Shown here in pieces: positions 1-64,000 of a stretch of DNA of 64,000 bases. The notes beneath the pieces were generated by a model that worked only from the letters and a program-made list of their open reading frames with translations, was not told where the DNA came from and ran no database searches. Location of the stretch: positions 7,936,001 to 8,000,000 of the forward strand of contig CM102283.1 of NCBI GenBank assembly GCA_046563655.1, given 5' to 3'. Numbering within the stretch: position 1 is the stretch's first letter; each line of letters opens with the position of its first letter. Source of the stretch: Yuukianura sp. NJ FZ-2021. Taxonomy: Eukaryota. A program made the translations under genes and the position numbers.

Positions 1-1
1 C

Positions 2-3000
2 ATGAACTACTTTGCTAAAACCGTAAACCCATTGCAAGATTACAATGGAATTCCAGTAGCTCCAGTGAAAGACGCTCGCTACGAATCCACAATGATGGCA
101 GACAACGAAACAATGATTTTGGGCATTCCGCGGATCCGCCAAGTTCGAATCATGTCGAGTAAGTTTGGCGTTTACCTTCAAAAAAAATTTTTACTGTTCA
201 AAATCTAATTTACTACAATACTAAATGAGAAGTTACAGGTGAGATGTAATTCCAGAATTGCATACTTACTATATGATGTATTACTCTCGATATTTTTTTT
301 TAAAGTCACGGTTTGGCTAAAACTCTCTAAAGTGCAACTTCCTCACTCATGATACTCATGATAAGTAGACCTGCTAAAAATGTTTTTTTTAAATACTAAA
401 TATTTTTATATTTAAAAAAAATATTTCGCGATTTAAAAAAATGTAAATATTTTTTTAAATTTTCAGCGTTTTTCTAACAAAATGCAAATATTTTTTAAAT
501 ATTTCGGCTTTTCATGATAATTTTGCCGAAATTTCGACTTTTTTGTCTACTCTCGGTGAACAACCAATGTGTTTGTCTGATTTTTCGACAACAAAATCGT
601 GAAAAGAACGTTTACGGAGTTTTTCGGTAGTGTCAATTTAGTTAACTAAAAATTTGTCACATGCAACACTGGAAACAACTAAACTTTGAGTACAAGTACA
701 CGAAAAATCAGATGGGCACCTAAATGAAAGTGCTGCAGTACTTTAGATACGTACGATTACGTACATACTTTCGTATGTACATTTTTACAAGAATTTTAAA
801 CCATACTAATGGAATCAAGAGCACAATACCGTTAGCGTAGCATTGTTCTTACACGGTAATATTAAGCGACAAGACAGTGCTGACGTGGTAAATCTGGTGA
901 TTGGGGTTGTTGCCCAGTCCTTTTATACTTACGTAAAGGTTTTTCTCTCTAAATCGGTCTGATTTTAGTACGAAATTCATAAATATTAACGGTTTTAGTA
1001 AATATTTTTAAAAATATTTCCCCGTTTTTAGTAAATTTTTAAATAAATATTTTGGGTGCTGATAGTAAATATTTTTAGCAGGTCTAATGATAAGCTAATT
1101 TTTTTTCAAAATATTGTTTTTTAAAAGACCATCACATCCACATCTAACTTTCTAACGTAATACTTTTGAAAAAAATCATCGTTAGGCTAAAAATTAAGAG
1201 CGGTGTTGGGCGAAGCTCCAGCACCCATGCTTAGTAGGCTTGTTTTTACTAGAACTTTTTTTTTACTTTCCCAGCTGAATGTGACATTCATGAGCGAATC
1301 AAGCAGTTTTATTTGCCACCATCAACGACAGTTACTGCGCAACAAGAAAAACTCAAAGACAAAATCAACTGTACTCGTGGTTATGTCAGTTTGAACGAAG
1401 ACGTTGGAACTTACAATCCATTTTGGAAAGAAGTGGTTGGAAATTCTCGCAGTTGGATAAGCTCCAACGACGTCTGGACTTGGCGAACTCCAAACGAAAC
1501 GCAGTCGATCATGATTTCTGGAAAATTGACCAAGTATGATGCTGGTGGATACGTCGCAGAACTAGGCATGTTTCAACGCAAAACAACTTCAGTTCTGAAT
1601 TACATTCGACAAACGAAGTGGATTGACTCACGTACTCGAGCAGTTTTTGTTGAAATGAGCGTTATCGTACCGAATTCCAACATTTTTGCCGACATTCTAC
1701 TGATGTTGGAACAGTCTCCTGCAGGAGCCTTCATTCCGACATCAATTGTAACTTTTTTGAAATTTACACTTTTGTGACTCAAAATTTTGAAATATGTTTT
1801 TTCCTTTAGGTTTTACCGCTTCAAATTACATTTCCAGCTACAAAAGGTGAAAGTTGGCGAACATGGGTGACAATTTCATATGTCGGAATTACACTCTATG
1901 CCTTCGGGCTCATTATCAGTCTTGGACGTGGAATTATCTATCACTGGGTACACTACCGAATGGGATTCGTCGGAAGTTTGTGGCTTTGGCTTGACTTTGC
2001 TATTGGCGCGTCTTCAATCCTGTCTTTGGCGCTTGCATTCAAATTTCATCTCCGGACGAAACGAATCCACGAGAGACTGGACACTTCCTTGGTCAATGAG
2101 TTCATCAGCCTCCAGCGAATTGCCTTCTGGGACCACACTCACATTTCATTTTTTGCCGCCATTTTTGGACTCTGCATAATCAAAACATGGCGTTTCCTGA
2201 TTCTCTTCCTCAATCGCTTCTACATCTTAGCCTTGACATTGAGACTCACCGCTCGATTCCTGATTGGATTCATGTTTATCCTGGTGATACTTGTAGTGGC
2301 ATTTGCATGCTGGGGAGTACTGGCATTTGGAGATTCTATGGAACAGTTTCATTCTATTGGTCACGCCTTCTTGGAGTTGAAACATGAACTACTGCAAGCA
2401 TCTTTCTACGACGAACTGCGCAATGCCCATGCCGTGATTGGTCGATTTTATTTTCTCCTGTTTGGACTCACCATGGTCCTAGTTGGGGTCAACTTGTTCG
2501 TGGCTCTTCTAGCAAGTGGATTTTTTGAAGCCAAAGAAATTGCGCGCCAAAAGAGACATCGAGAAACATACTGGTCAAAACTCATGAATTCAAAACTTCG
2601 TCGCCTAATTTGTGGAATCCCGCCAAAGAAAAATCCGGAACAGAAACTGCCAATTCCACCATTTCGACTCAAAGCGATGGAACAATCTACGAAAGTTTTT
2701 TTGAGCAATTGTCTCCAATCTAAAGGATTTTTTCGTATGAAGGAAATGCTAAATTTTTGCAACACGAAACTGCTAAGAGGTACTGGCTACATTATGATTG
2801 ATAAAAGTGACAAGAAGAAGCGACTGCGTGATGCAATGAACACGACATTGGCAGTATCTAAGGAGAGACTAGAAGAAATGCGACTCATGACCATTGAACA
2901 CCTTCGACAACATCTTCAACTTGACCTTACACCGGAAGAGGTCAAAGCCTATGCTGACTTTCACTTGAAACTGCTTGAAATCAAAGTCAAAAAAGTTAGA

Positions 3001-3288
3001 AAAGTTTTAATCAAATTGGATTCTACAATAACCAAGTTCATTCAAGTATTGGATCGAGAAGAGGCTGAAGCAATGGAAACTAAACTTAAAGCAGAAGCTG
3101 AAAAGTTAAAACAAGATGCGTTTGGATGGCGGAAGTACTTGCCAGCAGAAGTACTTTTGAATACTTCCGCTGGTCAACATAGACATGAAGACGATCCGGG
3201 TGCTGTCAGAGCATCTTTTGCATCAAACAATACCGATAGACCACCCAACTCTCCCGCGCCAACGCTGCGGCGTAGAACGTTTTTCTGA
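2..3288 (+). CDS. Polycystin (PKD1-like/PKDREJ/PKD2-type) cation-channel gene, 3' part; 5' end lies outside the window
   Basis: Exons ~2-158, 1275-1747 and 1810-3288 join in frame at GT-AG sites. Polycystin-domain motifs include LGIPRIRQVR, YDAGGYVAELG and WIDSRTRAVFVE. These are followed by several TM helices, a pore-like FGDSMEQFHSIGHAF...GRFYF segment and a charged coiled-coil tail. Confidence 0.85.
366..1086. mobile_element. hAT-like non-autonomous element (MITE) in a polycystin intron
   Basis: TIR TAGACCTGCTAAAAAT at 366 and its reverse complement ATTTTTAGCAGGTCTA ending at 1086. Perfect 8-bp TSD ATGATAAG at 358-365 and 1087-1094. No transposase ORF. Confidence 0.85.
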
Positions 3289-3533
3289 TTCTAAAAGAAA
3301 TTAATTTAAAAAAGTCAAAAAGCGAAAAATCGAAAAGTAGTGTAACATCCGAGAACGTTAAAAACTGAAACATTTTTTATTCAACATGCATAATGTGAAA
3401 TGTTTTAATAAAATCTTGTTAAACAAAACTGCGATAAAAGATGGACTCCTTTAGTCTTGACTTTTTTTTGGAAAATGTGGCCCAAAGGCATAGTTCCGCA
3501 CTTTCGCGATCCCAAGCCAGCGATCCCGCGCTC

Positions 3534-4029
3534 CTAATTCCAAAACGTTAAAAATTTAGTAGGAAAATCTCTCTTTTTAAATAACATAATTCCAAATTCC
3601 AAAACGTTAAAAATTTAGTAGGAAAATCACTGTTTTTATATAACATAATTCCAAATTCCAAAACGTTAAAAATTTAGTAGGAAAATCACTCTTTTTAAAT
3701 AACATAATTCCAAATTCCAAAACGTTAAAAATTTAGTAGGAAAATCACTCTTTTTAAATAACATAATTCCAAATTCCAAAACGTTAAAAATTTAGTAGGA
3801 AAATCACTCTTTTTAAATAACATAATTCCAAATTCCAAAACGTTAAAAATTTAGTAGGAAAATCACTCTTTTTAAATAACATAATTCCAAATTCCAAAAC
3901 GTTAAAAATTTAGTAGGAAAATCACTCTTTTTAAATAACATAATTCCAAATTCCAAAAAGTTAAAAGTTTAGTAGGAAAATCACTCTTTTTAAATAACAT
4001 AATTCCAAATTCCAAAACGTTAAAAATTT
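3534..4029. repeat. 59-bp tandem minisatellite, about 8 copies
   Basis: Near-perfect repeats of AATTCCAAAACGTTAAAAATTTAGTAGGAAAATCACTCTTTTTAAATAACATAATTCCA; the pattern shifts by one base per 60-nt line. Confidence 0.95.
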
Positions 4030-4449
4030 TCATCATGAAAATGATATTTATGAAATGATGATGTGAATTGTAAAACTGGCAACTCTGTATATCACTGTTA
4101 AGTAAATATTTCCTTTTCCTATGATTACATAAGAAAAGTCTAATTTGCTTAATCATCCTTCTTATTGCTCCTCAAGGTCAGCAAGATCATTTTGCGATTT
4201 GGGGCAAGAACAAGTAGTTTTTTTTTAAATAAAACAAAATTATACATATACTAACTAAGAGTGCTTATTTCACTGACACTATACAATTAGAACTGAATTC
4301 TTCACATGGAAATTCTACTTACCTTAACTGCCATTTTTTCACAAGTTTCTCCTTAAAACCACGTTTGCCTTGAACCGGTTGTGTGACTTTTGGAAAGTTT
4401 TGAAGCAACCAGTAGTGCTAATTTCGGAATGGATTTACGACAAGGCAGG

Positions 4450-5738
4450 ATGAAAAACGTTTCTTACTGTACGTTTGTGTCATTGCTTCTGCTCGCACCA
4501 ATTGCTTTTGGAAAAGACGAATACAAAAAACTTCCGGATTTAGACACTTATTCATCTGAAGAAGTCAAATTACTTCCAAGGGTAACAAAAATCGGCATTT
4601 TTAAAAAGTACAAAACTTTAGTAGAGAAATTCAGTAGAATGGTTTTTGTTTTTAAAGTTTCGTTCCAGAGTTAAAGATGGACTAACGCATCAGTATATGT
4701 TCCAAGACAAGTATCTCGTTCGATTCCTAAGAGGTGCAAATAGGAACCTAGAAGACGCTGAAAAAATGATACGAGATGTAAAATCATCTTTCTCGAAACC
4801 TCCTTTTGTCTACATTTATTTAAAAAATGTTGTTTTTCGATTCATTTTCCAGAATTTCCGACATAGAAAGCAATACGATTTGGACAACTTGATTATCTTA
4901 CCAAAAAATTTGACAAAATATTCCACTCGCTTTCCCTTCTTTTTCACATGGGCGAAAGACGACCGTCCAAGTAATGCTTCTATACGTTCTCAAAATTTTA
5001 AAATTTTAAAATTCAAAATTTTAAAAAAAATTTTGAAGCACTTGTTGGAGCCTTAAAGGATATTAACATCCGACATATGACTATTACTGGTGAACTTCAA
5101 AGAGTCAAACTCTACATTTTCTATGCCCTGGAACGTGCTGTTTGGAACGTTCACTTGACTGCAAATCGTACAGGACGGGAGATCATTCAAGGATCGTTAG
5201 TTTTCAACATGGCGGGATTCAATCTTAGGAATCAAGCTTGTTTATCCTGCATACCACTTTGGATTGAACTACTGGAAACTTATGAAAAATATTATCCGCA
5301 ACTGGGACATACAATTTTGATTATCAACAGTAAGTTTAAAGCAACAAAGTCAAAGAAAACTTGAAAAAAAATGAATAATTTGACTTTTTGACTTTTTAGC
5401 ACCAAGGATATTTCAAAAGTAAGACAAACATTGGACAGTTTGTGGCAAAAATTACAGGAAAACTTTTTTTCAAAATTTTGAATTTTTTTTATAGTCTTTA
5501 CGTTATACTCAAACCGCTGGCTACTGGACAAACGTTGAACGCTTTAACATTATTCAGCCTGGACAAAACTGAATGGCAACCGGAACTACTCAAATTGTAC
5601 TCGCCCGATCACTTAACTCTAGAATTCGGTGGGACGGCCCCACCACAGCGTCTCTATCCACTCACACCAGAGCACCTCGCCATTCAACTTGGACCAAACT
5701 ATGACAAAGTGCTCAAGAACAAAATCGACGAGAAGTAG
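4450..5738 (+). CDS. SEC14/CRAL-TRIO-like lipid-binding protein 1, with signal peptide
   Basis: Spliced ORF begins MKNVSYCTFVSLLLLAPIAFG. Contains the CRAL-TRIO-N motif YLVRFLRG, then QACLSC, YEKYYPQL and C-terminal LTLEFGGT. Includes a 19-nt micro-exon at 5400-5418. Confidence 0.85.
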
Positions 5739-6409
5739 TGCTGGAGCCCGGTTTTTATAGAAAAGTTTAACAGTTTCCCAGAATCTATCTGTACTAAATG
5801 TGTGAAATTTTAATTAAAATATCATAAAAATGAAGAAAAAAAATGTGTGTTATAGCCTTTGCCATTTTTTAAAAATGTTAGCTCAAGTTGTATTTTCTTT
5901 GATTCTGCTCCAAAGGATGTTCAACCAAAAATTACGCGCTACCCTAAATTTTGAATATGAAGATGATAAATTTTTTTGAATTTTGAAATTTCTGAACAAA
6001 GAAGTGAATTGTAAAACTTACACGTGTGTATATCACTTTTAAATTAATATTTTCTGACCAATGATTACGTAATACAGTCTTATTGACTTTATATTCTCAT
6101 GTTCCTCAAGGTCAGCAAGATCAATTTGCGCTTTCTGGCACAAAGAGATTAAAGGGGAACCTGAAAGTCAGTTCCAAGAAAAACTTGTTACTTTTTTCGT
6201 GAATAATATAAAATTATACATGTATTAAAACGCCTCGTATCTCGTTAAGATCTTAAAACTAAACAGGATTGTTCCAAACTGGATTGTGTTGCCATTTTTT
6301 CCACAATGGTCTGCGTAAAACCACGTTTGCCTTGAACCTGTTCTGTGGTTTTAGAAAAGGTTGGAAGCAACCAGTGCTAATTTCGTAATTGATACACTGA
6401 CAAGGCAGG

Positions 6410-7712
6410 ATGAAAAACGTTTTTTACTTCACGTTTGTGTCATATCTTTTCCTCGCGCCATTTGCTTTTGGAAAAGACGGAATCAAAAAACTTCCGGATT
6501 TGGATACTTATTCATCTGAAGAAATCAAATTACTTCCAAGGGTAAAACAGAAACAAGAAACAAAAATTTTCTGTTACGTCAAGTGAATGTAAAATTTTGA
6601 ATTTTTGAAGCTTCGCTCCAGAGTGAAAGATGGACTGACACAGCAGTATATGTTTCAAGACAAGTATCTAGTTAGATTCCTAAGAGGTGCAAATTGGAAC
6701 GTCGAAGATGCTGAAATAATGATGCGAGACGTAAAACCTCCTTTTTGAAACCAATTTTACTTAAATTTATTTAAAAAACGATGTTTTTGGATTCATTTGC
6801 AGAATTTTCGGTATAGAAAACAATACGATATAGACAACCTAATTATTCTGCCAAAAAATTTGACAAAATATTCTGCTCGCTTTCCATTCCACTTCACTTG
6901 GGCAAAAGACGACCGTCCAAGTAAGACCAAATCAAAAATTCAAAAATTTTCAAATTTCAAAATTCAAAATTTCAAAAACTTTTGTTTCCAAGCACTTGTT
7001 GGAGCCTTGAAGGATATTAACGTCCGGCATATGTCAATCACTGGGGAAGTTAACAGAGTGCGGCTCTACATTTACTATGCCCTGGAACGTGCTGTTTGGA
7101 ACGTTCACTTGACAGCAAATCGCACAGGACGGGAGATAATTCAAGGAACGTTACTTTTCAACATGGCGGGATTCAATCTTAGGAACCAAGCTTGTGTAGC
7201 TTGTATACCACTATGGATTGAACTACTGGAAACTTATGAAAAATATTATCCTCAACTGGGACATACAATTTTGATTATCAACAGTAAGTTATTACGCTTG
7301 AAACACAACAAATTCAAAAAAAAAAAACTTCAAAAAGAATTGAATACTTTTGAGTTTTTAACTTCTTAGCACCAAGGATATTTCAAAAGTAAGGCCAATA
7401 TTGGAAAGTTGGTGACAAGACAAAACTTAGAGGAAAACTATTTCAAAATGTTATTTTTTTTTGTATAGTCTGTTTGTTGTACTTAAACCGCTGGCTACTA
7501 GTCAAACGTTGAACGCAGTCAAATTATTCAGTTTAGACAAAAGTGAATGGCAACCGGAACTACTCAAATTGTACTCGCCCGATCACTTAACTTTGGAATT
7601 CGGTGGGACGGCCCCACCGCAGCGTCTCTATCCACTCACACCAGAGCACCTCGCCATTCAACTTGGACCTAACTATGACAAAGTGCTTAAGAACAAAATC
7701 GACAACACGTAG
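6410..7712 (+). CDS. SEC14/CRAL-TRIO-like protein 2, close paralogue of gene 1
   Basis: Begins MKNVFYFTFVSYLFLAPFAFG. Same exon structure as gene 1, with QACVAC, YEKYYPQL and LTLEFGGT. Confidence 0.85.
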
Positions 7713-8301
7713 TGTTGGAAATAATTTTGACCAGTTTTTATAGAAAAGTTTAACAATTTCCCAGAATCTCAAACTTTCCTTCAAAGTTAAAAAAATGAAA
7801 AAAAAGATAAACCCAATCCTATTCAAGCATTGCCTTAGAATCTGTCGAAACCAATCCATTTTTTCTAATCTTGTACGTTTTCTGTTGTACATTTTTTTTA
7901 AATTGCGCACATTATAGATTCTTGACGCCAACTAATTGCTGGTACTACTTCAATCACTACGTCAATGAAGATCACATTGCAGATTTGAAGGTCACCTGTC
8001 CAGTATTTTTTTTTAACGTGGCGTAGACTCATGCAAGTCTCCTCTCGGTTGATGTTTTACACTTATATTAGTGAAGTTGCAATTCGAACAAGCCCACTAT
8101 TGTGAGAAAAAGTGAAAGCAAATTAAACAGCTACCTATATTTTCTTTCCAGATTTCGCGATAAATCTCGATCTCGTGGCTAATTAAACCGAAAGTTACGC
8201 CTTTCGAACAATAAAAGCTTCAAGTTTTCGAAGTTAGGTATTGCCATTGTGGTTGCAATTTGCGGAATTTTGATATTTTAGTTTTAAAATCAAGCATCAC
8301 A

Positions 8302-9619
8302 ATGCCACTTTCAACCGGCGCTTATTTGGTTCTGTTCTGTTTAATTTTCTGCTCGCTTAACACGGATGCTCAAAAACCCAAGGATTTGGACACGTACACC
8401 AAACAGGAACTGGAATTGCTTCCACAAGTAAATCTAAAAATTTTATAATTAATTATAATATAAAATTATGTTTTATGTTATAATGTAAAAATGTTTTAGC
8501 TTCGGTCAAGAGTTAAAGATGGCCTTACACAACAGTACATGTTCCAGAACAAATACCTCGTACGATTCCTCAGAACCGCACAGTGGAACTTGGACGCTGC
8601 AGAAAATTTACTTCGCGAAGTAAGATTCTCATTTCTGATTTTTTTTTTAGAATTTTTAAAAAATTTCATAACAAAGTTCAAAATATAATTTTCTAGAATT
8701 TTCGCTGGCGTAAGCAACACCGAGTGGACAACTTAATTTTTGATTTTGAACGCGGTGGCTCAAAATTTGCACGCCGATTTCCGTTTCATTTCATTTCTGC
8801 ACGAGACCAACGACCAAGTTAGTGAAAACATGGTTTTACTTTATACAATTTTGCTTACCATAGACAATGCGCATGTGCACAACTTAACTAAACGTTACTT
8901 TTGCGTTTTTAGCAATAGTCAGTGCCATTAAGGATCTGAACGTTCGTCAACTCGTACTTACTGGAGAAGTAGCTGAAATGCGACGTTACATTATCTACGG
9001 AATTGAACGCGCTGTTTGGAACATCCATTTGGAATCAAATCGCACAGGAATGGAAATTATCGAAGGAACTCTCCTGTTCAACATGGCGGGATTCAACGTT
9101 AGAACGCAAGCCTGTGTCGCCTGTCTACCACTTTGGATTGAACTTATAGACTCCTATGAAAAGTACTATCCACAACTTGGCAAGCACATAATCGCAATCA
9201 ACAGTAAGTCTCTAAATCCTAATTAACTATTAAAGTTTAACATTTTAATAACTAAAGTTTTTGTTTCAGTTCCCAGGGTTTTCCATAGGTACGTCAAACT
9301 AATTGAAAAAAATCTCTAAAACCGGTTTTATTTAATTTCTGCACTTCACATTTCCCTAATTCTTTGATTAATCAGATTTTTCACACTGATCAAACCACTA
9401 GCAACTGGACACACACTGGAAGCCCTTGAAATGTACAGCGTTGACAAAAGCGAATGGGAACCGCGTATACTCAAATTGTACTCAAAAGACAAACTGCCGC
9501 TGGAATTCGGTGGTACTGCGCCGCCGCAACACGGTCCGCACAAGCTCTCTCCAGAAGACATGGCAATTCAGCTCGGGCCAAAATTTCAAAAGAAAATACC
9601 ACAAGAAGCAGTTTTTTAA
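8302..9619 (+). CDS. SEC14/CRAL-TRIO-like protein 3
   Basis: Begins MPLSTGAYLVLFCLIFCSLNTDA. Contains YLVRFLRT, QACVAC, YEKYYPQL and LPLEFGGT; exons join in frame. Confidence 0.85.
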
Positions 9620-10592
9620 AGAAAAAATTCTTGTTTTCAAAGAAGAATTTTTTCTTGAAGAATTTTCAAAACACATTGAACAAATAAATACCTAATGAAG
9701 CTTTTCTTTAATTTCTGAAGAGAAGGGGCGGAGCAAACGTTTTACAGAGTGAAAGTAAATAGACTTTTCAGAAATGCCTACGAGGTAGATAGTCGTACTA
9801 CAGCTGACAGAAGTAATCAAAATAGTGTAACATTTAGCTTTTTAGTAAAAGTTTATCCTATTTCTAAAGAAGACTCAATATTTAAAACTTGGGTACGACG
9901 CTTACTGTACGCAAGCATCTTCCAATTTTCTTCCCGAGTTAAAAATGTTGAGGTCCTACTTCCGCAGAAATCTGACAAACTAAATGTTTTCAAACTTTAA
10001 ATCAACTCACAAAAGTAATTAAAAAACCAATTAGGTCGACCAATTTCAATTCTTAACTAAAACTAACAGAAATGCTGGATTAAATCATAGTAGTAAAAGT
10101 GAAAATGTTAAACCACACCGTACATAGTATTATTAGCCAAACTCGAACATAATTAAAAGTAGAAACATTACTTAATTTGGAAAAACTGAAAATATTGGTC
10201 AAACATAAAGAAATTACGCACTTAGTCAACGAATAACTCTAACATTTGTTGGTGTTTTCAAGTGAAACAAAGCAAATCCGCATCATGCTGCATCATAAGT
10301 AACACCAAAACACTAACAAAAGTTCAAGTACACTTTGAATTCAACTTAAAATTGAATCCGAAATGTATCTTACCAAATTATTCATCGCCTAACTGCACAA
10401 TTTTTGCTAAAGTTAGCTCATAAATTACACCATCTTCCCAATTACTCAAAATTCTTAAGATATTTCTGGCTACAAGTTCTAAAACATGTCTACAACCCTA
10501 CTCCGCTCCTGTTGTTTTCTTTAGCAATTATTAACTTCATGCAACCTATCAATTGTGGTTCTACGTACAACTTTAACTTTGTCTTCAACAAC

Positions 10593-12382
10593 TTATTTGA
10601 CCAATCGTTTTCCTGCTGTCTGTCGTCCAAAGCCCAGTGGTTGTGGTGCCGATTTCTTCTTTCCTTTGCGATCAAGCATAACGGCACGCAGCAGTTCTTT
10701 GTAAATGAGTACTTGACGATTGAGGTCATCACGCTGACTCTTCAGTTCATTGTTGACTTTCTCTAGTGCGTCTTCCTGGATATTGATAATCGCTGCTTGC
10801 AGTTTCTTCTTCTCACGGTACCGTGTGGCAGCAGTTTTATTTTGTTCCTTCTTCCTCTGGGTTTTGTCAGTGTTGCTCGGCAGCCGTGGTTTCTTCATTC
10901 CGCTTGAACCGCTACTGAATCAGAGGAAAAACATAAAAATCAAGTAATCGCTCAAACTTTGATAATTTTACAAATTCTGATGCAATTCACAACGTGAATT
11001 ACATATTCAAAGTGAGCGTCGTTAGACTTTCGAACACAATCAGTCCGATTTTGAGTTAAAATCATCGTTTTTGTATCATATTCGAGACAAGTAAAATTTT
11101 GACATCATTTGTTCACGGTCAATTTAACCAATTACTAATCTAAGCAAAATCAATTTTACCCTCCTACCTTCGTCCACTTTTGACGGTTGGTTCCAGAGAT
11201 CGTTTTCCTCGTTTGTTCGAGTTAGAGGAAGATGCAGGAGATGGAGCAATATGAGTAACTGCTGAGGATGGATCGACAGCGACAACCTCCACTTCCATGT
11301 TGATAGGAAGATACGACTTGGCAGTATTGAGATCTCCTAGAAGTAGCGCATCCAAAATGTTCTCGCAAGTATCATCAGCCGAGTCGATTTCATCTTCCGT
11401 AATTGATGAGGACGGTGAAGATGTTCCAGAGTAACCCGCTCCTTGCTGTGATTGGTTGACATCTAGCCCGATCAACTGAAGTTCAAATTCGTCAAAAGTG
11501 TGTGACTGATCTTCCATTTCTATCAAACTGTCTGCTTCTGATGCATTGCTTTTGTTGTCATCCCCACTGCCGTTGTCATTGCCATTGTTGGATTGGCCAG
11601 CGTCGTCTGATGGTTGGACCAAGTTAAGTTTGATGTCTTCCAGAGAGCAGGGGACAAGCAATTGGATGACTTCAGCATTGTCAATTGTTGTCACTTGAGC
11701 TGAAAGACCAGCCAAAATACTTTGGAACTCTGCCGAGAGTTCTTCGAAGCTATCAGACGGGAATTCTTCGGCTGGACTTGGTTGTGGAGATTCATCGAGC
11801 TGTTGAAGGTGTTCTTGATTTTGGAACTCTTGTGAGTCTGGTGTAAGGGGACGTGTGGTGTGGCAGAGGTCATCAAAGTCCTCCAGATCTTCAAACAGTT
11901 CCAAATTGACCGATTCCTCTCCTTCCCAGGGCATTTCATTCTGATTTTCTGTAAAAATTAGTTCAACAAATATTAGCAAATGTCAAACACCTCAAAGCTG
12001 ATTACTTCAATGACAGTTTTTCAGTATCCTTTTGGTAAAAAATCATAAAACCTTGATTTTCACATTAAGTATTCTCATCACATCGTAAACAAAGTATCAA
12101 TCGATATCTCAACAGTTTTTGTGCAAATAAGCTCTCCAACGTACCATATTGTGAGAAATGATAATCTTCGAATTCTAGATGTTGTAGAAGTTTGGAAGCA
12201 AGCTGAGCTCGGGATGACGGTGAGCAGAGGCCAGCTTCCGATTTGATGTTGTACATAGAACCATCGTCTCCGTGGGCATTTGCGTATAGAGTTGGGGATT
12301 GGGGAGATGGTGAAATTGGTGGGCTAAATTCAGCAGAGGTGGAGAAGTTCTCCACTTGCCAGGAAGCCAATGGCGACTCCAT
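10593..12382 (-). CDS. ATF4: Activating transcription factor 4 (bZIP; cryptocephal orthologue)
   Basis: Exons 12382-12145, 11948-11168 and 10914-10593 join in frame. The basic region RKKEQNKTAATRYREKKK plus leucine zipper is diagnostic of ATF4/ATF5. Acidic, Ser-rich middle region; strong Kozak context GCGCCATGG. Confidence 0.93.
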
Positions 12383-14313
12383 GGCGCTGGTTGTTTCCTT
12401 GATGGAATCCTTGTCGATTACTTGAATTTCCTTGTTGGACAGAATTGTAATTGGAATTACGACTGGAGTTTCGTATGTGATCTTCTGGTATACTTGAATT
12501 GATGTTTTCTGGATCTTCTATAAGAGCGTATAGCTCGTTGCTTGCTGGTTGAAAAAACCTGAAACCAAACATTAAAAAAACGTCAGAATTCGTTTACGTT
12601 TCCCCCATTTAAAGCTAGCCGAGCTTCAGCATCAGTTGATTTCCCAATTAATTCCCTTAAATAAACATTTTCGGCTGTTCAAAATATTTTCCATATTCTT
12701 TATTCATAAATAGCGAATAGAGTGCATTTGATGAAGTCAGATTTACACATCAATTCTGAATAATTAATTGATACTTAAAATCAATTCGATTAGATACCTT
12801 GCTCTCAACTCACGCCGCTTGACGTCACCAGTCTTTTGTTGCTTGGTGACAAGTGATTAATAAACAAACTCACTTCACAGCGAACCGCGTAAAATAAGTA
12901 AGAATGGGATCTGACATGACGCACAAAGCTCCAATAGTATTTAACCATCTACGAGGTTTACAAAATACTGCAAGCATTTTTATCATGCTCAAAATTTCGC
13001 AATGCTGATCTTTGGTTCATCACAAGTCCACAAGTGATGTAGCACATGCCGTTTCTTGGATGGGAAATGGCAACATGATCTTTAGATAACCACAAGGAGT
13101 TTACGTCATAAAAGCCAACAAGTCGCCTGACATGAGAAACGTTAAGAATCGAAATGGTCATATGACAAGAGAAGACAAGTAAGCAACATCGCTATTCACT
13201 TCTGAAGGATAACTGAAAGTCAAGTGCAAGGACGGGCATCGTTGGACCTCGAAACTGGAATCTGGCTAGTTTTAAGGCCAGGCTGGACCTTGAGTTTTGC
13301 GCATGAACAGTAGGGATGTCACCTGCTGTAAGTGGTCAGCCTCGTAATCAAGATGTATTCAAACAGTGTACGTACTATTTACTCACACTGATAAGTGACG
13401 GACCAACATAACTCCTGAACTCAATGATCCAAAAAACCGAACTGACATGTATCATTGAATGACGTCAAAAAATGAATCGGTTAGAATAGAAGTGTACGTA
13501 CACGTAGAATTAGTAAGTGGTACTACCCAACACACTAAAGCCTATCATTTCCTGACGTCTATCATTTCCCTCGTAGTTATAGTGCTTCAACTTTACATCT
13601 TTGCAAACTGAAATGACTGCAGGGGGAACAGAATGACATGCAGAGGATTTGCGTCTGCTTGGATTGGCATGAAATTGCATGTCACGAATGGCAGATACAA
13701 GATGGAAGTATGGCAACTTTGGTTTGTGCAAAAAAGAAAAGGAGACACAGAGAGTTAGACATGGCGGCAATTGGAAGGGAAGGCAGTGACTGTCCTCGTT
13801 CTTTGTCCTCCTATTGGAATGAGATTAAACATTAAAGCACTTGAGATCCAAACGTAATGTAAACGTTTCACTTTACAGATTAGGTATGTTAGGCCACCAT
13901 TCCTTCCCATCAACGCCTGCATCACTTAAAAGCATAACCTGTTTTTAGTTTGCATGTAAAGCTCAATGTAGGTGGCTCAGCCTCCATTTTGTAAATCCTA
14001 ATCCGGTGTACTTGTACAGAACGAACCACAAATCGCAAGCAACCTTCGGAATTGAATTCAGCAGCATGGTAATGTCTAACCTCATCAGGATTACATGCCG
14101 TGACCTCTTTGAATAAAATCCAATGGAAACTAGCCTTGCTAAAGTTTCGCTATGCTACACCTTACAAACTAGGAGTAAAGAGACAAAAGTGGGTACTTAC
14201 GCCATGATGAAAATGGTTGAAGTGTACCGCCGCGGTTGCGGGGAGTTGGTTTGTTTGGAGTTAACTATGAACCCATTGTTAATCGGTTAAGCTTGGAGTC
14301 CTTAGACGTCCAT
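12330..14313 (-). promoter_or_regulatory. ATF4 5' leader with three uORFs
   Basis: uORF1 ATG GAC GTC TAA (14313-14302) and uORF2 ATG GGT TCA TAG (14276-14265). uORF3 is ATG GC|gtaagt (14205-14201) spliced to ag|G TTT TTT CAA at 12558; it runs 77 codons and stops at 12330, out of frame across the ATF4 ATG at 12382. Confidence 0.8.
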
Positions 14314-14408
14314 TTTGAATTTATTGAGTTGCTTCTGATGTGGGCTCTGCGAGGTAAATGGAGGAGCGAGTGGGTTGGCAAGGGGTAAACGGGGACGCAG
14401 GATGTGGA

Positions 14409-14417
14409 TGATGCAAC
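14409..14417. promoter_or_regulatory. C/EBP-ATF response element (CARE/AARE) TGATGCAAC upstream of the ATF4 leader exon
   Basis: Exact match to the ATF4-binding consensus TGATGxAAx, about 100 bp upstream of uORF1 in a GC-richer promoter-like patch. Confidence 0.55.
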
Positions 14418-16173
14418 CTCACGAGAGTCACGAGGATTTCAAATGGACACATACAACGTACTACGTGCCAAACAACCTCACTACATCACAGCCTAAGTTG
14501 TAGAGGGAATTTCAGTCGAGGCTTTTTGGCTATCACGCCAACATCCACGGTCTGGGCCTTACGAGTATTAACTGCCAAACTGCTTCAATAGTCATTCGAA
14601 TGTTATTTAAATAATCAAGTAAACAACGGCTGAGATGGTTAACTTGCTAATAAAGTTTTCGATGTTTAACAACACAAGGCACGCCATAATCTAAGCAAGC
14701 CAAAACCTAAGTATAAAGTTGATGATCCGGTCTAGATTTTTTAGTTAGTTTAGTTGGATTAGGCTTAAACGTTAGGTTTGGTTTGCTAGCACAATTTCAG
14801 TGCTAACTACATAATTTAGGCTGCTTAGATTTTTGGATGCTTAGATTATTGTTGCATAGGTTATGGCATGGACATGGTTTTACATTTAACTTGGTTAAAA
14901 AATTTTATCAGTTTAATTACGTTATATAAGTTACCATAATAATACTATGTATAAAATGAACCATTCGAGGCAAAATTTAATTTTGAAATATTCTGAAAAA
15001 TGTTGACTTAATTCGACCCTTGGTTCAAAGACTGTTATCACAAATAGAAACCCCGGCAGAGGGGGCGACGAGAGTTTGAAACTCGAGAACCCTGCTTGAC
15101 CCATCCCCTCGTTACTGTCAACTTTGAAATGACGCGCCCCGTGGCTTGAAGGGGTTGGAAGCCTGCGGCTATTGCGAATATTTTGCACATGAAGATGAGT
15201 AAATTCAAATTCGGTATGCATCTGCTTCTGCATGGCATTTAACATACAGCGCATCTCTCAACGAATAGTCAAAGTCTATTTTCTGCTGACTGTTGATTAA
15301 AAATTATAATTGCAAGCATTACAACATCTAACTAATGAAATGTGTTCATAGAGAGTAAATCCGTGCAACAATCGGAAATACAAATGCAAGAATTTATTTG
15401 TTGCAGTTTTTTAGACACTACATTTTGCAAAGTTTTTGTTTGTTTTGCACTTCGATATTTATATGACTCACTTCAACACGAACCAGTTTGTCTGAAAAAA
15501 AAATTCAAGATGGGAACTTTTTTTTTTCATTTTGACCAAATTTCTTGCCAAAGTCGAATTTGCTATCGCAATTCTCAATTCCCAGTGTCTCATTGTTGTC
15601 GAAATTCTAAGAATTTTTCCAGAAACTGCCAAGGTCGCAGTATACCGCCCAAACTTCCTCCAGCTTCTGTAAAGACGCCATTTAACAACTCTTGTATTTT
15701 GATTAGCGTCTTGAATTCGCACTTAAGAATCAATCTTAATTAAAGTTGAAGTCTTTTTTCCATTCTCCTTTTGATCTCTTGATTTCATCTTTTTTTGCAA
15801 AAGTATAGCTAGAGTGGTGCATTTTAATCCTGCCAAACTTGTCGTGTCGTCGTTAATATTGCCTGAAGCTATTTCGATTGCGTAAGTTCCCATTTAGCGT
15901 ACTTCCCCATCTTCATCAATTGACGTTTATAGTATAAAGCACAAAAAATGGACACTGCTTGAAATTGATTCCATTGTCTCTCGAGTCACCTTCAAAGTAA
16001 CTTCCACATATTGGCAATATGTAAATTGCAAAAGGAAAGACGCTAACATAAAATAACATAAAAATCTGAGACAACTTCCCAGCAGAGAGGCAGTTTGATT
16101 GTTGCAATCTAACGCTAACGTTGTTAACTCCATTAACGTGTACATCTAGGTTTTGCTTTTATCTGGATCGGAA

Positions 16174-17523
16174 ATGTTCGGGAAAATCCGATTCGGAGGA
16201 TTAGTGGCCTCCCTAGGGACGGTGTTGCTATTGGTTGGATTCGGCGGGATTCGGGAAGTTCGGAGTTTCTCGGCTGGTGTGCCACCGTTGCGGTCTGTTT
16301 GCAGCGACATGCTGCCGCATCATCACGAGTACAAGCCTCAAACGACGCCAGCTCCATATGAAATACTTACCAGTTCTGACAAGGTGGTGGCAGGCAGCGA
16401 CGTTATCGGTATTTCAAAATTTTGTGAATTTTTATCATTACCAAAATTTCAAAATCTGAAAAATGTACTTCAGATTCAGATTTTACTTTTTCGTTTTTCA
16501 GTAACCCTGAAGTCCACTACTCCGGGAGTTCTGTTTCGCGGATTTTACATGCAAGCTCGGGACGAGAACTCCAAGCCGATTGGTACATTCGCAATAAACG
16601 AAGACGCCAAAGCCCATAGCTGTAACGGAGTTAGATACGTACGTAACAAAAATTTCAAATTGAAGTTGAAAACAAAAATTTGGAAAAAGGAATTTCGAAA
16701 ACCCTGACCTGACTAAAAGAGGAATTTGGAGTTTTAAGTTGAAGTGGAGCAGTGCAAATTTTTGTTTGCAATTTCACTTCTAAATTTGTAAAGTTTCTAA
16801 ATTGCTGATTCAATCTACTTCAATTTTTCCATCATTCAATGGCAGTTTGAAGTACTGTAGTGAATTAACGTAGGCTGGTTAATCGATTAGTAATTGATTA
16901 AAATACTTGTTCTTTAGAATTCGGTGCATCACGCCAATGGTAAAGTGGAGAAACCATCAGTAAGCGTGACCTGGACTGCACCTAAAGGATACTCTGGTGA
17001 AGTCATCTTTATGTAAGCACTCTGAAATGAAACTACTTGAAAACCTTTCAAAACTCCAGTTTTGACTTAATTTTGAACATATCTACTAATTGAAAGAATG
17101 ATTTGTAAAGTAATTTCCAAATCCAAAAATGTCATCAATTCCATTGTATTCGAAAATTCGACAGCGAGTCAAAACTGTTTCAGAATTTGATTACAATTAA
17201 TGTTACTTTTTAAAATTTCAGTTCAACGGTTGTGAAAGACTTTGTCACAATTTGGGCTGGAATTTACTCTGAAGCTGTCACTGTAACACCATTGTAAGGT
17301 CCGAATTTTTCACGATCTAGATAACCACAATTTTTGGAATTTCGAAATTTTGAATTTGGATTTCTTCAGTGTCAAAAAGCCACTTTTCGATGACGGTGGT
17401 ACTGGACTCATCAGTTTCGCCAGTGCTCTCGGAATCAATATTCCTGGAATCACACCTCCTCAAAATAACAATCCTAACAATCAAGTAACCAACAATGCAA
17501 GATCTAATCAAACACGAAGTTAG
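16174..17523 (+). CDS. Secreted Reeler-domain protein (insect 'putative defense protein' type)
   Basis: Hydrophobic leader, then FSAGVP...CSDMLPHH, FRGFYMQARD, PIGTF, HANG...VTWTAP and STVVKDFVTIW. Exons ~16174-16408, 16501-16637, 16918-17012, 17222-17293 and 17370-17523. Confidence 0.85.
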
Positions 17524-17991
17524 TCATTAACATTATAACACTCTGAATAGCATAACATGACTTTTGAACTAACCTTAACTTACTAAAAACCTGTTTAAAA
17601 GTACGTTTCCATGCCTCAAACCTTTAAAATTTCGAAAACTAATAAAATTTCAACACGAATTTGCTTTTCGTCCATTTATTGCCAATTAACAAAATCAAAA
17701 TATAAAAAATCAGAAACAAGTTTTGCTTTTCGTAGAAGTAAAGTCATACTTTCTGGAATCTTTTTCTTCTGAGTTCATTTTTAGTAAACTCGAGAAAGAA
17801 AAACTGGTCAAGCATTTAAATTCAAAACATTCCCAGTTCATTTTCACAAAAGTAGTTTCGTGAGAAAAAAAATTACAATTTAATTCCATTTTAGGCTTTT
17901 TGGTTGTAGAAACGTTATAGTCCTAACTCCAGAACAATCACTTTTAGTTTTACATGTGGATTTGGTGTGAGTAGAAGTTTTCCAAAATAAA

Positions 17992-19394
17992 ATGGCTTCC
18001 ATGTATTATTCCAGAAGTATAGTGCTACTATTTGTAATGTACAGTATGGTTCAAAGTACACCAGACACCAGTGTGTACACAGAACGAGAGAAAACGCTAA
18101 TTCGACAGGTAATGACTGTACAAACAAAATTAAACACACAAAATTTTCTTTTACCAAAACGCAATAACAAAAATTTAGCAACTTTTTTCTTGTTCAGTTG
18201 CGTGGTAGAGTAAAAAAAGATTTGACGCAACCGATAATGTTCGAAGACAACTATTTGATACGTTACATTCGAGGTAAGAAAAAAAAATGCCAGATTTTTT
18301 CAATTTCAATTTTTAAACAGAGAATTCGATTTTCTTTTACATATTTTTTTTCAATCTCAGCCGGGAATCATGATCTTAATCAAGCAGAGAGAATGATACA
18401 GCGAGTAAGTTTTTAACCTTGAAGTGCCAAAAAGTATCAAAAAGTGTCAAAAGCCTAACAAAAAATTGTTCAAAAAAATTTTATGTGTTATGTTTTTTTT
18501 TTGCTAATTTACATAGACTTTAGCATGGCGCCGAGAGGAGAACATGGACAAAATATTTAGCGAGGATTTTTCAAAGTGGATTACGGCCTATCCATTTACA
18601 CTTAACATTGCGGATTATCAAGGAAAGCTAGGTAGGCCACGCCCATACGCCACTTTTTGCACATACGTAGTTATGTAATACTAAAAGTTGATTTTTTCTA
18701 AAACATAATACAGTTCTTGCTACTTCTCTTGGATCGATTGATGTAAGAAAACTTGTGCTGGGTGGGAAGCAAAAGGAACTGGATCGCTACTTGGCTTATG
18801 GATTTGAACGTGGTTTGTACAATGTTCAACAAGGATTTAACAAAACTGGAACCATCGATGGATATTTACTGTTCAACATGGCCGGCTACAACGCCAGGAC
18901 ACATGCCTGTTTAGCATGTAATTTTTAATACGATTATTTTAAAGTTTGTTTGAATTTGGTTTGAGATTTTTAGAAAATTTTTCCTTCTAGGTCTTCCGAG
19001 TTGGCTTAAGTTGGCCGTGAATTATGAGAACCATTATCCACAACTTTGTACTAAAGTTATTTCCGTGAATAGTAAGTTTCATTGAACTTTTCCAAAATTT
19101 CAAAATTTACAACTTGTTTTGGGTTTTATTGCAGCTCCGAGAATTTTTGATGCTTTGTTGGAAATTGTAAAACCTGCACTCACTTCGCGAACAATTCAAA
19201 TTATTAAATTGTACGACTACAACAAAGCTCATTGGAAAAGGGAGTTGTTTAAAACTTTTCCTGAAACTTCTTTAACGCCAGAATTTGGTGGAACAGGACC
19301 AGTTATACATGCTAAAAGTTTACATGATCAAAATTATGAACAGATCATCAACTACAACGTAGGAGTCATAAACATCCGTAGTTTCGGAAAATGA
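17992..19394 (+). CDS. SEC14/CRAL-TRIO-like protein 4
   Basis: Begins MASMYYSRSIVLLFVMYSMVQS. Contains YLIRYIR, HACLAC, YENHYPQL and LTPEFGGT. Confidence 0.85.
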
Positions 19395-20153
19395 ATACAA
19401 GTCCTCAGAATTTTTCAATTTTACATCGTAAGAAAGATTTTTCAGAGAAAATCCTGTCTAGTCTGAAACTAAAACCCAAAAAGTTTTGGGAACTTCTTAT
19501 CCATTCATCTGCTTAGGATCCGTGAGAAAAATTTCACAAAAAAATGGGTCTAGTTTTCGTTTTTGAAAAAGTGGATGTGAAACTTGCACAAATGTAAAAC
19601 GTATTTCAGCCTAATATTTTTTTGATTGACGTCCAAATTGCTGACATTAAAAATGTTGGAAAATGAAAAAAAAGACAAACGTGAGTGTGCAACTTTTTTT
19701 CTAATCACGACTTTTATAGTCTTTACGTCAAAAATTTTGAAACTTGGAGCTTGGACGTTCTCGGGCTACTGATTTTGGGAATCCTTGAGTATTTTTTTTT
19801 AAGTTGACGAACTAATTAAGCTAATAGGCAGTCTTTCTAGTTTGGCGCACTTAGATGAAATGTTGATAATGAATAATGTGGAAAGGAGTGACCTGACACC
19901 TCGATTTTAGTATTTTAGAACAGGTTTTAGGTCTCATTAGGGGAAATTTTCTACATTTTTTGTTCGGGAAATTTTAAATAAAGTTGAATCTAAAGTAAAA
20001 CCGTGAGGGCAGCTACTCAAAGTCAGAGAAATTAAAACTACTACTTAAATCGGATCCTGTACAACCAGTACTCATTACGAAGGTGATCCAGTTTAGAAGT
20101 AAACGTGGATTTCGAAGCACGCGCTTAAATTTTTGAATTGAATAGAAATCAAA

Positions 20154-22418
20154 ATGCATCAATCGCGTAAATTCGTAGCTGAATTGATCGTCGTTTATAG
20201 CTTTATTTTGATTTTTACATTTGTCCAAAGTGGAAAACCAGAAATAAATTCAAGTTTCTTTACGGAACGGGAGAAAATATTAGTCAAACAGGTAATTTAC
20301 CACACAAAAAAAAATTCGGAAAAGCGAATTTCTATGTTTTTTTTTCACAAAATTTTAACAAATTTTTGTTTAAAGTTACACGGCAAAGTAAAACACTCTT
20401 TGACTCAACCCCTTATGCATGAAGATTACTACCTAATTCGGTTTCTTCGCGGTAAATAAACACTATTTGAAAACTAAAGTGAAAATTTTGGAAAATGAAA
20501 ATTTTTTGATTCAAATTGGTTCAAAGAATTCAAAATCAAAGTTTTAAATTGGTTGAATACAGCTCAACATCATCGATTGGACGATGCAGAGGAAATGATA
20601 CGTAAGGTAAACAACTAAAACGTGTTTTAGCGGTTTACTCAAACAATCAATATACAGTGGATTCTCTAAATAAGGGAAAAAATCACGATTGGAGGATTGG
20701 TAGTAGGCGCCTCCCCCAGTACCGTAAGATTTCTGGTAAACGGTCAGTTATATGGAATTTAAGGCTAGGAACACCATTCTAATGAAAATTTCCTGTTTCG
20801 AAGTTCAGAGTATATAATTAATATTAATATACATAATATTCATATATTAATGCTAATTATATGTGATATCTATATACTAATCAATATTATATGGTATATT
20901 ATATGCAAATTACGCTGTGAATGTCACCCTTATTAAACAGGTTATATAATATAATATATTATTTACAGTGCGCTGTTGCGCAGGTTGTGCGCTGTTGCGC
21001 AGGTTGTGCGCTGTTGCGCAGGTTGTGCGCTGTTGCGCAGGTTGTGCGCTGTTGCGCAGGTTGTGCGCTGTTGCGCAGGTTGTGCGCTGTTGCGCAGGCT
21101 GTGCGCTGTTGCGCAGGTTGTGCGCTGTTGCGCAGGTTGTGCGCTGTTGCGCAGGTTGTGCGCTGTTGCGCAGGCTGTGCGCTGTTGCGCAGGCTGTGCG
21201 CTGTTGCGCAGGTTGTGCGCTGTTGCGCAGGTTGTGCGCTGTTGCGCAGGCTGTGCGCTGATGCGCAGTTTGTGCGCAGATATATATATAATATATATAT
21301 TAATATTAGTTAATTCCATTTAATTATCTAATTACTTTTGTTTCGCACCAAAAAAAATTAACCAAAAAAAACAATCGTAAAAAATAAGCCGATAAACTGA
21401 AACATACGTTCCCTCCAAAATTAAAACTTTACGGTACCGCGACTTCGAGTGAAAGTGAGAAAGAGGAGGAGCTCCTGTCCCTTATTTAGAGAATCCACTG
21501 TAATTACTAAACTTTAAAATTTTAGCAACAAAATTGTATTTTTGCTTAGAATTTAGCTTGGCGCCGAAGTGAAAACATCGATTCAATATTTTCCGAGGAT
21601 TGGTCATACTGGTTGGAACGTATGCTTCCACTTACACTAAACATTGCCGATTTCCAAGGAAGACCAGGTTTCGTAACTTTAATTTCAATTTTTTTTTTTA
21701 AAATGTAAATTTTTTTTTTTGAATTTAGCCATTACTGGTCGACTTGGACAACTTGATATTCGCAAACTAATTTTGAGTGGAAAGCAGGCTGAATTTGATC
21801 GTTTCATTGTCTATGCTTTTGAACGTGCTCTGTATAAAGTTCAACAAGGATTTAACAAAACTCGGATCATCGATGGTTATTTGCTCTTTGACCTTATCGG
21901 CTACACTCCAAAAACTCATGCCTGCTTAGCTTGTGAGGAAATTAGTACTCCAAATTGTACAAAAATTAAACAGAAACTTAATTTTAACTTTTTGTTTCAA
22001 GGTATACCAAGGTTAGTCAAGCTAGTTGTTAACTATGAAAACTACTATCCACAACTTGCTGCAAAACTTATAGTTGTGAACAGTGAGTCCAAATTATCAA
22101 AACCAAATTTTCAAATTTGTTGGTGCTTGTGTTGAATTTTGACTTAAAAAGAAATGTTGCCGTTGCTTTTCAGCTCCAAGAATTTTCGAAGATTTGCTGG
22201 AAATTTTGAAATCCGTACTCTCTGAACATACACAAAAAATTTTGAAATTGTACGACTACAATAAGGGAAGTTGGTCACGTGAACTTTTCAAATTATTTCC
22301 AAAAGACGTTCTTCCACAAGCATTTGGCGGAACTGGCCCATTCATTCCCATCAAAAGCTTACATAACCAAAATTTTACACAAATTATCTACTACAACACA
22401 GAAAAAATAAAACCATAA
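20154..22418 (+). CDS. SEC14/CRAL-TRIO-like protein 5; one intron is expanded by a MITE
   Basis: Begins MHQSRKFVAELIVVYSFILIFTFVQS. Contains YLIRFLR, HACLAC, YENYYPQL and LPQAFGGT. Confidence 0.85.
20655..21500. mobile_element. Tc1/mariner-superfamily (pogo/Tigger-like) MITE, 846 bp, carrying an internal minisatellite
   Basis: Perfect 23-bp TIR CAGTGGATTCTCTAAATAAGGGA (20655-20677) and its reverse complement (21478-21500), with TA on both sides. Absent from the equivalent short intron of paralogue 6. Confidence 0.9.
20968..21278. repeat. GC-rich 19-bp tandem repeat (GTGCGCTGTTGCGCAGGTT), about 16 copies
   Basis: Direct inspection. It produces the spurious 19-aa-periodic Cys/Arg ORFs in several frames. 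Confidence 0.95.
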
Positions 22419-23259
22419 AAAATATTTAAAAAAAAATACTGTTAATTTTCAGAATTATAATTTAAAGCATATAATTTTCCCAATTATCCCAATCTTTGTA
22501 TGTTGTAAATGTCAGAGCAAAAACAAAATTTCCCACACATTTTTTTCAGACAAGGTTCCTGATAAATTTGGATTTCTGTGAAGCTTCCTAAAATTTTTCA
22601 AAAATCGAAATTTCGAGAGAAATTTTTGGTGCACCTAGGTGTTATACCAAACCCGCCACTTTGATCATGAGTCATGATCACATTGTAGTTGACAACGAAA
22701 ATTTTTTGATTGACGTCCAAATTGCTGACGTTTTAAAATGTTGAGATTGAAAAAAGACAGACGTGGGCGTGCGACTTTTTGCTAATTGTATTGCCACATT
22801 TATAGTCGTTACGTCAAAAATTTTGAAAATTGGAGTTTGGGCGTTCCCGGGCTACCGAGTTTAGCTACCATTTTGGGAATCCTTGAGAATTTTTTTTGAC
22901 GTTGACGAAGTAATTAAAGTAAGAGGCAGTCTTTCTAGTTTGGCGCACTTAATAGATGACATGTCGATAATGAATAATGCGGAAAGGACCGACCTGACAC
23001 CTCGAAATTTCCATTTTAGAACAGGTTTTAGGTCTCATAGAGGAAACTTTCTACATTTTTGTTCAAAACTTGGAAATTAAAAATAAAGTTGAAACTACTG
23101 TAAACCGTCAGAGCAGCTACTCAAATTCAGAGAAATTACAACTACTACTTAAATTGGAGCTTATAAAACATACACTCATCAAGAAATTGGATACAGTTTA
23201 CAAGTAAACGTGGATTTTGAAGGACGCGCTTTTAAATTTTGAATTAAACAGAAATCAAA

Positions 23260-24648
23260 ATGCATCAATCGTGTAAATTCTTAGCTGAATTACTCGTCGT
23301 TTTTAGTTTCATTTTGATTTTTGCGTTTGTTCAAAGTGGAAAACCAGAAACAGATGCAAGTTTCTTTACGGAACGGGAAAAAATATTAGTCAAACAGGTA
23401 ATTTACCACAAAAAAAAATTCAGAAAAGCGAATTTGGTTTTTTACAAAATGTTAACAAATTTTTGTTTGAAGTTACGCGGTAAAGTAAAACACTTTTTGA
23501 CTCAACCCATCATGCACGAAGATTACTACCTAATTCGATTTCTTCGCGGTAAATAGACTTTATTTAAAAACTAAAAGAGAAAATTTTTAATTCACATTTT
23601 CCGTTGTAATTTGGTTGAATACAGCTCAACATCACCGATTGGATGATGCAGAACAAATGATACATAGGGTAGACGCTTTACACATATAATTTACAAAAAT
23701 TATAAAATTTCAAAATTTCATAAGAAATGTCACTTGGTCCGCGTTTAGAATTTAGCTTGGCGCCGAAGTGAAAACATGGATTCAATATTTTCCGAGGATT
23801 GGTCATACTGGTTGGAACGTATGGTTCCACTTACACTTAACGTTGCAGATTTCCAAGGAAGACGAGGTATGACTATACACTTAGTCAAATTTTCCAAAAA
23901 TCTAAAAAAAAATTTTTTTTTTAAATGTAGCCATTACTGGTCGACTTGGACAAATTGATATCCGCAAAATTATTCTGAATGGAAAGCAGGCTGACTTCGA
24001 TCGTTTCATTACCTATGCTTTAGAACGTGCTCTGTACAATGTACAACAAGGATTTAACAAAACAGGGATCATCGATGGCTATTTGCTTTTTGACCTCATC
24101 GGCTACACTCCAAGAACTCATGCCTGCTTAGCTTGTAAAAATTTTAAAATTTTTACAGACTAAAATTTTAAAATAAAAATTTTAAAAAGATACTGTAAAT
24201 TAAACAAAAAGTTAATTTTGAATTTTGTGTTTTCAGGTATACCAAGTTGGGTCAAGCTAGTTGTTAACTATGAAAACTACTATCCACAACTCGGTGCAAA
24301 ACTTATAGTTGTGAACAGTGAGTCCAAATTTTATCAAAACGCATTTTCAAAATTGCTGGTGTTGAATTTTGACTTAGAAAAAAATGTTGTCGTTGCTTTT
24401 CAGCTCCAAGAATTTTCGAAACTTTGCTGGACATTTTGAAATCGGTACTCTCTGAGCATACACAAAAAATTTTGAAATTGTACGACTACAACAAGGGAAG
24501 TTGGTCACGCGAACTTTTCAAAATATTTCCAAAAGACGTTCTTCCACAAGCATTTGGCGGAACTGGCCCATACATTCCTATCAAAAGTTTACATAACCAA
24601 AATTTTACAAAAATTATTTACTACAACACAGAAAAAATAAAGTCTTAA
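23260..24648 (+). CDS. SEC14/CRAL-TRIO-like protein 6, recent duplicate of gene 5
   Basis: Begins MHQSCKFLAELLVVFSFILIFAFVQS. Exons are near-identical to gene 5, with HACLAC and LPQAFGGT. Confidence 0.85.
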
Positions 24649-25326
24649 AAAATGTTGTCAAAAACAGTTTATTTTCACAATTATAATTTTAAGCATTTAA
24701 TTTCCTCAATTATCCTAATCTTTGTATCTTCTACACGTCAAAACAAAAACAAAATTTCCCACACAATTTTCTCAGACAAAGTTCCTGATAAATTTGGATT
24801 TCTGTGAAGCTTCCTAAAATTTTCAAAAATTCAAATTTCGAGCGAAATATTTAGTGCACTTAGGAATTAGGCCCAACCCGCCACTTTGATCATGAGTCAT
24901 GATCATATTGTAGTACCTAACCTGTTATGCAAATTAGATTACTTAATTACACGAAAGTTAACTTAACAACAACAGAGTTGAATTTATGCCCACAGGAAAA
25001 TAGTTTAACTCTTGTAAAAACTCGACAAACTTTTGCTTACGGTTGAACTTCAAGGTTATTCACTTCCGTAAGGGTCACTACATACTGGAATTTCCACTTA
25101 AGATCACATGACTACTTTTGAAAACAATTTTTTCATTGTATAAATCTCCTACGTCAATCAAAATGATTTTGTGTACGTAGATTGTATGTAGTAAAGAGGA
25201 AGTTTCTGCTGGCGAACGGAAAGGTATATGACACCATCACAACAATTTTGAAATCAGACGACAGACTGTTTGAAATCTCTTTCAATCAATTGTGATAAGG
25301 AAATGTAGTTGTGCACACGTCAAGAA

Positions 25327-26708
25327 ATGGCGCCGAAATTTAAAATACAAACGTTACTTATTGTACTTTTTATCGTGTTTACTTGTGCTTACTATTCAGA
25401 GTGCAACAACTTCAAGGAATACACACCACAAGAGCGGATATTAATTCCAGAAGTAAAGACAAACATTTTAAACAAAACATTTTCTATTTAGAACATTTTG
25501 TTAAATAATTTTTTTAATAAAATTTCAGCTGTACAAACGAGTACGACTAAACTTAACACAAGATGTGATGCATGAAGACATTTACCTTGTTAGATACTTG
25601 AGAGGTTAAAATTTTTATGTTCTTTTTAGGAAAAAAAATTTTTTTTGTCTTACCTATGAAGAAAAACTAATTTTTTACGTTTTTTACACTTTTAGCTCAA
25701 CACCACAACGTTGACAAGGCAGAGACGATGATTCATACCGTAAGTTTCTATTAGTACTTTCTAAGTAAATTAGGATTTTGTAATATTATGTTGTAATTGA
25801 TTTAATTAAGGCTTTGAAATGGAGGAGAGAAAACAAAATAGACTCGATATTGGACGAAGACTGGTCATTTTGGATGCGGAAAATGCCATTTATAGACAAT
25901 TTTGTGGATTTTGATGGCCGTCCAGGTACGCAAAAAGGAAATTAAAATTTGAAAAACAGTTTTAAAAACTTAATTTTTAAATTTTAAGCTCTGGGGGGTA
26001 GCATGGGAAATACTGACATTCGGAGGTTTACGATACATGGCCACGGTGACCAACTACTGCGCTACGTAACGTTTATTTTGGAGCATGCCCTACACGGTCT
26101 GTCTGTAACTTCAAAAGTGGCGGGAAAAGACTACGTTGATGGATACGTCCTATTTGATTTTGCCGGTTTCGATCACCGTAGACATCTTTGCCAAGCTTGT
26201 AAGCTCAACGTATTCAATGTATAATATAAATAATATAAAATAAATAATAATATAAATAAATAATCTAAGACTAATTATTACACGTTGTATTAGGTATTGC
26301 ACTTTGGATGCGGTTATTGGAAATTTATGAAAACTACTATCCATATATGGGGCGTAGAATTTTTGTTGTCAATGGTGAGTCAAAGTTTTGAAACCTTTCA
26401 AAATTAAGTCAAAATTCTTTACTTAAGCATTTCCGTTTTACTTAAATTTAGTTCCGAGAATTCTTCCAAACTCACATGCTTACGGAAAAGTTATTGCCCA
26501 ACATTCATTCATAAAATCACTGCGATTATATGATTTTGACAAAGGGATTTGGGCAAAAGAACTTTTGAAAATATTTCCTGAAGATGTTCTCACCCGAGAA
26601 TTCGGAGGAACTGCGCCTGTCCAGTTTGTCAAAGTACAGAAACCCACACCACGTCCTCATTTCTACGACAAATTTAATACAAATAAGGCAAATCATACTA
26701 AAACGTAA
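25327..26708 (+). CDS. SEC14/CRAL-TRIO-like protein 7
   Basis: Begins MAPKFKIQTLLIVLFIVFTCAYYSEC. Contains YLVRYLR, HLCQAC, YENYYPYM and LTREFGGT; stop TAA at 26706-26708. Confidence 0.82.
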
Positions 26709-26748
26709 GTACTTCAGTAGCCTGACGTGTCTGTTTTTTGAAAACGAC

Positions 26749-26945
26749 CAGTACCAGTGTTGCTGGAAGGATAAAATATTTCTTCCACGCTTCTCAAAAG
26801 TGTTGGATATATCCGGATTTTATTGGTTTCTTCCGGCGAAATTCAATTTCGTCCATCAGAAACTGGATTTTATTCGGATTCATCCATTTATCCAGTGGAT
26901 ATAACCTGGACGAAATGCTAAAAAAGTGGATATCCAGCAACACTG
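26749..26945. mobile_element. Small hAT-like MITE just 3' of SEC14-like gene 7
   Basis: TIR CAGTGTTGCTGGA (26755-26767) and TCCAGCAACACTG (26933-26945). 8-bp direct repeat AAAACGAC at 26741-26748 and 26946-26953; the left end has an extra CAGTAC. Internal TATCC/GGATA motifs. Confidence 0.75.
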
Positions 26946-27440
26946 AAAACGACGTGTCGAAAAACTGTTGTTTTTTAAAATCCGGATACTAAAAAGTTTA
27001 TTTGATATTTGATATCAACTTCGTCTTGTGATATAATTTATATAAGACTGTGGGAATAAAATTTTAGAGTTTGAAGTAATAAAAATTTCAATTACGGACA
27101 AATTTTTTTTTACTTAATTAGGAAAAGTTCAGAAAACCTACCCCAAATTTCCAGTTTTTTGTGTAATTACGCACAAGTTAGCAACGAACGAATTACGGAT
27201 AAGTCTTCCGGTTGAAAAATATTTTTGACTGCTTAAGTTCTCACGGTCCTGCACAACAAAAATTTGTTCTTAATGGCAATTGCGCAATAATTGTTGCAGG
27301 ATTTGGTTCGTTCCTTGGTTAGGAATTTTCTGGACTGTGGTGTTGCCCAAAGTCTATGTCCAGCGTTTTGATAAGTTAGTAGTTTCTTTATTTTTTGGAA
27401 ATTTTGATTCTTCCTTAAATTTTAGAAATTTAAGCTCAAA

Positions 27441-28892
27441 ATGGCGCCTAGAGTCAATAGATTTGTATTCAATTGCTTGTTAATAGTTTTAAGTGTTTCT
27501 TACTCAAAGTGTGATGAATACACACGAGAAGAAAAAATGTTGATTCCAAAGGTCAGTTTTTTCATGTTCTCACAAAATTATTGTTACAATATTCAACCTA
27601 CTATCTATTCGATTTTACTACATAAAAGTTTGATAAATGTGATTTTACAGCTTTACAGAAGAGTGAAAATGAACTTAACACAAGATGTGATGCACGAAAA
27701 TATTTATCTCGTCAGATACTTAAGAGGTTTGAAATTTAAACTGTTTTGATAGTTTTGAAAGTTTTAAAAAAATAGGATTCCATTGTTATTCTTTCTTAAA
27801 TTTTAGCTCAACATAACAACGTCGATAGAGCAGAGGCTATGCTGCACAGAGTAAGTTTTGACATTAAAAAAATTCGTTCAAATTGTGCTGCGAACTTAGA
27901 AATACTTTTGAATTTTTGAAGACTTTGGAATGGAGAAAAGAAAACAAGATGGATTCAATTTTGACTGAAAATTGGGCTGGATGGATTCGCAGAGTGCCTT
28001 TTAGTGACACCTTCGTGGACTTTGACGGACGCCCAAGTACAACATTTTATAAATTATACTGAAATCATATTATAATTTTAATCTTTTAATTATATTAATT
28101 ATAAATATATTATTTAATTAAATTAATATAATGAATAACTTTCTAGGTCTTGGTTTGAGCATGGCTTTCATGGACGTACGCAAGTTTTTAATCGCTGGAC
28201 GAGGTGAAGAATTCCTACGCTACTTGACGTTTATTCTTGAGCATGCGCTGCACGGCCTCTCTGCTGTAGCACATGCCGCTGGAACAGATCTCGTCGATGG
28301 ATACGCCATGCTGAACTTTGCTGGATTCGACTATCGGAAACATCTTTGCCATCCTTGTAAGCTTATTTAACTTATTAACTAACCTTAAACCCAAACATTT
28401 CATGTACAGACAGAAGGACAGACAGACAGAGTGAGCTAAAGTGGCTTTAAATAACATTTTTTTCTTCAGGTATTCCGTTGTGGCAAAAGTTCTTAAACAT
28501 TTTTGAGAGCCACTATCCGTTTATCGCACGCTCAATTTTTGTCGTCAACGGTAAGTGTTTTGCAACAACAAAATCATTTTCTGTTGAGTTTTTAAATATG
28601 CTTTGATCAAAATTTAAAATTCTAAATTTTAGCTCCAAGAATCTTGCCTAATTTGCGCAAACTTTATCCAAATGATTTTGGATATCTGCATACTATCGAA
28701 ATAGTGCGAGTATTTGATTTTGACAAAGGGGCTTGGAGCCGGGAACTTTTGAAAATATTTCCAAAAGACGTTCTGACAACAGAATTTGGTGGTACTGCGC
28801 AAACGCAATACGTTCAAACACAATACCCCACGGCACGCCCAAATTTCCATAAGTACATCTATCCTCCAAAGTTAAACGCAACGAAAGTTTAA
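27441..28892 (+). CDS. SEC14/CRAL-TRIO-like protein 8
   Basis: Begins MAPRVNRFVFNCLLIVLSVSYSKC. Contains YLVRYLR, HLCHPC, FESHYPF and LTTEFGGT. Confidence 0.83.
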
Positions 28893-29321
28893 ATCATATT
28901 TATATTATACTTACAACTGATATTATATTCTACATGTATTACAAAATGAAATCAAGTAATGATAAACATTGCTTCAGTTTTTGTTTGTAAGTGCCCGTGT
29001 ATTTCTGTAGAATCTTACGAAATTTGAAGGTGAAACCAGTTTTCTATTCTCATCTAATTGAAAAAATGTATGGTAGGTAAACAAAAAAATGTCAAGAAAA
29101 AACACGTTTTAATTAACCAAAATTTCGCAACGACAATTTAGCTAATGATTTCCATTAGGGTTCCAGCTCTCGCAGGTTTCCACTTTATTTAATAACATCC
29201 TGTAAAGACGAAATATAGCTTCAAATTTCTTCAAATTTTCCAAATTTTCTGATTTCCAATATAGTCATTTACTTTTTCAAATTAGATATAATTGAAATTG
29301 AAACCAAAATACTGTTTTTAA

Positions 29322-31128
29322 ATGGTGCTAACGTTTAGCGCTCAAACAATTTTTACTATTTTGGTTCTTTTTGGAGCCATTTTGAATTCAAAATGTGACG
29401 AGTACACACGAGAAGAGCGAATTTTGATTCCAAAGGTGAGGAGATTCCTGTTCAATAGAAATTTAGTTTAACAACTTTTAAATATTATGCGTTTAATTGT
29501 AATTCATTAACTTTAATTTATTCTGTTTCTAGCTTTACAGAAGAGTAAAGATGAATTTGACACAAGATGTGATGCACGAAGACATTTTCCTCGTCAGATA
29601 CTTAAGAGGTTCGAAATTAATAGAAATGTACCATCATATATAAAATTTTCAAAAAAAAACATCGCTGTGAAATTTTTTTTAAATTTCATTTCTTGATTAA
29701 TTTCAGCTCAGCAACACAACATCGACTCAGCAGAAGCTATGCTTTATCGGGTATTTTCTTAGCTTTGTAAATTAAGTTACAAGCAAAATTTAATGCTTCC
29801 GGGCGCATGCCCAGTGTACGCAAATTTTTTTTATTTTACATAGCATGTATACTACAAATATTTTATGGTAGACTTTACAATGGCGAAAAGAAAATAACAT
29901 TGATTCCATTTTGGACGAGGATTGGTCTGCCTGGATTCGGAGAATTCCGTTTGCCGATAACATTGTTGACTACAACGGGCGTCCAGGTACACACAAAACA
30001 TTATTGTAATTATATCGGGTGTTCCAAAAGTAAGTTTTGCCGTTTTTCTCCCTGTGTAACTTCTCCATCTCATCTCCCATCTTCCACCATGGAGTTCTTG
30101 AAGCTTATGAGTTTTGTACAGAGACAGATGAAACTTACTTTTGGAACACCCGATACTATTGTATTGTATTGTGTATAGGATTAAATTATGTTATAATATG
30201 CTAGGTATCGCCGCAAGTGTAGTTCATTTTGACATTAGGAAGTTTTCATTGGCTGGTCGATTAGAGGAACTACTACGGTACGGAGCATTTGTTTTGGAGC
30301 ATGCGCTCCACGGTCTTTCAGGAACTTCAAAAGTGGCGGGAAAAAATTACACTGATGGCTACGTATTACTTAATGCAGCAGGATTCAATGAACGACAAAT
30401 TATTTGTCAGCCTTGTGAGTTATGATAAATACAAAAACTTAGGTTAAGCGACGATAGCATTACTACAATTAACTAAACATAATTAAATCAGTTACATTTA
30501 TTTAATTTCGTGTAGGTCGACTATTTTGGTTGCGCCTTTTGCACGTATACGAGAACTACTATCCATACTTGGGCAGAAAAATATTCGTCGTCAATGGTTA
30601 AATTAAACTTAGACTAATTAATTTCGTAGTAGGGCAATAGCCCGAAAACCAGAAGAGCGAATTCGACAAGTTGGCAACAATGCAACTATGTCAACAATGT
30701 CATTGAGTTTCAACGGTATGGTTTTTAAATGGTGTGGGCTAAGTTGCATTGATAATGCAGTGTTGCCAACTTGCTGAATTCGCACTTATAATTGTCGCGC
30801 TAATGCCCTGGAACTATTAATTTTACTTAAAATTCATATAATAAATATATTTAATTGTGAATTCAATGCAGCTCCAAGAATTTTGCCCCAAGCGGATGCA
30901 ATTGTAAAGGGAGTTGGTATACATACACTTACCATTATTGAGACGTACGACTTTGATAAGGGATACTGGAGCCGGGAACTTTTGAAAACATTTCCAGAAG
31001 ATGTTCTCACAACTGAATTTGGCGGAACTGCGTCGACGCAGTACGTTCAAACACAACGACCCACGCCACGCCCCAATTTCTACAACAAACTAATCAACCA
31101 TAACAAATCTAATGCTGCTAAAATTTAA
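29322..31128 (+). CDS. SEC14/CRAL-TRIO-like protein 9
   Basis: The first exon, MVLTFSAQTIFTILVLFGAILNSKC, is not in the ORF track. Contains FLVRYLR, IICQPC, YENYYPYL and LTTEFGGT. Confidence 0.82.
30015..30153. mobile_element. Mariner-like MITE (139 bp) in an intron of SEC14-like gene 9
   Basis: 23-bp TIR TCGGGTGTTCCAAAAGTAAGTTT and AAACTTACTTTTGGAACACCCGA, flanked by TA on both sides. Confidence 0.85.
30630..30810. mobile_element. Degenerate fold-back element/MITE in the last intron of SEC14-like gene 9
   Basis: Long imperfect inverted arms: TAGGGCAATAGCCCGA...GCGAATTCGACAAGTTGGCAACA versus TGTTGCCAACTTGCTGAATTCGC...TCGCGCTAATGCCCTG. No clear TSD. Confidence 0.6.
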
Positions 31129-32869
31129 CTCAATTTCATTTCAAACTGAAATGTAATTAACTACACATCGATAAAATCCAAAAAAAAGTTGTTGTTTTTG
31201 GAAAAACATGCTTCTGAAATAAATTAACAATTAAATTAGTAATAATTAAATTGCAAGTTAAAACTAAAACTATTTTTATACATTCTACTTCTTTGTGGAA
31301 CCAGTTCTGCTAGAAGTAAGTCAACAAGGAAATTCCATCGCATCAAATCTTTTCAAAGTCGTTTTACACACACAAAAATAATTTCAAATAAAAAATGCAA
31401 TTAGGTAAGAAAAAAATTAGAGGAAAACTTTGTATACCAATCCGTTTCTGGAATAATTCGAAATTGTAGTTTGGTAATTACGGTTGCTTCTTATAAAAAT
31501 TCCACTCTTTTTTTCTCAACTCGGCGTTTTTTTTTCTGAATTAGTTTGCATTTTCAGCACTGTATCAAGAAAGTACTTTTTTTTATGCTTGCCAATTGAC
31601 TATTTTTTATATTCAATGTTTTATTCAATATCAAATGGAAAACTAAAAACATCAATTTGGCTAAACGTTGGTCGTCTGGCGGCAATTTTAAATTTTGCCA
31701 GTAATTTAAGATTGACATTAAAATTTTGCCCGAAATGGCACTAAACCTTAGCATTAGAAATTCAAAAACGTTAAACTCTACGATGTCATTAACACAACCT
31801 TACCATCATTCTGTCAGAAATTAATTTGTAAAAAAAAGTTTCAAAAATAGTTCACTTTTCCGTTTTCCCATTCTTTTTTAAAAATCCCTGGGGGTGTAGC
31901 AAAGTTCACACGTTTCTATTGCATTCTATTTTAAGCTTAACATAAAAACCTTTTGAAATTTCAAGTCGGAAATGTTTCTTAAAACTTATGAATCGTGTGT
32001 ATAAGAATGCTGCGTTGTTCTTTCATAGATTCTTTGGAAACCCTGGAATAGCGCTGAAATTAATCATGCTAATGACACTTTCGCAAGATGACGTACAGTT
32101 ACATTACAATAGCTAATAAGTTGACGAAAGAGCAAAAGCGTTTGGATTGCGTTAACCTTAGGAAATTCTTGGAGTGGATTACAAATGAATGACATTAGTT
32201 AAATCCGGGGTGTACGAAAGTAGCGAACGTGGGGGCTGCTTTAGCGAACGGTTGCTGAAAACAGTAAAATATGTTGAGCCATAGCGCACTTAAGTTATAA
32301 ACGGCAAAAAGGAAAAGTTGACCTTTGACCCGGAAGGGGTCACCCGGCATATCATATGGTGTACACGAACGTTGTTTGAGATGAGAAACTTTTGTGTCAT
32401 TTTGAAGTATCGAGGATAAACCTGGCTGACCAACATTTTTGACCCGGAAGAAAAATTGGCCCAACGATCCTATCCATGCAATGAGGCGTCTGCAAAATAA
32501 TTGCAGCTGACGAAAGGCCGGCCGGACAGACAGACAAAGTAGATGCATAAAGTAGGTTTCACGACTTAATTACATTTACATTACATTGAACAGTTAACAT
32601 TACATTTAGATTGATGCAATAAGAGGAAATTAGTGTCATAGTTGGGTAAATATATTCATGACTGTAGTAACTAATTAAATCAATTAATAAGTTATTCAGC
32701 AAATTCATATGTAACTGGAGCTTTTGTGAAGTGTTTCTGTAAAATGTGCTGAGCTGCAATAAATGAATGGTGTGAGCAAGGACATGCAGCGTTAAGGCTC
32801 CATGTCAAAAGCTAAAGCAATTCCCAAATCTCAAACACTTCCACTGCGCTGTTTGAACAAGAAACAACT

Positions 32870-34712
32870 ATGAGGTCCACCACTCTTGTCGGTTTTTTCG
32901 TTCTAGTGTCAGCAGGTAAGTTCTATTTTTAAAAAGCTTGGATTTTCAAAAAAAAAAGACAAATTTCAAAAAACAAACTTAAACGTTAAGGGTTTAATGC
33001 AACTGAACGTAAACCAAGGCAAAAACAATTTCTTATTCAAATTTCATTCTGTTTTTTTTTATCGATTTTCTGAAATCTTTTGACTTTTTCATTTTTTTTC
33101 TCCACTTTTTTTAGGATTTCTAAAATCTGATCAGGATTTAGCAACCGACCAATTGCCAATTTGGGCTCAAGCGTCGCGTGGCCCTCCAGGAACAGCGACG
33201 AGTCCATCAGGAATTCCAGTCAAGAGTTTAACAGCATCTCAGACGGTTGGTTCCCACGGTCCAGTACTTCTCCAGGATTCAAATTACATTGAGCACTTAG
33301 CACGATTCGATCGAGAGCGTATTCCTGAGAGAGTTGTGCATGCCAAAGGGGGCGGAGCCTTTGGAATCTTCGAAGTGACCAACGACATCACGCAATGGAC
33401 CAAAGCCAAACCATTTGCCTCGATTGGCAAGAAAACGCCAGTGCTCATCCGCTTTTCAACAACAATGGGAGAATCTGGCGCCGCGGATACACTTCGGGAT
33501 GGACGTGGATTCGCCGTTAAGTTCTACACGGAAGATGGCAACTGGGACTTGGTTGGAAACAACTTGCCAGTATTTTCAATTCGTGATCCAATACTGTTTC
33601 CAAGTTTTGTCCGCTCCAGGAAACGTAACCCTGTGACGCATATCGCTGATCCCATTGCTTTCTGGGACTTTGCTTCCCTCCGACCAGAATCAACATTCCA
33701 CACACTTTTGATGTTCAGCGACTTAGGAATTCCGGATGGATTTAGAAAACAGCATGGATTTGGAGTTCATACGTTCAAGTTTGTGAATGCCGCAGGCAAG
33801 CCCGTTTATGTCAAGTTTCATCTGCAGACGAATCAGGGCCTGGGGACCCTTGACCCCAAAACGGCCCAGACACTGGCTGGCTCTGACCCTAGCTATGCTC
33901 TGCGTGACCTCTACAATGCAATTGCGTCTAAAAATTATCCATCATGGACCGTCGGAGTCCAAATTATGACATTCCGGGAAGCTGAAAGCTACAAATGGAA
34001 TCCATTTGATGTCACTAAATTGTGGCCATTCCAGGATTTTCCGTTCATTCCAGTTGGAAAATTGACTCTAAACAGAAATCCGACTGACTACTTTACTCAA
34101 ATTGAACAAGCAGCATTCAGTCCAAGTCACATGATTCCTGGAATTGAAGCTTCTCCAGACAGAATGCTCCACGGACGTCTCTTTTCATATCCAGGTTAGC
34201 CTAATCTTAAACTAACGTAGAACATAATCTTAGCATAACTTTGCTCAAATCTAGATACACAAAGATACCGACTTGGAGTGAACTTTCTGCAACTTCCGGT
34301 CAACCGTCCATCTCCCAGTGCTCCTGTCCATACGTATCAAAAAGATGGTCTGATGTGTTCAGATGACAATGGAGCAGGAGTGCCCAACTACTTTCCAAAT
34401 TCATTTGGTGGACCAATCGTGGACTTCCGGAGAGCCAACGATTCGGTTTTTGTCGTAGCTGCTCGTGATGTAGTGCGAGATGACCTTGGAGATGAAGACA
34501 ACTATTCACAAGTAGATTGGTACTGGAAAAATGAAATGGACCGAGGAGCAAGACAGAGATTTGTGGACAATTTGGCAGCAGATATTGCCAGTGTTACGCC
34601 AGAGATTCAACAGAGAGCGATCACGAATATGTTTGATCCGGTAAATACGGAAGTTGCAACCATGTTGAGAGCTGCATTGAGCAAAATTCGAGTGGCGAAT
34701 TTGAAACCTTAA
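32870..34712 (+). CDS. Cat: Heme catalase A with N-terminal signal-peptide exon
   Basis: Exons 32870-32915 ([15 protein letters not shown]), 33115-34194 and 34255-34712. Motifs [21 protein letters not shown] and proximal [14 protein letters not shown]. Confidence 0.92.
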
Positions 34713-35327
34713 GAAATCTTGTATTCAAAAAAATTTATTTGTTTTCTGTTTCGTAATAATAAAACTTTGCAAAGAATTTTTTCAGTTTTTTTGGAGAGTA
34801 ATAAAGTAGAATACATGCCCGTCTTTCTGGAACAGTTCCAGGTCAATATGCATTGACTTCAATTGAATTCTACGTCATTGTATTGACAAAACCTGCGCCA
34901 CAATCAAGTATGGGAAAAGTGCCCCTTAGGCGAGGACTAAAAGTAGTAATTGCCGCTGACAGAAGGCCAAACGGACAGACAGACAAGGTCAATGCATCAA
35001 GTAGCTTTCGCGACTTAATTACATTTACATTTAGAATTTACCATGTAACATTACATATAGATTAGTCAGATTGATGACACAAGAGGAAATTAGTGCCATA
35101 GTTGGATAAATATGTTCATTAGTGTAGTAACTGATTAGATCAATTAAGTTATTCAGCACATTCATATGCAACTGGAGCGTGTCAAGTACTTCTGTACTTA
35201 GACTGCCCTAAACCAATGGGGTGATAGTGTGAATAAGGATATGCCTCCGTAGGCTCCAATCATCAAAACTTCAAGAAATTCTCAATTTCTAAACATTTCC
35301 ACTGTGCTGGTTGAACAAGAAACAACC

Positions 35328-37188
35328 ATGAGGTCCACCACTTTTGTTCCTTTTTTCGTCCTGGTGTCAGCAGGTAAGTTCAATTTTAAAAAAAAAAACT
35401 TGAGTTTTCAAAAAAAAAACATAAATTTGAAAAAAAAAACTTGTTGAAGGAAGTTGAAGGGTTGTTGCTCTTCAACGTTCGCGAAGGGAAAAAACGATTT
35501 TTTTTGCTCTATTTCACTTTGTCTTTAGCAATTTTTGACATTCTTCATTTTTTTTTCAATTTTGTAGGATTTCTAAAATGTGATGAGGATTTAGCAGCCG
35601 ACCAATTGCCAATTTGGGCTCAAGCGTCACGTGGTCCTCCAGGAACAGCGACGAGTCCATCAGGAATTCCAGTCAAGAGTTTAACAGCATCCCAAACGGT
35701 TGGTTCCCACGGTCCAGTACTTCTCCAGGATTCAAACTACATTGAGCACTTAGCAAAATTCGATCGAGAGCGCATTCCTGAGAGAGTTGTGCATGCCAAA
35801 GGGGGCGGAGCCTTTGGAATCTTCGAAGTGACCAATGACATCACGCAATGGACCAAAGCCAAACCATTTGCCTCGATTGGCAAGAAAACGCCAGTGCTCA
35901 TCCGCTTTTCAACAACAATGGGAGAATCTGGCGCCGCGGATACACTTCGGGATGGACGTGGATTCGCCGTTAAGTTCTATACGGAAGATGGCAACTGGGA
36001 CTTGGTTGGAATCAACTTGCCAGTATTTCCAATTCGTGATCCAATACTGTTTCCAAGCTTTATCCGCTCCAGAAAACGTAACCCTGTGACCCATATCGCT
36101 GATCCCATTGCTTACTGGGACTTCGCTTCCCTTCGTCCAGAATCGACGCTTCACACACTTTTGCTATTCAGCGACTTGGGAATTCCGGATGGATTTAGGA
36201 AACAGCATGGATTTGGAGTTCATACGTTCAAGTTTGTCAATGCCGGAGGCGAACCCGTTTATGTCAAGTTCCATCTACAGACGAATCAGGGTCTGGGGGC
36301 CCTTGACCCCAAAACGGCTCAGACACTGGCTGGCTCTGACCCTAGCTATGCTCTCCGTGACCTCTACAATGCAATTGCATCTAAAAATTATCCATCTTGG
36401 ACCGTCGGAGTTCAAATTATGACATTCCGGGAAGCTGAAACTTACAAATGGAATCCATTTGATGTCACCAAATTGTGGCCATTCCGGGATTTTCCGTTCA
36501 TTCCAGTTGGGAAATTGACTCTGAACAGAAATCCTACTGACTACTTTACTCAAATTGAACAAGCAGCATTCAGTCCAAGTCACATGATTCCTGGAATTGA
36601 AGCTTCTCCGGACCGAATGCTCCACGGACGTCTCTTTTCATATCCAGGTTAGCCTAGCATTAGCATAACCTAACATCTAAAACCTAATCTAACGTCTAAA
36701 GCATAACAACGTAACTTTTTGGAAATCTAGATACACAAAGATACCGACTTGGAGTGAACTTTCTGCAACTTCCGGTCAATCGTCCATCTCCCAGTGCTCC
36801 TGTCCATACGTATCAAAAAGATGGTCTGATGTGTTTGGATGACAATGGAGCAGGAGTGCCCAACTACTTTCCAAATTCATTTGGTGGACCAATCGTGGAC
36901 TTCCGGAGAGCAAACGACTCGGTTTTTCTCGTAGCTGCTCGTGATGTAGTGCGAGATGACTTGGGAGATGAAGACAACTATTCACAAGTTGATTGGTACT
37001 GGAAAAATGAAATGGACCAAGGAGCAAGGCAGAGATTTGTGGACAATTTGGCAGCAGATATTGCCAGTATTACGCCTGAGATTCAACAGAGAGTGGTCAC
37101 GAACATGTTTGATCCAGTTAACACGGAAGTTGGAACCATGCTGAGAGCTGCGCTGAGAAAAATTCGAGTGGCGAATTTGAGAACTTAA
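35328..37188 (+). CDS. Cat: Heme catalase B, tandem duplicate with signal peptide; distal Asn replaced by Ile
   Basis: Exons 35328-35373, 35568-36647 and 36731-37188. Near-identical to copy A but reads DLVGIN instead of DLVGNN. Confidence 0.9.
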
Positions 37189-37853
37189 AAATCGATTGTG
37201 GAGATTTTTTTTTACTTGTTCTGTTAGGTCACAGTATAATTTCGAAAAAAAATTTTTTTTTTGCGCGGTTGCTGAAAGTGAGTTTGGAGATGTTTCTCCT
37301 GATTTGGTTATAGACTGATTTAAGACGGATTAATAAACATGCATTGGAATTTAAGTTGATTTAAGTTTTGGTTTTTCGATTTTGATTTGTAAATGTTCAT
37401 ATTTTTTTCCACTCAAAATTTCATGTTTATAAGAGAAAGTACGACGCTTGTTCAAAAGTTGGCGGAAATTTTAAACAGAAAAAGCGGGAAATCGGATGAC
37501 GGGAAGAAAAAGATAAAAAATCAAAATGTAAACAACCAACAAACGAGTTATTTTCGTTTTATTTCTCCTTTTTGAATTGATTGTAATTAAATTAACCAAT
37601 AACCAACTGATTAGTAGTTGTCTTTACTTTGATTTTCAGCGTTAGGGAAAGGGGAACGCCGGTAATAAGGTAATTGAAGAAATCAGAATGATTAAGTCCT
37701 TTAAAAATTCAGAGCATGTATCGTGCGTGGATGTGCGATTGCGATACAGAACTACAGAAGTGTTGGATTTTTTGATCAGTTAAGTTTTGTTTAAGAAATT
37801 TATATGGTTGTCTTTGTTTTAGTGTATTCCTGTAGCCAGAAGAAGAAAACGAA

Positions 37854-40800
37854 ATGAGCACAGAACCTGAGATTCCCGTTTTTGAAGAAGCGGAGATTCC
37901 TGCTGTTTTTGAAGATGAAATTGACGGAATCGGAGAAGTAACGCTGCTGGAAGAATGTATTCCGAAAGGACTTATTGATGGAACGTACTTTTTCAAGAAA
38001 GAACTGGCTTTGTCAGATATAAAGAAAGGTTCAAAAGTAGAATACACTGCTCGCCTATCTGGAGCAGTTCCAGGTCAATGGGAAGTAACATCGATCAAGT
38101 TGTACATCAGTCCGGAGGAACTTGAAAAGGAATACAGGAGGAAATTCATCGGAATCATTGGAAAGGTCATAAGCATTGACGAAACTTGTGCCACAATCAA
38201 GTATGGAAAGAGTATCCATGAAGATGTACAAAAAGTTCCTCGTGCTTGTCTTCCAGAAGATTACAACGTTTGGATAGGTTAGTTTATTTGAATCAGTTGA
38301 GGAATCTCAAGACATTAATCAATGGTTCCATTGTTTAGGAGACTTCGTGAACTTGAAATTGGAGCTGAATGATCCAGACGGTGACGATGATAGTGGAAAG
38401 ATCCATTCTGTGGAGCCAACGAACAGGAAAAAACTAATTGGGCATGTCACCTGCACCAATGGACGATTCTGTATCGATAATTACATTTACTTCGACCAGA
38501 GTGTTTGTGTTAATGGAAGCTACCCCAGAGTACGGGACACGGTGCGGGTTGAGGCAGTTGAATCACAGCAAGGACGTTTCACATGGAGGGCAGTTTCAGT
38601 TCGACCGTCAAGATTTCACGAGTATACTTCCGTCGACGGGTAAAATCAGTTAATTATTTTAGTTGTTGCACATATCAACTTAATAACTGCTTGAAAACAA
38701 ACTATTGCATTTTTTTTCTAACAGAGAGGCAGCATGGTTGAACAATTGTTGCAGTGACTCTCTAAAAGACCTGATGAAGGAAAAAGGTCATGTCAAAATC
38801 GAGCCAAAGTTGGTGTTATTTCCAGACACTCAGATTGGATCTGCCTCAACCGCTGTGCTAGAAATACAGAATAATGGTTTCAATTCTGTCACTGTAGACC
38901 ATGTTAGTGTCAAAGGGGACCAAGCTGTTTGCCGTTTCGAAGTTGCACTTGACCGTGCTGATGGAGATACGAATTCCAGTGTCAAAAACATTGTTATTGG
39001 ACCTCAAATGGCAAAAAAGTTCAAAGTGAGATTTTGATTGACAAAAAGCTTTCATTCAGAATCACTTCTTTTCTGCTAATTTGTTTTACTTTGTACAGGT
39101 AACCTGTTTTCCAGAGATGCTTGGAAGTACACGAGAAATGATTGTGTTCAACTTCGGAAACTTTGATATCGGAAGGCAACTGTCAGTGACAGCTTTGCCA
39201 TCTGATCTGACCATGATGCGTGACTTAACTCTAAAGGACGCTGGACATCAATGGACCAATTCCAGGAATGAATCTGGATATACAAAAATGGTAGAAGATG
39301 CTCATCGTCCGTCTGTTCGAGGATCCCCAGCAATTCGTGCTCCATTTTTCATGCAAAAACGTCTCGAGAACAATCCAGTTCCAAAATACATGTGGAGTAT
39401 TCTGGAGAGTGCTGATGACAAGGAATTGCACCGAAGACACCCTGGAGCTCACGAAGATTTGAGAATTCAAAACTATTTGGTAACTTCCCATTCGAAATTC
39501 CAAAATACAAACTCAAGACAGTTGTTTTTATTTAGTTTTTGACTTTAGGATAAGTTCAGAACAGCTTTGTGGTTGGAGGAAATGGAGAATCATGTTCTGC
39601 GGAGGCAGTATGACATGGAAAATGTTGTGATGCGACATTCTGGGGAATTTTTGGCATTTGAAGTTCCTGGACTGAAAGACATCAATCCTCCAATTCTCAT
39701 GGGAGACCCAATATCAGCTGTTGCGACTACGGAAACTACTGACGATGCTGATCCAATAGGTACTGTTGAATTTTTAGTGACTTCAATTTCAATGGTGATC
39801 ATTTGACCAGCATCTGATTAATGTTATCAGGATCTAACTGTGTTGTTGTTTCTAGAAACTAGATATGAAGGCTACATTGGTGACATACGAGGTGACGATG
39901 TCTTTGTCAAGTTTGATGAACACTATAAAAACAACTACTGCAAAAATCGTGTGACGATTCAATTTTGTCTGGGCCGTACCACTTACAAACGATGTCACTT
40001 TGCAATTGAGCAGGCCGTTCGACATCTGGGTGAAGATTGGTTATTTCCAAGTGAAACCGTTGCTTGCAAGCTGCAAAGAATTCCGTTTATTGAGGTGGAT
40101 GATGAAGACACCCAGAATGGCAGTTTGGCCAGTGGCTCTTCTTCCGGTCAATCGGTAGGTTTTGACGTTTAGGAGCAAAAGAACTAACCAATTTGTGGAA
40201 AACCTAAAACACTTTGTGGTTTTGTATTTTTTTAGAAGGCGACAACTAATGGAAAGCACAAGTCTTTGAATAAGCAATCCTCAGATAATGCTGGACGAGT
40301 TACAGCGCAAAGTTCAAAGGCATTTCAACCTTCCGGAAAATCTTTGAACAGAAGAGCTCCAAGCTTGAGATGTCCATTTCAAAGTGATACGAAAGGACCA
40401 ACTGGGGAAGCGCTCAAGCTGACTTGGTTCAACAAGTCGCTGAATCAGGAACAAAAAGATGCTGTACGCAGAATCCTTCGTGGACAAAGTCGCCCACTGC
40501 CTTATGTAAGTTTTTCATTCATAAACGCGGGTAAATAGATTTTTTTTAGAATTAACATTACTACTTCTATGCATTTTTTACAGATCGTTTATGGACCGCC
40601 AGGTAAAGTCACAAGAAGCAACAAAGTTGCCTAAAAAAGCAATTATTTTCAAAAACAATTTTTTTTTGCAGGTACAGGCAAAACTGTGACGATCGTTGAA
40701 GCCATCATTCAAGTGAACAAGCTGGATAAGAATTCAAGGTAACAAGTACTAAAGCATGCTGATAGCATTGTTTTCAACTAATCAATCAATCTACTAATTT

Positions 40801-42178
40801 TGCCAATTACTTTCAGGATTCTGGTCGTGACGCCTTCCAACTCTGCTGCGGACGTGATAGCAACTGGGTTGGTTTCTTCGGGTCAATTTGTCACTGGAGA
40901 TTTCGTTCGGCTAGTCGGATTTCTTCGATCGGAAGCTCAAATTCCTGAGATCATCAGAGATTTTTGTAAAGACGGAGAGTTTTTGGATGCAGTAGCTCGG
41001 CATCGCCTTATCGTCTGTACTTGTACAACTGCTGGACAGTTTTTTCAACTTGGACTGGACACCGGACACTTTACTCATGTCTTCATTGACGAAGCGGGAT
41101 ATTGTACTGAACCAGAAGCACTCATTGGAGCTTCACTTGTGGCTTTAGATAAGAGTGGACAGGTTAGTTAGCTAAGGTATCAATAATATGTTGCACAAAC
41201 TGTATAATGATAAAAGCTTTCGGTTTTGTAGGTGATTTTGGCGGGAGATCCGAAACAGTTGGGCCCTGTGCTTATGAGCGATGCTGCTGGAAAGTGTGGC
41301 CTAGCAATCTCACTTCTGGAGCGACTGATGACTCTTCCACTTTACTCGCGCAATGAAGTTGCATTTCCTAAAGACAAGTACAATCCACTGTTGCTCACGA
41401 AGCTTGTGAAGAATTACCGAGCTCATCCGACTCTACTCAAATTACCGTCCAAGTTATTCTACGACGATGAATTAGAAGCTGCAGCTCCAGAAGACTTGAT
41501 TAACCTGAGTGAGTCAATTGACTTGTTGAAGGTGCGTGGAACTCCGCTTCTGTTTCACGGAATTCAGGGAGTACAGGCGAGGGACGGAAACTCACCAAGT
41601 TGGTACAATACAGCTGAAGTCATCCAAGTAGTAGACTACGTCAGAGTGTTCAGGAAGCATGGTGTTCCCAGTGGAAATATTGGGATCATCACTCCTTATC
41701 GGAAACAGGTTAGCTAGTATACCAGCCAGCAGTGTGCTGCCAGTATATCTGAAGTGTTTTGTCTCCGTTTTCAACTCTCTGTTTTGTTTTCTAGGTTGAA
41801 AAGTTGAGAACCACACTTGAGCTGGGCCTGTTGACCGATGACATCCCGAAAGTCGGATCTGTTGAGGAATTTCAAGGTGGCGAGCGGGAAGTTATGATCA
41901 TGTCACTAGTCCGATCCGCTACGGAGAAACAAGCTGAAAAGGTCGTGGATCGAATGGCGTTTGTCTTTTCTCCGAAGCGGTTCAACGTGGCTGTTACCCG
42001 TGCGAAAGCTGTCCTTATCGTACTTGGCAACCCACATGTTTTGGTCCATGATCCCATTTGGTCAACGTTTCTCAAATACTGTGTCGAACTGGGATGTTAT
42101 ACTGGCTGCAACTTACCAGCGGCTGTACACCAAGAGAGTCGTCAAAATACTGCCGTTCTTGATGAGAATTGGTGCTAA
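37854..42178 (+). CDS. armi: MOV10L1/Armitage-like SF1 (UPF1-family) RNA helicase
   Basis: Multi-exon gene. N-terminal OB-fold-like repeats (IDNYIYF, VEAVESQQGRFTWRAV) are typical of MOV10L1. Helicase motifs: LNQEQKDAV, Walker A GPPG|TGKT split by an intron, FIDEAG, LAGDPKQLGP, NYRAH, GIITPYRKQ, VEEFQGGER and RFNVAVTRAK. Confidence 0.88.
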
Positions 42179-42972
42179 ATAGTGGCGCTGAACTATTTCG
42201 TACTAAGTAACTGACTGATTGGCATAATGTCAGCTAACTTAACTTTAACTGGGCTAACTTAAGTTATATTTTTTGACGTACTTTACTGTTTACTGAACTT
42301 CTTATTTCTTGTAATACTGGCCAGTTTTTCCAAAGTATTTTTGTTATTTAATGAACTTACATTGTATTATTATTAATTACTTATTGCAGTTAGTATTTAG
42401 AAATTGATTGACGCTGATCCAGTTGTGTTGTGATGTTTGGACATTGTTGTTCAAACAGGCTATTGTACGGACAATAAATTTAGGACAATAGGACAGTGTC
42501 CAGAACATGAGTGAGACAGGGGTCATTGGCCATTAGGAGAGCTATGCATTCTTTGTCTAGCTCCTCCCTTACTTCCCTCATCTCGTCACTTGTACTCTTC
42601 TGGAAGTCAGTGACCGAAGGGTCGTTGACCCTCAAAGGGAGACAAAAGAAATATCCGAAGATCCGAAAAAGCAGACAGTGTCGTCCAGCTCTTCGTCCAC
42701 GTCACACCTCCAGATTTGCTACTTCAGATACTTCAGAAAAACTGCAGGTACGTTACTCATTCTTAATTAATTCAGATTTAGTTTAAATTAATTCAAAAGT
42801 ATCGTTGTTAAAAGAAGGATGTGCCGGCTTACCAGTTAATTCAGTGTAAAGTCAAATTAAAGCTAAACTACTCGAATGTAACTTAAAGTCGAGATGTCAC
42901 ATTTTGCTGTTTTTGAAACATGTTTCGATAAATTATGAACATCAATTAAGTTATGTACGCTCTGTTTCAGGT

Positions 42973-44770
42973 ATGGAACATCCAGAAGCACTGATTGATT
43001 CTCTCCGTATCTCAACTCCCCCGCAGTCTCCGCCGCTTCCGGAAGTACCGATATGTCGTAGGCTATGGTCCGACGCAGCTTCTAACTACGGTGATGAAGA
43101 ACAAGGAGTTTGCGACTCTACGGTACATTCAACGACAGAACCCACCGTTGATCCACTGCCACCTCCACAGATGCCACCGCCATACTCACCGTTGCCAGAG
43201 TCAGCAGACTACAGCCTCTTCCATCTTTTTGGCTTGGCAGCTCCTCCTACCATGCAAATGCCCTACTACGAGAACGACTATGGCTTTGTTACTCCAACGT
43301 ATCCACCGCCATCATACGCTGAAACTCTGTTCGGACCAGTGTCAGAGTTGGACGAAGCTTTTGTACTTCAGCAATCAGGTTACTATCCATCACCTTCGTT
43401 GACCCAATTTCAGCAGCCTATGGCATGCCAGTCGTTTGGATTTCCGATATTGGAGTCTTCACAACTTTCGAACTACGGTAATCCTTATACCAGTATGCTG
43501 CCACTTACGATTCCAATGATGCTGCCGCAAGTACCGCGGTTTGAAGATATTTACCAGCAGTTGCCTCTGCACCATCTAGTCGTCCACCCTCAACAACCTC
43601 AACCTGTACAAGTACAACCAAGTCTTTCTGAGTACTTCAGGATGAACAACTTGCCTCAGGCGCAGAACTTGGCTCAAACGGTGGCGCCACCTATGCCGAC
43701 CACTCCTCTGGCTCAAATAAGATCTTCTCGTCCATTGAACCCCTACTCTGTGCCGTTCATTCCGAAGAATGTACCTGCACCTTCATGGGCTGTCAATGTC
43801 GCCAACACAGCTCCAGTTACTAATTCGAGTCGTCAACAATCAATCTTGGGAGCTGCTCCGGTTCATTACCGCTTGGACCCACCTCCACAGGCACCGCAGC
43901 CTCCACCATCAATCGTACCGGAAGCCAATCAGCTCCCTTACATTTCCAACATGTGGAATCCCGCTGTCATGCTGGCTATGAAACCAATTCCTGATTTTGC
44001 TTACTACGTTCCACCTCGTGTTGACGACAACGATTACTTTGGGTAATTTAACAATTTCTATAAGTATTAATCATAGCAAATGCAGCTTTTAACGTTGCCT
44101 TTGTTGTTGTAGGGGCCAAATTCGTGTGTGGCAGGAAAAGATGATTCCGACGTTCCAGTCGTTTCTTCCGGACGTTTGGACTCTGCAAGGACTGCCTCAG
44201 TTCCAAACTGAAGTCGAGCAGAATTGGTACTTCTTTACCATCACTTGCAAGTTACGGTTTTGTTGTCGCAAATGCCGTCGTCCTTGGACCTCAATGCGTG
44301 GGAAAATCCATTTTGCTTTCAAGTTGGAGCGATCCATGATGACGGCGAAGGGGACCGTCCTCATGAAGATTTTTGGTCAGGTTTGCAACCAGGAACGATG
44401 CACTGACAAAAGCTTCCAGACTCCAGCCTGTTATCCAGAAGAGATTCATCGGGTATGAGAAATTCTTTGAACATTTCTGTCTGTAACATTTGTAGAATTG
44501 CGCTGACATTTTCGTTGCATAGGTTCTGATCAAGTTATCGGAGTACATTGGTTACACTCACTACTTCATGTCACTGTCAGCCATGTTCTTTGCCGAACCC
44601 GACAAAGCTGTCCGTGAAGGAAATCCAAGGTAATTTTTGACATTTTGAAATTGTGACAAAAAAAAAACGAGTTCAGTATTTCTAAAATGTCTGACTTTTT
44701 ATTCAGGTCACCTCACCGACCAGCCTTGTGTCAAGCATGTCAGCAAGGAATTTGCTCCAGGAGATCCTGA
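42973..44770 (+). CDS. Pro/Gln-rich protein with PAM2-like motif and C-terminal zf-3CxxC (RTP/ZAR1-type) domain
   Basis: Exons 42973-44042, 44113-44452, 44524-44629 and 44707-44770 join in frame. FCCRKCRRPWTS, GQVCNQERC and PHRPALCQACQQGIC match the 3CxxC pattern; LNPYSVPFIP matches PAM2. Confidence 0.78.
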
Positions 44771-45626
44771 ACGTCCGTTAAAATGCCCAACAAGATTCTA
44801 TTTTCCGTCATTTTTTATGCCCGGTAGTTCAGAAGCTTATCAATTAATTTGTTTATCGTTTTCCAAACGTTTGTCCAGAATATTTATTTCCATGTTCCTT
44901 ACCTAAGTCAGTTAGTACCGGTGTATCTTTATATTGTTCAACCAAGTATCCCATTGTTTCAGAGTATTAATAAATTATGAATTAAGAAACTATTATTAAT
45001 TTAATTAACTAAAATTAATTTTTAGAAACTCAGTCGGACGGAACTTACTGTTTCGGTTTCAAGAACATCTCGCAGTGGAAGTGGGAGTTACCGTGTGTGC
45101 CAAATTCCCATGTTTGAAACCTTGTGTTACGTCATATGGCCTCATAAACAAGGTTGGTTGACAAAAGAATACTTTCCATTTGAAAGTCAGACTGACTTGA
45201 CAAGTCAAGTCCAGTGCCACAAGTGACTAATTAACGGTATCAGTTCATTGGCCTCATTCTACTATTGACAAACTACAGGGTAAGGAATTATCACGCGAAA
45301 AGTAACTATAGCATGCGAAAATTAACCATATGATACGCCTCTTCGGAAATCCAAGTTAACGATAACTCCTTAACTACGTTTTAATTATAATTGGGTTCAA
45401 TCCACTGAAATAGCTGGACAGGAAAAGAACCTGTTCCAAATCCAGTATCAGCCCTAAGGCATAAATATTACCCAGTATCTTTGCTTAAAAAGTAGGTCAC
45501 TTGTTAATTTCCATGTGTTTTTTGGTCTGCAGACTACTGGATACTTGACAGCATAACGCTTATAAGGACACTGGACATCAAACTCTTCGTCGAAGCAATA
45601 AGACTACGTCGTTGTAATTGTTCAAG

Positions 45627-48600
45627 ATGCATCCAACTGTAAGCCCAGGGGATGTGAAATTTGCAGATATCGAATCTCAGTCTCTAATCAAAAACGAAAT
45701 ACCTCCGATGGAAGAAGATGTCAACTGCAATGATCAGAAAGTACTGGCAAGGGCCATGAAGTTTGTCTCCTCAGCAGACTCAGGGTCAAAGTTGACCACT
45801 GCAACTGACAATCAATTTGGCTCAGTTCCAGCTTTCGGTTGGTCGCTCAAAATGTCCAACGTGTTTCCCGAGAAATGGGATCACAATATTCGGCCTCGCC
45901 TGTCCCAGATCCCAGATTTACTGCCAATGGCCGTGAGATACTTGATCTGGAGAACCTGCATTTGGTTCAAAGGAAGAGAGCCTTTCATCGATATGTTCAC
46001 GAGAGAAGGAAAACGGATTTATGGTATAATTCATAACAAGTAATAAGCCTCATCAGATTAATGGATTGGTAAAAAAACGTCTATTTGCAGGAGTTCCAAT
46101 TGGTGGAATCGGTTCTGGATCGATTGGGCGCGGATTCAAGGGAGAGTTTTGTCGATTCCAAATGACTCCTGGTCTTTATACATACGATATCGTTCATGCC
46201 AATCAGTTCATCGTTTCTGTTCGTGACGAAGCAGGGAATCGCTTATATCAAAAGGTGCTTACTGGTGCTGGTGATCCAGGAACATTATCCAGTTGGGACT
46301 GGACTTTTGATCCAGATAATGGCGAGTACTTGGGTTTATATCCAAGAGCAGTCTACACTTACACGATACCAGAAGAGAACCTGATCTTAAAATGTAAACA
46401 GATTTCGCCTGTGATTCCGCATAATTATAAGGTAAATTAACTTTGTTTCTGCATGATTTGATCTTAATTGGCTGCTCAAATTGAAGTACTGTATCTAATT
46501 ATCATTTTTAACAGGATTCCTGCCTGCCTGTCGCTACTTTTGTCTGGTCCGTTGAAAATCATGGAACTGCGGCCAAGGACGTGTCCATAACGTTTACTTT
46601 CAAGAACGGAACAGGGAGTAAGAAAGATGGATGCAAAACGTCATCGTCATGTTCATTCCAGGTACCAAATCATGGAGTTCCCATTCACGGAGTAGCATTG
46701 GAACACGACATTGAAGGAATCCAAACCACTTACGGATTAGGATGTATGGAGCAGGTTAGTTTGATGTTACGGTATTAGCAATTATCAATTAGCTTAGATT
46801 TAGATTAGGGGATGACTGGTTTTGATATTTTTACAGCCTGGATTGAGTATCACGCACATGACTCAATTCGATCTCAAAAATGGATCTGATATTTGGGCAA
46901 AGTTGTGTAAAACCGGGAGATTGGATACGGAAAGTTGCTGTTACAAAATCACCAAAGGAGAAGTTGGAATCGCAGTAAATTCGGCTGGACTCGTACAGCC
47001 GAACTCTAGTCTCCAAATGACGTTTGCTCTAGTCTGGGATCAGCCGGAAGTTACCTTCAAAGGGAAGAAACATTCTTTCAAACGGTAATTGAACAATATG
47101 AACTTCCTGGAAGTATGTACTGCAAGTATAAGTATGTACTGGCAGTATAGTAAGAATGTACTTTTCCATTGCAGACGCTACACACGCTACATTTCTCGCA
47201 ACATTGAACAAAAAGGAGAAAAGAGCACCACGGTCGCCGTCCAGAATCTAATTGGTTACACTTTATCTCATTTTCAAGAATGGGATGCAGCAATTGACGC
47301 TTGGCAGAATCCCATTCTCAATGACAGGTTAGGCTATACTTTTCTTCGAACATTGGTGATAGTGACATTGACATTGTCCATGAATTAACAATCTGTTATT
47401 GTTTGCAGTGAATTGCCCGATTGGTTTAAAAGTGCTCTTTTCAATGAGTTGTACTTTGTGTCTGATGGTGGCTCAATTTGGTTCGAGTATGAACAAATCC
47501 TCAATGGAAAAGAAGATGATGATGATTGCGGAGACAAAATTGGAGCCCCACGTAAATATTTAGTTGAAGATCTTCGGACTGAGTATGGTCGATTTGGGTA
47601 CTTGGAAGGACATGAATATCGAATGTACAACACATATGATGTCCACTTCTACTCCTCGTTTGCTCTGACCTTGCTTTGGCCTAACTTACAACTCAGCCTC
47701 AACTATGATTTTGCTGAGACAATTCCTTACGAAGATCTTTGTATCAGAACTCATCTGTTTGATGGACGTCGAGCTCCGCGGAAGGTTTGTGTCATCAATC
47801 ATGACATTATTGACGTTAATTGCGATTGATTGATTCTAACTGTGATTAATCGTTGTTTAGGTGAAGGACACTGTACCGCATGATGTTGGAGATCCATGGG
47901 AAGAGCCTTATTTCAAAATCAATGCTTACCTTGTCCATGATGTGTCGGAATGGTAAAATTATAACAAGTTTAACATGCGATCGATACCAATTAGCAATCA
48001 AGTGGGTCTGTTTAATGTAATACACTATGACTTTTATCGAAGGCGTGATCTGAACCTGAAGTTTGTGCTACAAGTATTTCGTGATTTCAAGATGATGGGA
48101 GACAAGCACTACTTGAAGACGTTGCTGCCGTTGTGCGTGATTGTAATGAAGGTACAGCCGAATTAAAGTTTTAAAATTAGGTTTAAATTTTTCATTAATT
48201 GAAACTTTGGTCTGCAGACATCCTTGACGTGGGACAAGGACAACGATGGACTAATTGAAAATCAAGGGAAACCGGATCAGACTTACGACAGTTGGATCAT
48301 GACAGGCCCTTCAGCTTACTGCGGAAGCTTGTGGTTGGCAAGTCTCTTTGCCATTATACAACTACTGAAGGAACCTGATCACGGCTACTCCGAAGAGGAA
48401 ACCACTTCGGCCTTGAAACTGTTTGAAGAAACTTTGGAGAAAGGGAAAGTGTCGTTTGAACAAAAGTTGTGGACAGGAAGTTACTACAAGTTCGACACGG
48501 GGTCTCCCGATAACTATTCAGAAACTATCATGGCTGACCAACTCTGTGGTCACTGGTTCCTGTCTCAATGTGGAGTGGATGACAGCAGTATTTTTCCACC

Positions 48601-49052
48601 GGATAAAGTCAGTACAGCTCTGAAGACAATCTATGACAACAATGTACTTGGATTCTGTAATGGTGAACTTGGTGCTGTCAATGGAATGTGTCCAGATGGA
48701 ACCATTGACATGCATTCTATCCAGAGCGAAGAAACTTGGACTGGAGTTACCTATGCTTTGGCAGCTACTATGATTTCCAACGTGAGTCGAAACAAAAACA
48801 AAAGTTTCACGTTGCCCCATTTTCAAAAATGTTTTCATGATTTTTTTTTTGTGTGCTAAGGGCATGCCAACTGAAGGATTCAAAACGGCTGAAGGAATTT
48901 ACCGCACGGTTTATGAAAAAATTGGAATGGGATACGAAACTCCCGAGGCTGTTCTTCATACGAAACGGTACAGAGCAATTGGGTACATGCGTCCTCTCAG
49001 TATCTGGGCAATGCTCAACGCATGGAACCGCCGCAAAAACTTGCAAAACTAG
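45627..49052 (+). CDS. GBA2: Non-lysosomal glucosylceramidase (GH116)
   Basis: Motifs [79 protein letters not shown] and [11 protein letters not shown]. Confidence 0.93.
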
Positions 49053-49820
49053 TCAAGAAACCTCAATCACACGCCTAAATCTACAACTTAACAATATTTT
49101 CAAGTCAACATTATGCTAATAATTCCATGTGATGCTTACAAGCACATTGCTTTACAAGGCTAAATCATAATTCGTAAATACCCGACTAACGTTCAAACAG
49201 AGTTACCAAAACGATCAATAATTTTATCGAAGCTCATTTACGGTAGTAGCCAGCCTTAATACATTGCTCCTAATCAACTAACTTGCGTACTGTACTATTG
49301 CTGGTTAGTTTTTTCGCAACATCCTGCGCCTGCCGCAAACTATTAAAAAAAACTTTAATTATATAGGATTGTACATAGTATATAAAAAATTAAGTTCTCA
49401 TGAACAAGGCTAACCGGTCGCATAACTCCTATTGTTGTTTCTCGCACGATATGACGTTTTACGTTCACTAGAATAAAAAACCAACCAAAATCTCGCAACG
49501 CTCAACACCAATTACAATGTGCAAAACAATTCCAACAAAAAAGAGATCTTTTGTGTTTAGTGTCACTCTATTCTTTCATTAATAAACTCGTTATCGTGAT
49601 AACTTCAATCAACATTTCGACAGTAGTTGCATTAACTAGCATTTTTAAGTTTTTTGACATCATTTTCACCTAAACATTGTTTTTACTGAACACTTTCCAT
49701 CATTCAAAATTTAACAAAAAAAAATGCTGCAGAGTTAACCTTACTCAAATTTTGAACCTCAAACTGGTTTTTACACAAAAACTGTCAATTCGTTCTGAAA
49801 TTTAACTAAAACTGCTCAAG

Positions 49821-51245
49821 ATGGGGTTTAGATCGTTACTGTTCTGGAGAAAATCAACAGAAATTACAATTTCGAACTTACCGATTAGTGAAAAACGGAA
49901 TGTGCAACTTGATTACTTCAATGAAAGTGAAATCTGGACAATTCCGAGTTACATCAATCTTGGCGCGGAGTTTGATGTAGAACCAAAGGTCAAGTTCAAG
50001 GTCACCGACAAAAGTTCGTCACCTTTTTATCACAATTTGATTGAAGAAGGGCCCTTGATTCCAGGAGACTTTGACACTAACGAGAACTGGAAAGCTCCAC
50101 CGTGGCTGGACTTGAAGTCACTCCAGCAAGGTCTGTCTCTTGTCAAGAAAAACTTCTACGCAGTGTTCTTTGCGCATGTCGTCACTTTGTTTCTGATTGT
50201 CACCATACGACCACTCCTAGCTCTGCTCATGCGCACAACTCCTTTGGCCAACATAGCTCCACAGAAGGACAAGAAACCGTCGCTGTCGTTCCTCTTCACA
50301 CTCAAACTGCTGCTCAAACTGAGACAAATCTATGAAGAGCTGGAGCTACTCGCAACCGGAGATTCAGCCCCGTTCGAACAGAATCTGAAAAAGTTACGTC
50401 AAAAATTTCAGTTGGCGAGTCAAAATTTCAGGAAATTTTTACCACCGTTATCAACTGAACTTACTTTGACAAGTGATGAGTTACTGGAATTCAAGAAATT
50501 TCGTCATGCTGTTGACGATTTATGTCCAATGACTCCTAATGAGCTCCGACAAGTCGAGAAAATCAAGACGACGCTGAATCCAGACGTTCCTTTGAGTCAG
50601 TATGACTTGGCCATGGTCCAATTCCTGTTCGTTTGTCCTGTTCTCCTTTTTTCGCGGGCTTTTGGCATGGGAAGCATGGACGACAAGCATATCACTGGAC
50701 TCTGTCATCTCTGGGCCCTGATTGGTCAGTCGCTGGGACTTCAAGATGAATTTAACTTTGCTTTGCTCTCATCCAAACCTGAAAATAGAACAAGATCAAT
50801 TGAGATTGCTACTGAAATGGAACTGAAAATTGTCAAGTTTAGTTTCACCCAGAGTGATGCTTTAGTTTTCAAACTGTGGTGTACCTTAAGCAGGAACTTG
50901 AAACAACAGTGGCTTGGGTGCTTCATGTTGCTTAACATTCCATGTCTGCTGTACTTCATATCCAAGTTTTTGTTTCAAATTCAATTAGATAAGCTGCCAT
51001 GGACATTAAAACTAAACTACTACGTCCATAGAATGCTTATCATAGCAAACCGATGCTGGATCTGTAGGGTTACGCTCAACGCAGTACTTCGCAGCATCCT
51101 GTCACTTGGGCAGTGGTTTTACCTTACAAGGCAAAAACCTAACACTGAAACAGAAAATTTCGCTGGAAGCAGAATTAGCTTAACTAGAAGCATAAGATGG
51201 TCGAGTAAAGAAGATGGAATTGCTTTTGAAACTGTTGAAGTGTAG
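49821..51245 (+). CDS. Single-exon DUF2236 / ER-bound oxygenase MpaB-like protein, divergent
   Basis: 474-aa ORF. PPWLD...QGL...KNF, LSQYDLAMVQFLFV and HLWALIGQSLGLQDEFNF resemble the arthropod MpaB/DUF2236 family (recognised from memory, not searched). Confidence 0.65.
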   Translation: MGFRSLLFWRKSTEITISNLPISEKRNVQLDYFNESEIWTIPSYINLGAEFDVEPKVKFKVTDKSSSPFYHNLIEEGPLIPGDFDTNENWKAPPWLDLKSLQQGLSLVKKNFYAVFFAHVVTLFLIVTIRPLLALLMRTTPLANIAPQKDKKPSLSFLFTLKLLLKLRQIYEELELLATGDSAPFEQNLKKLRQKFQLASQNFRKFLPPLSTELTLTSDELLEFKKFRHAVDDLCPMTPNELRQVEKIKTTLNPDVPLSQYDLAMVQFLFVCPVLLFSRAFGMGSMDDKHITGLCHLWALIGQSLGLQDEFNFALLSSKPENRTRSIEIATEMELKIVKFSFTQSDALVFKLWCTLSRNLKQQWLGCFMLLNIPCLLYFISKFLFQIQLDKLPWTLKLNYYVHRMLIIANRCWICRVTLNAVLRSILSLGQWFYLTRQKPNTETENFAGSRISLTRSIRWSSKEDGIAFETVEV

Positions 51246-51377
51246 AATAAAGTGTTAATTAAAATAAGTTAACTAAAGCTCAAATTAGTTAATTAAAATT
51301 AAGTTTAGTATTCGCAGTAGTAAAAGGCGTTTGAACAATTTTATTTACCTGTCATGATTTAAAATTTGCTTGTTTCA

Positions 51378-52829
51378 CTAACTTTTCGGGGTTTCTTGAA
51401 GAGTATTTTGGTGGCTCAGGAATTTTATGATATGAGGAGCAACTATCTCGGGCGACATTAAGTGCAGATGATGATGGCCATCTAGGTGTACCATGCGAAG
51501 GTCCCGATCTGGATTGGCAGTGGGGTTGCTTTTCATCCAACCAATGACATGCTTCCGAATAGTTGGCCGCTCGTAATGCACACCGTCTTTGGCAATGATG
51601 TAAAGTAATTCGCTTCTGGAAAGAAAAATGGTCATATGTTAAGATTAAACAGAGCAACGGAGAATTGCTGTATTTCTAATTTTTTTCTTTTCCAGTACTA
51701 ACTGAAAGTTCTCCGCTAGTCTTTTGATCTGCTTCGTTGTAAGCGTCATGATAGGCAGATATTGGACTCGAATGTCATGCGTGAAGTGGAACTGTCCAGA
51801 TCCGGGCTGAGCTTCACACATTCCTCTGGAAAGCAATACTTTGCAGCTAGCCTCGTCGAGTCCTCCTACACGCGAGTGGAGTGTTCTTAACAAAATTTCT
51901 TCATAAGAGTACAGCGGTGGCTTATTCTTGGCCAATTTATCTTCGAACTTGAGACTATCTGCTAAAGCGTGGGGAACCATGTTTAGAATTTCATCCCCGG
52001 TGAATAAAATGGGCGTCAAAGCATCAATTGTTATCTAAATACATAAGAGTATCAATTATGAATGAATATAAACAAGTAATAGAATTCCAAACGTAGTAAT
52101 AATAAAGAATTACAAGTTTATGGATAGCTCCGGGATTCGTCGATGCGTAAAGGAAGCCAAGAATTCCGCCAAGGGAGTGTCCCATGTAACTTATCGGCTC
52201 AGTCCACTTGAAGTGACGAAATAAACGGGCAATTAGTAAAAGAATGTCGGGCACTTGGTAGGTCATTCCAGCAGGGAAGTGACTGTGAAAAGAAACGAGG
52301 TCATAAAAAATGCATAACACTTTTTAAAAATTGAATAAACTTGAAACTAACCTGGAAAATCCGTGACCTGGTAAATCCACAGCTATGAAATAATACTGAT
52401 TTTGTAATGACGGCAGCAGAAGTGGTATGAGTCGATCGAAACTGGCTAAATTATCTTTCCAACCGTGCATTACCAAAATAGGACTTTTCGAGCGGTCACC
52501 CCACATCCTTGCTGCAAGAAAATTGTTATTAGTTTCAGCAAAGAAAGCGAAGGTGAAATCAAATTACCAGCCACGAAACCGTAAGGCATTGGAATATTCT
52601 CGTCCTCATACTGAAATCGTCCTGAAGGAGATACATCGCTGGAGGAAAAGCGTACTTCCCGTTGGTACCACTGACTTGTTGCATTGGGATTTATAAATCT
52701 GGCATAATCAAGATTAACAAAATGTTAAGTTAATTCAAGTAGTACTTCACTAGTTCAGATATTGAACACGAAATACCTTTTGAAGGACAGGCTTCTTCTC
52801 ACTACGTTCCATACAGCGTGCCGAAACAT
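51378..52829 (-). CDS. Serine hydrolase-like alpha/beta hydrolase (SERHL/kraken family)
   Basis: Motifs PYGFVA, HGWKDNLASFDRLIPLL, DLPGHGFS, nucleophile GHSLGG and GHHHLHL. The N-terminus MFRHAVWNVVRRSLSFKR looks like a mitochondrial presequence. Confidence 0.85.
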
Positions 52830-53480
52830 TCGCGCATGAGATCACAATGTTTGCCCTACACTTGTGAGATTGATGTCGGTCGTTGTCATTTAATTTTCCA
52901 GATTCCTGGTTACGTGACCGTGAATCTACAGAAACACGATTCGATTGAAGTCAAGCTCTTAATTTAACTTCAACTATGCCAGTAATCAAATCAAACCTTA
53001 CCATTTCGTTGGTCTGGCTGGTAAGCTTTGTTGATAGAAACGTAAAGATCAAGGTCAAGCAGCGTCAAGTTATCCAGTGCTCCGCTACAAATACCCGAGG
53101 TAGAATGCCCGTTTTTTCGTCAGCTGAACTTGAACACAGCTGGAGCTGACAGCTGATCATTGATCTTGAATTTTTAGATAATTTCCATTTGTATTTTGGT
53201 TCGCGCCAAAAATACCTGCAGTCTCTCTTTGTTCCCTTTGTCTTTAACAACTGAAGGAATTATCAGCTGTCAGTGTCACGCACTTGCCAGTTGCCACCCG
53301 CCAATCGTCAGTTACTGGCTAGTGGCTACCTTTCGAGATTTGGGTAATTGATTGAATTGATCGTTGACGTAAATGGGTTGAAATTAAACCACGATGTAAT
53401 TTACGTTATTTTACCATATTTTATTTTCATTTTTAGGGATTTTTAGGTGAATAAGAGAGCGAGAGACAACGTTTTAGGCA

Positions 53481-54292
53481 ATGGCTGAAGCGGCATATGG
53501 AAGGAAGTCTATTCTCTTCGTCTGTTTAGGTAAATTGAGGAATTAAGTTGTTAGTCAATTGAAATTGCTGATATTCTGATTTCGCATTGTTAGGTAACAT
53601 CTGTCGGTCTCCTATGGCAGAAGCAGTGTTTCTAGAAATCCTGAAGGGCAGGCCGGACAAAGATGAATGGAAGGTAGATAGTTGTGCCACCGATGGTTGG
53701 AACGCTGGAGGCCGTCCTGATCGCCGATGCATGCAGACTCTGAAGGAAAACAATATAACTGATTATCATCATACATGTCGAAAGGTAGAGGCACAAGCAT
53801 ATGAGGAATTGGCAACATTAATGTTGTTTAAATATTTGGAATTATGAATGTTGTCTAAAAGTATTTGTGTTTGACAGGTTAAGAAAAGCGACTTCACGAA
53901 TTTCCAATACATCGTTTGCATGGACCAGAGTAATTTAGGGGATTTGACACACATCACGCCGGCGAACTCCATTGCCAAAGTCTCGCTGCTTGGTTGGTGG
54001 TTACATACTTTGCAATCTTTTACTTGCAGTGTATCGAACATTTTTATTGGATCTGGATTTCTATTCCAGGAAAATACGATCCTGAAAATCCTACTGGAGT
54101 GATTCGTGATCCGTATTATGTAAGTAGCTGATTCCACAGCTTTTGCTCCCAAACACAAAGACTTGTTACAAGTGACCACCTTCTTGTTTTCAAATTCAGG
54201 ATGACGAACACGATATGAAGGGATTCAAGAACGTCTTTAAACTCTCAAAACGTGCTTGCGAAGCATTTTTAAGTTCAGAAGGGTTTGATTAG
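53481..54292 (+). CDS. ACP1: Low-molecular-weight phosphotyrosine protein phosphatase
   Basis: P-loop VCLG|NICRS split by an intron, then VDSCAT, MDQSN and IRDPYY; stop TAG at 54290-54292. Divergently transcribed from the SERHL gene. Confidence 0.92.
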
Positions 54293-55442
54293 CGATTTGA
54301 TTAGTATTTCTACACGGAGCAAACTGATTGCGAATTTAGGTAAAAAGATTTTATTCGTCTTAGCGTAGATCTGGTGAATTTGTTTGATACATGTTTCCCA
54401 TTACTCTTAATTTAGATTTGTGACCGCTAAAGTCTGTTTTACTGACAGCTAAACCTAATGTGTATCAGAGTTGATTGTTGCAAAATATTTCCGATTTAAT
54501 TAATCATTTGTTGCGGCCTTGTGTGCCCCATTTCCATGCCCAAAGCCCAACTCTGCTGAAATCCAATTAAAGTCGCAGATTTTGGCTGACCTCGTGCAGC
54601 GATGCCTAGATGTGAACACAGATGTATGATAGAGATAGATTTCAATCTATGAAAGAATGGTAGAAAATTAAGTAAAATGGTGGATTCAATGGGGAGATTC
54701 AAAAATGATTAACACTTCAATATTCACAAAAATTTAACAACTTAAAGATGGTCAAAAATTATTTAAGTAAATCGCTTTCTTTCTTGGGCTTGCCTTTTGT
54801 GTGGTTACATTGAGACATATCGAGCTCTGTTTCAACCAGAAACCACCGAAAGATGTTAATTTTTTTTTTTTGCAAAATAACCGCAGAAATCATAAAGAAA
54901 ATCAATCACACTGCGGCGAGGGAGTAATTTAGACGACGAGGTCTTAATGTTCACTGTGTTTACCAATATTAGTCACCGGTTTCGTATCAACAACTGCATC
55001 GGTAAACAGCTGACAATCCAAAGGCAAACTTACTCTTCAATTAACAAACCAGCGTTAAATTTTCCAAAGGTAATGTAACTACTGTTCAGTAATGGGTTTC
55101 ATTTTCACAATTCCTTGTCTTTGATGTGTAATCAATCGTAGTAGAATTCCAGACAAGGGGAATTTCATCAATTAGTTATTAACATGTGCTTAAAGATCAT
55201 TTGCGTTAGAAACATTGACAATGTCAGTCTGACAGTAACCAGCGTAATATTGGCTTTTGATACCCTATGCAGCCCGGTTTTTTTCGCTAATTAGCTTAAC
55301 CTACCTACATTTAGTACATGTAACACAGCAATGCTGTGTATGTAATTTATAGAAAATATTGTACGAAATACCGTTGAGTTACTAATCCATGCACTAATCT
55401 AAGCGAAGCAATAATCCTTACAGGATAGAAAAATCGATAAAA

Positions 55443-57458
55443 ATGGAGGACGACATTCCCGATGTCGTCTCGAAGTCGTACAACCTCGCAGAACAACATT
55501 CAGACTTCGTGACCTCTGAAACCGGAACATCTACGTCCGAAATCCTACACGTCCTATTCTCGATCTCAATTACTCCGCTACTCGTCGCCTTACTGACTCC
55601 ATGGATCGTCCCACCCAACTTCATTCCTATGGCATTCGGCGATGTTCCTAGTCGTAACATCATTCGTACCATAATCGAATATCCAATCATGGGAGTCCTT
55701 CCGCTTCTTATAATCACGATCTTCGCTGGCGACGTGGATGAAAACCAAGAAGGATTCTACCAACAGCTAGCCTATTGCGTACCAACAGTCCTCGTGCTGA
55801 CTTGCATTGGGATTGTCATCGTCAATCATTCCATCTCCACGCCCACTTGGAGTTCTCTCTGGACGTTGTTGAGTCGTATTCAAGACAAGGTCATGACTCC
55901 AAAGATTGTAGACAACAGATCCAAGGGCTTCAAGAAAAGTACAACTCAGCACATTCCATTCGTGACTACTTTCCGGGCAATGATTATCTACGTCACGGTC
56001 CTCGGAATACTTGCGGTTGACTTCCAGATTTTCCCTCGACGTTTTGCCAAAACAAAGGCTTTCGGATTTAGTTTGATGGATGTGGGAACTGGAAGTTTCA
56101 TTTTTGCTAATGGAATTGTGTCACCAGAAGCACGTCGATTGAGTTCAAATTTTCGTCAGTCTCTAATTGCCTCAGTTCCTATTTTCGTCCTTGGATTTAT
56201 TCGGCTCATCACAGTCAAAGGTAATTCATCATCAAGTAATCGAACACTTAATTGGAGGAAGTAACTAATTCTGTCATTTTGTGTTTCAGGTGTAGAATAC
56301 CAAGAAGTTGTTGAAGAATACGGAGTCCACTGGAACTTTTTCTTCACACTGGCTATCGTGAAAGTATCAAGCGCCGCTCTCTTCCGCTTCATCAGTACAA
56401 AGCATTCAATCAAAATTGGATTTGCAATTGCCCTTGCTTATGACGCTTTTCTCGTCAACACTGGATTTCAAAACGATTATCTTCTGAATTCATCGGTTCC
56501 ACGAACTACGTTAGTTGATGCCAATCGAGAAGGAATTTTCTCCACTATTGGCTACATTTCCATTTACCTCATGAGCATTTACTGTGGACAGCTGATTTAC
56601 CATGGACAGATTTCCCGAACCCGATTTCGTGACTGGATGAAATATGTTATTGTCGCTGGACTACAAATCACTTTCCTATGGTTCTTGGTCTATTTGGCTC
56701 ACAACCACTGGAATCCATGTTCACGTCGAGCTGGAAACTTAAGTTACGTTCTCTGGTCAGTATCCAGCAACTATACTGTCTTATGGTTCCATGCAACTTT
56801 CTTCCTTATCCAAAAAGTACTGCAACATACTGGACTTATTTATGGTCCACTGCTTTACCACCAACTGGAAGCCAACGAAGAGCTACTCAAGGCACGTCAG
56901 TTGAAAAGTGAAATTGAAGCTAGTCGACAGCGGGACGAAACTAAGTTTAGCCAGGAATCAGCCAAAGATGAGAGTCTGAATGAGCTGGAACTGCTTAGAC
57001 TGGAAGGCAAATTGGGCCTGATGGAAGAGAAACTAAAAGCAAGGAAGACTCCAGTACCTAAAGATGCTGGGGACAAAGATGCTGCGGAAGTAGTTTCTCA
57101 GAAGGAACTGGAAGAACTGGCTGATGAAATGGAAAAGGAGCTGGAACATGCTGCGAAGAAATCGAAGAAGGAAGGAAGTAGCTTAAGGGAAATTGTAAAA
57201 GAGATTCATGAAAGTGAGCTTAACGTTGCTTTCATGCCAGACTTGACTCTAACTCCAGTAATTGCTACTGCCATTTGTTACAATGGATTGGCAGTATTTC
57301 TACTGGGGAATTTACTTACTGGAGCAATTAACTCTATGGTGGTGTCAATGTACACTCCAGATGCAATTGCCCTTGTCATTCTATGGTCTTATGCTACACT
57401 CATTGTTACCATTAGTGTGGTTCTGTACTTTTATAAAATTCAACTCAAGTTCTGGTAG
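55443..57458 (+). CDS. PIGW: GPI inositol acyltransferase PIG-W/GWT1
   Basis: Motifs ILAVDFQIFPRRFAKT, SLMDVGTGSF, EYGVHWNFFFTLA, ANREGIFS, SRRAGNLSYVLW and FLLGNLLTGAIN. One intron at 56221-56289. Confidence 0.92.
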
Positions 57459-57867
57459 ATAATGATTTTTTCGGTAGAATCAATTTTGAAAAGAATCACA
57501 AATAGAAAATAAATCAATTATTGTAATTAATCGATCTGTCAACTTTCAGCTTCAAACTTTTCGTTACTTTCCTTCTATCTTGATCTGAATTTAGTCGTAA
57601 TATGAGGCATCGGAGTTAGTAGTTGCTTTTTTGTATAATCCCAAATTCTAATTGCTGTACTTTTGATTTTTTCAGAAATCTGCTCCAGTAGTTGGAACTT
57701 TTCAGTTGCCAAGAGTAACCAGTGTTGATCTGGTCACACGTCGAAGAAACAACAACCAATCAACTTTATCTGTTTTCAGCTTCTACTTGCCAGAGCGAGG
57801 TCGTCGAAATTTTGGTCAGTTGCGGGAATTCAGTACTAAACTTGGTCAAGAGGAAGAAGATTTGAAG

Positions 57868-60800
57868 ATGGCAGCACCATTTGCTTATCCGGAAGTGAAA
57901 CGAGACGAATCAGTTGTGGAGTCTTACCATGGATCTCTGGTAATTGAGAAATAGTAGGCGGTTTTTTAGCGTAATAAGTAGAGAAGTTGAAGTATGTTTT
58001 TCAAACAACTTTGTGATTTTTTTTAGATTCCTGATCCTTATCGATGGCTGGAAGGTATAAAAAAGGCAGAGAAAGACTTCGAGATGCATTTCGTGTATTT
58101 TTAGTATTGATTTGTAATTGATATTGATTGGTTTGATGGATTTTGTAGACCCGGATTCGGAAGAGACCAAGGCCTTTGTGGAAGCACAGAACAAAGTGAC
58201 CGTTCCGTTCCTGGAGGCTTGTCCAGTTCGTGAAAAGCTCAATAAGCGACTTACTGATCTCTGGAACTACGAAAAGTACTCTTGTCCTTCCAAACGCGGT
58301 CCGCGGTACTACTTTTTCAAAAACACGGGATTACAAAACCAAAGGTAACAATGAAATGATGTTGTGAGTGACCTATTGTCCTATTAGCTGCGTTTGTTTG
58401 AAGTTTGGTTATGTAATAAGTATTTTGGTTTTAGTGTTATGTACATGCAAAAGACGTTGGAGGATGAGCCGACGCTGTTCTTTGATCCGAACACTCTCTC
58501 TGAGGACGGAACCATTGCTGTCAGTACTTACAGATTCTCTGAAGATGGCAACTTTTTCGCTTACGGTCTGTCACAAAGTGGCTCTGACTGGATTACAATT
58601 CATGTAAGTTGAAATTCAATATTGAAACTGTTGACATTATACAAAGATTTGCTTCTGAGACTGACCAACTTTTATGAAACTTGGCAGGTGAAAAACGCTT
58701 TTACGGGGGAGAAACTTCCGGAAGTTCTTGAGAAGGCGAAGTTTACAAGTATTAATTGGACTCACGACAATCTTGGATTCTTTTATGCGGTGAGATTATA
58801 AGTAGTTGATGATAGAGTAACTTTTTTTTATTGTTTTTTAGCAGTAGCAGAAGGATTACAGTAAAATTGTTTCTTTTTAGTGTTATCCGGATCAAGAAGG
58901 TAAAACTGATGGATCCGAAACCACGGCAGCCCAAAATCAGAAAATATTTTACCATCGTATTGGAACTCCGCAGTCTCAAGATACTTTGATGATCCAGTTT
59001 ACTGAAAATCCTGATTGGATGATGTAAGGTTCAAGTATTAAGAATAAACTTTTTTTCAGTACTTGAGTGACTTTCTGAAATTCTGTTTTGTTACAGTGAC
59101 GTGGAAGTGTCAGACTGCGGTAATTACTTGGTCGTTAACGTCAGCAAGGAGTGTCGAGACAACTTGGTCTTTTACGCCGATCTGGTTCAGCCTGTGAAGG
59201 ATGGTCTTACGCAACCATTGACTTTGAAACCGATTGTTACCAAGTTTGAAGCTGACTACAACGTAAAACAAACGACATTTAAAAAAAAAAGTTCGATTTG
59301 ATGAACAGCTGATTGACTGATAGTTGGAATTTTATCTCATTTTCAGTATGTTACGAATGATGGCAGCGTGATGATTTTTCGGACAAACAAGGGAGCTCCG
59401 AACTACCGACTTGTCAAAATTGATTTTGAAAACCCTGCAGAAGAAGCGTGGACAACGTTTATCCCTCAGCATTCCAAGAATGTGTTGGATTGGGCAGTTG
59501 CAGTGAACATGTAATTTTGAAAGTTTTACTGTATTATAGGATTTTGACTTATTTTTTGAACTTTCCGCCAGGGACAAGTTAGTTTTGTGCTACATGGAGG
59601 ACGTCAAGAATACGTTGGAGCTCCATGATCTTAAAGATGGACGACTGATTCAGAACTTTCCAATTGATGTTGGAACAGTCACGGCCTTTAGTGGAAAACT
59701 TGAGCATACGGAAATGTTTTTCCAGTTTTCCTCCTTTTTGACTCCAGGAAAAATCTATCATGTTGATTTCACTAAATCACCGTTGGAGGCTAAAGTACTT
59801 CGGGAAATCACCATGAAAGGATTCGATTCTTCCAAATTCACTACGACTCAAGTATTCTATCCAAGCAAGGACGGTACACAGCAAATTCCAATGTTCATTG
59901 TTCATAAGAAGGTAAGTTTTTGATTCAAACATGAAAGTTTTTTCCATGTTATACCTTGGTTTAAGTTTTGATTTGACGTTTAACAGGATATCGTTCTGGA
60001 TGGGTCCAATCCGTGCTTGTTGTATGGTTACGGTGGTTTCAACATCAGCGTCCAACCAGCATTTTCCGTTACGCGTCTAGTCTACATGATGCACTTCAAT
60101 GGTATTGTTGCTATTCCTAACATTCGTGGAGGTGGAGAGTATGGTGAAAATTGGCACAATGCAGGTAAGAAAGCAAAGTCAATTGAAATTTTGATGGTTT
60201 CATGGTTGTTCAATTTGAATTTTTTGTTTTTGTTTAGGACGTTTGCACAACAAGCAAAATTGCTTCGATGACTTCCAGTCAGCAGCCGAGTACTTGATTA
60301 AAAACAAGTACACTTCGTCCCCGAAGCTTACAATTCAAGGCGGGTCCAATGGTGGGTTGTTGGTGGCGGCTTGTTTGAATCAACGTCCAGGTATGTTATT
60401 AAAAGCTATTCTAATTTTCAGAAAGGAACTCATTTCCAAGATAAAAATTATTCTAAAAATGATGTACTTTCATTTAGATCTTTTTGGAGGCGGAATTGCT
60501 CAAGTGGGGTAAGTTGAAAATATTCGCCATTTTTGAAACATTGATGACATCAGTTGGTGTATTTACTTTTTTTGTCTTTTTAGTGTCATGGACATGCTTC
60601 GCTTTCACAAGTGAGTGCTATTTGAAATGGAATTTTTCATATTGTTTTTTAGTTAGCCGGAGTTGGCTAATTTTTGTTGTTAAATTTGAATTCAATTTGA
60701 ATTTGAAAAGTCGTTTTGAATGTTTATCCAGGCATACTATTGGGTACACTTGGTCATCGGACTATGGGAACTCTGATTCCAAGGAACATTTTGACACGCT

Positions 60801-61366
60801 CATCAAGTACTCTCCTTTGCACAATGTCAGTGTTCCTCAAGATGGACAGTATCCGGCATTACTTTTGTTGACGGCCGATCATGAGTGAGTGACAGGAACT
60901 ACTTGAGGTGTAATTCTGTCGACTTTTGCTAAATATTTGACGTTTTGGTTGCAGTGATCGCGTAGTGCCATCACACTCGTACAAGTTTATTGCCACGATT
61001 CAACAAGCATTGGGGAACCACCCATCCCAGGTTAGTATCTAGGATTTGTATTTTAGTCACCCAGTTACATGGCTGAGTCCAGTGAATTAGAAATTTTGAA
61101 AATTTTTGTTTCTGTTTGGTAGAAAAATCCGTTGATGATTCGTGTCGAGACGAAAGCAGGACATGGAGCTGGAAAACCAACTGCAAAAATTGTAAGTAAA
61201 GTAAAGACTAGTAAAATTCCTAAAAAAAAAATTTTCTCCTGGAATTCCGAATTTTTCATTTCCAGTAAAAAAAATAATTTTTGTATGTTTATTACAGATT
61301 GAAGAACACACTGACATTCTGTGCTTCATGGCTCAGGCTCAAGGTCACGAGACCCACGACTTATAA
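57868..61366 (+). CDS. PREP: Prolyl endopeptidase (S9A)
   Basis: Motifs [26 protein letters not shown], catalytic [12 protein letters not shown](D/E)DRV and AGHGAGKP. Many short exons; stop TAA at 61364-61366. Confidence 0.93.
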
Positions 61367-61556
61367 ATCCAAATTCAAGTTTACTTTTCAAAAAGTTACT
61401 TCATAATTTCTAAAATAAATTCGATTTTTCTCTTCTCATTGAGGTGTTTGCAGCACTCAGTTTTTAATTTCTGTTTAAAATTAGCATTCTAATTCAAAAT
61501 TTTACATGAGAGAGTATGATTTTCAAAGCGTTTTGTGACTTTAAATTCTTTTTTTC

Positions 61557-63981
61557 TCACGTAAGAGGAACGACGCCTTCACGAAGTTTGACACAACAGT
61601 AAAATTTCTTCGGCATGTTTGTAATTCCACTCAAAAACGACTCCAGTGACAGTTCGGGATGATTCGGTGACGGTTCGAGTGTGTATCGCTGAAGTATTGT
61701 CGTAAAAAATCCAAACAGACTTGACTTCGCCATGTGCTTCCCAAGACAAATCCGTTTCCCTACGAATTTCAAGATTCAGCAATATCACTGTCCTCTTTTA
61801 AAACTCTATCGAAATATTTCGAAAAACTTTTTTGAAAACAAGGTTCGAAAATCTGGATGATCATAAATCTTACCTGCACCAAATGCGAGAAGTTTATTGT
61901 CTTTGAGCATGTTGTTATTTTCATCCAAAAATCGACTTGGTCGAAATTCGTCAGGATTTTCCCAAATCTTTTCGTCTTTATGCAGTTGCGTGAGGCTTAC
62001 AAAGGCAAAAGTGTCCTAAGAGGGCGGGAGAATTCAAAAAAAAAATCAAAATCAAAATTTGTAACCCATTTCTGTTTGAAAATGACAAAATCTTACTTTT
62101 GGAACAAAACTTCCGAAAATTTCAGTGTCTCTGACAGACGCTCGCATGACTGCCGGAGCGATATTGGCAAACCTGAAAGTTTCGAAACAGTGGAACAACC
62201 TTTACATTAAAAGTGTTTCTTTTTAGTTTTTTGACAAAAAATTAAATGACATCAAACTTTACCGAAGGACTTCCAAGATTGTTGCTTCTGTGTATGGCAT
62301 TCTGTAACACAATTAAAATCAAAACTAAAGTTAAATTAGCTGCAATTGATTCGTTTTAAAATATTTAATTACATTTATTAATTAATTGTTAATGTTATTA
62401 ATTAATGTTAACCTCAGTTTGTCACTGATGCAAGGCAGACGTTGCCTGCCAATGACGATGTCAATTTCCCGCTGAACTTCTTTTTGAATTTCGGGGTACT
62501 TGATCATGTACAACATGCAGAATTCTAAAGCGTTTGCGCTCGTGTCAGATCCAGCCAAAACCAAATCTGTACAACTTTGCATCAGTTGCTCATCTAAAAC
62601 AAAAAATGGTTGTTCAAACACGAAATTTTGAATTTTAGAACACACACACAAGTTGAGATTTTTTTTTCAAGTTCTACCCGTGTATACGTCTGTTTCAATT
62701 TGGTCGCGTCGGCATTCTTCAATTTTAAGCAAAAATTTGTCCACAAAATCCTTTTGCACTTCGAGGTATTCCCCAGTTTTTCTGCGTTTGGCAATCATTT
62801 CCTAAATTCAAAAGTTTTCATTAGTCAAAAAATGTTGACGTTTTTTTTCAAAATGTTGAAATTTACTCTGAATATGTCTCGGACTTGGCTAAACATTTGT
62901 ACGAGTTGATTTTGATTTGTGAGTCCTGGAATGTGACGCAAGAATGGAAATGCATACATCGGTTGTGTCGCAAGCGAAGTAGAACTGATTGCCGCCTCAA
63001 TGATCGGAACCAGTCGTTTCATTTCGGCATCTTCACAAGAAAATCGATTTCTGAAAATAAATTTATAACTGAAGTAATCGGCTAAAAGTGCTTTTGGTAT
63101 TACTAAAACAAAAAATAGTATAAAAATATAAAACTTTTTTTTTAATGTTTTACGCACCCACACATAGCCCTCCATAGCATGTTGAGAACTGGAAGGTTAA
63201 AGTACTGATGAAATGAAATTTCCGTTTTTGAATCGATTACAAATTGGTGAAATCGTTTCAAGAAATCGGTGAGTTCCTCTTGTAAAACGAGTTCAGTATT
63301 TTGTACTTCACCCAATCCAGATTCAATTAGAGACCGAATTGTAAATCGACGTGCTTTCTTCTGTGATTCTCCACGACTAAACAGAACTCCTGGAATTTAA
63401 GCAAAAACTTTAAAACGATTTTTTAAAACTTTTTTTGAAAAGATGCTTTTTGAAAATCTCACCAAGATTTTGGCTCATTGTCAACTCCAAGTACAGCGGT
63501 TGATTGGGGTAGCGTCCACTCCAGTCATCTGAAGTGAGTAGCTGTTTGGCCGTTTGGTAGTCTTCGATAAAAACTGAAAACGAGAAAGAAAAATTAAGGA
63601 AAGAAAATGGTTTTGAAGTTTATTTTCAAAAAGTTACAAGAATTTTACCGAAGTTTTGTACACCCGCTTTGAACCCCATGACAGGTCCATAGGTCTGGCA
63701 GAGTTTGCGCATAACCTCCGCATTTTTGGTGTTGATCGAATGGTAAGCTATTTGAATAGCGCTGCCAATAAATGGAAAACTCACCGGACCTGAAACAAAG
63801 ACAAGTTTACACAAAATTTTCACAACTTTGCAAAAAATGTCAAATTTTTCACAATTTGGTTAAAAATGTTAAATTTTTTGTTTTTACCGGGAAGTCGTTT
63901 CTGGTGAGGTTGTGTGAAGTACCACAGGAGAGATCCAAAGACGATCAGCGCAAGGACTTGGCATGTGTCTAACGGAATCAT
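61557..63981 (-). CDS. Cytochrome P450, CYP2 clan
   Basis: N-terminal anchor MIPLDTCQVLALIVFGSLLWYF followed by LPGP. I-helix AGSDTS, K-helix PYTEATILE, PDEFRPSRF and heme motif FGAGKRICLG. Confidence 0.9.
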
Positions 63982-64000
63982 TGTCACGCTAACTTTCGTC

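What the first reader, a model, noticed from the sequence alone, without database searches (positions are those of the whole stretch)
4450..31128. Nine-member family of apparently SECRETED SEC14/CRAL-TRIO lipid-transfer proteins
Seen in sequence: every one of the nine paralogues begins with a short n-region, a hydrophobic h-region and a small-residue cleavage site (e.g. ...LAPIAFG|K, ...LNTDA|Q, ...FVQS|G, ...YSKC|D). These leaders differ in sequence but keep the same character. All carry N-X-S/T sequons (NLT, NRT, NKT, NFT, NAT, NHT, NYT), and none has a GOLD domain or a TM anchor. Established: SEC14, alpha-TTP, CRALBP and pinta-type proteins are cytosolic lipid shuttles without signal peptides. 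Inference: this is a lineage-specific radiation of extracellular lipid carriers, for example for cuticular lipid delivery, moulting fluid, or haemolymph/gut lipid or vitamin transport. I know of no characterisation of such a group.
Basis: partly seen in the sequence, partly recalled or inferred. Interest (0 to 1): 0.85.

Follow-up and report, generated by a model that had tools for sequence, protein, structure and literature searches.

The report
Nine secreted-type SEC14 lipid-carrier genes
A tandem cluster of nine genes encodes lipid-binding proteins of a type that normally works inside the cell but here carries export signals, pointing to a little-noticed family of probably extracellular lipid carriers in small arthropods.

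Summary
Window 4450-31128 (+ strand) contains nine intact paralogues of 298-307 aa. All 51 introns are GT-AG, and there are three subgroups (g1-3, g4-6, g7-9). Each gene starts with a Met followed by a hydrophobic core of 11-17 residues. None has another membrane-like segment or a GOLD domain. They are single-domain SEC14/CRAL-TRIO proteins, and the nearest solved structures are human SEC14L2/3/4.

The leader is not a local oddity. An exhaustive profile search built from an internal exon, without the leader, found only 192 relatives. Of the 55 that are at least 240 aa, 52 carry the same kind of leader. These relatives and the window genes share an invariant CxxC. Of 62 family rows, 44 have an N-x-S/T site in one loop, against about 0.05 expected. 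Leaderless relatives have neither feature.

The only named relative comes from a springtail. Springtail genome papers report "Sec14-like" as their largest gene-family expansion but discuss it only in terms of cytosolic Sec14 function. My searches found no mention of a signal peptide.

Best reading: these are secretory-pathway, probably extracellular, carriers of hydrophobic ligands. Secretion itself is inferred. SignalP, structure prediction and expression data were not available. I class it as a new variant of a known kind, with moderate to high interest.

The parts
4450..5738 (+). g1, 307 aa, 6 exons: 4450-4581, 4658-4777, 4853-4970, 5039-5329, 5400-5418 (19-nt microexon), 5495-5738. Leader codons 4450-4512; CxxC 5239-5250; loop sequon NRT 5164-5172.
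   Evidence: Model. Leader. Family HMM 244 bits. Feature coordinates. An in-frame ATG 21 nt upstream (4429) would only lengthen the n-region.
6410..7712 (+). g2, 307 aa, 6 exons: 6410-6541, 6611-6730, 6803-6920, 6993-7283, 7370-7388, 7469-7712. Leader 6410-6472; CxxC 7193-7204; NRT 7118-7126.
   Evidence: Exon 2 alone scores 27.6 bits on Pfam CRAL_TRIO_N, cut-off 23. 88% aa identity to g1.
8302..9619 (+). g3, 306 aa, 6 exons: 8302-8427, 8500-8619, 8697-8817, 8913-9203, 9270-9288, 9376-9619. Leader 8302-8370; CxxC 9113-9124; NRT 9038-9046.
   Evidence: 48% identical over 268 aa to the full-length database protein P0001, which also has a leader.
17992..19394 (+). g4, 298 aa, 7 exons: 17992-18108, 18198-18273, 18361-18404, 18517-18631, 18714-18917, 18991-19071, 19135-19394. 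Leader 17992-18057. CxxC spans the exon 5/6 junction (18908-18992). NKT 18839-18847.
   Evidence: The last exon scores 25.3 bits on Pfam CRAL_TRIO, cut-off 22.6.
20154..22418 (+). g5, 301 aa, 7 exons: 20154-20291, 20376-20451, 20563-20606, 21550-21667, 21729-21932, 22002-22082, 22174-22418. Leader 20154-20231; CxxC 21923-22003; NKT 21854-21862. Intron 3 (943 nt) holds a 19-bp x 16 tandem repeat.
   Evidence: Last exon 25.9 bits on CRAL_TRIO.
23260..24648 (+). g6, 301 aa, 7 exons: 23260-23397, 23473-23548, 23625-23668, 23749-23866, 23931-24134, 24237-24317, 24404-24648. Leader 23260-23337; CxxC 24125-24238; NKT 24056-24064.
   Evidence: Last exon 25.2 bits on CRAL_TRIO. 88% aa identity to g5.
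25327..26708 (+). g7, 302 aa, 7 exons: 25327-25452, 25529-25604, 25696-25739, 25811-25925, 25989-26198, 26294-26374, 26452-26708. Leader 25327-25389; CxxC 26189-26295; no loop sequon.
27441..28892 (+). g8, 298 aa, 7 exons: 27441-27551, 27651-27726, 27807-27850, 27922-28036, 28147-28356, 28470-28550, 28633-28892. Leader 27441-27506; CxxC 28347-28471; no loop sequon.
29322..31128 (+). g9, 298 aa, 7 exons: 29322-29435, 29533-29608, 29707-29750, 29872-29986, 30205-30414, 30516-30596, 30872-31128. Leader 29322-29390; CxxC 30405-30517; NYT 30345-30353.

Best explanation
The nine genes are tandem duplicates from a distinct arthropod subfamily of single-domain SEC14/CRAL-TRIO proteins that has been redirected into the secretory pathway.

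Shown:
- Each protein is a complete CRAL_TRIO_N + CRAL_TRIO module, closest to human SEC14L2/3/4 but without their GOLD domain.
- Each is preceded, in the same first exon, by a fast-evolving hydrophobic leader.
- The subfamily is marked by an invariant CxxC and a strongly enriched N-x-S/T site in one loop.
- The genes are under purifying selection.

Inferred:
- The leader is a cleavable signal peptide that takes the nascent chain into the ER.
- In the ER the loop Asn is glycosylated (in 7 of the 9) and the CxxC is oxidised to a local disulfide at the start of a helix.
- The basic protein of roughly 32-34 kDa, which has no KDEL-type ending and no anchor, is released from the cell.
- Outside the cell the gated SEC14 pocket holds one hydrophobic molecule (lipid, terpenoid, vitamin, semiochemical or lipophilic xenobiotic) and carries it through an aqueous fluid such as haemolymph, gut lumen or moulting/cuticular fluid.
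- The three diverged subgroups probably differ in ligand.
For: Gene models: nine intact ORFs, 51 of 51 introns GT-AG, and four intron positions shared by all nine.

Fold:
- An exon-level profile hits SEC14L4, collinear with its residues 104-193 and 196-246.
- The profile of 52 full-length relatives hits SEC14L4/L2/L3 at E = 3e-47 to 4e-40, matching profile positions 34-274 to residues 8-246.
- The nine spliced proteins score 225-264 bits on that same profile, end to end.
- Pfam CRAL_TRIO was found in 22 of 22 relatives scanned (22 of the 150 listed hits). GOLD_2 was found only in the leaderless P0137.
- Direct Pfam hits above cut-off on window exons: g2 exon 2 (CRAL_TRIO_N) and the last exons of g4, g5 and g6 (CRAL_TRIO).

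Leader:
- Present in 9 of 9 window genes.
- Present in 52 of 55 hits of at least 240 aa, although the search profile covered only residues of about 123-220 and so could not select for a leader.
- Solved cytosolic homologues align from their residue 8 onward, so they have no counterpart of the first 33 profile positions.
- The Atlas model of the springtail relative P0151 superposes on SEC14L-type clusters only from residue 32-35 onward.
- The leader's amino-acid divergence exceeds that of the rest of the protein (dN 0.43-1.2 against 0.28-0.32 in the older pairs) while hydrophobicity is retained.

Marks of the ER lumen:
- The two CxxC cysteines are the only invariant columns in 61 and in 52 aligned sequences, and they are absent from P0077, P0137 and P0139.
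- A sequon lies in the loop before the central strand in 44 of 62 family rows, against about 0.05 expected, and in 0 of 3 leaderless rows.
- None of the 62 ends in a KDEL-like motif.

Functional genes: dN/dS is 0.16-0.26 in 7 of 7 pairs tested.

mRNA support (indirect): P0001 (314 aa, with leader) and P0104 (324 aa) are uninterrupted ORFs on contigs of 1235 and 1183 bases. The window homologues have 5-6 introns.
Against: - No dedicated signal-peptide predictor, no transcript data for this locus and no protein-level data were available.
- In 6 of 9 leaders (g1, g3, g5, g6, g7, g9) a 19-residue window exceeds the 1.6 hydropathy threshold used for membrane spans, so an uncleaved signal anchor cannot be excluded by my rule-based test.
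- g3 and g9 have no positive charge before the core.
- Total sequon numbers are no more than chance (median 1 per relative), and g7 and g8 lack the loop sequon.
- The CxxC enrichment among hits is partly built in, because the search profile contained it.
- Only 3-4 leaderless relatives were available as a contrast.
- A disulfide, glycosylation, secretion and any ligand are all inferred.
Confidence: 0.6

Rival explanations
1. The proteins enter the secretory pathway but stay inside the cell, in the ER/Golgi lumen, lysosomes, lamellar bodies or secretory granules. There they would handle lipids on the lumenal side and would not act as extracellular carriers.
For: Every feature that points to ER entry (leader, CxxC, loop sequon) fits this reading equally well. 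Nothing here shows release from the cell. The Toxoplasma precedent acts in a vacuolar compartment (review passage).
Against: None of the 62 family proteins has a KDEL/HDEL-type ending. There is no membrane anchor or second hydrophobic segment. A family reported at 154 copies in one springtail (PMC5490193) looks more like a diversified carrier repertoire than organelle housekeeping; this last point is inference.
Confidence: 0.2
2. The leader is an uncleaved signal anchor. The proteins would then be type II membrane proteins with the SEC14 domain tethered at the lumenal or outer face.
For: 19-residue windows with hydropathy above 1.6 occur in 6 of 9 leaders. The uncharged runs reach 21-23 residues in g3 and g9.
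Against: The cores free of charged and strongly polar residues are only 11-17 residues long in the nine genes. The family median is 13.5 (range 7-21), which is short for a membrane span. Each core is followed by small residues at -3/-1. The leaders diverge faster than the rest of the protein, as cleaved peptides do.
Confidence: 0.12
3. The leaders are artefacts of my gene models or of ORF calling. The real proteins would start elsewhere and be ordinary cytosolic SEC14-like proteins.
For: No transcript evidence exists for this locus. First exons are the least certain part of any ab initio model. The springtail genome papers discuss their Sec14-like genes only in terms of cytosolic Sec14 function.
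Against: - The leader shares its exon with about 20 residues that align to the first helix of SEC14L4 (profile position 34 = residue 8).
- In 8 of 9 genes the chosen ATG is the only in-frame ATG between the upstream stop and the leader.
- 52 of 55 independent database relatives have a leader too, including uninterrupted ORFs on short contigs.
- The first downstream Met in g1 lies at residue 58, inside the domain.
Confidence: 0.05

Closest known systems
Human SEC14L2 / SEC14L3 / SEC14L4 (tocopherol-associated protein / supernatant protein factor group; PDB 1olm, 4omj, 4uyb, 4tlg)
   Same: These are the best solved matches of the family profile (E 3e-47 to 4e-40). The match covers CRAL_TRIO_N plus CRAL_TRIO from residue 8 to 246. 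The window exons map collinearly onto SEC14L4. SEC14L3 has itself been described as a 45-kDa secretory protein of olfactory and airway epithelium (as cited in PMC5952171; passages read).
   Different: The human proteins have a C-terminal GOLD domain and no N-terminal leader. At the CxxC positions SEC14L4 has W165 and A168, and it has no sequon in the loop (alignment). The window proteins end 25-35 residues after the CRAL-TRIO domain.
'Sec14-like' gene-family expansion of springtails (Folsomia candida 154 genes; Orchesella cincta lineage-specific clusters)
   Same: The only named relative retrieved is an Orchesella dallaii protein with the same leader, CxxC and loop sequon. The Atlas neighbours of that protein are arthropod clusters of 88, 55 and 82 members. 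The window's tandem array and its G+C of 0.32-0.44 are in keeping with the 37.5% reported for F. candida (PMC5490193).
   Different: The papers discuss the family only in terms of cytosolic Sec14 function: trafficking, phosphoinositide and transport roles (passages read). The three genome papers contain the term 'signal peptide' zero times (occurrence counts). I could not compare their sequences with the window, and I have not shown that the window is from a springtail.
TgSEC14-LTP1 of Toxoplasma gondii
   Same: It is a SEC14/CRAL-TRIO protein exported through the secretory pathway that moves lipids in an extracytosolic space (review passages in PMC13440885). A figure legend in PMC10543664 includes a symbol for signal peptide among the domains drawn for apicomplexan Sec14-like proteins.
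   Different: It is apicomplexan and works in the dense-granule and parasitophorous-vacuole setting. The original paper is not held and no sequence comparison was made here. It shows only that the fold can work outside the cytosol.
alpha-TTP, CRALBP and pinta-type CRAL-TRIO proteins
   Same: Same superfamily and the same single-domain size class.
   Different: They match the family profile far less well (about 1e-18 to 2e-19, against 1e-47 for SEC14L) and only from profile position 59-61 onward. They have no leader.
Extracellular hydrophobic-ligand carriers of arthropods (odorant-binding proteins, NPC2/ML 'group 2 allergens', lipocalins, takeout/JHBP)
   Same: They share the proposed working principle: a small secreted soluble protein with one hydrophobic pocket, encoded by large tandem families. 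Group 2 allergens are co-expanded with Sec14-like genes in F. candida (PMC5490193).
   Different: The folds are unrelated. The parallel is functional, and it is inferred.

Membership tests
SEC14 / CRAL-TRIO superfamily (Pfam PF00650) | Significant match to the CRAL_TRIO domain model over its full length | tested here: met
   Spliced window proteins cannot be handed to the Pfam tool, so the test is stepwise.
- Single exons: the last exons of g4, g5 and g6 score 25.3, 25.9 and 25.2 bits (cut-off 22.6). Exon 4 of g1 and g2 scores 19 and 17.9 bits, below cut-off. 12 of the 24 CRAL_TRIO-domain exon/ORF translations gave no CRAL_TRIO hit (the three exon-2 translations are listed under PF03765).
- The nine spliced proteins match the HMM of 52 relatives at 225-264 bits.
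- 22 of 22 scanned relatives carry PF00650 at 52-105 bits.
- That HMM hits SEC14L4 at 3e-47.
SEC14 / CRAL-TRIO superfamily (Pfam PF03765) | N-terminal helical CRAL_TRIO_N region before the lipid-binding domain | tested here: met
   Exon 2 of g2 scores 27.6 bits (cut-off 23). Exon 2 of g1 and g3 scores 19.5 and 21.0 bits, below cut-off. 14 of 22 relatives match at E <= 0.01, 5 of them at or above cut-off. The family profile aligns to SEC14L4 from residue 8.
SEC14 / CRAL-TRIO superfamily | Closed hydrophobic pocket with a helical gate that binds one lipid | not testable with these tools
The Atlas model of the relative P0151 superposes on SEC14L clusters at TM 0.78-0.80. No ligand test is possible.
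SEC14L2/3/4 (TAP/SPF) subfamily | C-terminal GOLD domain after the CRAL-TRIO domain | tested here: not met
   The window proteins end 25-35 residues after the conserved GG of the domain. 0 of 20 leader-bearing relatives scanned have GOLD; only the leaderless P0137 has it.
SEC14L2/3/4 (TAP/SPF) subfamily | No N-terminal signal sequence (cytosolic synthesis) | tested here: not met
   9 of 9 window proteins have a hydrophobic leader upstream of the residues that align to SEC14L4 residue 8.
Classical secretory proteins with a cleavable signal peptide | n-region, hydrophobic core of about 7-15 residues, and small residues at -3/-1 | tested here: inconclusive
   A rule-based test is passed by 9 of 9 window proteins: cores of 11-17 residues and at least one -3/-1 site each. 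However, g3 and g9 have no charged n-region. In addition, 6 of 9 leaders also pass a crude membrane-span threshold. SignalP/DeepTMHMM were not available.
Leader + CxxC CRAL-TRIO subfamily (defined here) | Invariant C-x-x-C at the end of the central strand, aligned to W165..A168 of SEC14L4 | tested here: met
   Present in 9 of 9 window proteins, 52 of 52 full-length relatives and 145 of 150 listed hits. Absent from 3 of 3 leaderless hits. In g4-g9 the second Cys codon is rebuilt across the exon 5/6 splice.
Leader + CxxC CRAL-TRIO subfamily (defined here) | N-x-S/T in the loop before the central strand | tested here: met
   Present in 44 of 62 family rows, including 7 of 9 window genes (not g7 or g8). 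About 0.05 is expected per loop from the background rate. 0 of 3 leaderless rows have it.
Springtail 'Sec14-like' expansion (Faddeeva-Vakhrusheva et al. 2016, 2017) | Orthology with the published F. candida / O. cincta gene clusters | not tested
   No sequences of those clusters were within reach. The two held supplementary files of PMC5490193 contain neither 'Sec14' nor 'CRAL'. The only link is the Orchesella dallaii relative P0151.

The most novel reading that the evidence does not exclude
The 'Sec14-like' genes reported as the largest gene-family expansion of springtail genomes would not be cytosolic trafficking factors. They would instead be a large repertoire of secreted, disulfide-stapled, N-glycosylated SEC14-fold carriers. 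This would be an extracellular lipid, terpenoid, semiochemical or xenobiotic transport system built on a fold otherwise known almost only from the cytosol, playing in these arthropods the part that odorant-binding proteins, NPC2 proteins or lipocalins play elsewhere. The nine genes here would be one tandem block of that system, with three ligand classes.
Probability: 0.4. Interest if true: 0.78.

Novelty: new variant of a known kind. Interest (0 to 1): 0.62.

Why it matters
SEC14/CRAL-TRIO proteins are textbook cytosolic lipid-exchange proteins. A whole clade with export signals, an invariant cysteine pair and a conserved glycosylation site would show that the fold has been taken outside the cell on a large scale.

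It would also change how a prominent result of springtail genomics is read. The top expanded, stress-responsive 'Sec14-like' family is currently explained by yeast-type Golgi trafficking.

It would point to candidate carriers for the water-insoluble molecules these animals must move through body fluids and onto the cuticle. The question is directly testable with a handful of recombinant proteins.

Tried and rejected
- Word-based homologue search with g1 exon 4 (longer proteins): no hit.
- The same tool with P0001 returned only P0001 itself. With the 52-sequence alignment it returned four proteins, of which one was named.
- Rfam on the whole window: 0 matches, so there were no RNA genes to help with taxonomy.
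Names and sources of the 150 relatives therefore stayed unknown, apart from those.
- The Atlas did not hold P0001. It did hold P0151.
- Total sequon count as evidence for secretion: rejected, because it is at chance level.
- Extra copies or pseudogenes in the window: none found.
- KDEL-type retention signal: none.
- Literature searches that returned nothing on point:
  - 'CRAL-TRIO' + 'signal peptide' + 'secreted'
  - 'CRAL_TRIO' + 'signal peptide'
  - 'Sec14-like' + 'signal peptide' + 'hemolymph'
  - six phrases of the type 'secreted Sec14' (one review only)
  - 'CRAL-TRIO' + 'secretome' + 'arthropod' (0 papers)
- The original TgSEC14-LTP1 paper is not held.
The genome-contig collection (bacteria and archaea) was not used, being irrelevant to an animal gene family.
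- The organism of the window was not established.

Full report
WHAT IS THERE. The window looks like compact animal DNA. G+C is 0.32-0.44, introns are short and Rfam finds no RNA genes. A stop-to-stop ORF list for 4000-32000 shows repeated CRAL-TRIO-like exon fragments on the + strand.

I assembled the first gene by hand from the sequence. A tblastn search with its protein found nine collinear loci and nothing convincing elsewhere. I resolved every junction by listing all GT/AG pairs that keep the frame open and choosing those consistent among paralogues. The result is nine models of 298-307 aa, each with a single terminal stop and with 51 of 51 introns GT..AG.

The genes fall into three subgroups, g1-3, g4-6 and g7-9. 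Identity is 55-88% within subgroups and 31-41% between them.

A scan of all six-frame ORFs with the family HMM found no significant piece outside the nine gene spans. The array is interrupted between g3 and g4 by a bZIP gene on the - strand and a Reeler-domain gene on the + strand.

THE LEADERS. All nine proteins begin with Met and then an uncharged run of 15-23 residues. That run contains a core of 11-17 residues free of charged and strongly polar residues, followed by small residues at -3/-1. No later 19-residue window exceeds a mean hydropathy of 1.2, so there is no second membrane segment or hydrophobic tail.

In 8 of 9 genes the chosen ATG is the only in-frame ATG between the upstream stop and the leader. 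In g1 a second ATG 21 nt upstream would only lengthen the n-region.

A simple leader test is passed by 58 of 62 family N-termini, by 271 of 2356 internal windows of the same proteins and by 0 of 4 leaderless relatives. This test is rule-based and no dedicated predictor was available. In 6 of 9 leaders a 19-residue window also passes a crude membrane-span threshold, so cleavage is inferred rather than shown.

WHAT THE PROTEINS ARE. Because spliced sequences cannot be handed to the library tools, I tested exons and profiles.
- Pfam on single exons is patchy. CRAL_TRIO_N is above cut-off for g2 exon 2 (27.6 bits) and below it for g1 and g3. CRAL_TRIO is above cut-off for the last exons of g4, g5 and g6 and below cut-off or absent for the others.
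- Profiles of the exon-4 region (A1) and of the last exon (A2) hit human SEC14L4 collinearly, at residues 104-193 and 196-246.
- A profile of 52 full-length relatives (A3) hits SEC14L4, SEC14L2 and SEC14L3 at 3e-47 to 4e-40, yeast Sec14 at about 4e-33, and CRALBP and alpha-TTP only at about 1e-18 to 2e-19.
- The nine spliced proteins match that profile end to end at 225-264 bits.
- The proteins stop 25-35 residues after the domain, so there is no GOLD domain. Among 22 relatives scanned, GOLD_2 appears only in the leaderless P0137.

THE WIDER FAMILY. This is the main new result. The exhaustive search of 1.84 billion representatives used A1, a 95-position profile that covers about residues 123-220 and therefore holds no leader. 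It found only 192 proteins at E <= 0.001, of which 150 were listed. Ordinary SEC14 proteins mostly do not reach this threshold, so this is a distinct subfamily. Many hits are exon-sized fragments. The closest are 74% identical to g4 and 68% to g3 over a single exon, and the best full-length hit, P0001, is 48% identical to g3. The window's own genome is therefore not in that library.

Of the 55 hits of at least 240 aa, 52 have a hydrophobic N-terminal leader. The three that do not (P0077, P0137, P0139) are a tandem-duplicated protein, a GOLD-bearing protein and a 636-aa protein. Because the query could not select for N-termini, this is independent evidence that the leader belongs to the family.

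Two further marks go with the leader.
- The two cysteines of a CxxC are the only invariant columns among the nine window proteins plus 52 relatives and among the 52 relatives alone. They align to W165 and A168 of SEC14L4 and are missing from the three leaderless hits. Since the query contained the CxxC, its frequency among hits (145 of 150) is partly built in.
- An N-x-S/T lies in the loop just before the central strand in 44 of 62 family rows, where the background rate predicts about 0.05. It is present in 7 of 9 window genes and in 0 of 3 leaderless rows.

None of the 62 family proteins ends in a KDEL-type signal.

EVOLUTION OF THE ARRAY. On a quick maximum-likelihood tree of 62 rows (9 window proteins, 52 relatives of 240-340 aa and P0137 as outgroup; fragments left out), the nine window proteins and P0001 form one clade (SH-aLRT 99). 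P0001 is sister to g1-3 (99), and g4-6 and g7-9 are sisters (95). The first split in the array is therefore older than the separation from P0001's organism, while the later copies are local tandem duplicates.

Four intron positions are shared by all nine genes. g4-9 have two more, and g1-3 have one private intron that creates a 19-nt microexon. In g4-9 the second Cys codon of the CxxC is rebuilt across a splice junction.

dN/dS is 0.16-0.26 in all seven pairs tested. In the older pairs the leader changes faster at the protein level than the rest (dN 0.43-1.2 against 0.28-0.32) yet stays hydrophobic.

The predicted mature proteins are 32-34 kDa with pI 9.0-9.5. They have two cysteines in g1-3, g5 and g6, and three in g4 and g7-9 (cleavage sites assumed).

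WHOSE GENES, AND WHAT IS IN PRINT. The only relative with an organism name is P0151 from the springtail Orchesella dallaii, called 'CRAL-TRIO domain-containing protein' in UniRef. It has the leader, the CxxC and the loop sequon. Its nearest Atlas clusters are arthropod (88, 55 and 82 members). Its stored model superposes on SEC14L-type clusters only from residue 32-35 onward, at TM 0.78-0.80. The window is thus probably arthropod, perhaps a springtail, but this is not shown.

Passages I read in three springtail genome papers say the following.
- Sec14-like proteins are the largest expanded family in Folsomia candida (154 genes), far above any other hexapod, and are among the families with stress-responsive members. 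The family is introduced through yeast Sec14's cytosolic role (PMC5490193).
- SEC14-like proteins are among the largest lineage-specific families in Orchesella cincta (PMC4987106).
- The expansion recurs in other strains and species (PMC10087712).

These three papers hold the term 'signal peptide' zero times (occurrence counts). The two held supplementary files of PMC5490193 contain neither 'Sec14' nor 'CRAL', so I did not see the per-species counts.

Searches for secreted or signal-peptide-bearing CRAL-TRIO proteins gave nothing on arthropods. They did surface two precedents outside the cytosol. One is TgSEC14-LTP1 of Toxoplasma (review passages; original not held). The other is SEC14L3 as a '45-kDa secretory protein' of olfactory and airway epithelium (passages in PMC5952171). 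The statement that the secreted nature of this arthropod family is not in print rests on these searches of an open-access library only.

HOW IT MOST LIKELY WORKS. The shown facts are a complete SEC14L-like lipid-binding module, a conserved-in-kind leader, an invariant CxxC, an enriched loop sequon and purifying selection.

The rest is inferred. The leader would act as a cleavable signal peptide. The protein would fold in the ER, where the loop Asn is glycosylated and the CxxC oxidised. Having no retention signal or anchor, it would leave the cell. Outside, the gated pocket would carry one hydrophobic molecule through an aqueous fluid.

The ligand is unknown. The closeness to the SEC14L group makes isoprenoid-type lipids a reasonable guess, since from recall that group binds squalene, tocopherol and phospholipids. 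Springtail cuticles are, also from recall, coated with unusual terpenoid lipids. The reported stress responsiveness of the family would also fit binding of lipophilic xenobiotics.

g7-9 differ strongly from the others in the segment after the conserved N-x-P-R motif. By homology this segment is in or near the gate region, which is again consistent with different ligands.

Three rivals remain: lumenal residents of the secretory pathway, uncleaved signal anchors and gene-model artefacts. They are weighed in their own sections. The first two cannot be excluded with the tools at hand.

LIMITS. The following were not available:
- a signal-peptide predictor;
- transcript or protein data;
- names for most relatives;
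- the metagenome and viral contig collections, which were closed.

VERDICT. It is a new variant of a known kind. The gene-family expansion is already in print, but the export signal and its two companion marks are, as far as I could search, unremarked.

Noticed in passing
window 32870-34712 and 35328-37188 (+): There are two tandem catalase genes, 94% identical over 371 aa (Pfam Catalase 515 bits). Both can be spliced from a conserved 46-nt first exon (ATG 32870-32915 joined to 33115; ATG 35328-35373 joined to 35568; GTAAGT donors). That exon adds a short hydrophobic, signal-peptide-like N-terminus. These may be secreted catalases, but the model is unverified.
   Followed up: partly
window 16175-17520 (+): A Reeler-domain gene (Pfam 47 bits) lies inside the array gap. 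It also starts with a hydrophobic leader, so it gives a second example in this window of a gene whose product begins with such a leader.
   Followed up: partly
window 10593-12517 (-): A bZIP transcription-factor gene (Pfam bZIP_1, 29.5 bits on the last ORF) lies on the opposite strand between g3 and g4. From recall its basic region looks ATF4-like. This was not tested.
   Followed up: no
window 20968-21277 (+), inside intron 3 of g5: A 19-bp unit is repeated 16.3 times with 97% matches. This lengthens the intron to 943 nt, against 80 nt in the sister gene g6.
   Followed up: partly
window 5400-5418, 7370-7388, 9270-9288 (+): A 19-nt microexon is conserved in g1-g3 and is 100% identical between g1 and g2. 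It was created by an intron private to this subgroup and is easy for gene finders to miss.
   Followed up: yes
g7 25327-25452, g8 27441-27551, g9 29322-29435 (exon 1): g7-g9 share a conserved Cys right at the predicted cleavage region. Depending on the true site, the mature protein keeps a third, unpaired Cys, which could form a dimer, or loses it.
   Followed up: no
window 1253-3288, 37836-42178, 45618-48859, 55398-57458, 59540-60888 (+): The flanking genes are ordinary animal genes. They include a large multi-pass membrane ORF (not examined), a helicase with AAA_12, a family-116 glucosylceramidase, GWT1/PIG-W and a prolyl oligopeptidase. None has an evident link to the array.
   Followed up: partly
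database relatives P0002-P0009 and others: Many of the best relatives are 59-165-aa fragments that match single exons of the window genes (up to 74% identity). They look like exon-sized ORFs called on intron-bearing DNA of related species, so counts of family members in such libraries are inflated and fragmented.
   Followed up: partly
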